A stretch of 32,000 nt of DNA, taken from Candidatus Calditenuaceae archaeon. Lineage in GTDB: Archaea > Thermoproteota > Nitrososphaeria_A > Caldarchaeales > Calditenuaceae. Under the pieces are notes generated by a model that made no database searches, was not told where the DNA came from, and saw only the letters and a program-made list of their open reading frames with translations. Below are positions 1 through 32,000 of this stretch, one piece after another. The stretch lies in contig JANXDI010000012.1 of the NCBI GenBank assembly GCA_025059595.1, positions 1 through 32,000 of the forward strand, in the 5' to 3' direction. Each line of letters begins with the position of its first letter. Positions within the stretch are counted from its first letter, which is position 1. The translations under genes and the position numbers were made by a program.

Positions 1-324
1 GTCGAAGCCCTCTCACGAGAATCAGGCCGCGAGAGCCTCCGCCTACACATAACCCAGCTCGACATATACTTCGGCCAATTCAACTTCTGCTTCGGCCTCG
101 CCTCGAACAAGGCCGCCGTGGTCTCGACCTACAGGCTAAGACATCGAGACAGCGAAAAATACATCGAGAGGCTGAGGAAAGAGGCCGTTCACGAGGTCGG
201 CCACATCCTCGGCCTAGGACACTGCCCCAACCCCCGATGCGTCATGTTCTTCAGCAACAGCATCCTCGACACAGACATGAAAGGCGAAAACCCCTGCCCG
301 AGATGCCTCAGCCTCCTCAAATAA
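1..324 (+). CDS. amzA: archaemetzincin-type zinc metallopeptidase, 5' end outside window
   Basis: Frame 1 is open from nt 1 (VEALSRESG...NFCFGLAS...). It contains HEVGHILGLGH (HExxHxxGxxH), then CPNPRC...CPRC cysteine pairs typical of archaemetzincins. Stop TAA at 322-324. Confidence 0.85.
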   Translation, partial: VEALSRESGRESLRLHITQLDIYFGQFNFCFGLASNKAAVVSTYRLRHRDSEKYIERLRKEAVHEVGHILGLGHCPNPRCVMFFSNSILDTDMKGENPCPRCLSLLK

Positions 325-330
325 CCCCTC

Positions 331-405
331 CGGGCCCGCTGGGACTCGAACCCAGGACCTCCGGCTCCGCAGGCCGGCGCCCTATCCAAACTAGGCCACG
401 GGCCC
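331..405 (-). tRNA. tRNA-Arg (anticodon GCG)
   Basis: The reverse complement GGGCCCGTGGCCTAGTTTGGATAGGGCGCCGGCCTGCGGAGCCGGAGGTCCTGGGTTCGAGTCCCAGCGGGCCCG folds as a cloverleaf. Acceptor GGGCCCG/CGGGCCC, anticodon stem CCGGC/GCCGG, loop CTGCGGA, T-arm CTGGG-TTCGAGT-CCCAG. No encoded CCA. Confidence 0.9.
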
Positions 406-426
406 GTTTCATACCGCGGGGTCTCC

Positions 427-437
427 CTAATTTATGC
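427..437 (-). promoter_or_regulatory. candidate TATA box for tRNA-Arg
   Basis: The minus strand reads GCATAAATTAG, centred about 27 nt upstream of the tRNA 5' end at 405. Confidence 0.35.
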
Positions 438-515
438 TTAGGAGTTATTGCCGTTATGTGGCGTAATGCATTATAGCTGGTTTGGTGATTGTTTTGAAGT
501 AAAGAGGGTTGGAGC

Positions 516-1259
516 TTGGCGCGGACGTTGATTGAGGTGGCGGGGCTTTGGAAGAGTTTTAATGGTGAGCCCGCCGTCCGCGGCCTGAACCTAGCTGTTG
601 GTGAGGGGGAGATTCACGGATTGCTTGGGCTTAACGGCGCAGGGAAGACGACGACGATTAAGTGCGTGGTTGGGCTTCTGAGGCCGGACCGAGGTGAGAT
701 AAGGGTCGCGGGCCGCTCGGTCTTCACCGACTCCTCGTTCAAGGATTTTCTTGGGTATCTGCCGGAGAACCCCTCACTTCCTGAATACCTAACCGCCGAG
801 GAGTTTCTCGTCTTCAGCTCGAGACTGAAGGGTCTTAGGGATGGTGAGGTGGGGAGGCGTGTCTCCGAGGCGGTTGAGCTTTTCGGTCTTCGGAGATACC
901 TCGACAGGCTTATCTTCGAGCTCTCGAAGGGTGTGAGGCAGAGGATAGCTTTCGCCGCAGCGATAGTGAATACTCCGCAGATACTGATTCTCGATGAGCC
1001 GTTCAACGGTCTAGACCCAGAGGCACAGAGCGTCGCTAAGTTTCTCATGAGGGAGACGGCGGAGAGAGGTGGGGCGGTCCTCGTCAGCACGCACCTCCTC
1101 GACTCAATTGAGCGCGTCTGCGACTCCGCGACAATCATCCACACGGGGAGAGAGCTTGCGTCTGGGACGCTAAACGAGCTCAGGAGCCTGGCCGGGCTGT
1201 CGAGCTCGGCTCCGCTTGAAGAGGCTTTTCTCCGCATAGTCTCGAGGAGCAGGACTTGA
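516..1259 (+). CDS. ABC transporter ATP-binding protein
   Basis: Walker A GLNGAGKTT, ABC signature LSKGVRQR, Walker B ILILDEP, H-loop STHLL. TTG start preceded by GAGGGTTGGAGC. Confidence 0.9.
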   Translation: MARTLIEVAGLWKSFNGEPAVRGLNLAVGEGEIHGLLGLNGAGKTTTIKCVVGLLRPDRGEIRVAGRSVFTDSSFKDFLGYLPENPSLPEYLTAEEFLVFSSRLKGLRDGEVGRRVSEAVELFGLRRYLDRLIFELSKGVRQRIAFAAAIVNTPQILILDEPFNGLDPEAQSVAKFLMRETAERGGAVLVSTHLLDSIERVCDSATIIHTGRELASGTLNELRSLAGLSSSAPLEEAFLRIVSRSRT

Positions 1260-2779
1260 CCCGGACGACGCTTCTACTACTGGCTGTCAAGCTGAAGCAG
1301 TATCTAGGGCAGGTCAGACGCTCCCCGCGCAACATAGTGTCTCTGCTCACAGTATACTTTGTCTGGCTCTCAGTTATCGGTCTAGTCTCGCTTATGCTGA
1401 GGTTCACGGGAATACTTTCCGGCACAGGCCCGCAGGGCTTCCTCGGCATACTTTCAGAGGTCACTGTCACGGCCATCCTAGCGGTTGGCGCTTTTCTCGG
1501 AATCAAAGGCGGAGTAACGGCTCTTCCATATGAGCTGGACTACGTCCTCACCTCTAACGTGAAGCCGCGAGTCTTCCTTCTTGCGGACCTCCTCTTCCAG
1601 CTCTGCCTATTAACTCTCTTCATAATTCCGCCGACATCCCTCATGCTCACAACACTCACATATCCTGGACACCTAGCCTATCTTGGAAGAGCCGTGCCGC
1701 TCTACCTGCTCGCCATTCTGATGTCTATCATGCTCTCGCACGTTCTTGGCGTGTCCCGGAGCATTTTGGGTGAGAGGTTGGTGAGGCTCTTGGGTTGGGG
1801 GCTCCTTACACTCATATTGACGCCTCTGCTACTCCTGGCGCTCCGGATTCCTCCAGCCTATCCCCTGACGCTTCATCCGGCACTCCTACTTTCGTCCGCG
1901 ATAGAGGCGAGGGGGGAGAGCCTATACTGGTTGACGCCCTACCTCGCAGTCCTCGGCCTCGCATACATCCGCCTCTCCAACATCAGCTTCTACTCATCAG
2001 TCTCGCCACTCCTCTTCACCGTCCTCATGGAGCCGCCCAGCAAACTCTCAAAATACATCAGGCTCCCGGCCGGGCTGGATGGCCTCCTTGCGCTGGGGGC
2101 TGCTCGGGGCTATTCATCCCTAATGTATAGGCTTCACCTCGTGAGGGTTCTGAGAGAAGGGAGCCTCTGGACCGGAATAACGGTTCTGCTTTTCCTGACC
2201 CTCGCTAACACGGCGGTCCCGAGGCTGATAGGCGTCGCCCAGTTTCCTGAAGTGGCCGAGCTGACCATGATAGCCCTCTACATCCCACTCCTTCCGGCTC
2301 TTCTCTCGATTAACTGGAGCATATCGGAGAGACCGAACACATGGGTCGTCAACCTATCCACTATGGGCGAGAAGCACTACATCCCGGGCCTCTTCCTCGC
2401 ATATGTTACCGTTACCTTCCCCTTCTCCATCCTCCTCTACGGCCTCGTCTCCATCGGCTCAGCCGATATGCCGTTCCTCCTAGTTGACATGGTGCTTCTA
2501 CTGGCCATGTCCATCTTCGGCTCAGCCCTCTCAATCCTCGTCTCACTAATCGCGAGGCTCTCACCCTCCCCCCTCTCCCTCACCTCCCTCCTCTACATCC
2601 TCATACCTCTCACAGGCTCAATCCTCCTCTCCCTCCCAATCCTAGTCATAAGGCTCTACGAGCCGCTAGCCAGCTCACCCACCCCAAGCCTCATGGCCAA
2701 CATGGCCGCATATGTGGGAGTCACGTCGGTGGCCCTCTACAAAATACTTATGATGGGGGGCGCGAAATATCTCAAATAG
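1256..2779 (+). CDS. large polytopic membrane protein, putative ABC exporter permease
   Basis: TTG start overlaps the TGA stop of the ABC ATPase (TTGA, 4-nt overlap), which suggests translational coupling. 507 aa, Leu-rich, with at least 10 hydrophobic segments. No family motif recognised. Confidence 0.6.
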   Translation: MTRTTLLLLAVKLKQYLGQVRRSPRNIVSLLTVYFVWLSVIGLVSLMLRFTGILSGTGPQGFLGILSEVTVTAILAVGAFLGIKGGVTALPYELDYVLTSNVKPRVFLLADLLFQLCLLTLFIIPPTSLMLTTLTYPGHLAYLGRAVPLYLLAILMSIMLSHVLGVSRSILGERLVRLLGWGLLTLILTPLLLLALRIPPAYPLTLHPALLLSSAIEARGESLYWLTPYLAVLGLAYIRLSNISFYSSVSPLLFTVLMEPPSKLSKYIRLPAGLDGLLALGAARGYSSLMYRLHLVRVLREGSLWTGITVLLFLTLANTAVPRLIGVAQFPEVAELTMIALYIPLLPALLSINWSISERPNTWVVNLSTMGEKHYIPGLFLAYVTVTFPFSILLYGLVSIGSADMPFLLVDMVLLLAMSIFGSALSILVSLIARLSPSPLSLTSLLYILIPLTGSILLSLPILVIRLYEPLASSPTPSLMANMAAYVGVTSVALYKILMMGGAKYLK

Positions 2780-2849
2780 TGTAGGCGGCCCCAAAAAGGA
2801 TTTTCCGTAAAACCCACTAAATTCCGACCAAATTTACCTACTTAGATAG

Positions 2850-4820
2850 TTGTCCCAGAAATGCTTTAATAACCCAGCCGTTAATGTATTTTCTAAGTTG
2901 GTCCAAGAGGCGAAGGAAGAGAAGGAGGTAAAGGTAAAGGAGAAGAAGGAGAAAAAGAAGGAAAAGAAAGAGGAGATAATCAAGCAGTGGAGGGGGATAG
3001 ACGTTAAGCCGCTTAACCCCTCCTTCGAGATTCTCGACAGATACGTAATGAGGGAGAAATTCGCTGAGGTCATTATAGCCTCTCCTCCCGGCAGGATTGT
3101 TGAGCCGATATACTACGTTGTTGAGACCCCCCTCACGCCCAAAGAGGAGACCGCTCTGGAGAAAGTTAAAGACATTCTGACCAAGGAGCTCGACTTCCCC
3201 AAAATTGGCGAGGAAGAGGAGGTTAGGAAGATTATTCACGACACCACCTTGAGGGTTATCAAGAAGTATAAGCGGGCGGTGGGAATGCCTTCTCTTTCAG
3301 ACGAGGTCGTTGAGAAGTTCTTGTACTATATTGATAGGGACCTCATGGGTTTCGGCCCGCTCAACGTGATTATGGAAGACTTCAAGGTCGAGGACATTTC
3401 ATGCGACGGGCTCAACATCCCGATTTACGTCTGGCACAGGGACTTCGAAAGCATGCCCACCAACGTCTCCTTCACGGATAGGGAGGCTCTCGACGACTTC
3501 ATAATTCATCTAGCCCATAAGGCGGGTAAGCACGTCTCATCCGCCTTCCCCATAGTGGACGCCATGATTTACGGGAAGCACAGGCTCGCCGCGACTTTCA
3601 GGGAGGAGATTTCTCCGCGCGGGAGCACCTTCACGATTAGGAAATTCAGGGAGAAGCCATTCAGCGTAACCGAGCTCATACTCAGCAACGTCCTGAATAG
3701 CGAGATGGGCGCGTATTTCTGGCTCCTACTCGAGAACAAGGCCAGCCTCATGCTAATAGGAGCGACGGGCAGCGGAAAGACAACCCTCCTAAACGCACTC
3801 ACGACCTTCATCAAGCCTAGGATGAAAATAGTCACATGCGAGGAGACCGCTGAGATTAACATTCCAAGGGACAACTGGGTCAGGTTTGTTACGAGAGAGA
3901 GCTACGGCCTCGGTGCGACGGAGAGGGGCGAGGTGGCCCTCTTCGACCTCGTTAAAACTAGCCTCAGGTATAGGCCAGACTATCTTCTAGTCGGTGAGGT
4001 TAGGGGCGAGGAGGCCTTCGTCCTCTTCCAAGCCATAGCGACCGGACACGGAGGCCTGACCACCGTCCACGCCGAAGACGTTGAGAGCGCGATTAAGAGG
4101 CTTATGAGCCCGCCGATGAATATTCCCGAGACACACATCTCCCTTCTCGATGCAATGGCGCTGATTCAGAGGGTCCAGCTCCGCGGCAAGACCCAGCTCT
4201 ACGGCAGGCGCGTCAGGTTCATCTGGGAGGTTGAGGACGCCCACAAATACAGGAAGATAGCCGAGTGGGACCCTGTCACGGACACGTTCAGGGTAAACTT
4301 CGCTAATAGCCTCCAAATAGAGAACATCTCGCTGATGAATGGTATTAGTAAGGAGGACCTCATGCTTGAGCTCTGGAGGCGGAAGGAGCTCCTCGAGTGG
4401 ATGCGAGAGAACAAGATAACAGACAACGACAAAGTCGCGAGCATTATCCTCTCCTATTACGCAGACCCTGAAAAGCTGATTGCCGAGGCGGGAATCACTG
4501 TTAGGAGGCCGCCTATTCCCGCTGTGGCAACGCCTAGGAGGCTGGAGACCGTCGCTCTGCCCACCGCGCTACCGTCCGTGGTCTCGAGCTCTCCGCAGCC
4601 AGCTGCTCCGACCGTTAGTGCGGAGGAGCTGGAGAGGGAGGTTAAGCCGATAGCCGACTACATCGTTGAGGCTATTCTCAAGAGGAGTGGCCCGACTCCG
4701 TATTGGCAGGTCTTCGTAAAGACGCCCTATCCGAGGGACGTGATTATCAGGGCTATGCGCTACCTGAAGGACAAGAGACGCATCGATATTATCGGCGGCG
4801 TTGTAGAGCTTATGGAGTAG
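2850..4820 (+). CDS. type IV filament assembly ATPase (FlaI/PilB/VirB11 superfamily) with extra N- and C-terminal regions
   Basis: Walker A GATGSGKTT, Walker B/Asp box DYLLVGEVRGEEA, His box GHGGLTTVHAED. The N-terminal domain pattern EPIYYVVETPLTPKEE is typical of archaeal FlaI-like ATPases. The exact start is uncertain (TTG 2850 or TTG 2898), but it must lie upstream of ATG 3047 because the conserved N-domain begins before it. Confidence 0.9.
   Translation: MSQKCFNNPAVNVFSKLVQEAKEEKEVKVKEKKEKKKEKKEEIIKQWRGIDVKPLNPSFEILDRYVMREKFAEVIIASPPGRIVEPIYYVVETPLTPKEETALEKVKDILTKELDFPKIGEEEEVRKIIHDTTLRVIKKYKRAVGMPSLSDEVVEKFLYYIDRDLMGFGPLNVIMEDFKVEDISCDGLNIPIYVWHRDFESMPTNVSFTDREALDDFIIHLAHKAGKHVSSAFPIVDAMIYGKHRLAATFREEISPRGSTFTIRKFREKPFSVTELILSNVLNSEMGAYFWLLLENKASLMLIGATGSGKTTLLNALTTFIKPRMKIVTCEETAEINIPRDNWVRFVTRESYGLGATERGEVALFDLVKTSLRYRPDYLLVGEVRGEEAFVLFQAIATGHGGLTTVHAEDVESAIKRLMSPPMNIPETHISLLDAMALIQRVQLRGKTQLYGRRVRFIWEVEDAHKYRKIAEWDPVTDTFRVNFANSLQIENISLMNGISKEDLMLELWRRKELLEWMRENKITDNDKVASIILSYYADPEKLIAEAGITVRRPPIPAVATPRRLETVALPTALPSVVSSSPQPAAPTVSAEELEREVKPIADYIVEAILKRSGPTPYWQVFVKTPYPRDVIIRAMRYLKDKRRIDIIGGVVELME
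2912..2976 (+). repeat. polypurine tract encoding a Lys/Glu low-complexity segment
   Basis: 65 nt contain only two pyrimidines (t2929, t2935), and 2936-2976 is uninterrupted purine. It encodes KEEKEVKVKEKKEKKKEKKEE in the N-terminus of the ATPase ORF. Confidence 0.8.
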
Positions 4821-6594
4821 TCTGGAGCTCGAACAATCCTACTGTTATATTTCCGGATAACCATATGGCTATGAGGGAGATTACTGACATTATTATGGCG
4901 TGTTTGAATCCTCCGGCTATCGTTGAGCCTGAGATTTTACCGGCGACTATTCCGCTTATGACTGCGATTATTATGACTGGTGGGAGGAAAAAGTGTATGA
5001 ACTCAGCGGACGATATGCTTAGGCGGGCAAGCTTCAGCAGGCCCTTCATGAAGGAGACAAGTATGACTACGACGACTATGAGGAGGACCGCGGTGAGGTA
5101 GGGAATAATCATCAGCGGCTTCAGCGTTGCGCGCTTCTGCCTCTCAATCTCCTCCAAGTCCTCCGAGAACGTGGCGAGAACTTCGAATGTCTCCGGCGCT
5201 CCGCCGCCGACATCTATCGCGTCTATCAGTATGAAGACTCCCGCCCTCTCGAGCCAGCCGTAGGTCCGCTTGGCAAAGTCCTCGTAAATCTTTCTGAGGG
5301 GCATTCCCCAGCCTATCTGCCTAGCCATGATTTTGAGGTGTTTGCTGAAGGCTCCGTAGGGGTTTCGCGAGAGGTCGATGATGCACCTCTCGGGGCTTAG
5401 GCCGGTCTTCCTGACCTCCGTGATGTCTCTGAGGAAGAGTGTGAGACCGTGGACGACTGAGAAGTTCTCGGAGCCATATCTCTGGTATGCGATTGCGGCT
5501 GGTGTGAAGAGGATTATGGAGAAGAGGATGAGGGCTATGGAGGACTCGTAGCCCATCTCGATTCCCATGGCCTTCCTTATCTCGACTATGATGCCGGATG
5601 TTATGTCGAAGGGCGGGATGTATTGCAACTCTGTGAGGAAGAAGGGCACCGCGAAGAGAGCGAGGAAAGCGAAGGCCGCGGGCATGGTGAAGTATAGGAC
5701 CCTCATCGGCCTCGGGTCTGTTATTGGGTATTTCGGCTGGCTTATGTCTGCGAGGTAGAGGAAGAGCACCGCGAGGAGGGGTAGGAAGAGGTAGGCTATC
5801 ATGGCGAACTGCTCGGAGGGCATTATGAGGAACTCGGTGGGGAGGGCTCTTGAGACTATGTAGATTGTGAATAGGACGAGTGAGAGCATCATCGTTATCG
5901 CCGCGTAACCCTCCATCAGCATGCCCATCCTCTCACCCACGATACGCATCTTACCCATCCGCGAGGTGAAAATCTGCTCCGTCTTCCTGATGAGGAAGTG
6001 GACCACGTCTCCGCCGCTCCGAATCGTCGAGGCGTAACCCATGAGGAGGTCTCTATACTCCTTGCTGGGTAGGCCTTTGGCCATCTTCTCGATTGCCGAG
6101 ACAGGGTCGAGTCCGCCGACCTTGACGTTCAGGTCTGCGAGCTTGGCGGCCTTGGCTATGTTGGGCATGAGCTGGCTCTGGGCGAGCCGTGAAAGGCTTT
6201 TGTATGGTGGTATTCCGCCTGTGGACATGACTGCGAGGTAGGCGGCGGCGTAGGGGACCTCGCTCTCGAAGAGCGTCGCGGCGGAGGAGGCAGCCATGTA
6301 TGGCCAAGCAAGCCCCAAGCCGAGGGCGATCAGGGGGATACTCCCAATGAGCCCAAGCCCAATTAGGCTGCCTGTGAAAAGATAAACAACAACGGCCAAG
6401 GGGATGGAGATTATCGCAGTTACCACCACCACAGCAGCCACAATTGAAGTGAAGACCTCCGGGTAGATGCGTTTCCCAGCGCTCTCGAGCTTGGATGGTA
6501 TTCCCGGCGCTATTCGGAGAAGAAGCGTCCCAAGACCCCTAAAGTTCGAGTATGAGAAGCTGGTGAAAGACTCGCTGAACCCCATGACTAACAA
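4810..6594 (-). CDS. FlaJ/TadC-type polytopic membrane platform protein
   Basis: 594 aa with two soluble T2SS-F-like segments (e.g. GYASTIRSGGDVVHFL and IMARQIGWGMPLRKIYEDF...IDAIDVGGGAPETFE) separated by clusters of TM helices. It sits next to the ATPase. ATG at 6594 lies about 20 nt downstream of a TATA box. Confidence 0.85.
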   Translation of the reverse strand: MLVMGFSESFTSFSYSNFRGLGTLLLRIAPGIPSKLESAGKRIYPEVFTSIVAAVVVVTAIISIPLAVVVYLFTGSLIGLGLIGSIPLIALGLGLAWPYMAASSAATLFESEVPYAAAYLAVMSTGGIPPYKSLSRLAQSQLMPNIAKAAKLADLNVKVGGLDPVSAIEKMAKGLPSKEYRDLLMGYASTIRSGGDVVHFLIRKTEQIFTSRMGKMRIVGERMGMLMEGYAAITMMLSLVLFTIYIVSRALPTEFLIMPSEQFAMIAYLFLPLLAVLFLYLADISQPKYPITDPRPMRVLYFTMPAAFAFLALFAVPFFLTELQYIPPFDITSGIIVEIRKAMGIEMGYESSIALILFSIILFTPAAIAYQRYGSENFSVVHGLTLFLRDITEVRKTGLSPERCIIDLSRNPYGAFSKHLKIMARQIGWGMPLRKIYEDFAKRTYGWLERAGVFILIDAIDVGGGAPETFEVLATFSEDLEEIERQKRATLKPLMIIPYLTAVLLIVVVVILVSFMKGLLKLARLSISSAEFIHFFLPPVIIIAVISGIVAGKISGSTIAGGFKHAIIMSVISLIAIWLSGNITVGLFELQTTP

Positions 6595-6609
6595 TCTATC
6601 TACGACGGA

Positions 6610-6619
6610 TTATATATAA
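6610..6619 (-). promoter_or_regulatory. TATA box for the platform gene (near-leaderless)
   Basis: TTATATATAA lies 16-25 nt upstream of the minus-strand ATG at 6594. Confidence 0.5.
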
Positions 6620-6673
6620 GAGTTGTCTATCTTTAAGCCGAGCCACCGCTTCTACTGGAATTTTCAGTCTAGC

Positions 6674-6684
6674 AAAATATATAT
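6674..6684 (+). promoter_or_regulatory. TATA box for the small pilin gene (near-leaderless)
   Basis: AAAATATATAT is centred about 29 nt upstream of ATG 6709. Confidence 0.5.
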
Positions 6685-6708
6685 CAGGGAGACCAGAATC
6701 ATTCGAGT

Positions 6709-7110
6709 ATGATGAATAGAAGAAAAGCAGGTATCAGCCCGGTCGTAGCAACGGTGATACTCGTCGCAGTAGCAATCGTAATAGCCATCGCGGTAGCCTT
6801 CTGGGCCTCAGGACTCGTAGGAGTCTTCACAAGATTCGAAAAAATAGAGATACAAACAGCATACTGGGACGGAGAAAGAGTCGTAGTGATTGCGAAGAAC
6901 ACCGGGTCAAGCCCAGCAGTAGTAGACATGATATTAGTGAACGGATTGCCCTGCGTAACGGCAACAAACATAGCACTTCCGGTGGGAGGCTCAGCCATCA
7001 TCAATGTCAGTGTAGGAGCCACCTGTGTTCAACAAGGAGGCATTACTAACGAGATTGCACTCCACACAACTAGCGGAAAGACCTACCCAGTAGCGGTCCT
7101 CGTACCGTAA
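6709..7110 (+). CDS. archaeal type IV pilin-like protein (class III signal peptide), candidate major pilin
   Basis: N-terminus MMNRRKAG|ISPVVATVILVAVAIVIAIAVAF has a short basic leader, Gly at -1, and a hydrophobic helix, as in the archaeal pilin N-terminal domain. This is followed by a small beta-rich domain (VVVIAKNTGSSPAVVDMILVNG). 133 aa with two Cys. Confidence 0.85.
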   Translation: MMNRRKAGISPVVATVILVAVAIVIAIAVAFWASGLVGVFTRFEKIEIQTAYWDGERVVVIAKNTGSSPAVVDMILVNGLPCVTATNIALPVGGSAIINVSVGATCVQQGGITNEIALHTTSGKTYPVAVLVP

Positions 7111-7123
7111 ATTCGCAGCCCAA

Positions 7124-7139
7124 TATTTTTATTGTTTTA
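7124..7139 (+). terminator. oligo-T archaeal terminator candidate after the pilin gene
   Basis: TATTTTTATTGTTTT begins 14 nt after the TAA stop at 7108-7110. Confidence 0.4.
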
Positions 7140-7214
7140 CCCCCTGCAATTGTTATCTAGCCCCCTCTCTAAACCTTTAAGGCTTATAGACTACGAATCT
7201 TTCTTAGTCTACCC

Positions 7215-8117
7215 TTGAGCCGCGCCGGGCATAGGCCTCTCCGCACGCTGGTGGTAATCTGCGCATATAATGAGGAGAATAGCATCGCCACGCCAGTCGC
7301 TCAGGCCATCCGAGAAGGCTTCGAGGTTCTGGTCGTTGACGACGGAAGCGAGGATAGGACGTCGGAAATCGCTAAGGCCCATGGTGCCGAGGTAATCAGA
7401 AACGACGTGAGGGGTGGAAAGGCTTTAGCGCTGAGTAGAGCGATATCTTACGCGAAGGAACATGAATACGAAGCGATAATTGAGGTAGGTGCAGACGCGG
7501 TGCCGGTAGAGGGAGGCATAAGCAGGCTATACAGATACCTCACCCTTCCAAGCGTAGGAGGTGTCTCGGCGCGCCAAATACCACTGGGGAGTGGGCCGGC
7601 ATACAGGATTGATGAGCTCATGTGGAGCATTCTAGCGGAGGGGAAGTCGCTTCAGCAGAGGCTGGGCAGGCAGGTCCACCTCGGCGCGGTGATGTATGGT
7701 GCCAAACTCAGGCACATTAGGGCAGTTGCAGGGGTAATCAACGATGACGAGTTCGTCGGCATACTCGTGAGCAGAGACGGTGGGAAAAACTACTTCGCGG
7801 AGGACTGCGTAGCCTATTTCGACGCATCCTCATCAATAAAGCACCTCTTCAATAGAAGGAAGCGCATGATATTGGGGCACCTCCAGCTCGGAAAATCAAC
7901 CGCGCCCAGCATGCAGCCAAGCATACTCACAGCCGCAACACTACTAGCAATAGTCAAGAAAACGTCCAGACTGATGTGGCTTGTACCTGCCCTAATAATC
8001 GAAATAGCGGCGCGCTTGTCGGCATTTAGAGATTCGCGAAAAGTCGATAAACTGGCGGAATACGTTAGGTGGCACACGCATGGAATGAAAAAACCGATAC
8101 AGCGCCATGTAACATAA
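7215..8117 (+). CDS. family 2 glycosyltransferase (polyprenyl-phosphate sugar synthase-like)
   Basis: N-terminal GT-A signature VVICAYNEENSI...VLVVDDGSEDRTSEIA and a C-terminal hydrophobic segment (LTAATLLAIV...WLVPALIIEIAA), as in DPM/ArnC/GtrB-type enzymes. TTG start. Confidence 0.85.
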   Translation: MSRAGHRPLRTLVVICAYNEENSIATPVAQAIREGFEVLVVDDGSEDRTSEIAKAHGAEVIRNDVRGGKALALSRAISYAKEHEYEAIIEVGADAVPVEGGISRLYRYLTLPSVGGVSARQIPLGSGPAYRIDELMWSILAEGKSLQQRLGRQVHLGAVMYGAKLRHIRAVAGVINDDEFVGILVSRDGGKNYFAEDCVAYFDASSSIKHLFNRRKRMILGHLQLGKSTAPSMQPSILTAATLLAIVKKTSRLMWLVPALIIEIAARLSAFRDSRKVDKLAEYVRWHTHGMKKPIQRHVT

Positions 8118-8169
8118 AGGCTAGCTAGGAGCCGTTATACGATGAGATTGAATTTTGTAATCGACGCCT

Positions 8170-8586
8170 TCAGATTCTTCCAATCAGTATGGCGCCCACT
8201 ATTATGAGGGCCACACCTATCCACTGCTCTGGGGTGGGTTTCTCGCCTAATGCTAAGATTCCGACCAGAACTATCGAGAGGATTGATAGTGAGAGGAAGA
8301 ATCTTCCCAGCATTACTCCGAGGTCGCTGTAAACCCAGTAGCTTAGGACAGCGACTGTGAAGCCCGTAAGCATGGCGAGTATGAACCACTTATTGAAGAA
8401 GAGCGTGAAGAGAAATGTCAGGGAGACCTCAGGCGCGCCGACCTCCCTCAACGCGAATCCCCAGAAGAGCGTGTTCAGCCCCACAAAGACGGCGACGAGA
8501 AGCCCAACAACCCAGATTGTAGAGTCCACTCCTCCCCCTCCTCGGAGCATTGTTCGCGGAGATTGCGGATATAACTCTTCAAACAC
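8170..8586 (-). CDS. small single-EamA-domain membrane protein (ArnE/F- or SMR-like candidate flippase)
   Basis: 138 aa with 4 predicted TM helices. The C-terminal GEKPTPEQWIGVALIIVGAILI is the typical EamA domain end. The start may instead be the internal Met (MLRGGGG, 8550). Confidence 0.6.
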   Translation of the reverse strand: MFEELYPQSPRTMLRGGGGVDSTIWVVGLLVAVFVGLNTLFWGFALREVGAPEVSLTFLFTLFFNKWFILAMLTGFTVAVLSYWVYSDLGVMLGRFFLSLSILSIVLVGILALGEKPTPEQWIGVALIIVGAILIGRI

Positions 8587-8657
8587 TCTGAGGGAGCGAG
8601 CATATCAAGGGATTAATAGGGCGGCTGCCGGCTCTTGGCCGGTGCGCTGACAGGGGC

Positions 8658-10007
8658 GTGAAGAGAGGCGGAGACGGCTGGAGGACGGTGGCCACGCTTG
8701 CCCTAATAGTCTCCTTAGGGTTCGCGATACGCTTCACCATCTGGATATACCCAATGTATGGTGTTCAGAGCCTACTAATCTTCGACACGGGTTCTTACCC
8801 CATCTTCGGGCTGGCCTACATTCACGCGATAACCACGATGAACTTCACAGCACTCACCAGCATAAACCCGGGCGTCCCACCCATCGGCATGCTCCTCACA
8901 GGCCTATCAACGCAGACGTTTGGAGAGCTTATCGGCCCGATCCAAGCCAGCCTCATCCCACCTGTCACGGCCTCAGCCCTCACAGCAATCCCAGCCTACC
9001 TCATCGCCAAGAGATATGCGGGGAGGGCGGCCCTTCTGGCCCCGGCCCTCGTGTCGTTCGACCCATTCCTAATCCAATTCTCCGCAACGTACCTCGACTC
9101 CATCGGTACGCTTTTCGCAGCGGCGTCGGCCGCCTACGTCATCGATTCGAGTAGCAGAAGGTCCTTCAGTCTCGCCATCTTCTTCGCCACCCTCGCAGCT
9201 CTGACAAAACTCTCGTTCACCATCTTCACGGCGATATTCGCGCTCCTCCTACTCCTCAACAAGGAGCTCACTGCGAGGAGGGCTATCCTCTACCTGCTTA
9301 TTCCGCCAGCCTCGCTGGTCCTCAGCCCCGGTGTCTGGAGACCCTCCAACATCGGGGCCATAGTCGAGGGGCATCTCGCCTTTAACAACGTGCCTCTTGC
9401 GCCTCTCCTCAGCCCATTCGTCATAGACGTCCCACTATCCCTACCTTGGCACATCCTCTCATACCTCGGAATGGGTCAAGTCTCATGGAACACTCTGCCG
9501 CACGTAACGCCGCTGGCCGTCCTCCTGATGGTGGCCTACCAAGCCGCGAGAAATGAGTTGCGGATACCTCGTGGCGCCGCGATTCCAGCCTCGGCGATAG
9601 TCTTGGCAATCTTCCTGCTGCCGAGGGGCTACTGGACCTACAGCTGGGCCGGGGGCGCCGTTCAGGGGGTTCTGGCGCGCCAGTTCTATCCCTACTACTT
9701 CTACCCTGTAGGCCCCTTCCTAGCAGTCTTAGCGGCGGCAGTCTTCGCATCCGACGCAGGCCACAGACCCGCGGGCAGACTCGCGACCTACCCCGCACTG
9801 CTGGCCGCCCTCGTCTCGCCGCTAGCCGTGGTGATGAGCTTCGGCCTCCCCTACTGGGACTTCATCTTCAACCTAATCTACAGCGCCTCGCAGGGAAGCT
9901 GGATGGCGGAGGGGATAGCGGCCGCGGGCATCACCACGGCCATTCTCGCCGCGGTCTTAGCGGCAGCCGAGCTGATACACAGACGGGCACAACGAATAGG
10001 GGGTTAG
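8658..10007 (+). CDS. polytopic membrane protein, putative GT-C fold glycosyltransferase (ArnT/PMT-like)
   Basis: 449 aa with about 11-12 TM helices. The first extracytoplasmic loop carries an acidic/aromatic motif (LLIFDTGSYPIF) in the position of the GT-C DE/DxD loop. It is adjacent to the GT2 and EamA genes. Family assignment is inferential. Confidence 0.5.
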   Translation: MKRGGDGWRTVATLALIVSLGFAIRFTIWIYPMYGVQSLLIFDTGSYPIFGLAYIHAITTMNFTALTSINPGVPPIGMLLTGLSTQTFGELIGPIQASLIPPVTASALTAIPAYLIAKRYAGRAALLAPALVSFDPFLIQFSATYLDSIGTLFAAASAAYVIDSSSRRSFSLAIFFATLAALTKLSFTIFTAIFALLLLLNKELTARRAILYLLIPPASLVLSPGVWRPSNIGAIVEGHLAFNNVPLAPLLSPFVIDVPLSLPWHILSYLGMGQVSWNTLPHVTPLAVLLMVAYQAARNELRIPRGAAIPASAIVLAIFLLPRGYWTYSWAGGAVQGVLARQFYPYYFYPVGPFLAVLAAAVFASDAGHRPAGRLATYPALLAALVSPLAVVMSFGLPYWDFIFNLIYSASQGSWMAEGIAAAGITTAILAAVLAAAELIHRRAQRIGG

Positions 10008-10023
10008 GCGGCTTAAGCACGCA

Positions 10024-11328
10024 TTAAGGAGCCTGCGAGGCAAGAGGTGCTCTGCAGGCCGTCATGACGTTTCCTCCCTCAACCCACCACTTACAGACGT
10101 AGACCACCCCTAATATCTCAGGAGAGCGGAAGTCAAACCGCCCGTAGTTGTCGCGAGTTATGAGGCCCTGCGCCCCATCCAGTCTAATCCTGTAGATGAA
10201 GAAGCCTCCATAATCCTTCTTACTCGTGCCAGGGTCCGTGACTTCTATCGTGAAGAAGCCCAAGTAAGAGGTCCCTGGCGAGAGAGTCGGGATGCTCTGG
10301 CTCAGAGGCGAGGCATTCAAAGTAATATTATTAAACGATACAAACTCTAAAACAACATTAACGTTTCTCAGAGGCTCCGTTATGTTCCCAAGCGTTACAA
10401 TGTAGGGTATCGTAACATTGACCTCCAAGTCGCTCCCATTCATCAGGACCATCATGTTCCTCTGAAGCGTCATGACTTGGAGCGGAATCGGCCTCGGCGG
10501 GTCAAGCCTCACACCGACATCAACATGGACCACTACGTGGCTGCTGGCTACGACTCTTACCGGGTTGGGTGATACGTTGGCGCAGGAGCCGCCCGTCAAA
10601 TACGGGCACTGGAGGGCCCGCACCTCGTAGACGCCTGGCGCGATGTTGAACGCGAATACGTCGCTCAGGTCTTCGACCCTCGACACGAGCCTGCTCATTA
10701 CCGCCTTTTCCCTACAACCTGTCGCGAACTCCTCGCCCCTTACGGAGACGCATCCCCTTGTCATGTTGACGTTCACGTCGTCCTTCACGACAGACACCTC
10801 AACCTCGTATCTGTGACCTAGGCTTACGTTGCTTAACTGAACCATCAGGAGGTAGGGTAGCTTGTTCGGCCCGATTGGCTCCCCTGACACAAAGCTATTC
10901 CCCCTAAGGGTTGGGGCCCTCAAGACAACCACCTCGTTAGGCTCCAGATAGTAGTTTAGAGGCTTCATCAGAATGGCGCCGGGAGGAAGCTTATATTGCT
11001 CGTCGACAACCTGGAGGCCGAACCTGTTACTCTCGATATAGAGCGTAGGCACTGTAATCTCTATCGGCCCCCTATTCATCATCGTCAAGTATAGAGCCCT
11101 CTTTTGGAATGGGTGGAGCTCGGGGGGCTGCATCGTCAGAGTTATCTCCAGCTCCTCGTTAAGCTTCTCCACCTCGAACTGAAGCCTCCTCGAGACCTCA
11201 TCCATGAAGAGGGTCTGGAGCTGCTGAATATAGAGCCACATCGGAATCATGACGGTGAAAAATATCATCACCGCAACCGCCGTCCCAACCACCGCGGAGA
11301 TACCTGCCGACCTACTGCGACGCCCCAT
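10024..11328 (-). CDS. large pilin-like surface protein (class III signal peptide), 434 aa
   Basis: MGRRSRSAG|ISAVVGTAVAVMIFFTVMIPMW prepilin-like N-terminus, then the module LYLTMMNRGPIEITVPTLYI that resembles the first beta domain of the small pilin. 8 N-x-S/T sequons and 6 Cys in three close pairs. ATG lies 1 nt after the upstream stop. Confidence 0.7.
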   Translation of the reverse strand: MGRRSRSAGISAVVGTAVAVMIFFTVMIPMWLYIQQLQTLFMDEVSRRLQFEVEKLNEELEITLTMQPPELHPFQKRALYLTMMNRGPIEITVPTLYIESNRFGLQVVDEQYKLPPGAILMKPLNYYLEPNEVVVLRAPTLRGNSFVSGEPIGPNKLPYLLMVQLSNVSLGHRYEVEVSVVKDDVNVNMTRGCVSVRGEEFATGCREKAVMSRLVSRVEDLSDVFAFNIAPGVYEVRALQCPYLTGGSCANVSPNPVRVVASSHVVVHVDVGVRLDPPRPIPLQVMTLQRNMMVLMNGSDLEVNVTIPYIVTLGNITEPLRNVNVVLEFVSFNNITLNASPLSQSIPTLSPGTSYLGFFTIEVTDPGTSKKDYGGFFIYRIRLDGAQGLITRDNYGRFDFRSPEILGVVYVCKWWVEGGNVMTACRAPLASQAP

Positions 11329-11329
11329 C

Positions 11330-11857
11330 TCAGTTAGCCACCCCCGTCCTCGTAACCGTTATCGTGATAACCAACGTTGTGGTAGTGGTTGAGGTGACTA
11401 CCGTCGTCGTCGGGACAGTTGTGGTTCGGGCGTCAGACGTAGTTGAGACGATTGTCGTGACGGTGGTTGTGGGAGTGGTCACGGTGGTAGTAACGTAGAT
11501 GAAGGCCGTGGTCCGTGTGGTGGAAATAGTATAAACTGTCACCCATTGAGTAATCGTGGTCGTTGAAGTGATGCGCGTAGTGGAAAATGTAGTTGATGCG
11601 CTGGTTACTGTCCGTGTTCCACTTGTAAGAGTCGTGGTTGTGAACCTCGTTGTATAGCTAGTGACAGTTCTCGTGCCCTCGGTTAAGGTCGTCGTCGAGG
11701 ACGTTGTTACCCAGCTCGTGGTCGTGGTGGTTGTTGTCGTGGTGGTCGTGACAACCCTGAAGGTCTGGGCCAACCCAGAGAGGCTCAACGTAAGAAGCAC
11801 GATAACAGCTAGCGCAAGAGCTAGTGCCTTCCCGCCGCGCCTTACTCCCTTATCCAT
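11330..11857 (-). CDS. secreted Thr-rich low-complexity protein, 175 aa
   Basis: ATG start with a Sec-like signal peptide (KALALALAVIVLLTLSLSGLA|QT), followed by about 140 aa dominated by Thr/Val/Ser. This includes an 11-Thr run and an internal repeat TLTEGTRTVTSYTTRFTTT / TLTSGTRTVTSASTTFSTT. It overlaps the upstream gene by 16 nt. Confidence 0.65.
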   Translation of the reverse strand: MDKGVRRGGKALALALAVIVLLTLSLSGLAQTFRVVTTTTTTTTTTTSWVTTSSTTTLTEGTRTVTSYTTRFTTTTLTSGTRTVTSASTTFSTTRITSTTTITQWVTVYTISTTRTTAFIYVTTTVTTPTTTVTTIVSTTSDARTTTVPTTTVVTSTTTTTLVITITVTRTGVAN

Positions 11858-12426
11858 GAATTAACCCACCTCCTAATTAGAGGATACACAACTAGCGGCC
11901 CTAGGGAAAGATAGAGCATTACCTGCCAGCCGAGCGGCCACCAATGAGGCACGAATATAAACGCTTCACCTGAGCCCTGACCACTACCACCCCCCACAGT
12001 CGTCGTGCTCGTCGTCCTGCTCGTTACAGTCGACGTGACATACACCGTAGAAGTGAACGTGCTTGTCAATGTCCTCGTGGTGGTGAAAGTCGTGGAGACC
12101 GATGTGACTGTGTTGGTTATAGTCGGGCTAAAAGACGTGCGAACCACAGTCACTACACTGGTTATCGTAGAAGTTCGAGTAGCGGTGAAGCTCGTCGTGG
12201 TGCGTATCACGATATGTGTTCCGGTTGATACGACCACGGTGGTTACCCTAGTCACTGTCTCTGGAACTGTTCGCGTCGTTGAGGGGGTTACTGTTGTGGA
12301 CGTAGATACGATGGTCGAGACGGTTGTAGTGGTTGTCCGCGGAATGGTCGTCGTAGTGACTCTTGTAGTGGTCATAGTCACGGTCTCCGTGACCGTTGAC
12401 GTTGTTGTGGTGGTGATTATAGGGGT
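11333..12426 (-). repeat. extreme Thr-codon (ACN) low-complexity coding region spanning two adjacent genes
   Basis: The plus strand is strongly G/T-rich (GTN/NGT). The minus strand encodes T/V/S/R-rich sequence in residues 381-524 of the 574-aa protein (11995-12426) and residues 36-175 of the 175-aa protein (11333-11752). Confidence 0.85.
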
Positions 12427-13566
12427 GACATCCATGGTCCTCACAACAACTCTGCCGATGTCGAAGACATATACGGGCGTGTCGAGCACAACGCTGTACT
12501 GGTTGATAATCAGGGAAAGGCCGCCCATCAATATCTGGACCCTGAGAATGCCCCGAGCGATCAGCACGTTGTTGCAGTCGTATATCTCGACAACAAGCTC
12601 GTAGTCACCGTCCTCCCAGAAGCCAATCGAGAGGATCATCTCATCGATTCTCATATTATTGAGATTAAGCCGCATTTTGGAGTAGTCGATGTAGTTTCCG
12701 AAGCTGCTCGGGAATCCCCAGCTTTGGGGGAGTATTGTGACGTCTGGCATGAGGGATTGAATCTCGACTACTAGAGGTGTCCGGAGACCGCCCCTATCGA
12801 GCTGGACGTAAACCTCTTGTGGTAGGTCGCCGGTTACTCTCGCAGTCCCCCTAGCAACCACTCCATTCGCATCCGTGACTGTTACTTGGAAGTCGTAGGA
12901 GGCCATTCTTCTGCTGGCGTTGAGCAGCCTGACTTTGATGAAGTCTGTTGTGACTCCGTAGATGTTCTCCTCCTTGGGGTCCACCAGCTCTATCAGGAGC
13001 CAGTGGTTTGTTGGGAGTTCGCAACCACTTGCTAGACCATAGCGCGGCTCAGAGGCCTCGAAGGTCGCTACCTTGAAGAGAAGCGTCTCGCTGTCCGGCT
13101 TGGAGAGGGCCGGGTTGTCAGGGTCGTAGAGCTGCTCCGGAATGTAGTGGACTTGAACGAGTATTCTGTCGCCCGGAGAGCAGACGCTACCGGGGCATCT
13201 GAAGGCTAAGGCTGTTCTCTCATTTACCGGGATTCTGGCGTGGTCGTCTATCCCGGAATCATAGACCACGGTGCCATTCTTTATGGTGAGTATTCTGAAG
13301 ACGATGACCGGCTCCCTGCCCGTGTTTCTTAGAAGCATGACGCCCCTGTCGGCTCCGCCAAAGATTTTATCAGGATAGTAGACATATTCTGCGCCTATGT
13401 TAGACCTGAGGATTAGCGCCTGGTCGCCCAGCTGTCTAACCTCCTCCTGACGCCAGACTCCCGCATAGCTACTTAGAAAGACCCACAGGGCTATACCGGC
13501 GGACAAGACCGCCGCAAGTATCAACACAGTCGAAACGATCTCGCTGTATCCTCTTTTCCGCCTCAT
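11842..13566 (-). CDS. large pilin-like surface protein with Thr-rich stalk and C-terminal hydrophobic anchor, 574 aa
   Basis: MRRKRG|YSEIVSTVLILAAVLSAGIALW class III-like signal. A body of about 340 aa is colinear with the upstream 386-aa protein. This is followed by a 144-aa Thr/Val/Ser/Arg region, a GGGSGQGSGE linker and a hydrophobic tail WWPLGWQVMLYLSLGPLVVYPLIRRW. Confidence 0.75.
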   Translation of the reverse strand: MRRKRGYSEIVSTVLILAAVLSAGIALWVFLSSYAGVWRQEEVRQLGDQALILRSNIGAEYVYYPDKIFGGADRGVMLLRNTGREPVIVFRILTIKNGTVVYDSGIDDHARIPVNERTALAFRCPGSVCSPGDRILVQVHYIPEQLYDPDNPALSKPDSETLLFKVATFEASEPRYGLASGCELPTNHWLLIELVDPKEENIYGVTTDFIKVRLLNASRRMASYDFQVTVTDANGVVARGTARVTGDLPQEVYVQLDRGGLRTPLVVEIQSLMPDVTILPQSWGFPSSFGNYIDYSKMRLNLNNMRIDEMILSIGFWEDGDYELVVEIYDCNNVLIARGILRVQILMGGLSLIINQYSVVLDTPVYVFDIGRVVVRTMDVTPIITTTTTSTVTETVTMTTTRVTTTTIPRTTTTTVSTIVSTSTTVTPSTTRTVPETVTRVTTVVVSTGTHIVIRTTTSFTATRTSTITSVVTVVRTSFSPTITNTVTSVSTTFTTTRTLTSTFTSTVYVTSTVTSRTTSTTTVGGGSGQGSGEAFIFVPHWWPLGWQVMLYLSLGPLVVYPLIRRWVNSWIRE

Positions 13567-13567
13567 G

Positions 13568-14698
13568 TTAATACTCCTCCACCAGCACGTCTATGCGCGC
13601 TATATCCATCAATAGGATTGGGGGTACGTCAACGAACACTGAGTCTGTGAAGATGCCCCTCGGTACGTTCGTAATTACGAACCTAGATGTGATTAGCTCG
13701 CCGTTACAGTCGTACAGGTTTACGGTTATCCTGTATCTTCCACCCACTAGGTCGTTGACGCCCAGCTCAACCTCAACCACGTCAACCATCTTCTCAGCAT
13801 TTGACCATAGAGTCACTCCCGAGGCATGAGCCTTCCAAGGTATTCCTCCTAGCCTCCACTCACGCTGAAGCACGTTAAACCCGGCAGCCAGAACATGGAT
13901 GCGGAGGGGGGTCTGAAATCCTCCGAAACTGCCTGTGAAACTATACATCTCGTTGCCGATGGTAGGCACGTTGCGTGTAGCGAATCCGTAGGCGCCGGAC
14001 GCGTTGATGACTTGTATATCAACTGAGACTGTGGCACTTGAGGATGCGTAGGGAAATCTGGCATGGATTCTGTTGTTAGGTTGCGACGGAATCTTTCCCG
14101 TGTCACTATATGTGACTGGGTCTATCACATCCACCGTCATCCAGTTGGGGGGTAAGGGGCATCTAGCCGCTACTCCGCCTGGCGGATAGACAAAGACCGT
14201 CTCAACATATCGCATCTCATCCGCAGACAGGACTGGATTCTCCTCGTTAAACAGGGCGGAGGCGACATACCAGACCCTCAGCCTCAGAGTCTCCAAAGGA
14301 AGGCATGTGGCGCAGAGGGGTATAACGCCTCCGCTTAGTGTGGCATTTCCGCTGGGGAGTAGCTCGGCCAGCTCGGTGAAGCCGGTCGACGGATACGAGG
14401 CTTTTAGTGCTCCTCCCGGGGTCAATATCTCTATTCTAGTGACTATGACTGGCACATCCGCTATGTTTCGGAGAATGATGCTTCTCTCCCTGCTTGTGAA
14501 GTTAACAGCCTCGAAGGAGAGCTGGGCCGATGTCTTGACTAGGAGTATAGCCCTGTTAGCCTCGTTGGTGGAGGATTGGAGCGTGGCGCCAAGCCACCCG
14601 GAGGCCACGCCGAGGATGAATATTCCCATGCCTACCGTTAGGGCGGCCAAGATAACAGCCCCTATAGTAGTGTCTCCATTACTCCTCCCCCTCGTCAT
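13568..14698 (-). CDS. large pilin-like surface protein, paralog of the 574-aa protein
   Basis: With ATG 14698 the N-terminus is MTRGRSNG|DTTIGAVILAALTVGMGIFILG, a short basic leader plus hydrophobic helix. The ORF extends to GTG 14728. Colinear motifs shared with the downstream paralog include RYRITVNLYDCNGELITSRFVI vs DYELVVEIYDCNNVLIARGILRV and CPLPPNWMTVDVIDP vs CELPTNHWLLIELVDP. Confidence 0.75.
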   Translation of the reverse strand: MTRGRSNGDTTIGAVILAALTVGMGIFILGVASGWLGATLQSSTNEANRAILLVKTSAQLSFEAVNFTSRERSIILRNIADVPVIVTRIEILTPGGALKASYPSTGFTELAELLPSGNATLSGGVIPLCATCLPLETLRLRVWYVASALFNEENPVLSADEMRYVETVFVYPPGGVAARCPLPPNWMTVDVIDPVTYSDTGKIPSQPNNRIHARFPYASSSATVSVDIQVINASGAYGFATRNVPTIGNEMYSFTGSFGGFQTPLRIHVLAAGFNVLQREWRLGGIPWKAHASGVTLWSNAEKMVDVVEVELGVNDLVGGRYRITVNLYDCNGELITSRFVITNVPRGIFTDSVFVDVPPILLMDIARIDVLVEEY

Positions 14699-14753
14699 AC
14701 GCCGTCGACGGCCGCCCAGTATAACCACCTTCTAAAGCCTATGAACCTAACAG

Positions 14754-14763
14754 CTATATAACT
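14754..14763 (-). promoter_or_regulatory. TATA box for the pilin-like operon
   Basis: CTATATAACT (AGTTATATAG on the minus strand) lies about 26-35 nt upstream of GTG 14728, within an AT-rich divergent intergenic region. Confidence 0.45.
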
Positions 14764-14812
14764 ATTTTATTGATTTTAAACCTGTTAACGTGTTGGCTAT
14801 TGATAATCGCAT

Positions 14813-14827
14813 TTACCGACCCGGTAA
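14813..14827. promoter_or_regulatory. perfect inverted repeat TTACCG-N3-CGGTAA, candidate operator
   Basis: Read directly: ttaccg acc cggtaa. It lies between the two divergent TATA-like elements. Confidence 0.25.
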
Positions 14828-14900
14828 CATTTTCGCACACCTGGTTAGGTTAATTATAACTATTGGCCATAGCTGTTCGGTTCATTAGAAAGCTAAAGAT

Positions 14901-14912
14901 TCTTATATCATT
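14901..14912 (+). promoter_or_regulatory. TATA box candidate for the membrane/zinc-ribbon gene
   Basis: TCTTATATCATT lies about 25 nt upstream of in-frame GTG 14932. The stretch 14863-14930 is AT-rich and unlikely to be coding. Confidence 0.35.
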
Positions 14913-14931
14913 AAAAGACCTTCATCTAATA

Positions 14932-16602
14932 GTGTGTAGTGGTGTGACGCGCCAAGTATCATCCCTCAATAGGATGCTCGGGTTCATGGGCTTATCGCTT
15001 ATGTTGTCGTTCGCTTCTTGGATTGTCGGTGGCGAGTTTTTCAGGATTGTGATAAGCTCAGTCCTGCCTTTCGAGGAGCCTTTAAGAGCTTATCCCTCAT
15101 ACGCCTTCACAGGCCTGATACTCGGGGCGATGAACGCCCTCATCCTATACAAGTTAGTCAGTGGTTCGAAAGGGATTCTGGCTTTTATGGCTTTGGGGGC
15201 TGTCGCGGGCTGGGGAGGCGCCTTTGCTCTGACGATTTTTGCCAGCATATTTGACGTCTCTGTTGTATTGGGCTGGGCTTTAGGGCTGGCTACCTTTATC
15301 CTCATTATGCTTGGTCTGGTGAGGCTTTTGGCGATTGAGGCTATGAGGCCCCAGCTTCAGCGGGAGAGAGGTCAGATTGTTCAACTGCCTCCACAGACAA
15401 AGCCTCAGCCCGCACCAGCGATAACTGCTCAAGAACCATCTGCCCAGCCACCGGCCCAGCAACCAGAGGAGGCTCCACCCACTCCGCCTCCAACCTCAGC
15501 AGCAACTCCTCAGCCCCCTCCCACCGCACTGGCCGAGGCTAAACCATCTCCGGCTGCTCCAGCCACTATTCCTCCCCTGACGACCATTATTCCACCCACC
15601 CCTCCGCCACCGTCAGAGCCTACTCAGAGTATCGATGAGCTCGAGGAGGTGCTTGTAGAGATTATAGCTGAGGAGGGAATTACGGAGCTTATTCCGCTTC
15701 CAAACAACACGTCGCCCGAGGGCGGCTCTTATCCTGAGATTGAGTCTAAGCTTGGAGTTGACACAACTACGCTCCTCAAGGTTGTGAAGAGGCTGATGGA
15801 TAAGAATTATGTCAGGCTTTCCGGGGTGGAGTTTAAGAAGGTTGCCTGCCCTCACTGCCAGAGTGCCCTAAACGTCCTTAATCTTAGCTGCAGGGCCTGC
15901 GGCTCGACCAACATCGGGAGGCAGAGGATTCTTCAGCACGAGGCCTGCGGTTATCTCGGGCCTGAAGACAGCTTCACCGTCGGCGGAAGAACCATTTGTC
16001 CGCGCTGTGGAAGCGGTGTGAAGATTCTGAGGGGCCCGCTCGAGGAGGAGCATGAACAGATACTCAAGGTCCACTCAAGCTTCTTCATTTGCTACAACTG
16101 CAACGAGGTCAGCCCAGACCCCCACATCTCCTTCAGGTGCCTTACCTGCGGACTAGACTATGACTTGAGCGGCTTCGAGTTCAAGACCTTCTACAGATAC
16201 GCAATCAACCCCGAAATGATAAGCGGGCTGCAGGAGCAGAAGAGGCCGATTAGGCTAATCGCTGAGGAGTTGAAGAGGCTTGGATTCGAGGTTCAGATTG
16301 GGGCCCGGATTACGGGGGCGTCGAAGGTCCGGCATAAGGTTGACCTTCTCTACAGCCGCCTCGGCCAGACTAGGGGGGCTGTCTTCCTGTTCAGCGATAG
16401 GGGGGGCATGAAGATTCACGATGTGATGAAGATTATTGTTATGAAGGCGGACACTAGAATAGACAGCGTCAAGATACTCTGCCTCGGACAGCTGGACAAC
16501 GATTCGAAGAGGCTGGCCGAGCTTTACAATATTTTGGTCATCGAGAATATAGCTTCGAAGGAGCTGGCGACTGACGTTATGCCGCGCATAGTCTCCGCGT
16601 AG
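14932..16602 (+). CDS. membrane-anchored protein with Pro-rich linker, winged-helix-like segment, three zinc ribbons and a C-terminal alpha/beta domain
   Basis: 4 N-terminal TM helices, then a linker of about 95 aa rich in Pro/Ala/Gln (PPQTKPQPAPA...PPTPPPPSEP). Next comes an HTH-like segment (SYPEIESKLGVDTTTLLKVVKRLMDKNYVRLSG), the Cys motifs CPHC..CRAC, HEAC..CPRC, CYNC..CLTC, and a C-terminal domain containing GASKVRHKVDLL. The ORF is open from TTG 14863; the likely start is GTG 14932 or ATG 14974. Confidence 0.7.
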   Translation: MCSGVTRQVSSLNRMLGFMGLSLMLSFASWIVGGEFFRIVISSVLPFEEPLRAYPSYAFTGLILGAMNALILYKLVSGSKGILAFMALGAVAGWGGAFALTIFASIFDVSVVLGWALGLATFILIMLGLVRLLAIEAMRPQLQRERGQIVQLPPQTKPQPAPAITAQEPSAQPPAQQPEEAPPTPPPTSAATPQPPPTALAEAKPSPAAPATIPPLTTIIPPTPPPPSEPTQSIDELEEVLVEIIAEEGITELIPLPNNTSPEGGSYPEIESKLGVDTTTLLKVVKRLMDKNYVRLSGVEFKKVACPHCQSALNVLNLSCRACGSTNIGRQRILQHEACGYLGPEDSFTVGGRTICPRCGSGVKILRGPLEEEHEQILKVHSSFFICYNCNEVSPDPHISFRCLTCGLDYDLSGFEFKTFYRYAINPEMISGLQEQKRPIRLIAEELKRLGFEVQIGARITGASKVRHKVDLLYSRLGQTRGAVFLFSDRGGMKIHDVMKIIVMKADTRIDSVKILCLGQLDNDSKRLAELYNILVIENIASKELATDVMPRIVSA

Positions 16603-16630
16603 CTGAGGAGAATTACGCTCCTGCAGGCCG

Positions 16631-17224
16631 TTACTCCTCTCGCGACTTCTTCCAAACCTCGTAGCATCTTATCTCCTCGAAGAATAGGCGCCTCGAGGCT
16701 ACGCACCTCACTATGAGGCCTCTCTTCTCCGCGTATTCTACGATAGCCTCGGCGTTTCCGAGGGTTGACGCTATGAGGACGAGCCTGGAACCCATTTCCA
16801 TGAGTTGCTCTGCATCGTCGATGAGGCTTATGGCGAACTCGGCTCCCGTGGGGCCTGCCTCGGTCGCGACGTCTGCGGTGTCTTCGCTTGGGAGGTAGGG
16901 CGGGTTTGATACGATTAATCGTATTTTCCCGCTTGGGCGGAGGGCCTTGAGCTTGTCACCCACGACTATGTGGGTGTGGTCGAGGAGGTTGAGGCAGTTT
17001 TGTCGGGTGGCTTTCGTAGCGGCTTGGCTGATGTCTATGGCTACGACCTCGACGCCTCTCTCCGCGAGGTTTCTGGAGACTTCGCCGCTTCCGCATCCAA
17101 CCTCCACTACGAGGCCGCCGCCTGTGAGGCTGGAGAGACAGTCGATTAGGAGCCAAGTGTCCTCTGCCGGCTGATAGACGGGGGGCTCCGAGCCCATCCG
17201 CCCTACACCGTAAAGACCATTCAC
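16631..17224 (-). CDS. HemK/Mtq2-type SAM-dependent methyltransferase (putative release-factor glutamine N5-methyltransferase)
   Basis: VYQPAEDTWLL N-terminal motif, SAM motif I VVEVGCGSG, catalytic NPPY (VSNPPYLPSE). About 190-197 aa depending on the start (GTG 17224 or ATG 17197). Confidence 0.8.
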   Translation of the reverse strand: MNGLYGVGRMGSEPPVYQPAEDTWLLIDCLSSLTGGGLVVEVGCGSGEVSRNLAERGVEVVAIDISQAATKATRQNCLNLLDHTHIVVGDKLKALRPSGKIRLIVSNPPYLPSEDTADVATEAGPTGAEFAISLIDDAEQLMEMGSRLVLIASTLGNAEAIVEYAEKRGLIVRCVASRRLFFEEIRCYEVWKKSREE

Positions 17225-17321
17225 TCGGCATTAGAGTCTTTCGTCTCGTGGTGGCTGGTGCGTAAGAATTATAAATGTGTCATGAGAGAAGATGCTTGAA
17301 CGTTGCAGGTGATTACGCGTC

Positions 17322-18215
17322 TTGTATCCTAGGAAGTTTAGCTATGTTGCTCCAAACAGTGTCGGCGAGGTCTTGAGGCTGTTGAGGAGGTACGGCGACG
17401 AGGCGAAGCTCTTAGCCGGTGGTCAGAGCCTCATCCCTATGATGAAGCTTCGGATTGTTGGGCCGTCCGTGGTTATTGATTTGAAGAACCTCAAAGGCAG
17501 GCTTGCATACATCAAGGATGGGGGGCGGGCGGTGAGGATTGGGGCGCTCACGACGCATGCCGAGGTCGAGCTCTCCGAGACGCTGCGGCGCGAAGTCCCT
17601 CTGCTCCCCGAGGTCGCTAAGTGGGTTGGAGATATGCAGATAAGGAATATGGGGACTCTGGGAGGCTCGCTAGCCCACTCCGACCCGGCTGCGGACTGGC
17701 CCGTAGCGATGCTCGCCCTCGACGCCTCCGTGACAGTCCAAGGCCAGCGGAGGAGAGTGGTGCCAGTCTCTAGGTTCCACAGGGGCCCCTTCACCACCGC
17801 GCTCAAACCAACGGAGCTCCTGACAGAGATAACGGTGCCTAAGCCTCCGAAGGGGCATGGCTGGTCTTGGAAGAAGTTTGAGAGGAAGGCGGGGGACTTC
17901 GCAACGGTGAACGTTGCTGCGATAGTGGTTCCGGACGGCCAGGGCCGCGTTAAGAGTGCATCAATCGCCGTGGGCTCCGTGAGCTCGGTGCCATATAGGG
18001 CCGCTAGGGCTGAGAGGATGCTTAGGGGCAAGAGGCCTGACGCGGAGCTTTTGAACGGGGTTGCTGAGGCTGCGGCAGAGCCGGCCCAGCCTACGAGCGA
18101 CTTGAGGGGCTCGGCCGAATACAAGAAGTGGCTGACGCGGGTGATGGTTAGGAGAGCTCTCGAAGAGGCTTTAAGTAGGGCTGGCCTTTCGGTGGAGGTG
18201 GCTCAGCATGCCTAG
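17322..18215 (+). CDS. coxM: FAD-binding medium subunit of a xanthine dehydrogenase/CO dehydrogenase family molybdoenzyme
   Basis: [16 protein letters not shown]...[15 protein letters not shown] and [16 protein letters not shown] motifs, with a C-terminal [12 protein letters not shown] start, with a TATA-like AATTATAAAT upstream. Confidence 0.85.
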
Positions 18216-18768
18216 GCGGAGAGTCGGTGGGCCTCGGTCTGGGGCTGCTGTCGAGGCTGGGCAGGAGACCGTCCCAGTGAGGGTGAAGATAAACGGCGTG
18301 GAGTATTCGCACAACGTTGAGCCTAGGCTGCTCCTCGTCCACTACATCAGGGATGTTGTGGGCCTCACAGGCACACATGTGGGCTGCGACACGTCCCACT
18401 GCGGCGCATGCACCGTCCTGATTAAGGGCCTCTGGGGCGACGGCTGGCTGGCGGTTAAGTCGTGCACCCTCCTCGCAACACAGGCGGACGGGAAGGAGAT
18501 ACTGACCATCGAGGGCCTTGCTAAGAACGGGGAGCTCCACCCGCTTCAGAGGGCTTTCTGGGAGAACCACGGCCTACAGTGCGGCTTCTGCACGCCCGGC
18601 ATGATAATGGCCGCCCTCGGATTCCTCCTGAGAAACCCGAGCCCGTCGAGGGAGGAGATTAAGTGGGGGATAAGCGGAAACCTCTGCCGATGCACGGGAT
18701 ATGTGAACATAATCAAGTCGATTGAGGCCGCTGCGAAAGAGATGCGGGAGAAAGGGACGGCGATATAG
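18208..18768 (+). CDS. coxS: [2Fe-2S]-binding small subunit of the same enzyme family
   Basis: Two cluster motifs: [12 protein letters not shown] and [10 protein letters not shown]...[11 protein letters not shown] overlaps the coxM stop by 8 nt (ATGCCTAG). Confidence 0.88.
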
Positions 18769-18868
18769 CCTGAGCTGAATTAGGCGACACCACACATCTA
18801 CAGCTCATCTTTGTCGATGACTCACGTTTAAGAGTCGGGAGGCTGGCATCGACTCAGCCAGCTCGAGG

Positions 18869-19717
18869 ATGACCGTTCTCGCTGACGTGGCCTCCCTCAC
18901 CAAGCCGAAGATAACCCTCCTCAACATAGGCTCAGCCGTCTCCTGCTTCTTTCTCGCGGGGGGCGGGCCGGAGGGTGCGGCTCTTCTCTTCCTAGTCGGA
19001 TATCTCGCTTCGGGAGGAGCTAGCGCGCTAAACAACTATCTCGACAGGGATTTAGATGGCTTGATGAAGAGGACCGCGGGGAGACCTCTCCCCCGTGGCC
19101 GAGTCCCCGCGAGGCTTGCTCTCACCCTAGGCCTGCTATTCTCCGCCTCATCTGTAGCCCTAGCCGCCTCAGTCTTTAACCCCTTGACAGCCTTAATGAT
19201 AGTTGGCGGCATAGTCTCGTATGTCGTGGTCTACACGATTCTCTTGAAGAGGAGGACTGAGTGGAACATAGTGATTGGCGGAGTAGCTGGGTCTTTCCCG
19301 CCATTAGCAGGCTGGGCGGCGGCCTCAGGGTCGATTGGCCTTCCAGCGGTCTTGGTTGCTCTCCTCGTTTTCCTCTGGACGCCGGGGCACTTCTGGGCCC
19401 TCGCTCTCAGGGCGGAGAGGGACTACAGGTCCGCCCAGCTCCCTATGCTTCCAGCCACGAGGGGGGCTGACTATGCGGTGAAGGCGATAGCGGCCTCTAA
19501 CGCCTTGATGCTTCTGGGCTGGGCCGCCCTCTCCCTGGTAATGAGCCTGCCGATGCTTTTCCTGATGGTTACCGCACCCTTGACTGCGCTGATAGCGTAT
19601 TACACGGCCGCCCTCTCCTTGAGGAGGAGAAGGGAGGACTCTTGGAGGCTCTTCAAAGCCTCGAGCCCCTGGCTCCTCTTCGTTCAGATAGGTGTGTCCC
19701 TGGCTAGGGTCGCGTGA
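18869..19717 (+). CDS. ctaB: protoheme IX farnesyltransferase (heme O synthase), UbiA family
   Basis: KPKITLLN N-terminus, Asp-rich motif NNYLDRDLDGLMKRTAGRPLP, second motif region WTPGHFWALAL. About 8 TM helices. Confidence 0.88.
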   Translation: MTVLADVASLTKPKITLLNIGSAVSCFFLAGGGPEGAALLFLVGYLASGGASALNNYLDRDLDGLMKRTAGRPLPRGRVPARLALTLGLLFSASSVALAASVFNPLTALMIVGGIVSYVVVYTILLKRRTEWNIVIGGVAGSFPPLAGWAAASGSIGLPAVLVALLVFLWTPGHFWALALRAERDYRSAQLPMLPATRGADYAVKAIAASNALMLLGWAALSLVMSLPMLFLMVTAPLTALIAYYTAALSLRRRREDSWRLFKASSPWLLFVQIGVSLARVA

Positions 19718-19732
19718 AGACGCCTAAACACA

Positions 19733-22483
19733 TTACCGCTGTTGCTCGCGCCTATCCAGAGCCTCGCTCACCGCTCTAGCGCGGGCCCCCGTATCCCTCC
19801 CAGCCACTCCCACTCCTCGAGCCTCTGGCCTCAGCTTAAGCTCGACGTAAACCTCGTCCCCTCGGTGCTTTATCTCGAAGCCCAGCTTCCTACACAAACC
19901 AATCATCTTGACGTTCTCGGGAAGCACAATACCGTATATCGAGTCCAGCCCCCTCTCCTGCGCAATCTCGATAATCATGTCCGTCAGCTTGGTTCCGAGC
20001 CCTACACCCTGAAAGTCGTCGGCGACGAGAACCGCGAACTCCCCCCTCTTAGCCTCGCGGTCCATGATGAGCCTACCGACACCGACGTTCCTCTTCCTAC
20101 CACCCTCACTATACTCCGCTATGATCGCGATCTCCCTGTCATAGTCTATGTTGCAGAGCCTAACTAGCATCTCGTGTGTTACCTCTCTTATTACTTGGAA
20201 GAACCTGAACCTGCTCGACTCCTCGGAGAGTCCCTTGATTAGCTCGTATTCGAGCGGCTCGTCCTCGGGCCTGATTGGGCGGAGGAGAACCTCCCTTCCA
20301 TCCCTAAGCCTCCAAGGCCTCACATACCTCGTGGGGTAGGGCGATATGACCAAGTGGCTGTAAGGCTCTGAGGTCTCCACACAGCTGCTATCCAGTACGA
20401 CTCTAAAGTCCACGGCATAGGCCTTGTCGCCGGAAACTATGAGGGGGTTAATCTCAGCCTCCCTAATCTCAGGGAAGTCCACAATCATGTTGGAGAACCG
20501 CACAATTATCTCCTCAAGCTTCTTCATGTCGGCCGGCGGCTTATTCCTCCAGCCGCGCGCAAGAATGCTGTATATCTTCGTCTCCTCCATCAGCCTCCTC
20601 GCGAGAACTTGATTGAGCGGCGGCAGACCTATCGAGTAGTCTCTGATATACTCGGTTGCTGTGCCCCCAGAGCCGAACAGAATAACGGCGCCGAAGTCCG
20701 GGTCTCGCGTCGAGCCAAGAATGAGCTCGTAATTCACCGGCCGAGCCATCCTCTGGACATAAATCCCCTCGACGCGGGCGTTAGGCATCCTCGACCTCAC
20801 CGAGTCCACAAGCCTAACAAACGCCTCTCTCAGCTCGGCCTCGGACGAGATGTTCAGGACAACGCCGTTGAAGTCCGTCTTATGGACTATGTCGGGGGAG
20901 ACAATCTTCAGGGCGACGGGGTATCCTAGCCTAGCCGCTATGACGAGAGCCTCGTTTAGACTAGTCGCCAGCTCACCCTTCGCCCTCGGAATACCGTAAG
21001 CGTCTAAGAACCTGTCGCACTTATCCAGCGTCAAGACCGTCCGCCCCTCAGCCAACTCCCTCCTTATCAGAAGCTTCAGGAAGTTCTTGGGTGGTGTGGG
21101 GTCTATCTGCAGGTCCTCCGGGGTCTCGTAGAGCAGCTCAAGGTTCCGCTTATACTTGTAGATATATGTGTATGTTTTGACCGCTTCCTCCGGAGTGCTG
21201 TATGTCGGAATATCGTTTCGATAGAATAGCTCTCTCGCCGGAAGAACCTCGTCGCCTCCCATCCACACTGTAAGAACCGGCTTCACGCGGCCGCTCTCAT
21301 CAACTATGTTTATCACCTCTTTTGCGAGGTCAAGCGGCTTGGCCGCGCCCTGCGGAGTATAGATGACTATGATATCGTCGACTTGTGGGTCTGAGAGGCA
21401 TGCCCTGAGGGCCACGGAGTATCTATTGACGTCTGCGTCTCCGAGGACGTCTATGGGGTTGCCTCCGCTCCAGTAGGGTGGTAGAACCCGGTTAAGGAGT
21501 TCGACGGTCTGGCTGGAGAGCTCGGCCAGCACACCCCCATACTCCACGACAGCATCAGCCGCAATAACGCCCGGCCCGCCGGCGTTCGTTATGACAGCCA
21601 ACCTAGGTCCAGCAGGCAGACGCCTTGAATCCAAGACACTCGCACAGTTGAAGAGGTCCTTTATCTCGTCGACCCTCACGACACCAGCCCTCCTAAACGC
21701 CGCCCTATACACCTCGAAGCTCCCAGTCATGGCTCCGGTGTGGGATTGGGCGGCTCTGGCGGCTGCGGGTGATTTGCCCGGCTTCATGACGATTATGGGC
21801 TTGTTTCTCGCGAAACCCCTCGCCGCGCTCATGAACTTCCTCGCATTCCCCACACCCTCCATGTAAATCAGTATGCTACGCGTGTAGGGGTCTCTGCCGA
21901 GAAAATCGATCAGGTCACCAAAGTCTATGTCTAGCATCGAGCCTAAGGAGACGAACATGCTGAAGCCGACGTGCGCGCTGACGGCCCAGTCGAGGATTGC
22001 CGAGCCGAGCGCGCCGCTCTGAGAAATGAACGCTATCTGGCCGGGCTCAGGGTCTTTGAGGAGGAATGTCGAGTTAAGCCCTATTGGAGGCCTGATGAAT
22101 CCGAGGCAGTTGGGGCCGAGTATTCTCAAGCCATATTTCTGCCTCAGCCTCCTTATCTCCTCCTCAAGCCTCCGCCCCTCCTCACCGGTCTCCTTGAATC
22201 CAGCTGAGACGATGACCGCTCCCTCGACACCAGCCTCGCCGCACTCCGCCACAACCGCGGGGACAGTCTTCGCAGGCGTGGCAACCACAGCAAGGTCCAC
22301 ATGCTCCGGAACCTCACCTATAGAGGGATAGCACTTGATTCCCAAAACACTCTCTCTGTTGGGATTGACCGGATAGACCTGCCTATCCCTGTTGGACTTG
22401 AGGAGGTTATGGAGAAGAGCCAGTCCGACACTACCCTCCCTCTCAGTCGCCCCAATCAAAGCGACGACCGAGGGGTTAAACAT
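19733..22483 (-). CDS. fused ADP-forming acetyl-CoA synthetase (alpha+beta)-like protein with C-terminal GNAT acetyltransferase domain (Pat-like architecture)
   Basis: MFNPSVVALIGATEREGSVG CoA-binding N-terminus, SHTGAMTGS phosphohistidine loop and an ATP-grasp region. The C-terminus has GNAT motif A (LVADDFQGVGLGTKLTDMIIEIAQERG). The ORF extends to TTG 22501; ATG 22483 is the more likely start. Confidence 0.85.
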   Translation of the reverse strand: MFNPSVVALIGATEREGSVGLALLHNLLKSNRDRQVYPVNPNRESVLGIKCYPSIGEVPEHVDLAVVATPAKTVPAVVAECGEAGVEGAVIVSAGFKETGEEGRRLEEEIRRLRQKYGLRILGPNCLGFIRPPIGLNSTFLLKDPEPGQIAFISQSGALGSAILDWAVSAHVGFSMFVSLGSMLDIDFGDLIDFLGRDPYTRSILIYMEGVGNARKFMSAARGFARNKPIIVMKPGKSPAAARAAQSHTGAMTGSFEVYRAAFRRAGVVRVDEIKDLFNCASVLDSRRLPAGPRLAVITNAGGPGVIAADAVVEYGGVLAELSSQTVELLNRVLPPYWSGGNPIDVLGDADVNRYSVALRACLSDPQVDDIIVIYTPQGAAKPLDLAKEVINIVDESGRVKPVLTVWMGGDEVLPARELFYRNDIPTYSTPEEAVKTYTYIYKYKRNLELLYETPEDLQIDPTPPKNFLKLLIRRELAEGRTVLTLDKCDRFLDAYGIPRAKGELATSLNEALVIAARLGYPVALKIVSPDIVHKTDFNGVVLNISSEAELREAFVRLVDSVRSRMPNARVEGIYVQRMARPVNYELILGSTRDPDFGAVILFGSGGTATEYIRDYSIGLPPLNQVLARRLMEETKIYSILARGWRNKPPADMKKLEEIIVRFSNMIVDFPEIREAEINPLIVSGDKAYAVDFRVVLDSSCVETSEPYSHLVISPYPTRYVRPWRLRDGREVLLRPIRPEDEPLEYELIKGLSEESSRFRFFQVIREVTHEMLVRLCNIDYDREIAIIAEYSEGGRKRNVGVGRLIMDREAKRGEFAVLVADDFQGVGLGTKLTDMIIEIAQERGLDSIYGIVLPENVKMIGLCRKLGFEIKHRGDEVYVELKLRPEARGVGVAGRDTGARARAVSEALDRREQQR

Positions 22484-22614
22484 CCTGTCCAAGCCACCCA
22501 AAAGCCTCTACCACCAACAATACATAAGACCCGCACACTAAATAGTCTATCCCAGAAAAAAACATATTCTTGGCCACACCGCCCGACGAGGCCCTAAACG
22601 CAGGCTCATATTCC

Positions 22615-22689
22615 TGCTCCGGCCGGGATTTGAACCCGGGTCTCCGGCTCGAAAGGCCGGCATACTTGTCCGGGCTATACTACCGGAGC
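22615..22689 (-). tRNA. tRNA-Glu (anticodon UUC)
   Basis: Reverse complement GCTCCGGTAGTATAGCCCGGACAAGTATGCCGGCCTTTCGAGCCGGAGACCCGGGTTCAAATCCCGGCCGGAGCA. Acceptor GCTCCGG/CCGGAGC, anticodon stem CCGGC/GCCGG with loop CTTTCGA, T-arm CCGGG-TTCAAAT-CCCGG. No encoded CCA. Confidence 0.9.
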
Positions 22690-22725
22690 CTCGGTATGCT
22701 AGCGCAATTCAAATGTTGGGGGTTT

Positions 22726-22735
22726 CTATTTATAG
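22726..22735 (-). promoter_or_regulatory. TATA box candidate for tRNA-Glu
   Basis: The minus strand reads CTATAAATAG, centred about 41 nt upstream of the tRNA 5' end. Confidence 0.4.
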
Positions 22736-22882
22736 GTGTAAGGAAAACCTACGCAGCCCGCAGAGCCCTCTGTGACGAGGATGGCTCCGACATAGGAGAA
22801 GAGGCCAGAAAAATATTCGGTGGCAAGTGATACGAAATAAAGTGCTGAGGGAGTAGTTATGATGGGTTTGAGGACTTTGTTC

Positions 22883-24505
22883 CTAGTCTAGCTCGGGCGT
22901 CTCTCCCTCTTTCTTCTTCTCCTCCTTCTTCTTAGAGGCTGCGACAACGTCGTCTATTCTGAGTATCATCGCCGCGGCCTCGAAGCTGGATTTCAGGGCC
23001 TGGGCCTTTACCTTGAAGGGCTCGATGACTCCTAGGCTAATCATGTCCTCTATCTTGCCGTTGTAGATGTTGATTCCATGCGTGTATCCCGCGTCTACGT
23101 GCTTGCTCCTAAGGGAGGACATTATGTCGACTGGGTCTAGGCCCGCATTCTCAGCTAGCGTCCTCGGAATAACTTCTAGGGCCTCTGCGAAGGCGGTCAT
23201 GGCGAGCTGCTCCTTGCCGGAATACTTTGAGGCGTGATTCCTAATGTATTGGGCGAGCTCTGTCTCGACCGCACCACCTCCCGGGACGAACCTGTTGTCG
23301 TCTACGATTGTTATCATGTTCATCAATGCGTCGTTTAGTGAACGCTCGGCCTCGTCGAGCTGGCGCTCAAGCCCAGCCCTCAACAGTATCGAGACGGCTC
23401 TTGGGTTCTTGCAGCCCTCCACGAAGACAAGTCTGTCCTCGCCAATCTTCCTCTCCTCGACGAGCGCGGCCTCTCCGAGGTCCTTTGGCGAGAGGTCCTC
23501 AAAATTCGTGACTATTCTCCCGCCCGTCGCCTTCTCGAGCTTCTCCATATCGCTCCTCTTCACCCTCCTCACCGCGAGAATTCCGGCCTTGGCGAGGAAG
23601 AACTGGGCGGCGTCGTCGATGCCCTTCTGGCAGAATACGACGTTAGCACCCACCTGAGATACCTTGTCGACCATCTCCTTCAGAATACGGGCCTCCTCGT
23701 CGAGGAACTCCTTAATCTTGAGTGGGTCCCTGATTCTTATCTCGGCGCTAAACTCGGTCTTCTCAATCTCGAAGGGCGCGTCGATTATCGCTATCTTGGC
23801 GTTGGTTACGCGCTTAGGCATCCCAGGGTGGACGACCTCCTTGTCGATGACGACGCCCCTTATGAGCTGGGACTCGATGATGCTTTTACCCATCTTCTTC
23901 ACAATCTGTATGTCGTCCTTGTCAGCCCTCAGCTTGCCGTTGTAGTCCTTGACGACGCTGAGGACCGCGTCGATTGCGATGTTTGAGATGTGCTCCATCC
24001 CGAAGCCCAGCGACTTGCTTCCGAGGCTTGTTCGGACAATCTTAGCTAGTGTCTCCTTGTCAGTCAGCTTCACCTCTGTCGAGATCTCGTTGAGACGTTT
24101 CAAGGCTAGGTCGAGGGCCCTCTTGTAACCGGTTATGATTGTGCTGGGGTGAATCTTCTGCTCAATCAGCTCCTCAGCCTTGGCGAGAAGCTCACCCGCG
24201 ATTAAGACCGCGCTAGTTGTCCCGTCTCCAACCGACTTGTCCTGAGTCTTCGCAACCTCGATTATCATCTTCGCAGCGGGGTGCTCCACGTCCATCTTCT
24301 CGAGAATCGTGGCGCCGTCGTTGGTAACTATGACGTCTCCGATTGTGTCGACCAGTATCTTATCCATACCCTTAGGCCCAAGCGTTGATTTCACCATCTC
24401 GGCGATTATCCTCGCCGCCGTTATGTTATTTCTCTGCGCCGATCTTCCCCGCGTCCTCGATGTTCCCTCCTTCAGAATTAAAACTGGCTGACCGGCTAGA
24501 GCCAT
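22883..24505 (-). CDS. ths: thermosome subunit (group II chaperonin)
   Basis: [49 protein letters not shown] motifs and a Lys/Glu-rich C-terminal tail. 540 aa. Confidence 0.95.
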
Positions 24506-24648
24506 ATCCTCTGCACCGGACTCTATTGTCTAGACCCCAAATTTAAAGCTAAACCCTCTATTATCTATGAAAAGGCGGGTCAGCGATTTAAGCGTCTGAG
24601 GCGGGTAAAGACTTAAACACTTGTTGGCTTTCAAGACTTCTTTAGGGC

Positions 24649-25497
24649 ATGGTGCTTCTCGGTGCTCATGTCTCGATTTCTGGCTCGGTCGCCCTTTCGG
24701 TGGACAGGGCGAAGAGCCTCGGCTGCACGACCTTCCAGATATTCACGAGGAATCCGAGGGGCTGGATTTCCAAGAAGCTGAAGCGCGAGGAGGTTGAGGA
24801 GTTCATCAAGAAGAAGGGGGAGGCGGGATATGACGTCGTGGTTGCTCACATGCCCTACCTGCCCAATATTGCGAGCCCCGAGCCCCTGAGCTGGAGACGC
24901 TCAGTTAAGAGCTTAGCTGAGGAGCTTGAGAGGTGTGAGATGCTGGGGGTCAATTTCCTTGTCTGTCATATTGGGAGCCACATGGGCAGGGGCGTTGAGA
25001 AGGGGGTTGCGCAGGTTGCGAGGGCTGTCAGCGAGACGCTCACGAGGGTTGAGGCCAAGTGCATGATTCTTTTGGAGAACATGGCGGGCCAGAAGAACAG
25101 CGTCGGCTCATACTTTCCCCAGATTCGGGCCATCCTCGACAAGATTGGTGACGAGAGCAGGGTCGGGGTCTGCCTCGACACCTGCCACCTCTACGCGGCG
25201 GGGTATGACGTGGCCTCAGAGGAGGGGCTTGAAAAAACCCTCTCAGAGTTTGACAACGGTGTTGGGCTCAAGACACTTAAGGTTCTCCACCTGAATGACT
25301 CGCGGGGCAAGCTTGGAAGCCACCTAGACAGGCACGAGCACATAGGCAGGGGATACATCGGCGAGGACGGGTTCCGGGCCATAGTCAACCACAAGCACCT
25401 CCGCGGCCTGCCCATGATTCTCGAGACACCGCAAGATGATTACGGCGGATACGAGGTGGACCTCGAGACGATTAGGAGGCTACTTTCGCATGGCTAG
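24649..25497 (+). CDS. nfo: endonuclease IV (AP endonuclease, TIM barrel)
   Basis: LGAHVSISG N-terminus, HMPYLPNIASP, LVCHIGSH, LENMAGQKN, CLDTCHLYAAGYD, HLNDS...DRHEHIG metal-ligand motifs. Confidence 0.92.
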   Translation: MVLLGAHVSISGSVALSVDRAKSLGCTTFQIFTRNPRGWISKKLKREEVEEFIKKKGEAGYDVVVAHMPYLPNIASPEPLSWRRSVKSLAEELERCEMLGVNFLVCHIGSHMGRGVEKGVAQVARAVSETLTRVEAKCMILLENMAGQKNSVGSYFPQIRAILDKIGDESRVGVCLDTCHLYAAGYDVASEEGLEKTLSEFDNGVGLKTLKVLHLNDSRGKLGSHLDRHEHIGRGYIGEDGFRAIVNHKHLRGLPMILETPQDDYGGYEVDLETIRRLLSHG

Positions 25498-26002
25498 CCG
25501 GCTGCTCAAGACGATAAATAATGTCGTCAGGCTCGGCACCTCCAAGCTTGCTCTGAAGTTTGTTCTGGTCGGAATCATATGCCTCCTGCTCGCCGAGGCG
25601 ATTCTCTACCTGCTCGTGGATGTTTGGGGCGTCAACTCCCTCGTCGCAGGCGCGGTCTCAATCGAGATATCCGTAGTCGCCAACTTTATAATTAATGATG
25701 TCTGGACATTCAGGGAGAGCAGGTCCTCCGACGGATTCTTCACGAGGATGCTGAAGTTCCACATTACGAGGGTTGCGAGCATCGCTGTGAACTATGGAAT
25801 CTACAGCCTCCTCGTGGCCCTGCTCGGCGTCAACCACCTCCTCGCTTATTTCGTAGCCACGGTCGTGGCCTTCTCCATCAATTTTCTGACGAGCGTCGTC
25901 TGGGTTTGGCGCGGCGTGCTAAGCGGCCAGCAAGGCGTCCCTACTGGGAGGCCGCCCTCTCAACCATCACGATTTCGGGGTCGCTGTATCCCAGCGTCTT
26001 GA
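25490..26002 (+). CDS. GtrA-family membrane protein
   Basis: ATG overlaps the nfo stop (ATGGCTAG). 4 TM helices with GtrA-like motifs (KFVLVGIICLLLAEAILYLL, NFIINDVWTFRE, NFLTSVVWVW). The non-hydrophobic C-terminal tail of about 30 aa overlaps the convergent gene. Confidence 0.75.
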   Translation: MASRLLKTINNVVRLGTSKLALKFVLVGIICLLLAEAILYLLVDVWGVNSLVAGAVSIEISVVANFIINDVWTFRESRSSDGFFTRMLKFHITRVASIAVNYGIYSLLVALLGVNHLLAYFVATVVAFSINFLTSVVWVWRGVLSGQQGVPTGRPPSQPSRFRGRCIPAS

Positions 26003-26384
26003 GCCCGCGGAGCATCAAGGCGAGGTAGGGGCGGGAGGGGGCTACGTGTTTTCTCGGGCTGGTTGAGATATAGGTGTAAGCTTCCTCGACGCCTGTATCG
26101 GTTTTGACGCGTATCTTTATCCGACTTCTGATGCTCGGCGTGCCCTGGTATCTGTCGAGGACTGGGAAGTCCTCGCCCTCAATAGTGTATAGGGCGCCTA
26201 TCACGTAGCTGTTGTCCTTCTCCTCTATCCCCGCAATCCCTCCGCGCCACGCGGCCGAGTAGGTGTCGAAGACGAGCTTATACCCCTCAAGCCTCGCCCT
26301 ACGGGGCACGCTCCATTTACCGAGAATCTTTCTAATGACCTCGGGGTTGAGGGTCACATCATAGGCGAAGTAGTTGACGGCCAT
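25941..26384 (-). CDS. gamma-glutamylcyclotransferase / AIG2-like fold protein (divergent signature motifs)
   Basis: The overall pattern YFAY-x5..., GYKLVFD..., VIGALYTI...LDRYQG...AYTYI matches the GGCT/AIG2 layout. However, YGS is replaced by YDV, and the Glu of LDxxEG by Gln. Confidence 0.65.
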   Translation of the reverse strand: MAVNYFAYDVTLNPEVIRKILGKWSVPRRARLEGYKLVFDTYSAAWRGGIAGIEEKDNSYVIGALYTIEGEDFPVLDRYQGTPSIRSRIKIRVKTDTGVEEAYTYISTSPRKHVAPSRPYLALMLRGLKTLGYSDPEIVMVERAASQ

Positions 26385-26430
26385 GCGCGGATGCCTGTGT
26401 GGGAGATTGGTGTGGGTTTTATTTGAGGAG

Positions 26431-27372
26431 TTGCTAGGTTCTTCTGCCGTGGCCGTAAGAGTTGTTGCCCCTGCGAGGCTTCATCTGGGCTTCGCCTCGA
26501 CGGGTTTGCTTATGTGGCCGTGGTCGGGGATAGGGCTCGCGGTTGAGGAGCCTCAGACTGTCGTGGAGGCCCGGCCCGTTGGAGAGCCGGGAATTCGGGT
26601 CTCTGGGCCGAGGAGCGATGAGGCGCTGGAGCTTGCGGAGCTTGTGGCCCGGCGGGTCGGCTTGGGGGCTGGTGTGGACTTGAGGGTCGTCGATGCACCT
26701 CCGCGGCATGTAGGGTTGGGCGCTGGGACTCAGCTTGCTCTCTCGGTTCTTGAGGCGGTCTCGCGGATTGCCGGCGCGGAGCCTCGGCTCGATATTCTTG
26801 TGAGCGCAGGCGTTGTAGGCGCCTTCTCATGGGTAGGCGTCGCGGCCTTCAAATCTGGCGGATTCATCATCGACCTCGGCGCGGGTTTGTCGGTTAGGAG
26901 GCAACACATCACGCTAAGGTTTCCTCAGGAGTGGCTGGTGGTTCATGCCCGTCCGCCGGGCAGGCAGGGACATCCAAGAAAAGGTGAGGCCGAGAAGCTT
27001 AGAGCCATGAGCTACAGTAGGGAGACTGAGCAGCGGCTAGTCGAGCTCCTAATGAAGGAGATAGTCCCGGGCGTCCTCGACAGGGACTTAGAGCTCTTCG
27101 GCCGCGGCCTCGCAGAATACCAGAGAACCGTCGGAGCGGCCTTTGCCTCACATCAGCAGGGGACGTTCAACCCAGACTCAAAGCCAATCGTCTCAGCCAT
27201 GGAGGAGGCAGGGCTCCTCGGCGTCGGGCAGTCTAGCTGGGGGCCAACGGTCTACGGCTTCACCGAGTCGCGGAGGAGGGCTGAGGAGACTGCTCGGAGC
27301 CTCTCCGAGAGGCTTGGCCTAGTCGCCACGGTTACCGAGGCAAACAACTCTGGGGCAAGGGTATCCACGTAA
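26431..27372 (+). CDS. beta-ribofuranosylaminobenzene 5'-phosphate synthase-like (GHMP-kinase-fold) protein
   Basis: N-terminus VRVVAPARLHLGF...GIGLAVEEP resembles the beta-RFAP synthase family start. C-terminus GVGQSSWGPTVYGF resembles the GHMP C-terminal glycine-rich motif. The ORF is open from 26374, but that start would overlap the divergent gene. TTG 26431 or GTG 26449 are more plausible. Confidence 0.6.
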   Translation: MLGSSAVAVRVVAPARLHLGFASTGLLMWPWSGIGLAVEEPQTVVEARPVGEPGIRVSGPRSDEALELAELVARRVGLGAGVDLRVVDAPPRHVGLGAGTQLALSVLEAVSRIAGAEPRLDILVSAGVVGAFSWVGVAAFKSGGFIIDLGAGLSVRRQHITLRFPQEWLVVHARPPGRQGHPRKGEAEKLRAMSYSRETEQRLVELLMKEIVPGVLDRDLELFGRGLAEYQRTVGAAFASHQQGTFNPDSKPIVSAMEEAGLLGVGQSSWGPTVYGFTESRRRAEETARSLSERLGLVATVTEANNSGARVST

Positions 27373-27451
27373 TCCGTTCTAGAGACTTGGAGATTCCGCG
27401 GGGCCGTGGCTGGGTAGATAGGCTTTAAACCACACGTCGGCCTTCATTGGT

Positions 27452-29242
27452 TTGGGAGAAGGGAGATTGGACTTCTCGCGGCTAGTCAGCTTCTATGAGA
27501 GGCTTGAGGCCACTACCAAGCGGCTCGAGATGCGTGACATACTGGTGGAGCTTTTCCGGGAGAGTGAGCCGGGCGAGGCTGGTAAGATAGCTTACCTAAC
27601 GCTGGGAGAGCTCTACCCTCCGCACACGGGGGTCGAGCTGGGGATGGCTGAGAAGCTCGCGATAAGGGCGCTGAGGCTTGTGAGCGGCGTGGATGAGCAG
27701 AGGGTTGAGGAGCTTCTGAGGAAGACCGGCGACCTCGGCCTCGTCGCGGAGCAGCTCCTATCATCCAAGAAGACCCAGATGACGCTGAGCCTCGAGGAGC
27801 TGACGGTTGAGAAGGTCTACGGCCAGCTTGAGAGGATTGCGCGCTTCGCCGGTGAGGGGGCGATGGAGATGAAGGTCAAGACACTCTCCGGCCTCCTAGC
27901 CCAGGCCTCTCCGAAGGAGGCCAAATACCTCATCCGCCTTGTGACGGGAAAGATGAGGCTCGGCGTAGCGGACATGACGATTATCGACGCCCTTGCCGCG
28001 ATGAGCGGCGGAGGTAAGGAGGAGATTGAGCGCGCCTACAATCTCTGCTCCGACATAGGGCTCGTCGCCTCGACCGTGAAGTCCGCGGGCGTGGAAGGAG
28101 CCTCCAGAATCGGAATGAGGTTTGGAATACCCGTGAGGCCGATGCTGGCTGAGAGGCTCACGTCCGCCGAGGAGATTCTGGGGAAGTTGGACGGCACGGG
28201 ATTCGCGGAATACAAGTATGATGGCGAGAGAATGCAGATACATAAGCAGAACTCGCATGTCCTAATCTTTTCGAGGAGGCAGGAGAACATAACGTCGCAG
28301 TTCCCAGACGTCGTCGAGATGTGTAGGCGCGGGTTGAAGGCGCGTGAAGCCATCGCTGAATGTGAGGCCGTGGCATACGACCCAGACACGGGAGACATGC
28401 TCCCCTTCCAAGAACTGATGCACAGGAGGAGAAAATACGACATCGAAAAAGCCGCGCAACTCTACCCCGTGAGCCTCTTCTTCTTCGACGCCCTCTATGT
28501 GGACGGCCAGCCGCTCATCGACCTCCCTCTCCTCGAGAGGAGGAAGATGCTTGAGAGCATATTGGAACCCTCGGAGAACTTCAGGCTCACCGAGGGGATA
28601 GTTGTCTCAGACTCTGAGAACCTCGACAAGTTCATGCTGAAGGCCGTGGAGGCCGGCTGCGAAGGCGTCATAGTCAAGGACATATCGCCCAAGTCGGTCT
28701 ACAGGGCTGGCGCGAGGGGCTGGCTCTGGATAAAATACAAGCGGAGCTACGTCTCGAAGCTAACCGACACACTCGACCTCGTAGTGGTCGGAGCCTTCTA
28801 CGGTAAGGGGAAGAGGAGTGGAAAGATTGGGACGCTCCTGATGGCCGCATACGACGAGGACGCCGATGTCTTCAAGACCGTCTGCAAAGTCGGAACAGGA
28901 TTCAAGGACGAAGACCTAGAACACCTAACAGAGACCCTCACACCCATAGCCCTCAGCAGGAAGCCAGCCCGAGTCGAGTCAATAATGGAGCCAGACATCT
29001 GGGTAAGGCCCGAAATGGTCCTAGAGATAGTCGGAGACGAGATAACCCTCAGCCCAATACACACCTGCGGCTGGGGCGCCATCCGGCAAGACGCAGGCCT
29101 CGCAGTCAGATTCCCCAGATTCACGGGCAGATACAGGGAGGACAAAACACCCGAAGACGCGACAACAGTCAAAGAGATAATGGAGATGTATAAGTCACAG
29201 CTCAAGGTTATAGCTAGTGGAGAGGAGAGTGAGGCCGCTTAA
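27452..29242 (+). CDS. lig: ATP-dependent DNA ligase
   Basis: Adenylation motif I EYKYDGER, motif III FFFDALYVDG, motif IV CEGVIVK, motif V LDLVVVGAFYGKGKRSG, motif VI LRFPRFTGRYREDK. 596 aa. Confidence 0.95.
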   Translation: MGEGRLDFSRLVSFYERLEATTKRLEMRDILVELFRESEPGEAGKIAYLTLGELYPPHTGVELGMAEKLAIRALRLVSGVDEQRVEELLRKTGDLGLVAEQLLSSKKTQMTLSLEELTVEKVYGQLERIARFAGEGAMEMKVKTLSGLLAQASPKEAKYLIRLVTGKMRLGVADMTIIDALAAMSGGGKEEIERAYNLCSDIGLVASTVKSAGVEGASRIGMRFGIPVRPMLAERLTSAEEILGKLDGTGFAEYKYDGERMQIHKQNSHVLIFSRRQENITSQFPDVVEMCRRGLKAREAIAECEAVAYDPDTGDMLPFQELMHRRRKYDIEKAAQLYPVSLFFFDALYVDGQPLIDLPLLERRKMLESILEPSENFRLTEGIVVSDSENLDKFMLKAVEAGCEGVIVKDISPKSVYRAGARGWLWIKYKRSYVSKLTDTLDLVVVGAFYGKGKRSGKIGTLLMAAYDEDADVFKTVCKVGTGFKDEDLEHLTETLTPIALSRKPARVESIMEPDIWVRPEMVLEIVGDEITLSPIHTCGWGAIRQDAGLAVRFPRFTGRYREDKTPEDATTVKEIMEMYKSQLKVIASGEESEAA

Positions 29243-29315
29243 GTCGCGCGGTATCGGAAACAGACAAAAGTAGCTCCAGCAACAACATACTACTTGATAA
29301 CATAGAGCGAGGAAC

Positions 29316-29327
29316 TTTTTTATATCA
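29316..29327 (+). promoter_or_regulatory. TATA box candidate for the beta-helix gene
   Basis: TTTTTTATATCA is centred about 38 nt upstream of TTG 29360. Confidence 0.35.
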
Positions 29328-29359
29328 CCGAATATCCCGCTCCACCCGAGTAGGACAGC

Positions 29360-31507
29360 TTGGGGGCCGCTAAACGTTTAGCAGTTTTCGCCCTTCTACT
29401 GACGATTACGCTATCGGCTCTAGCGGCTCAGATTCCGCGGGCCAGTGGAGCGACATTCACGGTGACGAACCTAAATGATTCCGGACCCGGAAGCTTGAGA
29501 CAGGCCATATCAGATGCCAATAACAGTCCAGGAATAGACAGGATAGAGTTCGATCCAGCATTAGCTGGGACAATAACTCTTGAGAGCCCACTACCCCAAA
29601 TAACAGAGGCCGTAATCATAGACGGCTCCACTGCTGGAGGACCAATAACTCTAGACGGCTCGACCTACAGCGTGGCTCAAGCCTTCACTATAACAGTCTG
29701 GTGGGGCGGGACTGAAATAACCTCACTAAGACTGAGAGGCTTCACTGAATATGGAATAATCGTGTCACAGGGACTGGACGAAGTCTTGATTCAAGACTTA
29801 GAAATCTCGGAGTGCGCATTCGGTGGGATATTAGTCATAAGATATGGTTGGGGTAGCTCGTCGTTTAATGTTAGAGTAGAGTCCTCCTCAATTCGCGATA
29901 ATGGAGGCGTCGGCATAGTAATCAGGGCGAGCGGAGTAACGGTAACCGACTCTGAAATCTACCGGAACGGAGGAGCGGGAATACTCATCACTGTAGACGG
30001 CGTAGACTTTTCCATAACCGGCCCGACCATAACTGGGTCCCGAATATACGATAACGGAGCCGAGGGGGTCCTGATAACTGGAGAGGTTTCGGGATCCATC
30101 ATAGGGCGTGATAACGTCATAGAGCGGAATAGGAGCGGTGGAATAACCATGGCAAGCGGCGACGCGGGTGCCCCAACCCGCAACGTAGTTGAGTCGAACA
30201 CGATAAGGTTCAACGACTATCAGGATGTCGTGCTAGTGGGTGAGGGGGTCCAATACAATGAAGTGGTCGGCAACTACATAACATCCGATGAAACGAGGAT
30301 AAGTAGCTTAGGCATAATAGTCAGAGACGGGCCAGACTATAACATTATTGAGAACAATATTGTTTCGAATCACCGCTTTGAAGGTATAGCGATAATCGGG
30401 CCTGAAACCGATAATAATGTAGTCCGTAACAACAGGGTGGGGGCCTTCGACGAGAACGGAAATCCTACAGGGGCTGTGCTCGACGGTAACGGCGCCGGAA
30501 TTCTCGTAGGAAATGACGCGGCCCCGGACGTCAACTACCCATTCCCCGTTTACGGCTCAGCTCGAAGCGGCCCCCGCCAGACGATAATAGAGGGGAACTG
30601 GGTTCTACTGAATAGGGGAGCTGGAATAATCCTAATCAGGGCGACCGATGTCGCCGCCTCCGGAAACATCGTCCAAGAGAATATGCTTTGGGGTTACTAT
30701 TGGGTCGGCTCGACGGGGGTCGCGGTAAACAGCGATGTAATAGGGAACGGTTTGGATGGCTTCAGGCTAGAACCGTACTACGGTGCTTCAGCATCGCCCG
30801 ACCCACCGGGTCCTAACGATGACGTGCTTCCAAACATCGTCTCGTGGAGTGGGACTAACATTTTGGATAATGGCGGCTACGCTATAAGGTTCGTGGATTT
30901 CCGCCGCCCCATCAGATACACACCACCCGCGCAGGTCTCTGGAAATGCACTTGGATACGTTGGACATTTCTGGCTCGGTTATGGCCAGGTTTTAGACGAG
31001 TCGAGTAACCCTGTGTCGGGCAGAACTATCGAGCTCCTAAGGAACGATGGTGACGGCGTGGCCGATTATGTCTGGGGCGCCTCAGACGCTCAAGGAAGAT
31101 ACGGACCACTCGGCTTCAACTACAACGATATATCGACATGGGAGCTAATTATTGAGTATGAGATGGATGAAGATGGTGGAACCCGCTTCTACAATCCATA
31201 CAGATTTAGACTTGACGGCGCGGACAGGGATGAGATTTATTTCTGGGATGGCAGATATCCCGACCCGCCAGACGAATCGGGTGGAGCGATAGAGTCTCCA
31301 CTTGATACCGGTGTTTACCGCTATCAATTTGTGCTTCTCGAAGTCAGACTACCACGTCTTGTTGGAGGTGAGATTGAGCAGGCCCGGCCAGTTGAGGCCG
31401 GAGGGCGGCTGTCGGGTGATTCCAGGAATCCAGCGTTGTTCGCCGTCTTGGTAAGTCTGGCCCTTGCCGCGACTTTGGCCCTTCTGTTTATGATGCGTCG
31501 AGGCTGA
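29360..31507 (+). CDS. secreted right-handed parallel beta-helix repeat protein with C-terminal membrane anchor
   Basis: Signal peptide (LAVFALLLTITLSALAAQ). N-terminal motif FTVTNLNDSGPGSLRQAISDANNSPGIDRIEFD...ITLESPLPQI is typical of beta-helix adhesin-like proteins. Many repeats of the type NxxxGIxIxxS (IRDNGGVGIVI, IYRNGGAGILI, IYDNGAEGVLI, IERNRSGGITM). The C-terminal hydrophobic stretch ends in RRG. Confidence 0.8.
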   Translation: MGAAKRLAVFALLLTITLSALAAQIPRASGATFTVTNLNDSGPGSLRQAISDANNSPGIDRIEFDPALAGTITLESPLPQITEAVIIDGSTAGGPITLDGSTYSVAQAFTITVWWGGTEITSLRLRGFTEYGIIVSQGLDEVLIQDLEISECAFGGILVIRYGWGSSSFNVRVESSSIRDNGGVGIVIRASGVTVTDSEIYRNGGAGILITVDGVDFSITGPTITGSRIYDNGAEGVLITGEVSGSIIGRDNVIERNRSGGITMASGDAGAPTRNVVESNTIRFNDYQDVVLVGEGVQYNEVVGNYITSDETRISSLGIIVRDGPDYNIIENNIVSNHRFEGIAIIGPETDNNVVRNNRVGAFDENGNPTGAVLDGNGAGILVGNDAAPDVNYPFPVYGSARSGPRQTIIEGNWVLLNRGAGIILIRATDVAASGNIVQENMLWGYYWVGSTGVAVNSDVIGNGLDGFRLEPYYGASASPDPPGPNDDVLPNIVSWSGTNILDNGGYAIRFVDFRRPIRYTPPAQVSGNALGYVGHFWLGYGQVLDESSNPVSGRTIELLRNDGDGVADYVWGASDAQGRYGPLGFNYNDISTWELIIEYEMDEDGGTRFYNPYRFRLDGADRDEIYFWDGRYPDPPDESGGAIESPLDTGVYRYQFVLLEVRLPRLVGGEIEQARPVEAGGRLSGDSRNPALFAVLVSLALAATLALLFMMRRG

Positions 31508-31545
31508 TTATTCAGATAACTTTGCTCACAGCTGATTTATGAGGC

Positions 31546-32000
31546 TTACCTCTTGTCGTAGTATCTCAGACTAGCGCCTGTTTCAGGGTCTGGCCCCACC
31601 TCCTCAACCGTCTTCGAGTAAGCCTCCCTCAGACTCATGCCGCCGGCGATATTCCTGACCAGCTCAAGCCCCACTCTATCCAGATATATATCTGTGGCCA
31701 CGTTATCCACGCCGACAAAGGCTGATGCGCCCCTACTCAGGAAGGCTGAGGCGAGAACTTCGTCCACCGCTGAATAGCAGCTCAGAACTACTATGGCGGA
31801 GCCGCGGAACCTCCCCTCAAGCTTATCGGAGACGAAGTGCGGTGTTATGACGAAGTAATCCTTGTCCCCGACATATGGCACCCCCCTAAGGAGGTAGCCT
31901 GACAGATACTCTTCCAGGTACTTGTTCTCATTGAAGGGTTCGGCGAAAAGGCCTGAGCCTATCAGCAGCCCGATGGGCTGCCTCAATCTCCCGCCGTGCA
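31546..32000 (-). CDS. hypothetical protein, C-terminal part (ORF open to window edge), possibly clan CD cysteine-peptidase-like fold
   Basis: The reading frame stays open upstream of the TTG at 31986. The motif AIVVLSCYSAV...AFLSRGASAFVG resembles the catalytic-Cys strand/helix of gingipain/caspase-like folds. Weak evidence. Confidence 0.4.
   Translation of the reverse strand, partial: HGGRLRQPIGLLIGSGLFAEPFNENKYLEEYLSGYLLRGVPYVGDKDYFVITPHFVSDKLEGRFRGSAIVVLSCYSAVDEVLASAFLSRGASAFVGVDNVATDIYLDRVGLELVRNIAGGMSLREAYSKTVEEVGPDPETGASLRYYDKR

Follow-up and report, generated by a model that had tools for sequence, protein, structure and literature searches.

The 32,000-nucleotide stretch analysed here (the window) carries a bona fide type IV pilus gene cluster of hot-spring Aigarchaeota (Caldarchaeales). 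We consider it probable, at roughly 0.6, that the cluster codes for a Caldarchaeales-specific (Aigarchaeota) adhesive type IV pilus system, with the assembly and glycosylation scheme proposed below. To the standard motor, platform and pilin the locus adds three oversized pilin-like proteins, two Thr-rich surface proteins and a membrane glycosyltransferase set of its own.

The first-pass annotation had described six components within about 14 kb, and sequence and profile matches over the 32-kb window placed each at or near the coordinates it had been given. Profile searches of the whole 32 kb revealed no archaellum accessory genes, no sugar-binding proteins and no A24 prepilin peptidase, in agreement with that annotation. 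Comparison of related loci indicated that the gene order is conserved: a block of 11-13 genes recurs in L004-L007, L022 and L023, modules of it recur in L008, L010 and L012, and the block is kept in nine or more genomes of related Caldarchaeales (Aigarchaeota). Since block and modules recur in these loci, a chance juxtaposition of the window genes is ruled out. The gene order of the window is a derived rearrangement, and a simpler ancestral order is found in L010-L012; the operon of the large pilin-like proteins P386, P574 and P434 and a Thr-rich protein lies downstream of the ATPase gene in L010 and L012.

The pilus assembly ATPase of the FlaI/PilB/GspE family (640-656 aa; 2850/2898-4820, plus strand) matched Pfam T2SSE (E 9e-33) and PilB3_C (27.8 bits). 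Its N-terminus is rich in K and E, and it has a C-terminal extension in which a Pro-rich linker leads into a conserved domain of some 65 aa; orthologues with 53-90% identity align through the last residue. The best solved relative is A. fulgidus GspE 2OAP (328 bits, against 234 for S. acidocaldarius FlaI). The FlaJ/TadC-type polytopic platform protein (594 aa; 4810-6594, minus strand) matched T2SSF in two stretches (E 1.2e-21) and is 56-94% identical to its relatives, its gene being convergent with that of the ATPase with an overlap of 11 nt. By family assignment the two proteins form the predicted assembly motor. Directly upstream of the ATPase gene, an ABC-2-type exporter pair (516-2779, plus strand) is formed by a DrrA/GldA-like ATPase (516-1259; Pfam ABC_tran E 7e-29; NCBIfam drrA/GldA-like) and a 507-aa permease (1256-2779) with at least 10 hydrophobic helices by hydropathy. 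Its position and strand are the same in L004-L009 and L023; the pair is thus part of the syntenic block, and the earlier gene list, which had left it out, was incomplete.

The earlier reading, a type IV filament locus but neither archaellum nor bindosome, was borne out. The ATPase stayed far below the NCBIfam cut-offs for FlaI (365 vs 550 bits) and BasE (235 vs 1000), and so did the platform protein for UpsF (83 vs 400), BasF (71 vs 1300) and ArlJ. The archaellum was further rejected for lack of FlaB/F/G/H/X genes in the window, the bindosome for lack of sugar-binding proteins, and the Ups system on UpsF and on UpsA (23 vs a cut-off of 130). By these models, motor and platform probably fall outside the characterised clades, and no published description of the window gene neighbourhood was found in the literature searched.

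The probable major pilin is a protein of 133 aa (6709-7110, plus strand; N-terminus RKAGISPVVATVILV) with a class III signal peptide, MMNRRKA/GISPVVATVILV..., and a TIGR02537 match of 22.3 bits (cut-off 20). Phmmer searches revealed full-length matches to the solved archaeal adhesive pilins 8FJS (E 4e-5), 8TIB, 8FK7, 6NAV and 6W8X, and the pilin gene adjoins the platform gene in all relatives compared. By these matches the protein is a canonical archaeal adhesive pilin, and it is likely to be the filament subunit.

The minus-strand operon encodes P386, P574, a Thr-rich protein of 175 aa and P434, spaced by 1-nt gaps or a 16-nt overlap. P386 (13568-14698/14728; N-terminal site RSNG/DTTIGAVILAAL...) has an N-terminal pilin domain followed by two more beta-sandwich domains in its AF2 model (pLDDT 84, helix 9-56), and Foldseek superposed it on the P. 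calidifontis type IV pilin 8FK7_A (TMt 0.73, rmsd 4.0). Its family profile matched just 44 representatives among 1.84 billion proteins; these included canonical pilins of 150-175 aa, over profile positions 13-160, and one small canonical pilin linked to P386/P574 by HMM lies inside the L004-L007 locus. P574 (11842-13566; RKRG/YSEIVSTVLIL...) is a paralogue of P386 (BLASTP, 25% identity, E 2e-16 over about 380 aa) and scored 18.4 bits against TIGR02537, slightly under the cut-off of 20. Its extension consists of a Thr-rich stalk some 140 aa long, with Thr at about 47%, and of a hydrophobic C-terminal anchor with RRW behind it; the same architecture is present in P0118, P0125-P0127, L010, L012 and L023. 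Such a C-terminal membrane anchor is hard to square with extrusion into a filament. P434 (10024-11328; RSAG/ISAVVGTAVAV...) was modelled with a long N-terminal helix (10-56; pLDDT 84) and about four beta-sandwich domains, for which Foldseek returned solely generic Ig-like matches (integrin, A2M, CupB6 tip adhesin); its 24 homologues are all hypothetical, and hhalign related its N-terminal 67 columns to the 133-aa pilin (probability 53%, E 1.4e-4). P434 is predicted to be a minor pilin or adhesin.

Taken by sequence and predicted structure, P386, P574 and P434 are pilin derivatives with a class III-like N-terminus, a pilin helix some 48 residues long and three to four Ig-like domains, as had been proposed from their prepilin-like starts; the helix and domain layout was seen in the AF2 models of P386 and P434. 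That they are instead ordinary N-terminally anchored (type II) surface or S-layer proteins, whose signal anchors merely resemble prepilin signals and which are no filament subunits, appears very unlikely. The residues at position -2 are non-ideal in P434 (RSAG/I) and P386 (RSNG/D), where K or R is missing, P386 has no match to pilin sequence models, and Foldseek matches past the first domain are generic Ig, FN3 and macroglobulin folds. However, HMM matches show domain 1 of P386/P574 to be a homologue of small canonical pilins, and it superposes on a solved archaeal pilin; the Gly before the hydrophobic helix and an acidic residue at +1 (P386) or +3 (P574) are conserved, and throughout the order the large proteins are strictly linked to the ATPase and platform.

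For the 175-aa protein (11330-11857, minus strand; 43% Thr) the earlier reading needs correction: its N-terminus (...SGLA/Q) is most likely a Sec-type signal peptide and not a prepilin signal, which would make it a secreted protein. In L010, L012, L022 and L023, proteins of 204-239 aa encoded between P574 and P434 are its positional orthologues. The gene was called by the Logan gene caller and is missing from the NCBI annotation.

These large proteins also bear on the possibility that the locus encodes a bindosome-like or pseudopilus surface-assembly system, in which a short pilin stub holds the large Ig-domain proteins and the tethered P574 as a fixed surface complex of the envelope or S-layer. 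The conserved C-terminal anchor and stalk of P574 would suit such a system, as would three large class III-type proteins in one operon, which recall bindosome substrates; the better NCBIfam matches include BasE and BasF, and the models of Makarova et al. (2016) put S-layer-like, C-terminally anchored proteins in pilus loci. Both Bas scores are nevertheless far under cut-off, solute-binding domains and an importer are lacking (the adjoining ABC system is exporter-type), and the pilins to which the 133-aa protein is homologous along its full length build long adhesive filaments. We thus regard the fixed-complex alternative as quite unlikely and retain the adhesive pilus.

Three putative glycosylation genes are embedded in the locus. 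The first codes for a GT2 glycosyltransferase with a hydrophobic C-terminus (7215-8117, plus strand; Glycos_transf_2 E 8.5e-18), with partial NCBIfam matches to PpgS, AglJ and a dolichyl-phosphate hexose transferase and a weak resemblance to 6YV7, a membrane GT2 of P. calidifontis; it is a putative polyprenyl/dolichyl-phosphate sugar synthase, the likeness to such synthases being confined to the first 70 or so residues. The second codes for a small EamA/ArnE-like membrane protein of 126-138 aa (8170-8586, minus strand) with 4 hydrophobic helices by hydropathy, about 70% identical in L004-L007, which from its EamA (29.5 bits, cut-off 28.2) and weak ArnE (E 6e-4) matches may be a lipid-linked sugar flippase. 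The third codes for a polytopic protein of 449 aa (8658-10007, plus strand) with 7 or more hydrophobic helices and no MIR domain, in which Asp43, located after TM1, is nearly invariant. The window copy itself reaches no Pfam threshold, its family gave no match to PDB sequences, 9 of the 23 family members match PMT_2 (best E 1.3e-12), and homologues are named GT39 or ArnT-like in source databases. By family membership it is a divergent PMT_2 (GT39/GT83-like, ArnT-like) enzyme of the GT-C fold. A layout of GT2, 4-TM flippase and GT-C is established for three-component extracytoplasmic glycosylation (PMC11127046), and in the lineage of the window the three proteins probably form such a set.

The GT-C gene is tightly linked to the pilin gene and occurs together with the Thr-rich operon. 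It adjoins the pilin gene in nine loci, including L004-L007, L022, L023, L012 and L008, the copies in L012 and L008 being divergent and that of L012 having its own GT2, and no relative with the Thr-rich operon departs from this arrangement. Among loci with scorable flanks, GT-C and Thr-rich ORFs were both present in six and both absent in two, counts that come from few and phylogenetically related genomes. The genes had been called dedicated to the filament; their presence within the locus was verified, and their dedication is suggested by the conserved linkage.

It is unlikely that these genes serve the general glycosylation of envelope or lipids (ArnT/Gtr-like modification of the S-layer, membrane lipids or exopolysaccharide) and merely neighbour the pilus genes, with the Thr tracts unglycosylated or modified by other enzymes. 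PMT_2 also holds lipid- and glycan-modifying enzymes such as ArnT, and some homologues are named 'ArnT-like'; a GtrA-family gene lies elsewhere in the window (25436-26002); the L022/L023 loci, identical in other respects, lack GT2 and EamA, and an FkbM methyltransferase gene comes and goes among related loci, as is typical of variable glycan islands. On the contrary, the GT-C gene stays beside the pilin gene across 24-68% GT-C identity and several rearrangements, tracks the Thr-rich operon, and in L023 comes directly after the pilin gene, in the same orientation and 38 nt away. O-glycosylation of the Thr tracts by the enzymes of the locus is the reading we infer. To our knowledge, the archaeal O-glycosylation enzyme is still unknown, and the GT-C enzyme of this pilus locus is a testable candidate. 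Archaeal pili are O-glycosylated on Ser/Thr (PMC11178852), and Sulfolobus O-glycans have been reported as single mannose (PMC11607397).

An AT-rich divergent intergenic region with TATA-like boxes (14729-14973), read from the sequence, separates the P386 operon from a gene for a membrane protein of 532-579 aa (14863/14974-16602, plus strand). About four TM helices and a Pro-rich linker precede a TackOD1 domain (multi-Zn-ribbon, arCOG06883; E 5.9e-23, cut-off 32 bits), and the C-terminal domain of about 130 aa had no family matches. The position of the gene is the same in L022 and L023. This is the protein that had been termed a regulator: it is indeed a divergently encoded membrane Zn-ribbon protein, and the conserved linkage is what points to a regulatory role.

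In the proposed scheme, a prepilin peptidase encoded elsewhere would trim the four pilin-type N-termini. P386, P574 and P434 would act as minor pilins in a priming or tip complex showing Ig-like adhesin domains, by analogy with arCOG02911-type large minor pilins and bacterial GspK/PilY-type tip factors. The C-terminal anchor and Thr-rich stalk may keep P574 membrane-tethered, joining filament to cell. On the cytoplasmic side GT2 would put sugar on dolichyl phosphate, the 4-helix EamA/ArnE-like protein would flip the lipid-linked sugar, and the GT-C enzyme would move it, extracellularly, to Ser/Thr of the P574 stalk, the secreted Thr-rich protein and possibly the pilin, resulting in a mucin-like, heat-stable glycan coat. 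The TackOD1 protein may link some signal to assembly or expression.

Several known systems share parts of this locus. The Sulfolobales Aap, Ups and Bas systems and the archaellum have a motor and platform of the same superfamily, and over its whole length the 133-aa pilin can be aligned with solved adhesive pilins of Sulfolobales and Pyrobaculum; O-glycosylation is heavy in Sulfolobus-type pili (PMC11178852). All equivalog models (FlaI, BasE, UpsF, UpsA) fail, however, and the archaellum and sugar-binding genes are missing from a locus whose gene order is different. Euryarchaeal Clade 2 'PilA-based' pili (H. volcanii PilB3/PilC3; A. fulgidus GspE) provide the best solved ATPase relative, share the PilB3_C domain and follow the same plan of ATPase, TadC, PilA major pilin and large Ig-like minor pilin (arCOG02911, 250-550 aa), while the window ATPase is only about 36-40% identical to euryarchaeal relatives, the minor-pilin families are others and glycosylation genes are embedded.

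The glycosylation module has the layout of GtrA/GtrB/Gtr*, ArnC/ArnEF/ArnT and Citrobacter GT136, namely a GT2 synthase, a small 4-helix transporter and a GT-C, and Pfam PMT_2 is named for the Dol-P-Man protein mannosyltransferases of GT39, whose typical substrates are Ser/Thr-rich acceptors. The set in the window differs in being archaeal and embedded in a pilus locus; its GT-C is shorter than eukaryotic PMTs (over 700 aa), lacks a MIR domain and has no detectable sequence match to solved GT-C enzymes.

The thaumarchaeal/TACK loci of Makarova, Koonin and Albers (2016) share the core of ATPase, TadC-like platform and PilA/Aap-like pilin, large all-beta pilin-family proteins and a TackOD1/arCOG06883 gene divergent from or adjacent to the ATPase gene (divergent from FlaI in thaumarchaeal loci). 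The term 'non-canonical' used earlier holds for the gene order, which differs from Aap, Ups, Bas and archaellum loci, but is only relative, because that study already lists pilin-family proteins of 330-610 aa and loci with arCOG06883. The word 'glycosyl' is absent from its main text. The window differs by its P386/P574 and P434 families, which lack Pfam or NCBIfam models and amount to only 44 representative clusters, and adds the Thr-rich stalk and anchor on one pilin-like protein, the secreted Thr-rich protein, the conserved PMT_2 GT-C with or without GT2 and flippase, the conserved ABC-2 pair and the extra C-terminal domain of the ATPase. Set against the thaumarchaeal-type pilus locus catalogued there, the locus of the window is a lineage-specific variant of it, with the conserved linkage of GT-C, the Thr-rich partners and the doubly anchored pilin-like protein as its new elements.

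ORF listing and family scans of the window bore out every component named in the first-pass annotation. The gene of a T2SSE-family ATPase (2850/2898-4820, + strand) is convergent with that of a T2SSF platform protein (4810-6594, - strand), which it overlaps by 11 nt, and these are followed by genes for a 133-aa pilin (6709-7110, +), a GT2 enzyme (7215-8117, +), a small EamA/ArnE-like protein (8170-8586, -) and a 449-aa polytopic protein (8658-10007, +), assigned to PMT_2 at the family level and designated GT-C. Tightly packed on the minus strand, from 14728 down to 10024, are the genes of P386, P574, a Thr-rich 175-aa protein and P434, the P proteins being large pilin-like proteins named by length, and a TackOD1-domain membrane protein is divergently transcribed (14974-16602, +). 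Family scans of the 32-kb window also agreed with the first reading in finding no archaellum accessory gene, no solute-binding protein and no A24 prepilin peptidase; in the related C. subterraneum the prepilin peptidase gene lies far from the organism's own pilus locus (Table S4, PMC4858521). The remaining 15 kb of the window contains housekeeping genes. The closest relatives are hot-spring MAGs labelled Nitrososphaerota/Thermoproteota, namely 'Archaeon HR02' (Calditenuaceae), Ca. Geocrenenecus and Ca. Wolframiiraptor, which all belong to the order Caldarchaeales, formerly Aigarchaeota. In the NCBI annotation used for comparison (contig JAVQTJ010000003.1, assembly GCA_033581375.1, part of which is identical in sequence to the window) the genes of the locus are labelled hypothetical.

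A DrrA/GldA-like ABC ATPase and a 507-aa permease, the latter with no family match in Pfam, are encoded on the strand of the pilus ATPase, immediately upstream of it (516-2779, +). The position of this ABC-2 pair is kept in six homologous loci from related genomes (L004-L009) and in a further one, L023, with ABC ATPase identities of 50-83%, and the pair may belong to the pilus system. About 9 kb from the pilus locus, with unrelated genes around it, a GtrA/DPMS-TM family protein (25436-26002, +; E 2.9e-25) is a candidate for another lipid-linked sugar flippase. Elsewhere in the window, a 715-aa right-handed beta-helix protein (29360-31507, +; Beta_helix E 1.7e-24) is possibly a secreted surface protein or a polysaccharide-active enzyme. 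Two antisense ORFs, at 12005-12604 (+) in P574 and 14307-14735 (+) in P386, were discarded as artefacts; the former owes its extremely high Val content to being the reverse complement of Thr codons, and such ORFs inside the genes of the window are by-products of Thr codons and GC content.

Analysis of the ATPase indicated that it is a VirB11/PilB-family secretion ATPase (Pfam T2SSE, E 9e-33) with a PilB3_C domain (Pfam), whose best match among solved structures is A. fulgidus GspE (2OAP, 328 bits), S. acidocaldarius FlaI scoring 234 bits. In the Makarova 2016 census of archaeal pilus loci (PMC4858521) the non-archaellum ATPases of A. fulgidus all fall in euryarchaeal Clade 2 and the pilus ATPase of C. 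subterraneum in Clade 4. The N-terminus of the window protein is K/E-rich and of low complexity, and its C-terminal ~95 codons (~4530-4817) encode a Pro-rich linker and a conserved ~65-aa domain (…PYWQVFVKTPYP…RAMRYLKDKRRIDIIGG…). This domain is kept in all Caldarchaeales orthologues and absent from the afGspE and FlaI structures, and the C-terminal ~68 aa had no Pfam match. The ATPase genes of Ca. Wolframiiraptor (L014 5240-6615; L015 11086-12530) each carry an in-frame insertion of ~460-480 aa that breaks the ATPase sequence around residue 382-403 (window ATPase numbering), and that of L015 is an intein (Pfam Intein_splicing, E 2.7e-15).

The platform protein is polytopic and of the FlaJ/TadC type, with two T2SSF stretches (E 1.2e-21) and eight hydrophobic helices. 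The 133-aa pilin scored above the TIGR02537 cut-off, carries a class III signal peptide and a hydrophobic N-terminal helix, and aligned end to end with five solved adhesive pilins (8FJS, 8TIB, 8FK7, 6NAV and 6W8X); its gene adjoins the platform gene in every case, and it is the probable filament subunit. The motor-platform-pilin set of a pilus is complete in the window.

The block, first read as a composite, non-canonical filament locus, proved to be conserved when loci fetched via ATPase and GT-C homologues were compared by tblastn and HMM scans, and three groups were distinguished, with the same order, with a simpler order and with no large-pilin operon. The shared order is ABC ATPase, ABC permease, pilus ATPase, platform, pilin, GT-C, (reversed) P434, Thr-rich protein, P574, P386 and TackOD1 protein, and a window-like order was found in L004-L007 (ATPase identity 86-90%) and in L022 and L023 (GT-C identity 46-47%). 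L010 (Geocrenenecus) and L012, which are more distantly related, have the pilin and platform genes on one strand and those of the ATPase, P386, P574, the Thr-rich protein and P434 on the other; the convergent layout of the window is hence derived from this simpler order by rearrangement. L014 and L015, both of the Wolframiiraptor type, carry ATPase, platform and pilin genes only, the one exception being a fragment resembling P434 where L014 is cut off. A tblastn/HMM scan of L011 found motor and pilin genes, a shorter P434-like gene and a small pilin resembling the first domain of P386, and no P386-P574-Thr-rich-P434 operon.

Two further gene sets were seen in related loci and are missing from the window. 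L004-L007 carry between GT-C and P434 an extra pair (L005 18012-19695), one gene coding for a small pilin (165 aa) of the P386-domain-1 type and the other for a P434-like paralogue of 403 aa. L010 (2235-3747, 6895-7263) and L012 (8075-9701, 12714-13082) carry, between the platform and ATPase genes, genes for a small Arf/Ras-like GTPase and Roadblock/LC7 proteins which, by their resemblance to the MglA/MglB pair, could form a polarity or regulation module in Geocrenenecus-type loci.

Alignment of the large proteins revealed that P386 and P574 are paralogues (25% identity over ~380 residues, E 2e-16). Their family is small: clustering at 90% identity gave 18 clusters, and 44 representatives were found in a set of 1.84 billion proteins. 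None of them has a Pfam domain or an informative name. Weaker matches to the family profile are canonical archaeal pilins of 150-175 aa (e.g. with the N-terminus AISPIISTAILLAITIAIGL), which align with positions 13-160 of the profile and have the motif VWY-x4-LF-x3-NP in common; one such small pilin lies within the locus in each of L004-L007. The AlphaFold2 model of P386 (pLDDT 84) consists of a helix (9-56) and three beta domains, the first of which matched the P. calidifontis type IV pilin 8FK7 in Foldseek (TMt 0.73, rmsd 4.0 Å). P434 represents a separate family with 24 homologues, a distant paralogy to P386/P574 being unsupported (hhalign probability 2.6%), and its model (pLDDT 84) shows the same N-terminal helix as P386 followed by about four beta-sandwich domains. 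Between the N-terminal 67 columns of P434 and the 133-aa pilin, the alignment was marginal (hhalign probability 53%, E 1.4e-4), and alignment of the A1 profile with that pilin was not significant (probability 1.8%). All three N-termini have a basic stretch, then Gly/Ala and at least 20 hydrophobic residues, with a conserved acidic residue at +1 in P386 and at +3 in P574.

The large proteins could, less probably, be plain anchored surface proteins, for which one could cite the Foldseek matches beyond the first domain of P386 (Ig/FN3/macroglobulin) and those of P434 (including integrin legs and the CupB6 tip adhesin), all of them generic; the pilin-like N-termini, the 8FK7 match and the small pilins found with the P386/P574 profile have to be weighed on the other side. 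We conclude that the three operon-encoded multi-domain proteins are pilin-derived and infer that they act as minor pilins or tip adhesins. In architecture, the P386 and P434 models resemble large minor pilins of the arCOG02911 type (class III signal, 250-550 aa, all-beta Ig-like, encoded with ATPase/TadC/PilA). P386, P574 and P434 are three multi-domain pilin families limited to thermophilic Caldarchaeales.

Composition analysis indicated a threonine content of ~47% for residues ~382-523 of P574, with a hydrophobic C-terminal segment and RRW after them. This stalk-and-anchor architecture is kept in all P574-type orthologues seen, and P574 is predicted to stay membrane-tethered. A VPXXXP-CTERM archaeosortase signal at the P574 C-terminus (VPHWWP in the window) was dropped because the orthologues keep only the hydrophobic segment and RRW, not the motif. 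The 175-aa protein, with threonine making up 43% of its residues, carries a Sec-like signal peptide, gave no Pfam match and has positional orthologues of 204-239 aa between P574 and P434 in L010, L012, L022 and L023. It had been flagged by a regex (KA|LALA) as a fourth prepilin, a reading that was not retained; the orthologue in L023 has a plain Sec-type signal ending in VLA|Q, so Sec export is more likely. Tandem Repeats Finder detected only trivial short arrays in the Thr-rich coding DNA, the tracts being of low complexity and not tandem repeats. The gene (11330-11857, -) was missed by the NCBI annotation, in which two opposite-strand ORFs (63 and 44 aa) are called instead; Logan gene calls and the positional orthologues support it.

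The GT-C protein of the window had no Pfam match of its own, its scores being sub-threshold, and 9 of the 23 members of its family matched PMT_2 (best E 1.3e-12), homologues being named 'glycosyltransferase family 39' or 'ArnT-like' by their sources. In this polytopic protein a near-invariant Asp lies a short way beyond TM1. Canonical GT39 protein O-mannosyltransferases have a loop-1 acidic motif, a lumenal MIR domain and ~700+ aa, whereas GT-C has 449 aa, no MIR domain and no PMT (PF02366) match, and its family profile has no PDB sequence match; canonical GT39 membership was rejected on these grounds, and GT-C may nevertheless work like a PMT. The GT2 domain is clear, and similarity to PpgS, AglJ and Dol-P-hexose transferases spans no more than ~70 residues (E 1e-8 to 1e-10), with scores well under the cut-offs. 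The EamA/ArnE-like protein (126-138 aa, four helices, EamA above the Pfam cut-off, ArnE weak) is, judged from these matches, a candidate flippase. The three genes reproduce the three-component layout of extracytoplasmic glycosylation, made up of a lipid-phosphate sugar synthase, a flippase and a GT-C enzyme (PMC11127046). GT2 and EamA, missing from L022 and L023, are an addition in the genus-level clade of the window. In L004-L007 an FkbM methyltransferase is encoded between them (L005 14986-16050, E 7.7e-12); it is missing from the window, which suggests variable sugar modification.

The central observation on the glycosylation genes is one of linkage: the pilin gene has a GT-C homologue as its neighbour in the window, L004-L007, L022, L023, L012 (201 bits; a GT2 gene of its own lies upstream) and L008 (102 bits). 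Scored only in loci whose flanks allow it, GT-C and Thr-rich ORFs occur together in six loci and are jointly absent in L011 and L015. The PMT_2-type GT-C is genetically coupled to the pilin and the Thr-rich proteins. The glycosylation genes could, less probably, serve general envelope glycosylation, a reading to be weighed against this coupling. O-glycosylation in archaea has a record going back to 1976; S-layers are decorated by it, and it confers extreme resistance on pili of the Sulfolobus type. Our preferred reading is that the GT2/EamA/GT-C triad O-glycosylates the Thr tracts, and perhaps the pilin, which fits the published O-glycosylation of archaeal pili on Ser/Thr (PMC11178852) and a pathway and transferase still called 'elusive' in reviews and primary papers to late 2024 (PMC6098224, PMC8241124, PMC11607397); Sulfolobus O-glycans are reported as single mannose (PMC11607397). 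In the proposed mechanism GT2 and the ArnE-like flippase would feed GT-C, which would coat the P574 stalk, the secreted Thr-rich protein and perhaps the pilin with O-linked sugar, and P574 would be doubly anchored, its N-terminal pilin helix, mucin-like stalk and C-terminal membrane anchor tying the type IV filament to the cell. That GT-C is a dedicated archaeal protein O-glycosyltransferase and P574 a new 'tethered pilin' is a tentative proposal, to which we assign a probability of roughly 30%.

The divergent gene product, called a regulator in the first reading, combines about four TM helices with a Pro-rich linker, the TackOD1 domain (E 6e-23) and a C-terminal domain whose ~125 aa had no Pfam match. 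TackOD1 is a multi-CXXC Zn-ribbon (PF18551; 81.8 bits against a cut-off of 32; 12 Cys), and the position of the gene is kept in L022 and L023. As arCOG06883, a response-regulator output domain, it was already found in thaumarchaeal pilus loci (PMC5847659, PMC4858521).

Comparison with known systems showed that the ATPase falls below each NCBIfam equivalog cut-off and the platform below those of the UpsF, BasF and ArlJ models. An archaellum was rejected (FlaI 365 against 550 bits, ArlJ models 41-54 bits against 400-550, partner genes missing), and no archaellum accessory genes were found in the window or in L005, L010, L012, L022 and L023. Ups pili were rejected as well (NCBIfam UpsF 83 against 400, UpsA 23 against 130, UpsB 16 against 70). 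A bindosome-like surface assembly instead of a pilus is a less probable reading; a bindosome itself was rejected by its scores (BasE 235 against 1000, BasF 71 against 1300) and by the lack of a solute-binding domain, and the adjoining ABC system is of the exporter type. Large Ig-like minor pilins (arCOG02911, 250-550 aa) encoded in archaeal pilus loci, and thaumarchaeal loci with pilin-family proteins of 330-610 aa, C-terminally anchored surface proteins and arCOG06883, have already been described (Makarova 2016, PMC4858521), and the kind of system is therefore known. The main text of that census has no occurrence of 'glycosyl', and for the Aigarchaeal locus only generic mentions of a 'type IV pilin' gene were found in the literature. 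We found no description of the P386/P574 and P434 families, of a fusion of pilin domain, Thr-rich stalk and C-terminal anchor, of a co-operonic Thr-rich secreted protein, of a conserved PMT_2 GT-C inside a pilus locus, with or without GT2 and flippase, or of the conserved ABC-2 pair and the extra C-terminal domain of the ATPase. Archaeal minor pilins and tip adhesins are, to our knowledge, essentially unstudied, and P386, P574 and P434 are candidates for them, P574 being unusual in its anchorage at both ends. A PMT_2 GT-C genetically locked to a pilin gene and co-inherited with surface proteins of 43-47% Thr offers a concrete candidate enzyme-substrate pair, and GT-C would, if the proposal is true, be the first enzyme to be identified in the 'elusive' pathway of archaeal O-glycosylation.

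What the first reader, a model, noticed from the sequence alone, without database searches (positions are those of the whole stretch)
7215..10007. Three-component lipid-carrier glycosylation module inside the pilus locus; candidate system for glycosylating the Thr-rich proteins
The three genes are a GT2 enzyme with a C-terminal membrane segment (7215-8117), a 4-TM single-EamA protein (8170-8586) and a 449-aa polytopic protein with an acidic/aromatic first loop (8658-10007).

Together they reproduce the established three-component extracytoplasmic glycosylation scheme:
- polyprenyl-phosphate sugar synthase
- small flippase
- GT-C transferase

Known examples are ArnC/ArnEF/ArnT, GtrB/GtrA/Gtr-type and Ppm1/PMT.

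The module lies between the pilin gene and an operon encoding extremely Thr-rich secreted proteins. PMT-type GT-C enzymes O-mannosylate Ser/Thr-rich regions in eukaryotes and actinobacteria. To my knowledge the enzymes for archaeal protein O-glycosylation are still essentially uncharacterised. The link to O-glycosylation is a hypothesis.
Basis: inference. Interest (0 to 1): 0.7.

Follow-up and report, generated by a model that had tools for sequence, protein, structure and literature searches.

The report
Pilus-linked archaeal GT-C glycosylation module
A hot-spring archaeon encodes, right next to its pilin gene, a PMT/ArnT-like membrane glycosyltransferase with a sugar-loading enzyme and a small flippase-like protein, making it a concrete candidate for the still-unidentified machinery that O-glycosylates archaeal surface filaments.

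Summary
The three genes are real and conserved. Two corrections apply: the EamA gene is on the minus strand, and the GT2 is not DPM1/GtrB/ArnC-like.

- **449-aa protein:** it has a GT-C fold, with best structural matches to ArnT, STT3 and Pmt4. It belongs to a small, divergent PMT_2-type family. Its Asp43 aligns with the catalytic Asp of the loop-1 "DE" motif.
- **GT2:** it is a minimal cellulose-synthase-like enzyme. Its nearest solved relative is PcManGT of Pyrobaculum.
- **EamA protein:** it is a 4-TM half-DMT, weakly ArnE/F-like.

Synteny over about 100 loci changes the picture. The invariant pair is pilin plus GT-C, adjacent in 79 of 79 testable loci and in 4 of 4 pilin-seeded ones. GT2, EamA and an FkbM methyltransferase form a swappable cassette between them.

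Thr-rich proteins and the GT-C are not tightly co-inherited. There are loci with an intact GT-C and no Thr-rich genes, and loci with a decayed GT-C that keep the Thr-rich genes.

The lipid-carrier glycosylation scheme is therefore supported. The acceptor is more likely the adjacent pilin, possibly together with the Thr-rich pilin-like proteins.

I rate it a new variant of a known kind, with moderately high interest.

The parts
8658..10007 (+). GT-C fold glycosyltransferase, a divergent PMT_2/ArnT-like family of 449 aa and about 13 TM helices. It has no soluble C-terminal or MIR domain. Conserved residues are D43 (loop-1 'DE'-motif Asp), VPPIGM 73-78, D135-P136, D147, K184, R323 and W400-D401.
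   Evidence: AF2 model: pLDDT 80.6, pTM 0.86. Foldseek against PDB: ArnT 5f15 at E 8.7e-5 and TMq 0.51, followed by STT3, Pmt4, AglB, PglB, EmbB and ALG9. 10 of 42 homologs hit PMT_2. Remote profile hits are PMT_2/PMT proteins, and D43 aligns with their DE-motif Asp.
7215..8117 (+). Membrane-associated GT2 of the PcManGT-like, minimal cellulose-synthase-like type. Motifs: DDGS 42-45, GADA 92-95, NDDE 176-179 (general-base position) and RRKRMILGH 214-222 (QxxRW-like). Proposed role: lipid-linked sugar donor synthase.
   Evidence: Pfam GT2. Profile against PDB: PcManGT 6yv7 at E 8.4e-24 over 192 residues, whereas GtrB, DPMS and ArnC match only the N-terminal ~100 residues at 1e-11 to 1e-12. AF2 pLDDT 94.1. 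Foldseek top hits are hyaluronan, chitin and cellulose synthase cores. Conserved motifs.
8170..8586 (-). 4-TM protein with a single EamA domain (half-size DMT transporter). Candidate flippase for the lipid-linked sugar. Transcribed divergently from the GT-C gene across a 71-bp spacer.
   Evidence: Pfam EamA, 29.5 bits against a 28.2 cut-off. ArnE or ArnF is the top NCBIfam hit for the window protein and in 6 of 6 homologs tested, but far below the cut-offs. Hydropathy. Sequence.
6709..7110 (+). Small type IV pilin (133 aa, class III signal peptide). It is the invariant neighbour of the GT-C gene and the most likely conserved acceptor. It has its own TATA-like box (6674-6684) and a T-tract after the stop codon (7124-7137).
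   Evidence: NCBIfam arch_flag_Nterm and a weak UpsA hit. Adjacent to the GT-C in 79 of 79 testable loci, median gap 139 bp, and in 4 of 4 pilin-seeded loci. Sequence.
11842..13566 (-). 574-aa pilin-like protein. It has a class III signal peptide, a ~370-aa globular part, a ~160-aa Thr-rich stretch (T 43%, V 15%, S 12%) and a C-terminal hydrophobic tail. Possible additional acceptor.
11330..11857 (-). 175-aa secreted protein that is 43% Thr. It has an N-terminal hydrophobic signal or anchor. Its start overlaps the end of the 574-aa gene by 16 nt. Possible additional acceptor.
10024..11328 (-). 434-aa pilin-like protein with a class III signal peptide and 8 N-x-S/T sequons. Its gene is convergent with the GT-C gene, with a 16-nt gap.
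   Evidence: Conserved synteny.
13568..14728 (-). 386-aa pilin-like protein, the first gene of the minus-strand operon.
2850..4820 (+). Type IV pilus assembly ATPase (T2SSE with a PilB3_C domain).
4810..6594 (-). Type IV pilus platform membrane protein (T2SSF; UpsF/ArlJ-like).

Best explanation
This is a pilus-dedicated, lipid-carrier-dependent glycosylation module of a Caldarchaeales archaeon. Its core is a PMT_2/ArnT-like GT-C enzyme that is inherited together with the major pilin gene.

Proposed mechanism:
1. On the cytoplasmic face, the membrane-associated PcManGT-like GT2 loads a sugar from a nucleotide sugar onto dolichyl phosphate. Alternatively it extends a Dol-P-linked sugar.
2. The 4-TM EamA protein helps move the lipid-linked sugar to the outer face.
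3. There the GT-C, using the loop-1 Asp43, transfers the sugar to hydroxyl groups of pilus proteins as they emerge from the membrane. The adjacent small pilin is the primary target. The Thr-rich pilin-like proteins are probably targets too where they are present.

The GT2, EamA and FkbM-methyltransferase genes form an exchangeable donor cassette. Lineages without it would draw on housekeeping Dol-P-sugars.

What is shown: the folds and families, the conserved catalytic-type residues and the gene linkage. What is inferred: the donor, the flipping step, the acceptor and the O-linkage.
For: **GT-C identity**
- Foldseek top 17 hits are all GT-C enzymes, led by ArnT (E 8.7e-5), STT3 and Pmt4.
- PMT_2 hits in 10 of 42 homologs.
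- Remote profile hits are PMT_2/PMT proteins.
- D43 aligns with the Asp of their loop-1 DE motif, and VPPIGM aligns with HPPLxKL.
- D43, D135, D147, K184 and R323 are invariant or nearly so, even in 24-32%-identical members.

**Linkage to the pilin**
- The pilin is adjacent to the GT-C in 79 of 79 loci with enough flank, across 24-68% GT-C identity.
- It is adjacent in 4 of 4 pilin-seeded loci.

**GT2 and GT-C coupling**
- Two different GT2 types, both Glyco_trans_2_3-like, occupy the slot next to the GT-C.
- 5 of 5 remote GT2 homologs are immediately followed by a 350-442-aa polytopic protein. Two of these have weak PMT_2 hits, and one locus reads Pilin_N > GT2 > PMT_2-like.
- The nearest solved GT2 is PcManGT. 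From my recollection of Gandini et al. 2020, it is a Dol-P-dependent mannosyltransferase.

**EamA**
- ArnE/F are consistently its best named relatives.

**N-glycan decoration of the pilin is unlikely**
- About 60 of 65 pilin variants have no N-x-S/T sequon in the head domain.

**Precedents**
- TfpW, a GT-C encoded next to pilA that glycosylates Ser/Thr, for which ArnE/F may help supply the donor when the GtrA-like flippase is absent.
- Streptococcal GtrB/PgtC2 and the Pgf system, acting on Ser/Thr-rich regions.
- AglD/AglR/AglS in Haloferax.
Against: - There is no direct evidence for any glycan, donor or acceptor.
- The window protein itself has no Pfam hit and no PDB sequence hit. TM-scores to GT-C structures are only about 0.5.
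- The GT2 carries the general-base Asp and a QxxRW-like motif typical of enzymes that glycosylate hydroxyl acceptors. It is not DPM1-like. It may therefore extend a lipid-linked glycan or make a glycolipid rather than a Dol-P-monosaccharide.
- EamA similarity to ArnE/F is far below the family cut-offs. Only one gene is present, not a pair. It is on the opposite strand.
- The GT-C has decayed independently in several lineages while the pilin and the Thr-rich genes persist. The modification is therefore dispensable.
- The pilin head is only about 16-25% Ser+Thr.
Confidence: 0.6

Rival explanations
1. One reading: the module exists specifically to O-glycosylate the extremely Thr-rich proteins of the neighbouring operon, PMT-style, and the pilin is not the target.
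For: - The GT-C belongs to the PMT/PMT_2 clan, whose characterised members O-mannosylate Ser/Thr-rich regions.
- The Thr-rich pair is conserved in most Caldarchaeales loci that reach far enough.
- Streptococcal GT-C enzymes glycosylate Ser/Thr-rich regions of membrane-anchored proteins.
- The Thr-rich stretches contain no N-sequons.
Against: - There are loci with an intact GT-C and pilin but no Thr-rich ORF within reach: L031 (14.4 kb), L072 and L063.
- There are loci with a truncated or frameshifted GT-C that keep both Thr-rich genes: L054, L075, L078 and L080.
- The GT-C is always next to the pilin, not next to the Thr-rich genes.
- The Thr-rich segments are T/V/I/S/R-rich with only 3% Pro. 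That suits beta-structure as well as it suits a mucin-like glycosylated linker.
Confidence: 0.2
2. The GT-C decorates N-glycans already attached to pilus-associated proteins. It would add a terminal sugar from a Dol-P-sugar on the outer face, as AglS does with AglD and AglR in Haloferax volcanii. On this reading it is not a protein O-glycosyltransferase.
For: - The archaeal three-component precedent is exactly of this kind (PMC3871713).
- The neighbouring 434-aa pilin-like protein has 8 N-x-S/T sequons, and the 386-aa and 574-aa proteins have 3 and 2.
- FkbM methyltransferases in related cassettes resemble the sugar-methylating steps of N-glycan pathways.
Against: - The invariant neighbour, the small pilin, has no sequon in about 60 of 65 variants.
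- The family is PMT_2/PMT-like, with a DE-type loop-1 Asp.
- No AglB or other N-glycan assembly genes lie in the locus.
Confidence: 0.12
3. The module modifies a non-protein acceptor, such as a membrane glycolipid, a lipoglycan or an envelope polysaccharide, in the manner of ArnT or Emb. It sits in the pilus locus only because surface functions are co-regulated.
For: - ArnT is the best structural match.
- The GT2 has a cellulose-synthase-like core with a general-base Asp, as in lipid or glycan glycosyltransferases.
- The protein lacks any soluble acceptor-binding domain.
Against: - Strict adjacency to one pilin family over deep divergence, in two different locus architectures, is hard to explain by co-regulation alone.
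- The same holds for the recurrent GT2 and GT-C pairs next to pilin or adhesin genes elsewhere.
Confidence: 0.08

Closest known systems
TfpW of Pseudomonas aeruginosa group IV pilins (a GT-C pilin arabinosyltransferase with its lipid-linked D-Araf supply genes)
   Same: A GT-C enzyme is encoded immediately next to the major type IV pilin gene. It uses a polyprenyl-phosphate sugar made in the cytoplasm, and a small flippase takes part. A GtrA-like protein is required in E. coli. Loss of ArnE/F together with that protein lowers pilin glycosylation. The target is Ser/Thr of the pilin. Pilus glycosylation there defends against pilus-specific phages (title and abstract listed).
   Different: - Bacterial rather than archaeal.
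- TfpW has a large periplasmic C-terminal domain and polymerises Araf. The protein here ends after its last TM helix.
- The donor pathway there is UbiA/DprE-type, not a GT2.
- Sequence homology to TfpW was not tested here.
Haloferax volcanii AglD / AglR / AglS
   Same: This is the only characterised archaeal three-component system. A GT2 charges Dol-P with mannose, AglR is involved in delivering it across the membrane, and a polytopic Dol-P-Man mannosyltransferase acts on the outer face.
   Different: - The acceptor there is an N-linked tetrasaccharide on the S-layer glycoprotein, not a pilin.
- AglD is DPM1-like, whereas the GT2 here is PcManGT-like.
- AglR is a Wzx/MOP-type protein (from my own knowledge), not a 4-TM EamA protein.
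- Those genes are not linked to a pilus locus.
Streptococcal GtrB/PgtC2 and PgfS/PgfM systems
   Same: A GT2 polyprenyl-P-sugar synthase works with a GT-C enzyme to O-glycosylate extracytoplasmic Ser/Thr-rich regions of membrane-associated or surface proteins.
   Different: - Bacterial.
- The GT2 is GtrB/DPM1-type.
- The targets are disordered Ser/Thr-rich tails of many proteins.
- There is no pilin linkage.
Protein O-mannosyltransferases (GT39: eukaryotic PMT, actinobacterial Pmt) and ArnT (GT83)
   Same: They share the GT-C(A) fold, the PMT_2/PMT-type N-terminal module, a loop-1 acidic motif at the position of D43, and the HPPL-like motif.
   Different: - There is no MIR domain (PMT) and no C-terminal periplasmic domain (ArnT).
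- The second residue of the DE motif is not conserved.
- The window protein scores below every Pfam threshold.
- The family is tiny: 17 clusters at E<=1e-30 among 1.84 billion representatives.
PcManGT (Pyrobaculum calidifontis, PDB 6YV7), nearest relative of the GT2
   Same: Homology extends over the whole GT-A domain (E 8.4e-24). Both have a cellulose-synthase-like core, and the general-base Asp is aligned (PcManGT D223). From my recollection of Gandini et al. 2020, it is GDP-Man-, Dol-P- and Mn-dependent.
   Different: PcManGT has three C-terminal TM helices. The window GT2 has one marginal hydrophobic segment. The alternative GT2 of related loci does have several C-terminal hydrophobic helices. 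PcManGT lies in a putative N-glycosylation cluster, not next to a GT-C or a pilin.

Membership tests
GT-C fold glycosyltransferases (PMT_2/PMT/ArnT branch) | Polytopic membrane protein with the GT-C fold | tested here: met
   AF2 model with pTM 0.86. The 17 best Foldseek PDB hits are all GT-C enzymes, and transporters score with probability below 0.3.
GT-C fold glycosyltransferases (PMT_2/PMT/ArnT branch) | Sequence homology to a curated GT-C family | tested here: met
   The window protein has no direct Pfam hit. However, 10 of 42 close homologs hit PMT_2 (best 1.3e-12). Of 10 distant profile hits scanned, 7 matched PMT_2, 5 of them also PMT; the 3 closest had no Pfam hit.
GT-C fold glycosyltransferases (PMT_2/PMT/ArnT branch) | Conserved acidic residue in the first extracytoplasmic loop (DE/DxD-type motif) | tested here: met
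   D43 is conserved in at least 90% of homologs, including 24-32%-identical members. It aligns with the Asp of PDELLY, RDEPVY and TDERLY in PMT_2/PMT proteins. The Glu of the DE pair is not conserved.
GT-C fold glycosyltransferases (PMT_2/PMT/ArnT branch) | Uses a polyprenyl/dolichyl-phosphate-linked sugar donor | not testable with these tools
   Requires biochemistry.
GT39 protein O-mannosyltransferases (PMT proper) | MIR domain in the large luminal loop (eukaryotic PMT), or full-length PF02366 match | tested here: not met
   There is no MIR or PMT hit for the window protein or for any of 42 homologs. The protein is 449 aa with only short loops.
GT83 ArnT | C-terminal periplasmic soluble domain and lipid A acceptor | tested here: not met
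   The model ends in a TM helix (416-448). There is no sequence hit to ArnT chains. Archaea have no lipid A (established knowledge).
DPM1/GtrB/ArnC-type polyprenyl-phosphate glycosyltransferases | Full-length homology to the family (GT-A domain plus interface helices) | tested here: not met
   GtrB, DPMS and ArnC align only with the first ~100 residues (E 1e-11 to 1e-12), whereas PcManGT aligns over 192 residues at 8.4e-24. NCBIfam scores are 16-41 bits against cut-offs of 226-529. None of the three is in the Foldseek top 50.
PcManGT-like minimal cellulose-synthase-like GT2 | GT-A domain homologous to PcManGT, with a general-base Asp and a QxxRW-like interface helix | tested here: met
   Foldseek top hits are HAS, Chs1 and BcsA cores with TMq 0.6-0.69.
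PcManGT-like minimal cellulose-synthase-like GT2 | Three C-terminal transmembrane helices | tested here: not met
   There is only one marginal hydrophobic segment, 253-271. The alternative GT2 of loci L013 and L014 does have several C-terminal hydrophobic helices.
ArnE/ArnF-type small flippases (half-size DMT) | About 110-140 aa, four TM helices, single EamA domain | tested here: met
   Pfam EamA, 29.5 bits against a 28.2 cut-off. Hydropathy.
ArnE/ArnF-type small flippases (half-size DMT) | Passes the ArnE or ArnF family thresholds; two paralogous subunits | tested here: not met
   ArnE/F are the best named hits, but at 13-20 bits against cut-offs of 92-99. There is a single gene per locus.
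Three-component extracytoplasmic glycosylation systems (Gtr, Arn, AglD/R/S type) | Donor synthase, flippase and GT-C encoded together and co-inherited | tested here: inconclusive
   All three are present in the window. Across loci only the GT-C is constant. GT2 and EamA are present in a subset, and the GT2 comes in two types. GT2 and GT-C-like pairing recurs in 5 of 5 remote contexts, without EamA.
Pilin-accessory glycosyltransferases (TfpW/TfpO paradigm) | Glycosyltransferase gene immediately adjacent to the major pilin gene and co-inherited with it | tested here: met
   79 of 79 testable loci, with a median gap of 139 bp, and 4 of 4 pilin-seeded loci.
Pilin-accessory glycosylatransferases (TfpW/TfpO paradigm) | Pilin demonstrably glycosylated by the enzyme | not testable with these tools
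   Requires mass spectrometry or genetics.

The most novel reading that the evidence does not exclude
This family is the first identifiable archaeal protein O-glycosyltransferase. It is a stripped-down PMT-like GT-C dedicated to one type IV pilus, co-inherited with its pilin. Exchangeable donor cassettes (two GT2 types, an FkbM methyltransferase, a half-DMT flippase), repeated gene decay and a hypervariable Cys-flanked pilin loop would together form a diversifying 'glyco-coat' on the filament. By analogy with phage defence through pilus glycosylation in Pseudomonas, this could be driven by viruses that use the pilus as a receptor.
Probability: 0.3. Interest if true: 0.8.

Novelty: new variant of a known kind. 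Interest (0 to 1): 0.6.

Why it matters
O-glycosylation of archaeal surface proteins and filaments has been observed repeatedly. Examples are haloarchaeal S-layer Thr-rich regions, Sulfolobus O-mannose, and a putative O-glycan on the thread. The transferase is nevertheless still described as "currently elusive" (PMC11607397).

This locus gives a specific, testable candidate. It is a small PMT_2-like GT-C with an identifiable catalytic Asp, a defined presumptive acceptor encoded next door, and a defined presumptive donor pathway.

All parts are short genes suitable for heterologous reconstitution. The open question therefore becomes directly testable even though the host is uncultured.

The locus also extends the "pilin accessory glycosyltransferase" idea from Pseudomonas to archaea. 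In addition, it shows a PcManGT-type GT2 habitually paired with GT-C enzymes. That pairing would help assign a physiological role to this poorly understood GT2 class.

Tried and rejected
- **PDB sequence searches.** Direct searches with the 449-aa protein and with its 42-sequence profile found nothing. The assignment rests on the fold search and transitive Pfam hits instead.
- **Representatives search.** It was rerun with A1.
- **Remote GT2 neighbours.** I tested whether the polytopic proteins next to remote GT2 homologs belong to the same GT-C family. hhalign gave only E 2.9e-4 (probability 40%) for L095 and nothing for L096. They are treated as other GT-C-like or unassigned proteins. Two carry weak PMT_2 hits. 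Two show a YxYPPL-type motif that I recall from DUF2029/GT87, which was not tested.
- **UbiA gene.** I considered the UbiA-family gene at 18869-19717 as a possible DPPR-synthase-like donor enzyme, as in the TfpW system. I rejected this because it is heme O synthase (267 bits against a cut-off of 210).
- **Tandem repeats.** I checked whether the Thr-rich stretches are tandem DNA repeats. They are not; only trivial 3-12-nt arrays are present.
- **PcManGT paper.** The primary paper is not held, so its biochemistry is cited from memory.
- **Type IV pilus census.** The 2016 census of archaeal type IV pili does not mention glycosyltransferases.
- **Transporter reading.** I rejected it for the 449-aa protein because MFS, POT and BetP matches have TM-scores of 0.11-0.20.

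Full report
**Observation**

The three ORFs are present exactly where stated:
- 7215-8117 (+), 300 aa, TTG start.
- 8170-8586, 138 aa, on the minus strand.
- 8658-10007 (+), 449 aa.

They sit between a small type IV pilin gene (6709-7110, +) and a minus-strand operon (10024-14728). That operon encodes three large pilin-like proteins with class III signal peptides. It also encodes a 175-aa protein that is 43% Thr. The 574-aa member carries a ~160-residue stretch with 43% Thr. Upstream lie a pilus ATPase and a platform protein.

The window matches a Calditenuaceae (Caldarchaeales, Nitrososphaerota) MAG. The GT2 is 100% identical to an annotated protein on a 270-kb contig. All genes are conserved at protein level in 14 genomes and 80 metagenome contigs, so none is a chance ORF.

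**The 449-aa protein is a GT-C enzyme**

- It has no Pfam, NCBIfam or PDB sequence hit of its own.
- 10 of 42 homologs at 45-66% identity match PMT_2, the best at 1.3e-12.
- An AlphaFold2 model built on the family alignment (pLDDT 80.6, pTM 0.86) finds only GT-C enzymes among its 17 best PDB matches. These are ArnT (E 8.7e-5, TMq 0.51), STT3, Pmt4, AglB, PglB, EmbB and ALG9. Transporters score with TM 0.11-0.20.
- A profile search of 1.84 billion representatives shows a very small family: 17 clusters at E<=1e-30 and 44 at 1e-10. Its remote hits cover profile positions ~40-230. Seven of ten sampled distant hits are PMT_2 proteins, five of them also PMT; the other three have no Pfam hit.
- In those alignments, profile position 43 falls on the Asp of the loop-1 motif of the PMT_2/PMT proteins (PDELLY, RDEPVY, TDERLY). 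The window motif VPPIGM falls on their HPPLxKL.
- D43, D135-P136, D147, K184, R323 and W400-D401 are invariant or nearly so, even in members only 24-32% identical.
- The protein lacks a MIR domain and any C-terminal soluble domain. It is therefore neither a GT39 PMT nor a GT83 ArnT in the strict sense. It is a stripped-down relative.

**The GT2 is not the expected kind**

- Pfam and NCBIfam match only the nucleotide-binding N-terminus.
- A 57-sequence profile finds PcManGT of Pyrobaculum calidifontis (6YV7) at E 8.4e-24 over 192 residues. GtrB, DPMS and ArnC align only over the first ~100 residues at 1e-11 to 1e-12.
- The high-confidence model (pLDDT 94.1) resembles the catalytic cores of hyaluronan, chitin and cellulose synthases (TMq 0.6-0.69).
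- Conserved motifs are DDGS, GADA, NDDE and RRKRMxxGH. NDDE lies at the position of the PcManGT general base D223. RRKRMxxGH is QxxRW-like.
- Only one marginal hydrophobic segment (253-271) follows the catalytic domain.
- PcManGT is, to my recollection of Gandini et al. 2020, a GDP-Man-, Dol-P- and Mn-dependent mannosyltransferase. The paper is not held.

A lipid-phosphate-linked acceptor is therefore plausible. Whether this GT2 makes Dol-P-sugar or extends a lipid-linked sugar cannot be decided here.

**The EamA protein**

It passes the Pfam EamA threshold narrowly (29.5 against 28.2 bits) and has four hydrophobic helices. For the window protein and six homologs, the best named NCBIfam relatives are always ArnE or ArnF. 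The scores are 13-20 bits against cut-offs of 92-99. It behaves like a half-size DMT, but membership of ArnE/F is not established. It is divergently transcribed from the GT-C gene across a 71-bp spacer that contains an ATTAATA element.

**Synteny changes the emphasis**

I mapped window proteins onto 94 loci and located the nearest pilin in each.
- The small pilin is adjacent to the GT-C gene in all 79 loci with enough flank. The arrangement is either pilin>GT-C or GT-C|<pilin. The median gap is 139 bp. GT-C identity across these loci runs from 68% down to 24%. The 15 exceptions are all cut by contig ends.
- Four look-ups seeded with pilin homologs also all found the GT-C downstream.
- GT2, EamA and an FkbM methyltransferase form an insert present in only a subset. 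The methyltransferase is absent from the window.
- The insert comes with two different GT2 types, both Glyco_trans_2_3-like. The alternative type has several C-terminal hydrophobic helices.
- Many loci have the pilin directly followed by the GT-C (L026-L036, L039-L043 and others).

The conserved unit is therefore pilin plus GT-C, and the 'triad' is one of several cassette states.

GT2 and GT-C coupling is independently supported. Five GT2 homologs at 42-48% identity from other archaeal contigs are each immediately followed by a 350-442-aa polytopic protein. Two of those proteins have weak PMT_2 hits. One locus reads Pilin_N > GT2 > PMT_2-like. Another lies beside a pilus ATPase and platform gene.

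**Which acceptor?**

The Thr-rich pair is conserved in most Caldarchaeales loci that extend far enough, but it is not tightly co-inherited with the GT-C.
- L031 (14.4 kb) and L072 have an intact GT-C and pilin with no Thr-rich ORF.
- L054, L075, L078 and L080 keep both Thr-rich genes although the GT-C is reduced to a C-terminal fragment or frameshifted.
- At least four separate decay states of the GT-C exist, so the modification is dispensable.

About 60 of 65 distinct pilin variants have no N-x-S/T sequon in the head domain. The pilins combine very conserved termini with a hypervariable, Ser/Thr-containing stretch between two Cys residues.

The Thr-rich stretches are T/V/S/I/R-rich with 3% Pro, have no sequons, and are not DNA tandem repeats.

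I therefore rank the adjacent pilin as the conserved acceptor and the Thr-rich pilin-like proteins as likely additional substrates. Decoration of N-glycans (AglS-like) or a non-protein acceptor remain minority possibilities. A caveat is that loci, not whole genomes, were compared, so a second GT-C copy elsewhere cannot be excluded.

**Comparison with known systems**

| System | Relation to this module | Source |
|---|---|---|
| Gtr, Arn and pentofuranose three-component systems | General scheme of GT2, flippase and GT-C; well established in bacteria | PMC11127046, |
| Haloferax AglD/AglR/AglS | An archaeal example of the same scheme | PMC3871713, |
| TfpW | A GT-C next to a pilin gene that glycosylates Ser/Thr; ArnE/F may contribute to donor supply when the GtrA-like flippase is absent | |
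| Streptococcal GtrB/PgtC2 and Pgf | GT-C-dependent O-glycosylation of Ser/Thr-rich regions | |

What is new here:
- The archaeal, pilus-dedicated setting.
- A minimal PMT_2-like GT-C family that current family libraries do not recognise.
- A PcManGT-type rather than DPM1-type GT2 partner.
- The cassette-like variability of the donor genes.

The 2016 census of archaeal type IV pili does not mention glycosyltransferases. A 2024 structural study still calls the archaeal O-glycosyltransferase elusive. Targeted searches found no later identification.

**Verdict**

- The lipid-carrier glycosylation module is well supported at the level of fold, family and gene linkage.
- The GT2 family assignment was wrong.
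- The proposed acceptor is probably not the primary one.

Novelty: a new variant of a known kind. Interest: 0.6. The module offers a concrete, reconstitutable candidate for archaeal protein O-glycosylation, but the mechanism class is familiar and no biochemical evidence exists.

Noticed in passing
L053 1783-2319; L054 5216-5752; L057 1004-1585; L075 85-1545; L078 710-1111; L080 583-1005; L087 976-1200; L089 3399-3569; L091 1670-1894: The GT-C gene next to the pilin is decayed in several lineages. Forms seen: a 178-aa C-terminal fragment, a split 51+132 aa, three frameshifted pieces, a C-terminal third only, and 56-74-aa remnants beginning MNLAFPYWDF. These remnants are still ~55-60% identical to the window protein. 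They could be recent pseudogenes or retained micro-ORFs.
   Followed up: partly
window 6709-7110 and pilin homologs in L001-L094: The pilin family has near-invariant N- and C-termini (…GGVTNEIALHTTSGKTYPVAVLVP). It also has a hypervariable Ser/Thr-containing stretch between two Cys residues (window residues ~82-106). About 60 of 65 variants have no N-x-S/T sequon in the head, which is unusual for archaeal pilins.
   Followed up: partly
L001 8436-9500; L006 8481-9239; L012 6317-7060; L002 7716-8461; L103 673-1383: Relatives carry an FkbM-family methyltransferase between the GT2 and EamA genes. The window lacks it, with only 53 bp between GT2 and EamA. This suggests methylated sugars in some lineages and a modular donor cassette.
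   Followed up: partly
L001 11462-13145; L006 11459-15122 (two copies); L012 8253-9921: An extra pair of pilin-like genes (~165 aa plus ~400 aa, both with class III signal peptides) follows or precedes the GT-C in most relatives. It is duplicated in L006 and absent from the window.
   Followed up: no
window 11842-13566 / 11330-11857; L001 14454-16304: The 574-aa Thr-rich protein ends in a conserved hydrophobic tail (…LYLSLGPL..YP..RR) after its Thr-rich stretch. This recalls the Thr-rich region plus C-terminal anchor of haloarchaeal S-layer glycoproteins. In L001 the 574- and 175-type genes are fused into one 616-aa ORF lacking that tail. This could be recombination between Thr-coding stretches or an assembly collapse.
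   Followed up: no
window 14863-16602: A 579-aa membrane protein with a Pro/Ala-rich linker and a TackOD1 domain (Thaumarchaeal output domain 1, E 5.9e-23) is a conserved neighbour of the pilus locus in nearly all related loci. It may be a regulator or sensor of the pilus.
   Followed up: partly
window 516-2779: An ABC-type ATPase (247 aa) and an unannotated 507-aa protein precede the pilus ATPase and are syntenic with the pilus locus in most relatives.
   Followed up: no
L095 6001-8224; L096 6001-8359; L097 6001-8161; L098 132-3029; L099 6001-8134: Remote homologs of the GT2 (42-48% identity) are always followed by a polytopic 350-442-aa protein, often overlapping it. Two have weak PMT_2 hits. 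Two have a YxYPPL-type motif reminiscent of DUF2029/GT87. Neighbours include a Pilin_N gene, a pilus ATPase and platform, and a Big_1 adhesin-like protein. This looks like a wider archaeal GT2 plus GT-C two-gene module for surface proteins.
   Followed up: partly
window 12005-12604 (+) and 6699-7022 (-): The long antisense ORFs opposite the Thr-rich gene (Val-rich 199 aa) and opposite the pilin gene are mirror-frame artefacts of biased codon usage, not genes.
   Followed up: partly
window 19733-22501 (-): A 922-aa fusion of an ADP-forming acyl-CoA synthetase-like module (CoA_binding, Succ_CoA_lig, ATP-grasp_5) with a C-terminal GNAT domain, i.e. a Pat-type protein acetyltransferase architecture. 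It is unrelated to the finding. Nearby are heme O synthase (18869-19717), CO-dehydrogenase-type flavoprotein and 2Fe-2S subunits (17322-18768) and a thermosome subunit (22883-24505).
   Followed up: no
L101 5538-6396: In one close relative (GCA_038852065.1) the GT2 gene appears frameshifted (two tblastn pieces; the called gene is only 161 aa), while FkbM, EamA and the GT-C are intact.
   Followed up: no

Follow-up and report, generated by a model that had tools for sequence, protein, structure and literature searches.

Archaeal type IV pilins, such as the 'flagellar-like' pilus subunit 8fk7 and the Aap and Ups pilins of Sulfolobales, have a basic leader with Gly or Ala at position -1, a long hydrophobic alpha-1 helix joined to an Ig-like beta-sandwich, and an xRNxGxxPVxV strand motif, and they are linked to a FlaI-type ATPase and a TadC-type platform protein. 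These features are shared by P1, P2 and P4, three products of a four-gene operon in the window, the 32,000-nt stretch analysed here, which belongs to a Caldarchaeales (Aigarchaeota) genome. With two or more further Ig-like domains appended, however, P1, P2 and P4 reach 2.5 to 4 times the size of such pilins; they score under the thresholds of the curated models, and P2 alone adds a Thr-rich stalk and a predicted C-terminal anchor. What might such proteins do? Our preferred reading, of moderate confidence, is that they serve the nearby clade-4 type IV pilus machine as modular accessory (minor) pilins particular to this lineage.

Bacteria have modular minor pilins and priming or tip complexes, for example PilB/PilC of Streptococcus sanguinis, GspH-I-J-K of the T2SS and FimU-PilVWX with PilY1 of T4aP. 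There too functional modules are grafted on a pilin module, several accessory pilins are encoded together, and a low-copy role in filament initiation and adhesion is presumed. The bacterial grafts are vWA, lectin or beta-propeller domains, whereas those of P1, P2 and P4 are plain Ig-like domains; the machine here is of archaeal type with no secretin, and no sequence or domain relationship to the bacterial proteins was detected. The Tad pseudopilins TadE and TadF with the large TadG are likewise three accessory pilin-like proteins in a Tad/archaeal-type machine. The likeness is one of description; none of the searches brought up a homologue of these. TadG has a vWA-type domain, and it is not known to have a double anchor like that of P2. 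Archaeal type IV filament loci also contain large accessory proteins rich in Ig folds, namely arCOG05616, arCOG07037 and UpsX/arCOG05986; their genes neighbour those of the ATPase, the platform protein and the pilins, and an adhesin or minor-pilin role has been predicted for them. They were compared by description, and they are different arCOGs from different lineages (Thermoproteales, Sulfolobales). For Caldiarchaeum, the 2016 neighbourhood table has one large protein adjoining the pilin, without an arCOG.

Operon layout and N-terminal leaders

From the ORF list, P1 (13568-14728; 386 aa from a GTG, or 376 aa from the ATG at 14698), P2 (11842-13566; 574 aa), P3 (11330-11857; 175 aa) and P4 (10024-11328; 434 aa) all lie on the minus strand. 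The P1/P2 junction is TAA-C-ATG with a 1-nt gap, P2 and P3 overlap by 16 nt, and P3 and P4 are again 1 nt apart; ORF coordinates and junction sequence both agree with the packing described in the original prediction. The four genes form a tightly coupled operon, and the gene overlaps are kept in relatives. The three internal starts (P2, P3, P4) have GGAGG-like motifs 8-10 nt upstream; the first gene, P1, has a TATA-like box upstream and no GGAGG-like motif.

This layout bears on one suggestion of the original prediction, that P1, P2 and P4 could build a much thicker filament of their own as its main subunits. Their pilin-type N-terminal helices would fit this, but three different proteins that are translationally coupled would be made in roughly equal, low amounts and not as one abundant subunit. 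Furthermore, the locus has a single ATPase/platform pair with a canonical small pilin of its own, P2 is predicted to be anchored C-terminally, and the further small pilin and P4 paralogue in relatives are typical of a minor-pilin set. We regard this suggestion as very unlikely.

The N-termini, SNG/DTTIGAVILAALTV in P1, KRG/YSEIVSTVLILAAV in P2 and SAG/ISAVVGTAVAVMIF in P4 (the slash marks the putative cleavage site), agree with the basic leader, Gly and hydrophobic helix quoted earlier; in each protein a single stretch, at about residues 6-38, is strongly hydrophobic. The pilin-like strand motif that had been likened to the small pilin was also found, as LRNIADVPVIVTRIEIL in P1, LRNTGREPVIVFRILTI in P2 and MNRGPIEITVPTLYIE in P4, with AKNTGSSPAVVDMILV in the 133-aa small pilin itself. 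Of the P1 homologues, 15 have a complete N-terminus, and 12 of these match the strict FlaFind pattern (a further raw match, the 13th, lies inside an incomplete sequence); the leader consensus of the P1 family is RG/DT. The pattern is failed by P1 of the window with Asn at -2, by P2 of the window with Tyr at +1, and by 22 of 24 P4 homologues with Ser or Ala at -2. The P2 family has the leader G/YS[DE] or KG/[LV]S, and the P4 family has R[SA]G/[IV]S, the same form as KAG/IS of the small pilin. The Gly before the helix is conserved in all three families, with Ala in a few homologues. Being kept across families, these motifs appear to be more than chance. No prepilin peptidase gene was found within the window.

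The frequent departure from the strict cleavage motif fits a different explanation, in which P1, P2 and P4 stay unprocessed. Their N-terminal helices (and in P2 the C-terminus as well) would serve as anchors, and the proteins would build an envelope-spanning scaffold or stator around the pilus base, analogous to ArlF/ArlG of the archaellum or to the S-layer-like proteins in archaeal pilus loci. Both ArlF and ArlG combine a beta-sandwich with a pilin-like N-terminal helix. However, the Gly/Ala before the hydrophobic stretch, with basic residues ahead of it, is conserved in all three families, and an uncleaved anchor gives no obvious reason for keeping it; nor did Pfam or NCBIfam give any match to an ArlF, ArlG or S-layer family. 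We consider a scaffold of this kind unlikely, though it is the foremost of the alternatives.

Pilin modules and Ig-like domains

P1, P2 and P4 have no match in Pfam, and none of them passes the threshold of a curated pilin model in Pfam or NCBIfam; P2 comes near with 18.4 bits against the cut-off of 20 of TIGR02537 (arch_flag_Nterm). The P1 homologues (n=17) are all Caldarchaeales-type 'hypothetical' proteins without a Pfam domain. Structure prediction and Foldseek, which the original prediction proposed as checks, gave beta-sandwich models and Ig-like matches. The alignments feeding the AlphaFold2 models were shallow, at 24-30 sequences. The P1 model (pLDDT 86) has an N-terminal helix of about 48 residues (about residues 9-56) followed by beta-sandwiches. 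In P1 the leader, Gly and helix lie at about 14531-14698, the pilin beta-sandwich at about 14189-14530 and two further Ig-like domains at 13571-14188. The N-terminal module of the model aligned with 8fk7_A, the solved structure of a type IV pilus subunit of the archaeon Pyrobaculum calidifontis, with TMt 0.77, rmsd 3.5 and Foldseek probability 1.00. The same structure was matched by the P1/P2 profile in a search of all PDB sequences (E 1.2e-4). In an exhaustive search this profile gave 135 matches, and its positions 1-160 match dozens of archaeal pilins of 145-190 aa with canonical KG/VSPIIA-type N-termini; against the small pilin of the locus itself hhalign gave 89.6% probability. P1 and P2 share 25% identity over about 380 aa (BLASTP, E 2e-16). 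C124, C129 and C331 of P2 align with invariant Cys columns common to P1, and C182 with a nearly invariant one.

On this similarity P1 and P2 are paralogues, and the body of P2 (aa 1-379; 12430-13566) likewise consists of a pilin module and two Ig-like domains. As the structural match to 8fk7, the profile match to it and the matches to archaeal pilins of about 150 aa show, the first 170 or so residues of P1 and P2 form a true archaeal pilin module, with two Ig-like domains after it. This homology to genuine small pilins and a solved pilus subunit is a second point against an unprocessed scaffold.

P4 is modelled as a long N-terminal helix (aa 10-56) with an array of tandem beta-sandwich, Ig-like domains (AlphaFold2, pLDDT 84). 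Its Foldseek matches are Ig-like arrays only, such as integrin calf/thigh and macroglobulin domains and the CupB6 tip adhesin, with no pilin among the best 50. It is weakly similar to UpsA and UpsB (for UpsB E 0.008, 16 bits against a cut-off of 70), and hhalign gave 79% probability against the P1/P2 profile. The sequon and Cys counts reported earlier were reproduced: P4 has exactly eight N-x-S/T sequons, of which five fall in the stretch from N297 (NGS) to N338 (NAS), and three close Cys pairs (193/205, 241/249, 412/425). Eight sequons compare with a mean of 2.7 in composition shuffles (P(>=8)=0.002), and N167, N315, C193 and C205 are invariant in 24 P4 homologues. This excess of sequons, together with the conserved Asn residues and Cys pairs, speaks for surface exposure of P4.

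Could these be ordinary membrane-anchored enzymes with an N-terminal transmembrane helix, the outcome that the original prediction named as refuting it? The single N-terminal helix would suit such enzymes, and it is the one feature that does. Pfam and NCBIfam show no catalytic family for P1, P2 or P4, Foldseek of the P1 and P4 models shows no enzyme fold, and the confident models are all beta-sandwich, matching Ig-like arrays of adhesins, integrins and macroglobulins, so that this explanation is hardly credible. The prepilin-like reading, in turn, stands on the confident models (pLDDT 84-86), the match to 8fk7_A (TM 0.77), the pilin profile matches and the linkage to pilus genes.

The P2 tail and P3

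The remainder of P2 (11842-12432, minus strand) begins with a stalk at aa 379-524 that is 146 aa long and 47% Thr. After a Gly-rich spacer come a hydrophobic segment near the C-terminus (about aa 536-564) and the basic terminal residues RRWVNSWIRE. This architecture was seen in 19 of the 19 long relatives examined (541-640 aa), distant ones among them. The hydrophobic segment is predicted to be a conserved membrane anchor; its best 19-mer in the window has a Kyte-Doolittle value of only 1.38, and the equivalent is clearer in relatives. Archaeal S-layer glycoproteins have a Thr-rich O-glycosylated region and a C-terminal membrane anchor, and the P2 tail has the same layout of Thr-rich stretch, spacer, hydrophobic segment and basic end. 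Here, in contrast, the tail sits on a pilin-fold protein with a class III-type N-terminus, nothing suggests that P2 forms a lattice, and no sorting-signal model (PGF-CTERM and similar) in NCBIfam matched. An S-layer-type stalk and anchor conserved in 19 relatives does favour the scaffold, and C-terminally anchored S-layer-like proteins have been described in pilus loci (Makarova 2016).

The predicted anchor is hard to reconcile with a subunit moving outward in a long fibre, and speaks against P2 being a simple tip subunit or free tip adhesin. Of the roles originally offered, that of minor pilins is favoured; that of tip adhesin does not suit P2. As minor pilins, P1, P2 and P4 would be inserted in the membrane by their N-terminal helices and cut after the Gly by a class III signal peptidase. 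Their helices may then bundle on the platform protein and act as a priming or cap complex, the starting point for polymerisation of the 133-aa major pilin. In this way the Ig-like arrays of P1 and P4, glycosylated and stabilised by disulfides, would be displayed for adhesion. P2 would retain its second membrane anchor at the end of a stalk of about 146 aa, long enough to span the envelope, so that it would stay at the cell surface and most probably tether the fibre or complex to the envelope.

The original prediction passed over the Thr-rich stalk and C-terminal anchor of P2, and also the fourth gene product, P3, which is conserved, predicted to be secreted and 43% Thr. P3 has a predicted Sec-type signal peptide (SLSGLA/QTFR), not a class III one, and the whole protein has no Cys and no sequon. 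Orthologues stand at the equivalent position in 14 non-duplicate related loci (16 were fetched, three being copies of one contig) and share the motifs AQTYR, TTTSWVTE and WVTxYT and the ending TVTVTTTTTRTG..N. P3 was found wherever P2 bears the tail, and it probably associates with the P2 stalk.

Pilus machinery and neighbouring genes

The type IV filament assembly ATPase (FlaI/VirB11 family; 2850-4820, plus strand) matches Pfam T2SSE (8.7e-33) and PilB3_C, and scores 365 bits on the NCBIfam FlaI model, under its cut-off of 550. The TadC/FlaJ/UpsF-like platform membrane protein (4810-6594, minus strand) matches T2SSF (1.2e-21), with NCBIfam UpsF (83 bits) and BasF (71 bits) both under cut-off. 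The small pilin (6709-7110, plus strand; N-terminus RKAG/ISPVVATVIL), the candidate major pilin, reaches 22.3 bits on TIGR02537, over the cut-off of 20, has weak UpsA and Pilin_N matches, and is syntenic in relatives.

Among 18 related genome loci, every one that extends far enough contains P1, P2 and P4, except that in Calditenuis fumarioli no P2 match passed the filter. Wherever the contig is long enough, the ATPase, platform protein and small pilin lie within 10 kb; the operon travels with these three throughout Caldarchaeales.

Another explanation is a bindosome-like one: on a short cell-bound pseudopilus, P1, P2 and P4 would present their Ig-like arrays within the envelope or slightly above it to capture particles, polymers or partner cells, and there would be no long pilus with a tip complex. 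With a 146-aa stalk, the P2 tether would allow extension by no more than tens of nm; the bindosome models BasE and BasF are matched, below cut-off, by the ATPase and the platform protein; and a 2026 preprint makes the case that machines of this sort are widely 'functionalised' by class III signal-peptide proteins. On the other hand, a canonical small pilin is kept on its own transcription unit, neither a substrate-binding-protein fold nor an ABC importer is linked to the operon, and in one distant lineage P1, P2 and P4 occur but both the P2 tail and P3 are missing. Such a device seems rather improbable, and less probable than the scaffold.

Between the small pilin and the operon lies a trio of genes on mixed strands (7215-10007), a candidate for glycosylating the accessory pilins. 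It comprises a GT2 glycosyltransferase (7215-8117, plus strand; GT2 8.5e-18, with weak matches to polyprenyl-phosphate sugar synthase models), a small EamA/ArnE-like membrane protein (8170-8586, minus strand; EamA 1e-6, ArnE 6e-4) and a 449-aa multi-TM protein (8658-10007, plus strand). The last has no Pfam match of its own; it is assigned as PMT_2-related through an orthologue in a related locus (47% identical), which scores 45.8 bits on the PMT_2 model against a cut-off of 26.1. Upstream of P1 and divergent from it, a membrane protein with a TackOD1/double zinc-ribbon domain (14863-16602, plus strand; Pfam TackOD1 5.9e-23) is conserved in relatives, adjoining P1 or the ATPase, and is likely a regulator or accessory protein of the locus. 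A Zn-ribbon protein (arCOG06883) is listed for the pilus loci of Thaumarchaeota and as a neighbour of the ATPase in Caldiarchaeum (Makarova 2016). In a relative, Calditenuis aerorheumensis, the pilus genes are reported to be highly transcribed in situ (PMC4681859).

Operon layout and N-terminal leaders

The original prediction described four tightly packed genes on the minus strand, and this arrangement is confirmed by reading the sequence. In transcription order they are P1 (13568-14728), P2 (11842-13566, 574 aa), P3 (11330-11857, 175 aa) and P4 (10024-11328, 434 aa), and their junctions are TAA-C-ATG (a 1-nt gap), a 16-nt overlap and a second 1-nt gap. A GGAGG-like motif lies 8-10 nt 5' of each of the three internal starts (P2, P3 and P4). 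P1, the first gene, has no such motif, and TTTAAAA and ATAGTTATATAG boxes are found about 25-50 nt 5' of its GTG. The boxes were read directly from the upstream sequence; the bacterial promoter and terminator scanner is inapplicable to an archaeon. The motifs before the internal genes and the TATA-like boxes before P1 fit a single transcript whose first gene is leaderless. The start of P1 itself is ambiguous between 14698 and 14728. NCBI takes the ATG at 14698 (376 aa), while the GTG at 14728 gives 386 aa and the leader MVILGGRRRRMTRGRSNG, whose length and GGRRR motif agree with homologues; the spacing of this GTG from the TATA-like box is right for a leaderless mRNA. The database records of identical proteins, from a 'Nitrososphaerota archaeon' MAG, read 'hypothetical protein'.

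Do P1, P2 and P4 carry the signals of prepilins? Their N-termini are as the original prediction quoted them, and its NxGxxPV-type strand motif is also found in the sequence. A basic leader, Gly or Ala at position -1 and a hydrophobic stretch of about 20 residues are present at the extreme N-terminus of all three, and this layout is kept in homologues (15 for P1, 13 for P2 and 23 for P4). The strict FlaFind pattern is broken by Asn at -2 in P1 of the window and by Ser or Ala at -2 in the P4 family. The small pilin, the 133-aa candidate major pilin of the window, departs from the pattern in the same way as P4 (leader KAG/IS). The curated thresholds for pilin N-termini (TIGR02537 arch_flag_Nterm and Pfam Pilin_N, PF07790) are reached by none of the three. 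On TIGR02537, P2 scores 18.4 bits against a cut-off of 20 and the small pilin passes with 22.3 bits; P1 and P4 have zero match to either model. Pfam scans found no prepilin peptidase gene in the 32-kb window. An uncleaved scaffold, ArlF/ArlG-like or S-layer-like, would accord with these departures from the strict pattern, and it would have to account for the conserved leaders; none of the four proteins matches the ArlF/ArlG (FlaF/FlaG) families of Pfam and NCBIfam, and we regard this reading as unlikely. An archaellum was rejected: Pfam finds no archaellum-specific family in the other genes of the window, and the filament gene is that of the 133-aa pilin.

Predicted folds of P1, P2 and P4

No Pfam family was found for any of P1-P4, and P1 and P2 have no match even at E<=1; the matches to Pfam and NCBIfam were sub-threshold or spurious (for instance Retrotrans_gag and Col_cuticle_N). 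The paralogy of P1 and P2 extends over some 380 residues, with 25% identity and E 2e-16. The AlphaFold2 model of P1, built from the family alignment (pLDDT 86), has a helix at residues 9-56 followed by three beta domains, so that it shows the extended N-terminal helix on an Ig-like beta-sandwich that makes the pilin fold; P2 is counted with this fold because it is a paralogue of P1. The P1 model matches 8fk7_A, the solved pilin subunit of the archaeal type IV pilus of Pyrobaculum calidifontis, over 161 columns (TMt 0.77, rmsd 3.5 Å, probability 1.00), and its other structure matches are multi-Ig arrays only, among them complement macroglobulin domains, RbmA, SiiE and a large adhesin repeat. 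When an alignment profile of the P1/P2 family was compared with PDB sequences, 8fk7_A was again the sole match (E 1.2e-4).

When the same profile was run exhaustively against 1.84 billion representative proteins, it found 135, about 30 of them full-length relatives. Dozens of the 135 are proteins of 145-190 aa that align to profile positions 1-160, and many of these start with textbook archaeal pilin N-termini, e.g. KGVSPIIAVLLLILIAIAAG and RAISPIIATVLL. The profile also aligns with the small pilin of the window (89.6% probability). Positions 223-286 and 316-357 are matched by multi-PKD giants, with E from 5e-16 to the reporting limit of 1e-3, values which are summed over 3-13 repeats and indicate remote resemblance only; neither P1 nor P2 reaches the gathering thresholds of the PKD/Ig-like Pfam families (PF18911, PF00801). 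By model and profile, P1 and P2 are each predicted to start with a pilin module, to which two Ig-like, remotely PKD-like domains are added.

P4 is related to the P1/P2 profile at the profile level only (hhalign 79% probability), and its NCBIfam trace is to UpsB, below the cut-off (E 0.008). Its AlphaFold2 model, also from the family alignment (pLDDT 84), has a helix at residues 10-56 and then a beta-sandwich array. The structure search, proposed as a check in the original prediction, gave Ig-like beta-sandwich arrays here as for P1: integrin calf/thigh, macroglobulin domains, transglutaminase C-terminal domains and the CupB6 tip adhesin, with no pilin among the 50 matches listed. The sole match of the P4 profile to PDB sequences, a weak one to a NOMO prealbumin-like repeat (E 0.007), is a fold hint only. 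From its model, P4 is predicted to combine an N-terminal pilin-type helix with an Ig-like array. The features taken earlier as signs of an exposed surface domain are all present, with 8 sequons in P4, five of them between N297 and N338, and three Cys pairs. Composition shuffles give a mean of 2.7 sequons (P=0.002), and N167, N315, C193 and C205 are invariant among 24 homologues. Might the hydrophobic N-termini instead anchor ordinary membrane enzymes? All the folds are arrays of Ig-like beta-sandwiches, and none contains a catalytic domain; this reading was rejected, and we give it practically no credence.

The pilus locus and its conservation in Caldarchaeales

In the window the operon is linked to an assembly ATPase and a platform protein. 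Family matches identify a FlaI/VirB11-type ATPase (2850-4820) and a TadC/UpsF-type platform protein (4810-6594), which are followed by the 133-aa pilin (6709-7110, plus strand). By this set and its neighbours, the locus belongs to clade 4 (TACK-type) of the type IV pilus loci as defined by Makarova et al. 2016 (PMC4858521).

Close homologues all come from Caldarchaeales (Aigarchaeota), including Caldarchaeum, Calditenuis, HR02 and Geocrenenecus. Synteny was compared across 18 species-level genome loci, all detected by the P4 profile. P1 and P2 lie upstream of P4 in all of them where the contig allows, except in Calditenuis fumarioli (L019), in which no P2 match passed the filter. The small pilin, platform protein and ATPase are found within 10 kb where the contig reaches far enough, and the gene overlaps of the operon are likewise conserved. 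Many relatives carry an extra pair, a pilin of about 165 aa of the P1 N-module type and a P4 paralogue of about 395 aa, for example at 11314-12988 in locus L005, at 16045-17713 in L001 and, in two copies, at 11262-14883 in L007. This pair was sought in the window and is absent there, the matches being paralogue-level ones to P2 and P4; either the window holds a reduced version of the locus or the pair sits elsewhere in the genome. The extra pair brings the number of accessory pilin-like proteins to as many as five, the pattern seen in minor-pilin sets. What upholds the claim of prepilin-like proteins is their pilin-type architecture together with the conservation of the operon, its linkage to the pilus machine and the extracellular-type features.

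How might such a set work? A class III peptidase would cut after the conserved Gly, the freed helices would pack together as a complex that primes or caps the 133-aa pilin, and P1 and P4 would display their Ig-like arrays. Display of these arrays would also suit a bindosome-like pseudopilus; the locus also encodes a candidate major pilin, and we consider such a display structure distinctly improbable. The great length of the proteins had earlier suggested subunits of a separate, much thicker filament; this was rejected in view of the minor-pilin pattern, and its probability is very low.

Work on bacteria has covered minor pilins and tip or priming complexes well. To our knowledge, almost nothing is known about archaeal minor pilins beyond a few from Methanococcus and predicted 'adhesin-like' genes. 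The kind of protein is already known: large class III or Ig-rich accessory proteins of pilus loci have been listed as 'minor pilins or adhesins' (Makarova 2016, PMC4858521; Sivabalasarma & Albers 2026), and the Caldiarchaeum neighbourhood table of Makarova 2016 has a single large neighbour of the pilin without an arCOG. What is new is the family, which lies outside Pfam and NCBIfam, and above all a putatively doubly anchored P2 with its Thr-rich P3; we found no description of the P1/P2/P4 family or of a doubly anchored pilin in the open-access literature. The locus defines a conserved, compact accessory-pilin set (P1, P2 and P4, with a further small pilin and the P4 paralogue in relatives) for Caldarchaeales, an uncultivated hot-spring lineage, and the structure models are confident. 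Very high transcription of Caldarchaeales pilus genes has been reported in streamer communities (PMC4681859).

The Thr-rich tail of P2, P3 and neighbouring genes

The original prediction was right about the genes of the operon but overlooked the tail of P2 and the nature of P3. Beyond residue 379, P2 has a 146-aa stretch in which 47% of the residues are Thr; after a Gly-rich spacer, the protein ends in a hydrophobic segment and basic residues. This layout is common to 19 of the 19 long relatives examined, and some distant ones have clearer transmembrane segments. P3, with 43% Thr, starts with a Sec-type signal peptide (…GLA/QTFR), and its position and motifs are kept in 14 non-duplicate related loci. 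A more distant lineage (loci L003 and L018) has the small pilin, P1, P2 and P4 and lacks both the P2 tail and P3, so the tail and P3 travel together.

Opposite the Thr-codon repeats, on the antisense strand, there are Val-rich ORFs at 12005-12604 (+) in the window and at 12881-13387 (-) in L001. The 199-aa ORF at 12005-12604 was rejected as a gene, being an antisense artefact of these repeats. The public gene calls of L001 have two antisense Val-rich ORFs in place of the Thr-rich P3 gene; database annotation of P3 is therefore probably wrong. Between the NCBI locus tags 06620 (P2) and 06605 (P4) of the window's genome there is space for two called genes, and we see one, P3.

What could the tail of P2 do? 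If the C-terminal anchor is real, P2 cannot leave the cell, and for this reason we propose that it stays at the surface as a tether. The 146-aa stalk, when extended, would reach a few tens of nm, about the thickness of the archaeal envelope. In the fullest form of this proposal, P2 would be a novel sort of type IV pilin, a basal anchor or terminator subunit whose head sits in the fibre core while an O-glycosylated Thr-rich stalk and a C-terminal TM helix attach it to the cell; the pilus or short pseudopilus would be envelope-tethered, P3 would be the stalk partner, and a trio of neighbouring genes (7215-10007) would be a dedicated O-glycosylation system. Taken whole, this is a speculative and quite unlikely combination. 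The second anchor of P2 on its Thr-rich stalk, if real, bears on how a pilus is fixed in a wall-less archaeal envelope.

The trio lies directly beside the genes for the Thr-rich P2 tail and P3. It consists of a GT2 glycosyltransferase with weak matches to polyprenyl-phosphate sugar synthase models, a 138-aa EamA/ArnE-like small membrane protein and a 449-aa multi-TM protein, and it resembles the three-part Arn/Gtr-type glycosylation that acts outside the membrane. An orthologue of the 449-aa protein in locus L009 (47% identical, tblastn E 1e-113) matches PMT_2 with 45.8 bits against a cut-off of 26.1; it is the only one of ten to reach the threshold, the window protein and the other eight orthologues having no match. 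The profile of the 449-aa protein found nothing among PDB sequences, and loci of the C. subterraneum type have no 449-aa gene at this position. By its adjacency alone, the trio is a candidate for modifying the Thr-rich parts of P2 and P3. We know of no identified enzyme of archaeal O-glycosylation, so a PMT_2-like set beside Thr-rich proteins is worth testing. If the proposal is true, archaeal O-glycosylation gains a genetic handle through the trio.

Several other genes of the window deserve mention. A TackOD1/double zinc-ribbon membrane protein with a Pro-rich linker is encoded at 14863-16602, divergent from P1 on the opposite side of the operon, and is kept beside P1 or beside the ATPase in relatives. 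It matches arCOG06883, the Zn-ribbon protein of thaumarchaeal pilus loci (Makarova 2016, PMC4858521), and may be a regulator. A 507-aa multi-TM protein (1256-2779) that belongs to no family of Pfam or NCBIfam may be an ABC-2-type permease; its gene overlaps the preceding ABC ATPase gene (516-1259) by 4 nt, and the pair also adjoins the pilus ATPase in locus L014. The sole Rfam matches in the window are two tRNA genes on the minus strand, Arg-GCG (330-406) and Glu-TTC (22615-22689). A 715-aa right-handed beta-helix protein (29360-31507) has a Sec-type signal peptide and ends in a hydrophobic segment and basic residues (…LALLFMMRRG), an anchoring style like that of the P2 tail, and is probably another surface protein.

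What the first reader, a model, noticed from the sequence alone, without database searches (positions are those of the whole stretch)
11333..12426. Extreme Thr/Val/Ser/Arg low-complexity modules maintained at the protein level
About 284 codons across two adjacent genes are dominated by Thr. Examples are VVTTTTTTTTTTTSW and TTTRVTTTTIPRTTTTTVSTIVSTSTTVTPSTT.

The 11-Thr run uses mixed codons (ACG ACC ACC ACG ACA ACA ACC ACC ACG ACC ACG). It is therefore not a simple slippage repeat, and selection seems to act on amino-acid composition.

The sequence is almost Pro-free and rich in beta-branched residues. This differs from classical Pro/Thr mucin linkers. It would fit either a heavily O-glycosylated stalk or an extended beta-structure (self-assembling or donor-strand-like).

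The 175-aa protein consists almost entirely of this material behind a signal peptide. It has an internal approximately 19-aa repeat (TLTEGTRTVTSYTTRFTTT / TLTSGTRTVTSASTTFSTT).
Basis: partly seen in the sequence, partly recalled or inferred. Interest (0 to 1): 0.65.

Follow-up and report, generated by a model that had tools for sequence, protein, structure and literature searches.

The report
Matched-length threonine stalk pair, archaeal pilus operon
A hot-spring archaeon (Caldarchaeales) encodes two adjacent threonine-rich protein segments that are conserved, always gained or lost together and kept at the same length, most likely a sugar-coated stalk pair holding a pilus-related surface protein off the membrane.

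Summary
Four tightly packed minus-strand genes (10024-14728) encode three pilin-like proteins and a 175-aa protein (g175) that is 43% Thr. The 574-aa protein (g574) has a pilin helix, Ig-like domains, a 145-aa Thr-rich tail, a Gly linker and a C-terminal membrane helix.

The Thr material is not a slippage repeat and is conserved across Caldarchaeales.
- 15 of 15 tail-bearing orthologous loci have a g175-like ORF. 3 of 3 tail-less orthologs have none.
- Tail length equals mature g175 length within 5 residues in all 15 loci, over a range of 141-210 aa (r = 0.99).
- The tail keeps a strict T-x-T-x register across orthologs.
- An SD motif precedes the g175 start in 15 of 15 loci. Only the sense frame stays open. 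Most public gene calls take the antisense Val-rich ORF.

Next to the operon lie a GT2, a small ArnE-like membrane protein and a GT-C glycosyltransferase, which together make a three-component extracytoplasmic glycosylation set.

Best reading: a membrane-anchored stalk plus a matched partner, probably O-glycosylated. This is a new variant of archaeal Ser/Thr stalks. Glycosylation, pairing and expression are untested.

The parts
11842..13566 (-). g574, a 574-aa pilin-like surface protein that carries the Thr-rich tail
   Evidence: ORF. Only 19 homologues were found, all from Caldarchaeales or Nitrososphaerota MAGs. The architecture is conserved in 16 aligned orthologs.
13405..13566 (-). g574 residues 1-54: class III (prepilin-type) signal peptide MRRKRG|YSEIV followed by a long hydrophobic alpha-1 helix
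   Evidence: TIGR02537 archaellin/pilin N-terminal domain matches at E 1.1e-3 with 18.4 bits, just under the 20-bit cut-off. AlphaFold2 predicts a helix at 7-54. Foldseek matches the Pyrobaculum calidifontis type IV pilin 8fk7 with TM 0.71 normalised to the target.
12424..13404 (-). g574 residues 55-381: tandem Ig/FnIII-like beta-sandwich domains (the head)
   Evidence: AlphaFold2 pLDDT is 80-90. Foldseek hits are FnIII tandems, RbmA, complement MG domains and transglutaminase beta-sandwiches. g386 is a paralog at 24% identity, E 7e-15.
11989..12423 (-). g574 residues 382-526: Thr-rich tail (46% Thr) with a T-x-T-x register
   Evidence: Composition. In the ortholog alignment 56 of 145 columns are at least 80% Thr, with autocorrelation -0.38, +0.53 and -0.52 at lags 1-3. 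AlphaFold2 pLDDT is 25-40. No DNA repeats.
11935..11988 (-). g574 residues 527-544: Gly-rich linker (GGGSGQGSGEAFIFVPHW)
   Evidence: Seen in the sequence. A G-rich segment sits at this position in most orthologs.
11845..11934 (-). g574 residues 545-574: C-terminal hydrophobic helix (WPLGWQVMLYLSLGPLVVYPLI) with the basic end RRWVNSWIRE. The stop codon is at 11842-11844.
   Evidence: AlphaFold2 predicts a helix at 545-573. It is conserved in all tail-bearing orthologs, with P562 invariant. The membrane-anchor role is inferred.
11867..11873 (-). Shine-Dalgarno motif GGAGGTG, 9 nt upstream of the g175 ATG, formed by the Arg-Arg-Trp codons at the end of g574
   Evidence: Sequence. An SD-like motif precedes the start of the g175-like ORF in 15 of 15 loci.
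11330..11857 (-). g175, a 175-aa Thr-rich protein. The start overlaps the g574 end by 16 nt. The stop lies 1 nt before the g434 ATG.
   Evidence: ORF. A same-strand ORF of 170-238 aa with 39-51% Thr sits at the same position in 14 other loci. The sense frame is open end to end in 14 of 14 loci examined, and the antisense frames never are.
11768..11857 (-). g175 residues 1-30: Sec-type signal peptide or signal anchor (basic n-region, 20-residue hydrophobic core, ...SGLA|QTFRVV)
   Evidence: Kyte-Doolittle 19-residue maximum is 2.5. The motif small-x-small followed by Gln is conserved in most orthologs. Cleavage is inferred, not shown.
11333..11767 (-). g175 residues 31-175: about 145 aa at 51% Thr. 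Conserved landmarks are one Trp, one Gly and one Pro. The C-terminal motif is T(R/K)(T/S)xxG/A(N/G).
   Evidence: Alignment of 14 orthologs. Its length equals the g574 tail length within 5 aa in 15 loci.
13568..14728 (-). g386, a pilin-like paralog of the g574 head with no Thr tail and no C-terminal anchor
   Evidence: It is syntenic in all loci.
10024..11328 (-). g434, the third pilin-like protein (MGRRSRSAG|ISAVVGTAV...), with 8 N-x-S/T sequons
   Evidence: Weak UpsB match at E 7.8e-3. Sequon count. It is syntenic in all loci.
8658..10007 (+). 449-aa GT-C fold membrane glycosyltransferase (PMT_2 / GT39-GT83-like)
   Evidence: The window copy has no Pfam hit, but 9 of 24 full-length orthologs hit PF13231, best E 1.3e-12. 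AlphaFold2 pTM is 0.85. Foldseek top hits are ArnT 5f15/5ezm, then STT3, AglB, PglB and PimE, all with probability 1.0.
8170..8586 (-). 138-aa EamA/ArnE-like small membrane protein, a candidate lipid-linked sugar flippase
   Evidence: Pfam EamA E 1e-6. NCBIfam ArnE E 5.9e-4, far below its cut-off. It is syntenic with the GT-C gene.
7215..8117 (+). 300-aa GT2, a candidate polyprenyl-phosphate sugar synthase
   Evidence: Pfam Glycos_transf_2 E 8.5e-18. Its best NCBIfam neighbours are PpgS, AglJ and dolichyl-phosphate hexose transferase, all far below their cut-offs.
6709..7110 (+). 133-aa small type IV pilin, the likely major pilin
   Evidence: TIGR02537 at 22.3 bits, above its cut-off. UpsA E 6.5e-5. 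Pilin_N E 5.8e-3.
4810..6594 (-). T2SSF/UpsF-like pilus platform membrane protein
   Evidence: Pfam T2SSF E 1.2e-21. UpsF and BasF matches.
2850..4820 (+). T2SSE/FlaI-like assembly ATPase
   Evidence: Pfam T2SSE E 8.7e-33. FlaI-type match E 4.9e-109, below its cut-off.

Best explanation
The 1.1-kb Thr-rich DNA encodes a two-part stalk module inside a type IV pilus-like surface operon of a Caldarchaeales (Aigarchaeota) archaeon.

Part 1 is the C-terminal 145-aa Thr tail of g574. It connects an extracellular head (pilin helix plus Ig-like domains) through a Gly linker to a C-terminal membrane helix. It therefore acts as the spacer that sets how far the head sits from the membrane.

Part 2 is g175. 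It is translated from its own SD-led cistron, exported by an N-terminal signal sequence, and consists of one Thr-rich segment of the same length as the tail.

The two parts work together, either lying side by side or spanning the same distance. Both are probably O-glycosylated on the outer face of the membrane by the neighbouring three-component set: a GT2 lipid-phosphate sugar synthase, an ArnE-like flippase and a GT-C transferase. That would give a heat- and protease-resistant stalk.

Shown: gene reality, conservation, the domain order of g574, co-occurrence, length matching, the period-2 register, and the GT-C fold.

Inferred: membrane topology, signal-peptide cleavage, glycosylation, physical pairing and the spacer function.
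For: Coding and operon.
- The four genes are packed tightly, with overlaps or 1-nt gaps.
- An SD motif precedes g175 in 15 of 15 loci.
- The sense frame is open in 14 of 14 loci and the antisense frames never are.

Conservation.
- The tail plus C-terminal helix is present in all 16 aligned orthologs, whose full-length identity runs from 34 to 69%.
- It is also present in every one of the seven further 541-614-aa relatives fetched from the exhaustive search.

Coupling of tail and g175.
- 15 of 15 tail-bearing loci have a g175-like ORF.
- 3 of 3 tail-less orthologs (L015, L021, L022) run straight into the g434 ortholog.
- In a rough NJ tree the tail-less forms are scattered among tail-bearing clades.

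Length match. Tail length and mature g175 length differ by at most 5 aa in 15 loci while both range from 141 to 210 aa. Pearson r is 0.994. At clade level only 4 of 720 permutations match as well.

Register. Thr conservation in the tail has period 2.

Architecture. AlphaFold2 gives a pilin helix, beta-sandwich domains and a C-terminal helix, and Foldseek matches an archaeal type IV pilin.

Glycosylation machinery.
- GT2, an EamA/ArnE-like protein and a GT-C enzyme lie next to the operon.
- The GT-C gene lies within about 6 kb of the pilin block in 11 tail-bearing loci.

Published precedents.
- GtrB plus a GT-C enzyme glycosylate Ser/Thr-rich extracytoplasmic disordered regions in streptococci (PMC11092751).
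- Three-component GT-C systems are described in PMC11127046.
- Sulfolobus SlaB has beta-sandwich domains, a glycosylated Ser/Thr linker and a C-terminal TM helix, and acts as a distance ruler (PMC6911244).
Against: - No expression, proteomic or glycan data exist for this organism. No RNA run holds the sequence.
- AlphaFold2 gives the tail pLDDT 25-40, so neither order nor disorder is established.
- The tail and g175 share no sequence similarity beyond composition: Smith-Waterman z = 1.5, and hhalign probability 0.13, z = 2.8 against column shuffles.
- Both modules are net basic, about +6 to +7, from Arg alone. This does not favour simple electrostatic pairing.
- The GT-C set is not found in the available flanks of tail-bearing L003, L016 and L017. 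Its acceptor could equally be a pilin, an S-layer protein or a lipid.
- Tail, anchor and g175 are contiguous in the DNA, so a single deletion can remove all three. Part of the co-absence signal could therefore be mechanical.
- A beta-helix surface protein in the same window has a C-terminal anchor but no Thr stalk.
Confidence: 0.5

Rival explanations
1. Purely compositional, intrinsically disordered mucin-like linkers. The g574 tail is a flexible glycosylated tether. g175 is an independent secreted mucin-like glycoprotein (coat or matrix). Only composition and rough length are under selection, and the two do not interact.
For: AlphaFold2 pLDDT for the tail is 25-40. Composition is extreme and codons are mixed. 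A GT-C set lies nearby. Ser/Thr-rich glycosylated linkers are common in archaeal surface proteins (PMC6098224, PMC6911244).
Against: Thr positions keep a period-2 register across orthologs whose heads are only 34-70% identical. g175 keeps single conserved Trp, Gly and Pro landmarks and a conserved C-terminal motif. Tail and g175 lengths match within 5 aa over a 141-210 aa range, and presence or absence is perfectly coupled in 18 loci. Independent disordered linkers would not be expected to track each other this closely.
Confidence: 0.2
2. Ordered Thr-ladder beta structure that self-assembles. The membrane-anchored g574 tail acts as an anchor and template, and secreted g175 subunits of the same fold and length stack on it. 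The logic resembles the curli CsgB nucleator and CsgA subunit. The product would be a Thr/Val-rich beta-solenoid or amyloid-like fibre or sheath.
For: The tail has a period-2 T-x-T register. About 68% of residues are beta-branched (Thr, Val, Ile). Tail and g175 have equal, co-varying lengths, as expected if both adopt one stacking unit. g175 has an export signal and no other anchor. AlphaFold2 draws long beta hairpins in the tail, at low confidence.
Against: There is no detectable sequence similarity between the tail and g175, unlike CsgA and CsgB. The period-2 signal is weak in g175 itself. AlphaFold2 confidence is very low. No fibre has been observed. The resemblance to curli comes from general knowledge and was not tested here.
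Confidence: 0.15
3. The small ORF is not a gene. The Thr-rich frame between g574 and g434 is a by-product, and either the antisense Val-rich ORF chosen by public gene callers or no ORF at all is real.
For: Gene callers put an antisense ORF there in L001-L004. The g175 sequence is not found in the large protein collection. No transcript data exist.
Against: The sense frame is open over the whole interval in 14 of 14 loci, while the longest antisense open stretch covers only 23-69% of it and is 67 aa in the window itself. A start codon with an SD motif and a signal peptide is conserved in 15 of 15 loci. The stop abuts the g434 start. One ENA pipeline does call the sense ORF. Length co-varies with the g574 tail.
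Confidence: 0.03

Closest known systems
Sulfolobus S-layer stalk protein SlaB (PMC6911244)
   Same: Extracellular beta-sandwich domains, then a stalk containing a glycosylated Ser/Thr-rich linker, then a single C-terminal transmembrane helix. [quoted passage not shown]
   Different: SlaB has a Sec signal peptide rather than a prepilin-type N-terminus. Its stalk is mainly a trimeric coiled coil. The Ser/Thr part is short. No length-matched second Thr-rich protein is known. No sequence homology to g574 was found.
Thr-rich O-glycosylated membrane-proximal cluster of haloarchaeal S-layer glycoproteins (PMC6098224, PMC8241124)
   Same: A Thr cluster lies directly before the C-terminal anchor of an archaeal surface protein. 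O-glycosylation is documented there, and the responsible enzymes are still unidentified.
   Different: The haloarchaeal cluster is shorter than 145 residues (my own knowledge, not checked here). The anchor is a PGF-CTERM/archaeosortase lipid anchor, and no such motif is detected in g574. There is no pilin N-terminus and no partner gene.
Heavily O-glycosylated type IV pilins of Saccharolobus islandicus and S. solfataricus (PMC7347861)
   Same: Type IV pilus context in a thermophile. Ser plus Thr content is unusually high (37% of the globular domain), with densities consistent with O-glycans.
   Different: There the Ser and Thr residues decorate the surface of a folded major pilin domain. Here the Thr forms a separate low-complexity segment of about 46-51% Thr, on a minor pilin-like protein and on a separate small protein.
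Streptococcal Ser/Thr-rich extracytoplasmic disordered regions glycosylated by GtrB plus the GT-C enzyme PgtC2 (PMC11092751), and three-component GT-C systems in general (PMC11127046)
   Same: A GT2 lipid-phosphate sugar synthase, a small flippase and a GT-C transferase act on Ser/Thr-rich extracytoplasmic segments of membrane-associated proteins. Glycosylation protects those segments from proteolysis.
   Different: Those are bacterial, undecaprenyl-based systems. I recall the streptococcal regions as shorter, which I did not check. They are not reported as encoded next to the enzymes in a pilus operon. No register or length matching is reported.
Curli CsgB nucleator and CsgA subunit, and fungal Als/Flo adhesin Thr-rich stalks (general knowledge, not tested here)
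   Same: Curli has an anchored and a secreted protein of equal length that share one stacking fold. Fungal adhesins have Ig-like head domains on a Thr/Val/Ile-rich O-mannosylated stalk ending in a membrane or wall anchor.
   Different: No sequence or fold relation was shown. CsgA and CsgB are recognisably similar to each other, whereas the tail and g175 are not.

Membership tests
Archaeal type IV pilin-like proteins (class III signal peptide) | A short basic N-terminus, a [KR]G cleavage motif and a hydrophobic helix of at least 20 residues | tested here: met
   g574 has MRRKRG|YSEIVSTVLILAAVLSAGIALWVF, and g386 and g434 are similar. TIGR02537 scores 18.4 bits against a 20-bit cut-off for g574. 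AlphaFold2 predicts a helix at 7-54.
Archaeal type IV pilin-like proteins (class III signal peptide) | Alpha-1 helix followed by an Ig-like beta-sandwich, as in solved archaeal pilins | tested here: met
   Foldseek matches 8fk7 (P. calidifontis pilus) with TM 0.71 normalised to the target and rmsd 3.8 Å.
Archaeal type IV pilin-like proteins (class III signal peptide) | Processing by a prepilin peptidase and incorporation into a filament | not testable with these tools
   No peptidase gene was identified in the window, and this needs experiment. The C-terminal membrane helix of g574 is atypical for a filament subunit.
Three-component extracytoplasmic glycosylation system (GT2 + flippase + GT-C) | A GT-C fold integral membrane glycosyltransferase | tested here: met
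   PF13231 matches 9 of 24 orthologs, best E 1.3e-12. AlphaFold2 pTM is 0.85. Foldseek matches ArnT, STT3, AglB, PglB and PimE with probability 1.0. The window copy alone has no Pfam hit.
Three-component extracytoplasmic glycosylation system (GT2 + flippase + GT-C) | A GT2 polyprenyl-phosphate sugar synthase | tested here: inconclusive
   The GT2 domain is clear at E 8.5e-18. Similarity to PpgS, AglJ and Dol-P-hexose transferase lies far below the family cut-offs, so the lipid-phosphate acceptor is inferred.
Three-component extracytoplasmic glycosylation system (GT2 + flippase + GT-C) | A small membrane flippase for the lipid-linked sugar | tested here: inconclusive
   EamA E 1e-6. ArnE E 5.9e-4 at 20 bits against a 92-bit cut-off. 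Only synteny with the GT-C gene supports the role.
Three-component extracytoplasmic glycosylation system (GT2 + flippase + GT-C) | The acceptor is the Thr-rich segments (protein O-glycosylation) | not testable with these tools
   Gene neighbourhood only. The GT-C gene lies within about 6 kb in 11 tail-bearing loci, and is absent from the available flanks of 3 tail-bearing and 3 tail-less loci.
GT39 protein O-mannosyltransferase (PMT) | Specific similarity to PMT rather than to other GT-C families | tested here: inconclusive
   NCBI names some orthologs 'glycosyltransferase family 39'. The best structural matches are ArnT (GT83) and oligosaccharyltransferases, and no PMT entry appears in the top 50. 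A profile search of PDB sequences finds nothing.
Archaeosortase-type C-terminal sorting signals (PGF-CTERM and relatives) | A signature motif, a TM helix and a basic tail recognised by a curated model | tested here: not met
   A TM helix plus basic tail is present, but no NCBIfam CTERM model hits g574 at E up to 0.1.
Mucin-like (Pro/Thr/Ser) domains | High Ser/Thr content together with Pro, only compositional conservation, and often tandem repeats | tested here: not met
   Pro is 1-3%. There are no tandem repeats. The Thr positions are conserved in register.
Donor-strand or TasA-like archaeal fibres (threads, bundling pili) | Sequence or fold similarity of the subunit to known thread or bundling-pilin subunits | tested here: inconclusive
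   g175 has no Pfam or NCBIfam hit and no homologue in the word-indexed search. No structure prediction of g175 could be run with an alignment.

The most novel reading that the evidence does not exclude
The g574 tail and g175 form one ordered, length-matched Thr-ladder beta assembly. This could be a two-chain stalk, or an anchored template on which secreted g175 units stack. It would be a previously undescribed archaeal surface structure. Its neighbouring GT2, ArnE-like and GT-C set would then be the first identifiable archaeal protein O-glycosylation machinery with known substrates.
Probability: 0.2. Interest if true: 0.85.

Novelty: new variant of a known kind. Interest (0 to 1): 0.68.

Why it matters
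Ser/Thr-rich stalks on archaeal surface proteins are known, but three things here appear to be undescribed.

1. A separate gene encodes a Thr-rich partner whose length tracks the stalk to within 5 residues across lineages, and which is gained or lost with it. That points to a physical ruler or a paired structure rather than a loose linker.

2. The substrate-like Thr modules sit beside a complete candidate lipid-linked GT-C glycosylation set. The enzymes of archaeal O-glycosylation were still called unidentified or elusive in 2018 and 2021 (PMC6098224, PMC8241124). This locus gives a concrete enzyme-substrate pair to test.

3. Most public gene calls for these genomes put a Val-rich ORF on the wrong strand. 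The family is therefore largely invisible in protein databases, and similar extreme-Thr genes may be missed elsewhere for the same reason.

Tried and rejected
- Homology between the tail and g175 (a duplication origin). Smith-Waterman against shuffles gives z = 1.5. hhalign on the two ortholog alignments gives probability 0.13, z = 2.8 against column shuffles, and does not align them in register. Not supported. My impression that the turn landmarks (Pro and Gly) line up was dropped for this reason.
- g574-g175 fusion in L007. This is an artefact of an N-run scaffold gap.
- Homologue search with g175 found nothing, probably because poly-Thr proteins saturate the word index. Two exact look-ups found none of the sequences, including an ORF that a gene caller had called, so they are uninformative.
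- Transcript evidence. No RNA run holds the sequence. The 4% word matches are low-complexity noise.
- Strain length polymorphism. Contigs from three hot-spring metagenomes are identical across the Thr-rich DNA, so there is no polymorphism at this depth. A fourth run has only fragments.
- Direct sequence identification of the 449-aa protein. Pfam, NCBIfam and PDB single-sequence and profile searches all fail. It was resolved through orthologs and fold.
- Thr stalks as a general device of this organism. Only these two ORFs in the 32-kb window have such segments.
- Codon-level test of strand. A Thr ACN codon and the antisense Val GTN codon share the wobble position, so synonymous-change counts cannot tell the strands apart. 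ORF integrity, SD motifs and signal peptides were used instead.
Full report
**What is there**

The finding lies in a minus-strand block of four tightly packed genes:
- g386, 13568-14728
- g574, 11842-13566
- g175, 11330-11857
- g434, 10024-11328

The junctions are a 1-nt gap, a 16-nt overlap and a 1-nt gap. g386, g574 and g434 begin with prepilin-type (class III) signal peptides. The supporting family matches are weak: TIGR02537 and UpsB.

Upstream lie the rest of a type IV pilus-like locus:
- a small pilin at 6709-7110 (TIGR02537 above its cut-off)
- a T2SSF/UpsF-like platform protein at 4810-6594
- a T2SSE/FlaI-like ATPase at 2850-4820

Homologues of g574 come only from Candidatus Caldarchaeum, Caldarchaeales and Nitrososphaerota metagenome-assembled genomes from hot springs. 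The organism is therefore an aigarchaeote.

**Check of the observation**

- g175 is 43% Thr overall and 51% Thr after its signal peptide. g574 residues 382-526 are 46% Thr. Neighbouring genes are 6-8% Thr.
- Thr codon usage in the modules matches that of other genes in the window.
- Tandem Repeats Finder and the repeat search find only weak signals driven by composition. The material is not a recent slippage or duplication product.
- The 19-aa internal repeat exists (14/19 aa, 32/57 nt) but is only marginally above shuffles, 7 of 200.

**Is g175 a gene?**

Yes, very probably.
- A same-strand ORF of 170-238 aa with 39-51% Thr fills the space between the g574-ortholog stop and the g434-ortholog start in 14 other loci.
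- The sense frame is open over the whole interval in 14 of 14 loci. No antisense frame ever is, and in the window the antisense ORF is only 67 aa.
- GGAGGTG sits 9 nt before the ATG, formed by the Arg-Arg-Trp codons at the end of g574. An SD-like motif precedes the start in 15 of 15 loci.
- All copies begin with a basic n-region, a hydrophobic core of about 20 residues and usually small-x-small followed by Gln. They end in T(R/K)(T/S)xxG/A(N/G).
- Public gene calls nevertheless place a Val-rich ORF on the opposite strand in four of the five loci examined. One ENA contig calls the sense ORF.
- Thr ACN and antisense Val GTN share their wobble position, so codon substitution patterns cannot separate the strands. 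ORF integrity, the SD motif and the signal peptide do.

**Architecture of g574**

AlphaFold2 with 16 orthologs gives:
- a long N-terminal helix at 7-54
- beta-sandwich domains at 57-380, pLDDT 80-90
- a low-confidence Thr region at 383-540, pLDDT 25-40, drawn as long hairpins
- a C-terminal helix at 545-573

Foldseek matches the N-terminal part to the Pyrobaculum calidifontis type IV pilin 8fk7 (TM 0.71 on the target). The rest matches tandem FnIII/Ig-like domains. g386 is a paralog of the head without tail or anchor (24% identity, E 7e-15).

After the Thr tail come a Gly-rich linker and a hydrophobic helix with a basic end, conserved in all tail-bearing orthologs. With basic residues at both ends, the simplest topology has both termini in the cytoplasm (before any prepilin processing). 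About 500 residues would then lie outside, with the Thr tail as the membrane-proximal stalk. This topology is inferred.

**Conservation and register**

In the 16-sequence alignment, 56 of the 145 tail columns are at least 80% Thr. Thr conservation alternates with period 2, with autocorrelation -0.38, +0.53, -0.52 and +0.44 at lags 1-4.

The intervening positions vary among Ser, Val, Ile, Arg, Pro and Tyr. A few Pro and Gly landmarks (TTIP, PSTT, SPTIT) are conserved. The single window sequence shows the same alternation. g175 shows it only weakly, but keeps a conserved Trp, Gly and Pro.

This is more positional constraint than a purely compositional linker should show. One caveat is that aligners tend to stack Thr on Thr.

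**Coupling of the two modules**

The exhaustive search finds only 35 representatives among 1.84 billion proteins. They fall into a long class of about 540-640 aa, all with a Thr tail, TM helix and basic end among the seven I fetched, and a short class of about 358-399 aa without them.

By synteny, three short forms are true g574 orthologs: L015 (Ca. Benthortus lauensis), L021 and L022. In all three the g434 ortholog follows directly and there is no g175. All 15 tail-bearing loci have g175.

In a rough NJ tree of the head domains, the tail-less forms are scattered among tail-bearing clades. That suggests several independent events. Because tail, anchor and g175 are contiguous, a single deletion can remove them together, which weakens this argument somewhat.

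The length result is harder to explain mechanically. I used fixed boundary rules: after the D-x-T/S motif that ends the last beta-sandwich up to the last Thr of the terminal run, and after the signal-peptide site up to the C-terminus.

| Clade | Tail (aa) | Mature g175 (aa) |
|---|---|---|
| A | 141-146 | 142 |
| B | 142-144 | 145-146 |
| C | 143 | 148 |
| D | 163 | 166 |
| E | 171 | 174 |
| F | 210 | 206 |

The maximum difference is 5 aa across 15 loci and Pearson r is 0.994. On clade means, only 4 of 720 permutations give as small a maximum difference.

The two segments are not similar in sequence beyond composition. Gene conversion or recent duplication therefore does not explain the match. 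Selection for equal length is the simplest reading.

**Glycosylation context**

Three genes lie between the small pilin and g434.
- A GT2 at 7215-8117. Pfam E is 8.5e-18, with distant similarity to Dol-P-sugar synthases.
- A 138-aa EamA/ArnE-like membrane protein at 8170-8586.
- A 449-aa polytopic protein at 8658-10007. This copy has no direct family hit. However, 9 of 24 full-length orthologs hit PF13231 PMT_2 (best E 1.3e-12). Its AlphaFold2 model (pTM 0.85) matches ArnT, STT3, AglB, PglB and PimE with probability 1.0. It is a GT-C enzyme, but assignment to GT39 specifically is not established.

The three together fit the published three-component scheme for extracytoplasmic glycosylation (PMC11127046). 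In streptococci, GtrB plus a GT-C enzyme glycosylate Ser/Thr-rich extracytoplasmic disordered regions and protect them from proteolysis (PMC11092751).

The GT-C gene lies within about 6 kb of the pilin block in 11 tail-bearing loci. It was not found in the flanks available for L003, L016 and L017, nor in the three short tail-less contigs. The link is suggestive only.

Reviews state that the archaeal O-glycosylation enzymes are unidentified (PMC6098224, 2018; PMC8241124, 2021). My searches found no later identification, though the library is incomplete.

**Interpretation**

The best-supported model is a stalk pair. The g574 tail is the spacer between a pilin/Ig-like head and a C-terminal membrane anchor. 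In architecture this is analogous to Sulfolobus SlaB, which is described as an anchor and distance ruler with a glycosylated Ser/Thr linker (PMC6911244). g175 is an exported, length-matched partner. Both are likely O-glycosylated by the adjacent GT-C set.

I cannot tell whether the pair is an ordered Thr-ladder beta assembly or two glycosylated extended chains of equal reach. The period-2 register and the tight length match lean towards order and contact. The AlphaFold2 confidence, the lack of mutual similarity and the net positive charge of both segments lean the other way.

**What was not possible**

- No RNA or proteome data exist for this population.
- DNA contigs from three samples show no length variation.
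- g175 orthologs could not be supplied to the structure tool, and no multimer prediction was available.

**Verdict**

The feature is a real, conserved and narrowly distributed module (Caldarchaeales only). It is a new variant of archaeal Ser/Thr stalks, with an unreported length-matched partner gene and a plausible dedicated glycosylation set.

Noticed in passing
L001 9589-10074(-), L003 9697-9999(-) and 10015-10179(-), L004 8738-9142(-); equivalent to window 11661-11864(+): Public gene calls place a Val-rich ORF on the antisense strand of the Thr-rich g175 gene in four of five loci. The g175 family is therefore largely missing from protein databases.
   Followed up: yes
window 11867-11873 (-): The SD motif GGAGGTG for g175 is built from the Arg-Arg-Trp codons of the basic tail that follows the g574 membrane helix. 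The same bases therefore serve as a stop-transfer signal and as a ribosome-binding site. An SD-like motif is conserved in 15 of 15 loci.
   Followed up: yes
L007 about 11300-11450: A run of N (scaffold gap) lies inside the Thr-rich DNA and creates a false 616-aa g574-g175 fusion ORF. Assemblers evidently struggle with this low-complexity region.
   Followed up: yes
window 14863-16602 (+): A 579-aa membrane protein has a long Pro/Ala/Thr-rich linker, zinc-ribbon-like motifs and a TackOD1 output domain (E 5.9e-23). It lies next to the pilin operon in most loci and may regulate the surface structure.
   Followed up: partly
P0100 (5044 aa) and P0102 (1771 aa): Giant proteins carry 18 and 12 stretches that resemble the Ig-like domains of the g574 head. 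The head domains therefore also occur as repeats in very large surface proteins.
   Followed up: no
window 25436-26002 (+): A GtrA/DPMS-TM family protein (PF04138, E 2.9e-25) is a second candidate lipid-linked sugar flippase, about 13 kb from the operon.
   Followed up: no
window 29360-31507 (+): A 715-aa right-handed beta-helix surface protein has a Sec signal peptide and a C-terminal membrane helix but no Thr stalk. The Thr stalk is therefore not a general anchor device in this organism.
   Followed up: partly
window 12847: A contig from run X3 has a 1-nt deletion inside the g574 head-coding region. It is either a frameshifted variant or an assembly error. Otherwise three metagenomes are identical over 10900-13700.
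   Followed up: no
L015 5984-7973; L022 7588-8109: The tail-less loci carry a small Ras/Arf-like GTPase near the pilin operon, in the place where the window has its glycosylation genes. L015 also has two roughly 120-aa genes beside it; I took them to be roadblock/LC7-like by eye and ran no family search.
   Followed up: no
window 10024-11328 (-): g434 has 8 N-x-S/T sequons, while g175 has none and g574 has 2. The operon products may carry different glycan types.
   Followed up: no
window 11333-11767 and 11989-12423 (-): Both Thr modules are basic through Arg alone. The tail has 9 Arg, 0 Lys and 2 Glu. Mature g175 has 8 Arg, 0 Lys, 1 Glu and 1 Asp. I have no explanation.
   Followed up: no
window 1256-2779 (+): A 507-aa ORF lies between an ABC ATPase gene and the pilus ATPase gene and has no Pfam or NCBIfam match.
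   Followed up: no

Follow-up and report, generated by a model that had tools for sequence, protein, structure and literature searches.

A membrane-anchored TackOD1-family protein of a Calditenuaceae type IV pilus locus and its possible role in pilus control

A gene for a membrane-anchored protein with three zinc ribbons lies next to a divergent operon for pilin-like proteins in the analysed window, by which the whole stretch of 32,000 nucleotides from a Candidatus Calditenuaceae archaeon is meant. The question was what such a protein does at a pilus locus. To our knowledge, very little is understood of how TACK archaea (Thermoproteota/Nitrososphaerota) other than Sulfolobus control their type IV pili. 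The gene product was assigned with high confidence to the TackOD1/arCOG06883 family, as a membrane-anchored member in which four transmembrane (TM) helices and a tether of ~90 aa hold a cytoplasmic unit of ~320 aa. Jointly with this family identity, it was considered highly probable that the unit is a conserved signalling "output" module and that it ends in a domain predicted to have a catalytically degenerate Mrr/AF1548-like restriction-endonuclease (REase) fold. The protein probably controls the pilus, and the favoured reading, with a probability of about 0.4, was that it is tethered to the membrane and regulates the pilus locus in a one-component-like fashion, by binding DNA.

The gene was placed at 14944..16602 of the forward strand, with GTG 14944 as its probable start. 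The mechanical open reading frame spans 14863..16602 (+) and begins with TTG 14863, and the product called in the database (P0001) starts from ATG 14974 and comprises 542 aa. A start upstream of ATG 14974 was preferred because GTG 14944 aligned with the ATG of five orthologues and because orthologue N-termini reached upstream of ATG 14974. Judged by this alignment, the true start is most likely GTG 14944 or, otherwise, GTG 14932, which had been chosen in an earlier note on this DNA. TTG 14863 was rejected as an unlikely start, since conserved promoter-like elements lie inside the extension, downstream of this codon. A search for RNA evidence of expression or of a transcription start returned the sequence from hot-spring DNA metagenomes only.

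From the N- to the C-terminus, the protein consists of four TM helices, a disordered linker, a winged-helix-like segment, three zinc ribbons and an alpha/beta domain of 130 aa, all features being encoded on the forward strand. The N-terminal anchor (14977..15342) was modelled by AF2 with pLDDT values of 84-92 as four short-looped helices, namely residues 2-30 (TM1, 14977-15063), 39-61 (TM2, 15088-15156), 66-90 (TM3, 15169-15243) and 95-123 (TM4, 15256-15342), in agreement with the hydropathy. For the TM part, a prepilin-peptidase role and other enzymatic roles were also considered; no conserved acidic pair was found in this part of the homologue alignment. The charge distribution indicated an N-in/C-in topology by the positive-inside rule, and therefore the soluble part is cytoplasmic. 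A profile of the anchor matched the Aigarchaeal clade and P0039 only, and the membrane anchors on other members of the TackOD1 family appear by sequence to be unrelated to it. The linker (15352..15621, residues 127-216) was modelled with pLDDT below 50 and contains 31 P, 14 A, 11 Q and 10 T among 91 residues; neither its length nor its sequence was conserved in the homologue alignment. The four helices and the C-terminal alpha/beta domain of ~130 aa described in the earlier note were both recovered, and so was its Pro/Ala/Gln linker of ~95 aa, as a segment of ~90 aa that is rich in Thr too.

The soluble part was identified with the Pfam model TackOD1 (PF18551), which matched with a score of 81.8 bits, where 32 is the cut-off, and an E value of 5.9e-23. 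The match ran from position 5 to the last of the 188 positions of the model and covered nt 15628-16206, that is, the winged helix together with the ribbons. A precomputed TackOD1 hit was present in all 38 database homologues. What had been a guess at TackOD1 was confirmed by this score, and the winged-helix-like segment proposed along with it kept its fold in the AF2 models but turned out to belong to the TackOD1 model and not to form a separate module. This segment (15622..15846) is the N-terminal part of the domain and was built in two AF2 models, at pLDDT ~90, as a three-helix bundle (residues 220-234, 254-260 and 264-276) with a long beta wing (strand 280-291). Foldseek gave local matches only, at probabilities of 0.9-0.99, to GntR/FadR, AraR, YtrA, SlyA, DtxR and ZBP1, those to the DNA-binding domains of FadR, AraR, YtrA, SlyA and DtxR spanning 64-71 columns with E values of 0.1-0.7; the local structural neighbours of the N-terminal soluble part (E>=0.1) were all DNA-binding winged helices. 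Neither of the Pfam models TrmB and MarR reached its threshold, which is 25.6 bits for TrmB (scores of 13.4-15.3) and 24.6 bits for MarR (scores of 12.8-14.5). On these models, DNA binding by the winged helix is a putative property, suggested by resemblance at the level of the fold only. The winged-helix domain carries a net charge of -6 (-5 to -7) here; in this clade H3, the equivalent of the recognition helix, is net +2 and the wing is +2.

The three zinc ribbons (15847..16206) form the C-terminal part of the TackOD1 domain. Their ligand motifs, CPHC 292, CRAC 306, HEAC 322, CPRC 342, CYNC 373 and CLTC 389, amount to five CxxC and one HxxC within residues 292-392 and are invariant or near-invariant in 26 homologues. 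Three Cys4-type ribbons had been expected at 15847-16149; three ribbons were indeed found at exactly this position, but the second one is of the His-Cys3 type, so the twelve metal ligands are 11 Cys and 1 His. The published definition of TackOD1 comprises eleven conserved Cys in five CxxC motifs and one HxxC (PMC5847659), and the ribbons of this protein carry precisely this set. Across the wider family, no part other than the ribbon region has a net positive charge in the majority of members. No structural match for the ribbons was obtained in the PDB, and the soluble part and its profiles gave only non-significant zinc-ribbon or winged-helix echoes among PDB sequences, those of the ribbons pointing to ribosomal or RNA polymerase zinc ribbons (E>=0.04). 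It follows that no TackOD1 structure has been solved.

The C-terminal domain (16207..16599, residues 412-542, pLDDT ~88-93) was classified by AF2, Foldseek and a profile search as a degenerate Mrr_cat-like domain of the restriction-endonuclease fold. Its topology is abbbabab, in which helix 413-435, strands 439-447, 453-462 and 465-473, helix 481-494 and strand 498-503 correspond to the PD-(D/E)xK alpha-beta-beta-beta-alpha-beta core. Foldseek returned AF1548 (1y88) at the top (E = 8.4e-5), followed by VC1899 (1xmx), Can2/Cdn1 nuclease domains, MspJI and R2 nuclease domains, the matches to 1y88, 1xmx, Can2, Cdn1 and MspJI having a probability of ~1.0. The profile search against PDB sequences also placed 1y88 first and aligned its ExK to V470-F471-L472. 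The signature of the domain reads G448-x-S450-G-x-x-H454-x-x-D457, then K491-x-D493, then E524. Hydrophobic residues occupy the position of the catalytic (D/E)xK on strand 3 in essentially all 184 sequences examined (28 close and 156 distant). The "PD" aspartate D457 is kept in 21 of the 28 close and 94 of the 156 distant sequences and is changed to N, S or T in many members. The polar set S450, H454, K491, D493 and E524 is strongly conserved family-wide and is duplicated in the REC-fused relatives. The Pfam model Mrr_cat (PF04471) did not match the protein of the window or 11 close relatives, the C-terminal domain alone giving noise; the homologous region of distant relatives, as set by alignment to the same profile, scored above threshold as Mrr_cat (P0051, E = 9.3e-17; P0045, 4.1e-13; P0160, 2.9e-5). 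The charge of the domain is +4 to +5 in this clade; among the members of the wider family, 73% have an acidic C-terminal domain and 69% a net acidic H3. Both kinds of charge are atypical of a conserved DNA-binding surface.

The ~320-aa unit of winged helix, ribbons and Mrr-type domain is widespread (~2,500 representative clusters) and is found alone, behind a REC receiver in REC-TackOD1-Mrr_cat architectures, or behind unrelated membrane anchors. The present protein has no REC domain, its place being taken by the TM anchor. A REC fusion is not required by PF18551, and the Pfam family includes stand-alone proteins. The same locus contains core type IV pilus genes for a PilB-type ATPase (2850-4820, +), a PilC/T2SSF platform (4810-6594, -) and a small pilin (6709-7110, +). 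The divergent operon (10024..14728, -) encodes large pilin-like/Thr-rich surface proteins of 386, 574, 175 and 434 aa, three of which have class III (pilin-type) N-termini, and a TIGR02537 match in this operon reached 18.4 bits, just below the cut-off.

The pairing with pilus genes, which the earlier note had named as a point to check in related genomes, was conserved through rearrangements. It was observed in 13 genome loci and in 25 of the 35 stand-alone metagenomic loci with enough flank, PilB/PilC being absent nearby in about 10, and it was kept across at least four different gene arrangements. The metagenome scan was run with a narrow alignment, as the broad 40-sequence alignment was too divergent. 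In most sampled lineages the unit is encoded inside type IV pilus loci, and some relatives lie outside them. The Caldarchaeum gene lies directly upstream of the pilus ATPase gene pilB and is co-directional with it, with gaps of <= ~80 nt, and stand-alone relatives head TackOD1-pilin-PilB-PilC operons. The linkage of arCOG06883 to type IV pilus loci had already been described, with no function assigned (PMC4858521), and the TackOD1 literature consists of comparative genomics only, a function having been assigned to no member.

The intergenic region common to the gene and the divergent pilin-like operon (14729..14943) has a GC content of 34%, compared with 55% in the window. A shared AT-rich divergent promoter region, as had been claimed, is present here, but the arrangement occurs only in some clades and not in Caldarchaeum. 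TATA-like boxes were located at 14755-14760 for the leftward operon and at 14903-14908 for this gene, and an invariant element, TTAATTATAA/TTGGCCA, at 14850-14869. An operator-like conserved block, TTGATAATC-N3-TTTACCG, occupies 14800..14828 and is overlapped by the palindrome TTACCG-ACC-CGGTAA (14813-14827). In six divergent loci with otherwise poorly conserved flanks, this block does not vary. It is unique in the window, where 0.08 matches are expected and one exact match, plus a 3-mismatch match at 31302, was found. The block was not found upstream of other pilus genes in the window and was absent from more distant loci, being limited to the closest clade, and therefore no regulon could be defined. 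An Rfam scan of the whole window yielded two tRNAs only and no element in the intergenic region.

We proposed that the membrane part of the protein would position it and might also deliver a signal from the membrane or the pilin pool, and that the tethered soluble unit would bind the AT-rich region between the gene and the pilin-like operon. Within this region, the TTGATAATC-N3-TTTACCG/TTACCG-N3-CGGTAA block is the candidate site, and its binding would modulate the two divergent promoters. The DNA would be contacted by the wing and the REase-like domain, both of them basic, and by the ribbons, and not by a classical recognition helix alone. The analysis establishes the architecture, the family, the folds, the cytoplasmic topology, the linkage to pilus genes and the conserved cis-element; DNA binding, a regulatory output and any sensing are what we infer from several lines of evidence. 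The winged-helix neighbours and the Mrr_cat-type REase fold belong to module types with nucleic acid as their usual ligand, and the REC-TackOD1-Mrr_cat fusions, together with unrelated TM anchors on the same unit, follow a signal-output logic. The pilus linkage persists through rearrangements, and the occurrence of some relatives outside pilus loci is more readily explained by a family of regulators than by an obligate part of the machine. A palindrome-bearing phylogenetic footprint lies between the divergent promoters, H3, the wing and the C-terminal domain are positive in this clade, and ArnR/ArnR1 set a precedent. Against this reading, the winged-helix similarity is weak (Foldseek E>=0.1, Pfam sub-threshold), the winged helix is acidic here, and most members of the wider family have an acidic H3 and an acidic C-terminal domain. 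A place in the ATPase operon or at its front, as in Caldarchaeum and the stand-alone relatives, would suit an accessory of the machine equally well. The block, which is restricted to the closest clade and is not repeated before other pilus genes of the window, may be a promoter part or the site of another factor.

It is possible, although somewhat doubtful, that the protein, tethered beside the PilC platform, instead regulates or scaffolds the pilus machine itself by binding the PilB ATPase (or PilC, or pilins) and gating assembly or retraction. It would then resemble ArlX/ArlCDE at the archaellum motor or the bacterial PilG/PilH/PilZ-type regulators, and in the REC-fused relatives this action would be under the control of phosphorylation. 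The position of the Caldarchaeum gene immediately before pilB and the operons headed by stand-alone relatives agree with such a role, as do the negative charge of the winged helix and of H3 in the majority of family members and the membrane tether with its long flexible linker, which would place the unit at the motor. Contacts between proteins are often made by zinc ribbons and by REase domains that have lost their activity. The family was also listed by the arCOG authors among possible auxiliary structural or regulatory components (PMC4858521). A motor role is, however, weakened by the roughly 10 of 35 stand-alone loci without PilB/PilC nearby and by the three soluble modules, all of which are of classes that usually bind nucleic acid.

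The nuclease-like PD-(D/E)xK domain that the earlier note had offered as an alternative held with respect to the fold, as judged by Foldseek and by Mrr_cat in relatives, but not with respect to the role, which is unlikely because hydrophobic residues stand in place of (D/E)xK throughout the family. It was judged very improbable that the domain is a non-canonical but active nuclease, or a module for DNA processing, which would serve pilus-linked DNA uptake, exchange or defence at the membrane with relocated catalytic residues. Some PD-(D/E)xK enzymes do have migrated catalytic residues, and the retention of D457 in most members, the conserved polar set and the nearest structures (Mrr/AF1548, Can2, MspJI and R2 nuclease domains) would be in keeping with such activity. 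Yet D457 is replaced in many members, no PADLOC defence-system model matched the protein or its relatives, and the soluble part is cytoplasmic and not extracellular, where incoming DNA would arrive. Scarcely any probability was given to a cysteine-rich metal or redox sensor with three zinc sites, or to an RNA-binding regulator with basic ribbons on mRNA and a post-transcriptional output to the pilus. The twelve invariant or near-invariant ligands, the basic ribbon region and the echoes of ribosomal and RNA polymerase ribbons speak for it; however, these echoes are non-significant, zinc ribbons are usually structural, and the locus offers no pointers to RNA targets and no Rfam element in the region. 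A more speculative and rather unlikely proposal was that the TackOD1 and degenerate Mrr_cat unit is a domesticated Mrr-type enzyme with three inserted ribbons, serving TACK archaea as a dedicated output device for pilus signalling through direct contact with the pilus motor or anchor-based sensing of the pilin pool, and would not work in the manner of a classical transcription factor. Three input solutions, in the anchored, REC-fused and free forms, would then lead to one output, and the proteins would make up a class of type IV pilus regulators that is new and lacks a bacterial counterpart.

TackOD1 is the one lineage-spanning "output domain" tied to TACK pilus loci. Its function, if solved, would explain how surface filaments are switched on and off in many ammonia-oxidising and hot-spring archaea. 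The locus offers a confident model, residues ~217-542 as a soluble construct, 14800-28 as a possible DNA site and, in genes close by, candidate protein partners. To the published description it adds that the conserved unit is ~320 aa long and ends in a catalytically degenerate Mrr-type domain, that membrane-anchored forms arose with unrelated anchors, and that the "recognition helix" is mostly acidic, which questions a simple transcription-factor reading.

Among known systems, PilS-PilR of Pseudomonas controls pilin expression by sensing pilin, and proteins of the ToxR/CadC type are membrane-tethered regulators. Like these, the present protein would couple a membrane module without a large external domain to a cytoplasmic output on pilus or surface genes, but it has no kinase, no receiver and no homologous domains, and pilin sensing by its TM part is pure conjecture. 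With the Mrr-type restriction endonucleases and AF1548 it shares the abbbab core, the G-x-S-G...D strand-2 region and the order of winged helix then Mrr_cat, as in Mrr itself, AF1548 (1y88) being both the best structural and the best sequence-profile PDB match of the C-terminal domain. It differs from them in the hydrophobic residues that replace (D/E/Q)xK, in the three ribbons between the winged helix and the REase-fold domain, and in having no defence-system context.

In Sulfolobus acidocaldarius, type IV pili (archaellum, Aap pilus) are controlled by the membrane-bound transcription factors ArnR and ArnR1; the HTH of ArnR is N-terminal and is followed by a HAMP-like domain, a sensor domain and, at the C-terminus, two TMs (PMC6396743). 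A membrane anchor, a putative DNA-binding fold and the association with archaeal type IV pilus-like structures are common to both, whereas the domain order is reversed here, zinc ribbons and an REase-fold domain are present instead, and neither a HAMP hit nor a Pfam domain in common with ArnR/ArnR1 was seen in this protein. The analogy drawn previously stands as a functional one, with ArnR/ArnR1 as the model of a membrane-tethered transcription factor, and not as homology. Other TackOD1/arCOG06883 proteins likewise occur in type IV pilus loci of TACK archaea. NKOR_04565 of Nitrosopumilus koreensis, a REC-TackOD1 response regulator of 318 aa, has the same winged-helix-like and five CxxC/one HxxC module above the Pfam threshold. 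Its input is REC and it ends after TackOD1, whereas the present protein has a 4-TM anchor and a disordered tether as input and carries the extra degenerate Mrr_cat-like domain, which the published TackOD1 description does not mention and which is common to most of the ~2,500 clusters.

The TackOD1 gene occupied the only long ORF of its region (14863..16602, + strand), and in the public gene calls it started at ATG 14974, giving a product of 542 aa (P0001). The N-termini of the orthologues were 10-18 residues longer than that of P0001, and a six-locus alignment placed GTG 14944 opposite the orthologue ATG. These observations point to GTG 14944 as most likely the true start. Position 14932, given in the earlier note, was possible, while TTG 14863 was rejected because an ORF starting there contained a conserved TATA-like box (14903-14908).

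An AlphaFold2 run on a 26-sequence alignment placed TM helices confidently at residues 2-30, 39-61, 66-90 and 95-123 (numbered from ATG 14974), followed by disordered residues 127-216 and a well-ordered soluble part (pLDDT ~88-93). The linker contained 31 Pro, 14 Ala, 11 Gln and 10 Thr per 91 residues. Under the positive-inside rule the loop charges indicated an N-in/C-in topology, which places the zinc-ribbon unit in the cytoplasm. All elements listed in the earlier note, namely four TM helices, a Pro/Ala/Gln linker, a winged-helix-like segment, ribbons and a C-terminal alpha/beta domain, were found. The motifs of the three ribbons lay exactly at 15847-16149, but the middle ribbon was His-Cys3 rather than Cys4 as had been read.

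The suggestion that the soluble part resembled TackOD1 proved correct, since residues 219-411 scored 81.8 bits on this Pfam model (PF18551; cut-off 32). That one model took in all three ribbons as well as the winged-helix-like segment. The TackOD1 domain was defined by five CxxC and one HxxC motifs and its function was termed obscure (PMC5847659). The same motif count was obtained here, and the six metal-ligand motifs were invariant or near-invariant among the homologues. All the defining features were tested and found in the window protein, apart from the optional REC fusion, and the protein is a variant of the already known TackOD1/arCOG06883 family. In the databases, homologues bore automatic names such as 'ribosomal protein S27AE', 'transposase-like protein', 'RPC12/RpoP' and 'DUF1610', which are wrong labels prompted by their zinc ribbons.

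A separate AF2 model limited to residues 217-412 (pLDDT 88) gave no significant match in the PDB. Its sole consistent local matches were winged-helix DNA-binding domains (FadR/GntR, AraR, YtrA, SlyA, DtxR and ZBP1; 64-71 columns, probability 0.9-0.99, E 0.1-0.7). TrmB and MarR sequence matches of the winged-helix-like segment were sub-threshold, and no structural counterpart of the three-ribbon part was found in the PDB.

Residues 412-542 were modeled as alpha-beta-beta-beta-alpha-beta-alpha-beta, the order of restriction-endonuclease-like proteins. The best Foldseek match of the full model was AF1548 (1y88, E=8.4e-5); further matches were VC1899, the Can2 and Cdn1 nuclease domains, MspJI, R2 endonuclease domains, EcoT38I and Bax1. 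AF1548 was also top among PDB sequences for the profile of this domain, and in that weak match (E=0.07) V470-F471-L472 stood opposite its ExK. The domain itself matched no Pfam model. An exhaustive profile search with the ~320-aa soluble unit returned 2,483 representative clusters, 1,591 of them at E<=1e-10, and the alignment extended through the C-terminal domain in 180 of the 184 sequences examined. Since the corresponding region of distant members scored as Pfam Mrr_cat (P0051, 9.3e-17; P0045, 4.1e-13), the domain is best read as a divergent Mrr_cat homologue. The (D/E)xK strand-3 positions were hydrophobic in practically all of the 184 sequences. An alternative polar set was conserved (G448-x-S450-G-x-x-H454-x-x-D457, K491, D493, E524), which would imply a retained binding site. 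Of the PD-(D/E)xK nuclease raised earlier as an alternative, the fold therefore stood, but a canonical nuclease identity was rejected by the catalytic-motif test. The domain, although probably related to Mrr_cat, is not to be classed as a restriction enzyme.

The majority of the TackOD1 family were stand-alone proteins of ~320-350 aa. Some members carried N-terminal REC receivers (REC-TackOD1-Mrr_cat-Mrr_cat); in the REC-fused relatives P0046, P0051, P0054, P0057 and P0081 the degenerate Mrr_cat-like domain had a tandem second copy with the signature GKSGAEHxFD ... FDxxAYDxGI and without (D/E)xK. Some others had multi-TM anchors and low-complexity linkers. The anchor profile of the window protein had matches in the Aigarchaeal clade and, outside it, in a single protein; the anchors of other members are unrelated to it. 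The family pattern is that of an output module with alternative inputs.

The window, which originated from a hot-spring Aigarchaeota (Caldarchaeales/Calditenuaceae), contained a full type IV pilus locus comprising a PilB-type ATPase (2850-4820), a PilC/T2SSF platform (4810-6594), a small pilin (6709-7110) and, divergent from the TackOD1 gene, large proteins that are pilin-like or Thr-rich (10024-14728). The TackOD1 gene lay within the pilus locus in each of 13 species-level genomes and of several metagenomic contigs, as the proposed pairing required, with varying placement. The claimed divergence from pilin-like genes (two of them) was recorded in two clades, in one of which the downstream neighbours were unrelated, and did not extend to a third clade, where the gene followed the pilin-like genes co-directionally, or to Caldarchaeum, where it lay co-directionally directly upstream of pilB. 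Stand-alone relatives (~25% identity) were first in TackOD1-pilin-PilB-PilC operons. Among 35 stand-alone metagenomic loci, each with at least 3 kb downstream, PilB/PilC occurred within about 4 kb in 25; ten lacked them at that distance, and the three of these inspected had other neighbours. Kept across varied arrangements, the linkage, previously reported for arCOG06883 (PMC4858521), is thus strong, yet not absolute. A conserved ~265-aa protein was encoded directly downstream of non-pilus stand-alone members (locus L049, 6400-7209; locus L055, 3517-4305) and is a possible alternative partner or target.

Proteins of 574 and 175 aa (11330-13566, - strand) had Thr/Ser/Val-rich stretches of great length that are probably glycosylated stalks. 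In the former, a pilin-type N-terminus (MRRKRG|YSEIVSTVLILAAVL) was combined with a TM anchor at the C-terminus, an unusual feature for a pilin. A Val-rich antisense ORF (12005-12604, + strand) was rejected as a mirror artefact of Thr codons. Three genes inside the pilus locus (7215-10007) encode a GT2 glycosyltransferase (7215-8117), a fragment resembling EamA (8170-8586) and a polytopic membrane protein of 449 aa (8658-10007). The last had no Pfam match and was kept there in nearly all related loci; the three together may form a pilin-glycosylation module. Elsewhere were two tRNA genes (331-405 and 22615-22689, both - strand), a 922-aa ADP-forming acyl-CoA synthetase fused to a GNAT acetyltransferase domain (19733-22501, - strand) and housekeeping genes (thermosome, DNA ligase, CO-dehydrogenase-type flavoprotein and FeS subunits, UbiA, HemK-type methyltransferase).

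The intergenic region 14729-14943 had a GC content of 34% versus 55% for the window. Among six divergent loci, whose proteins were ~61-66% identical, it was poorly conserved outside four elements. These were a TATA box at 14755-14760, ~27 nt from the leftward start; the invariant block TTGATAATC-N3-TTTACCG (14800-14818), running on into the palindrome TTACCG-ACC-CGGTAA (14813-14827); a second invariant element, TTAATTATAA (14850-59) plus TTGGCCA (14863-69), between this operator-like block and the TATA-like box on the side of the TackOD1 gene; and that TATA-like box itself (14903-14908). The block occurred once in the window, where 0.08 matches were expected by chance, and was undetectable in more distant loci. 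Together with the palindrome it is a good candidate operator. A 17-nt inverted repeat (14741-14757/14869-14885, 94% complementary) spanned most of the control region; it and the second element may belong to a second promoter or to a small transcript.

It is secure that the window protein is a cytoplasmic TackOD1 output unit that is tethered to the membrane and dedicated to the pilus locus. For its mechanism, we proposed a DNA-binding regulator, with a probability of about 40%. Its three modules are of types that usually bind nucleic acid, the promoter region shared with the pilin-like operon contains a palindromic footprint, some members of the family occur outside pilus loci, and in the clade of the window protein the wing, the recognition-helix equivalent (H3) and the C-domain are positively charged. 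Against this, the winged helix of the window protein is net -6, H3 is acidic in 69% and the C-domain in 73% of the wider family, and the gene often lies within the ATPase operon. The same acidity and operon position fit a motor or assembly regulator contacting the pilus motor directly, a reading that we hold with more doubt than DNA binding. A non-canonical nuclease or DNA-processing role was judged improbable, and a metal/redox or RNA-linked role slighter still. The balance of the probability was given to no named reading.

A precedent for a DNA-binding regulator is provided by ArnR/ArnR1, which are bound to the membrane and regulate type IV pili in Sulfolobus (PMC6396743). The comparison made in the earlier note holds as an analogy only, since the domain order of ArnR is reversed and it has no domain in common with the window protein. 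The reference response regulator of the literature (318 aa) is without the C-terminal domain, which was unmentioned in the TackOD1 literature found. Three features are new relative to the published description: the anchoring in the membrane, a degenerate Mrr-type domain that is constantly present, and a 'recognition helix' that is mostly acidic.
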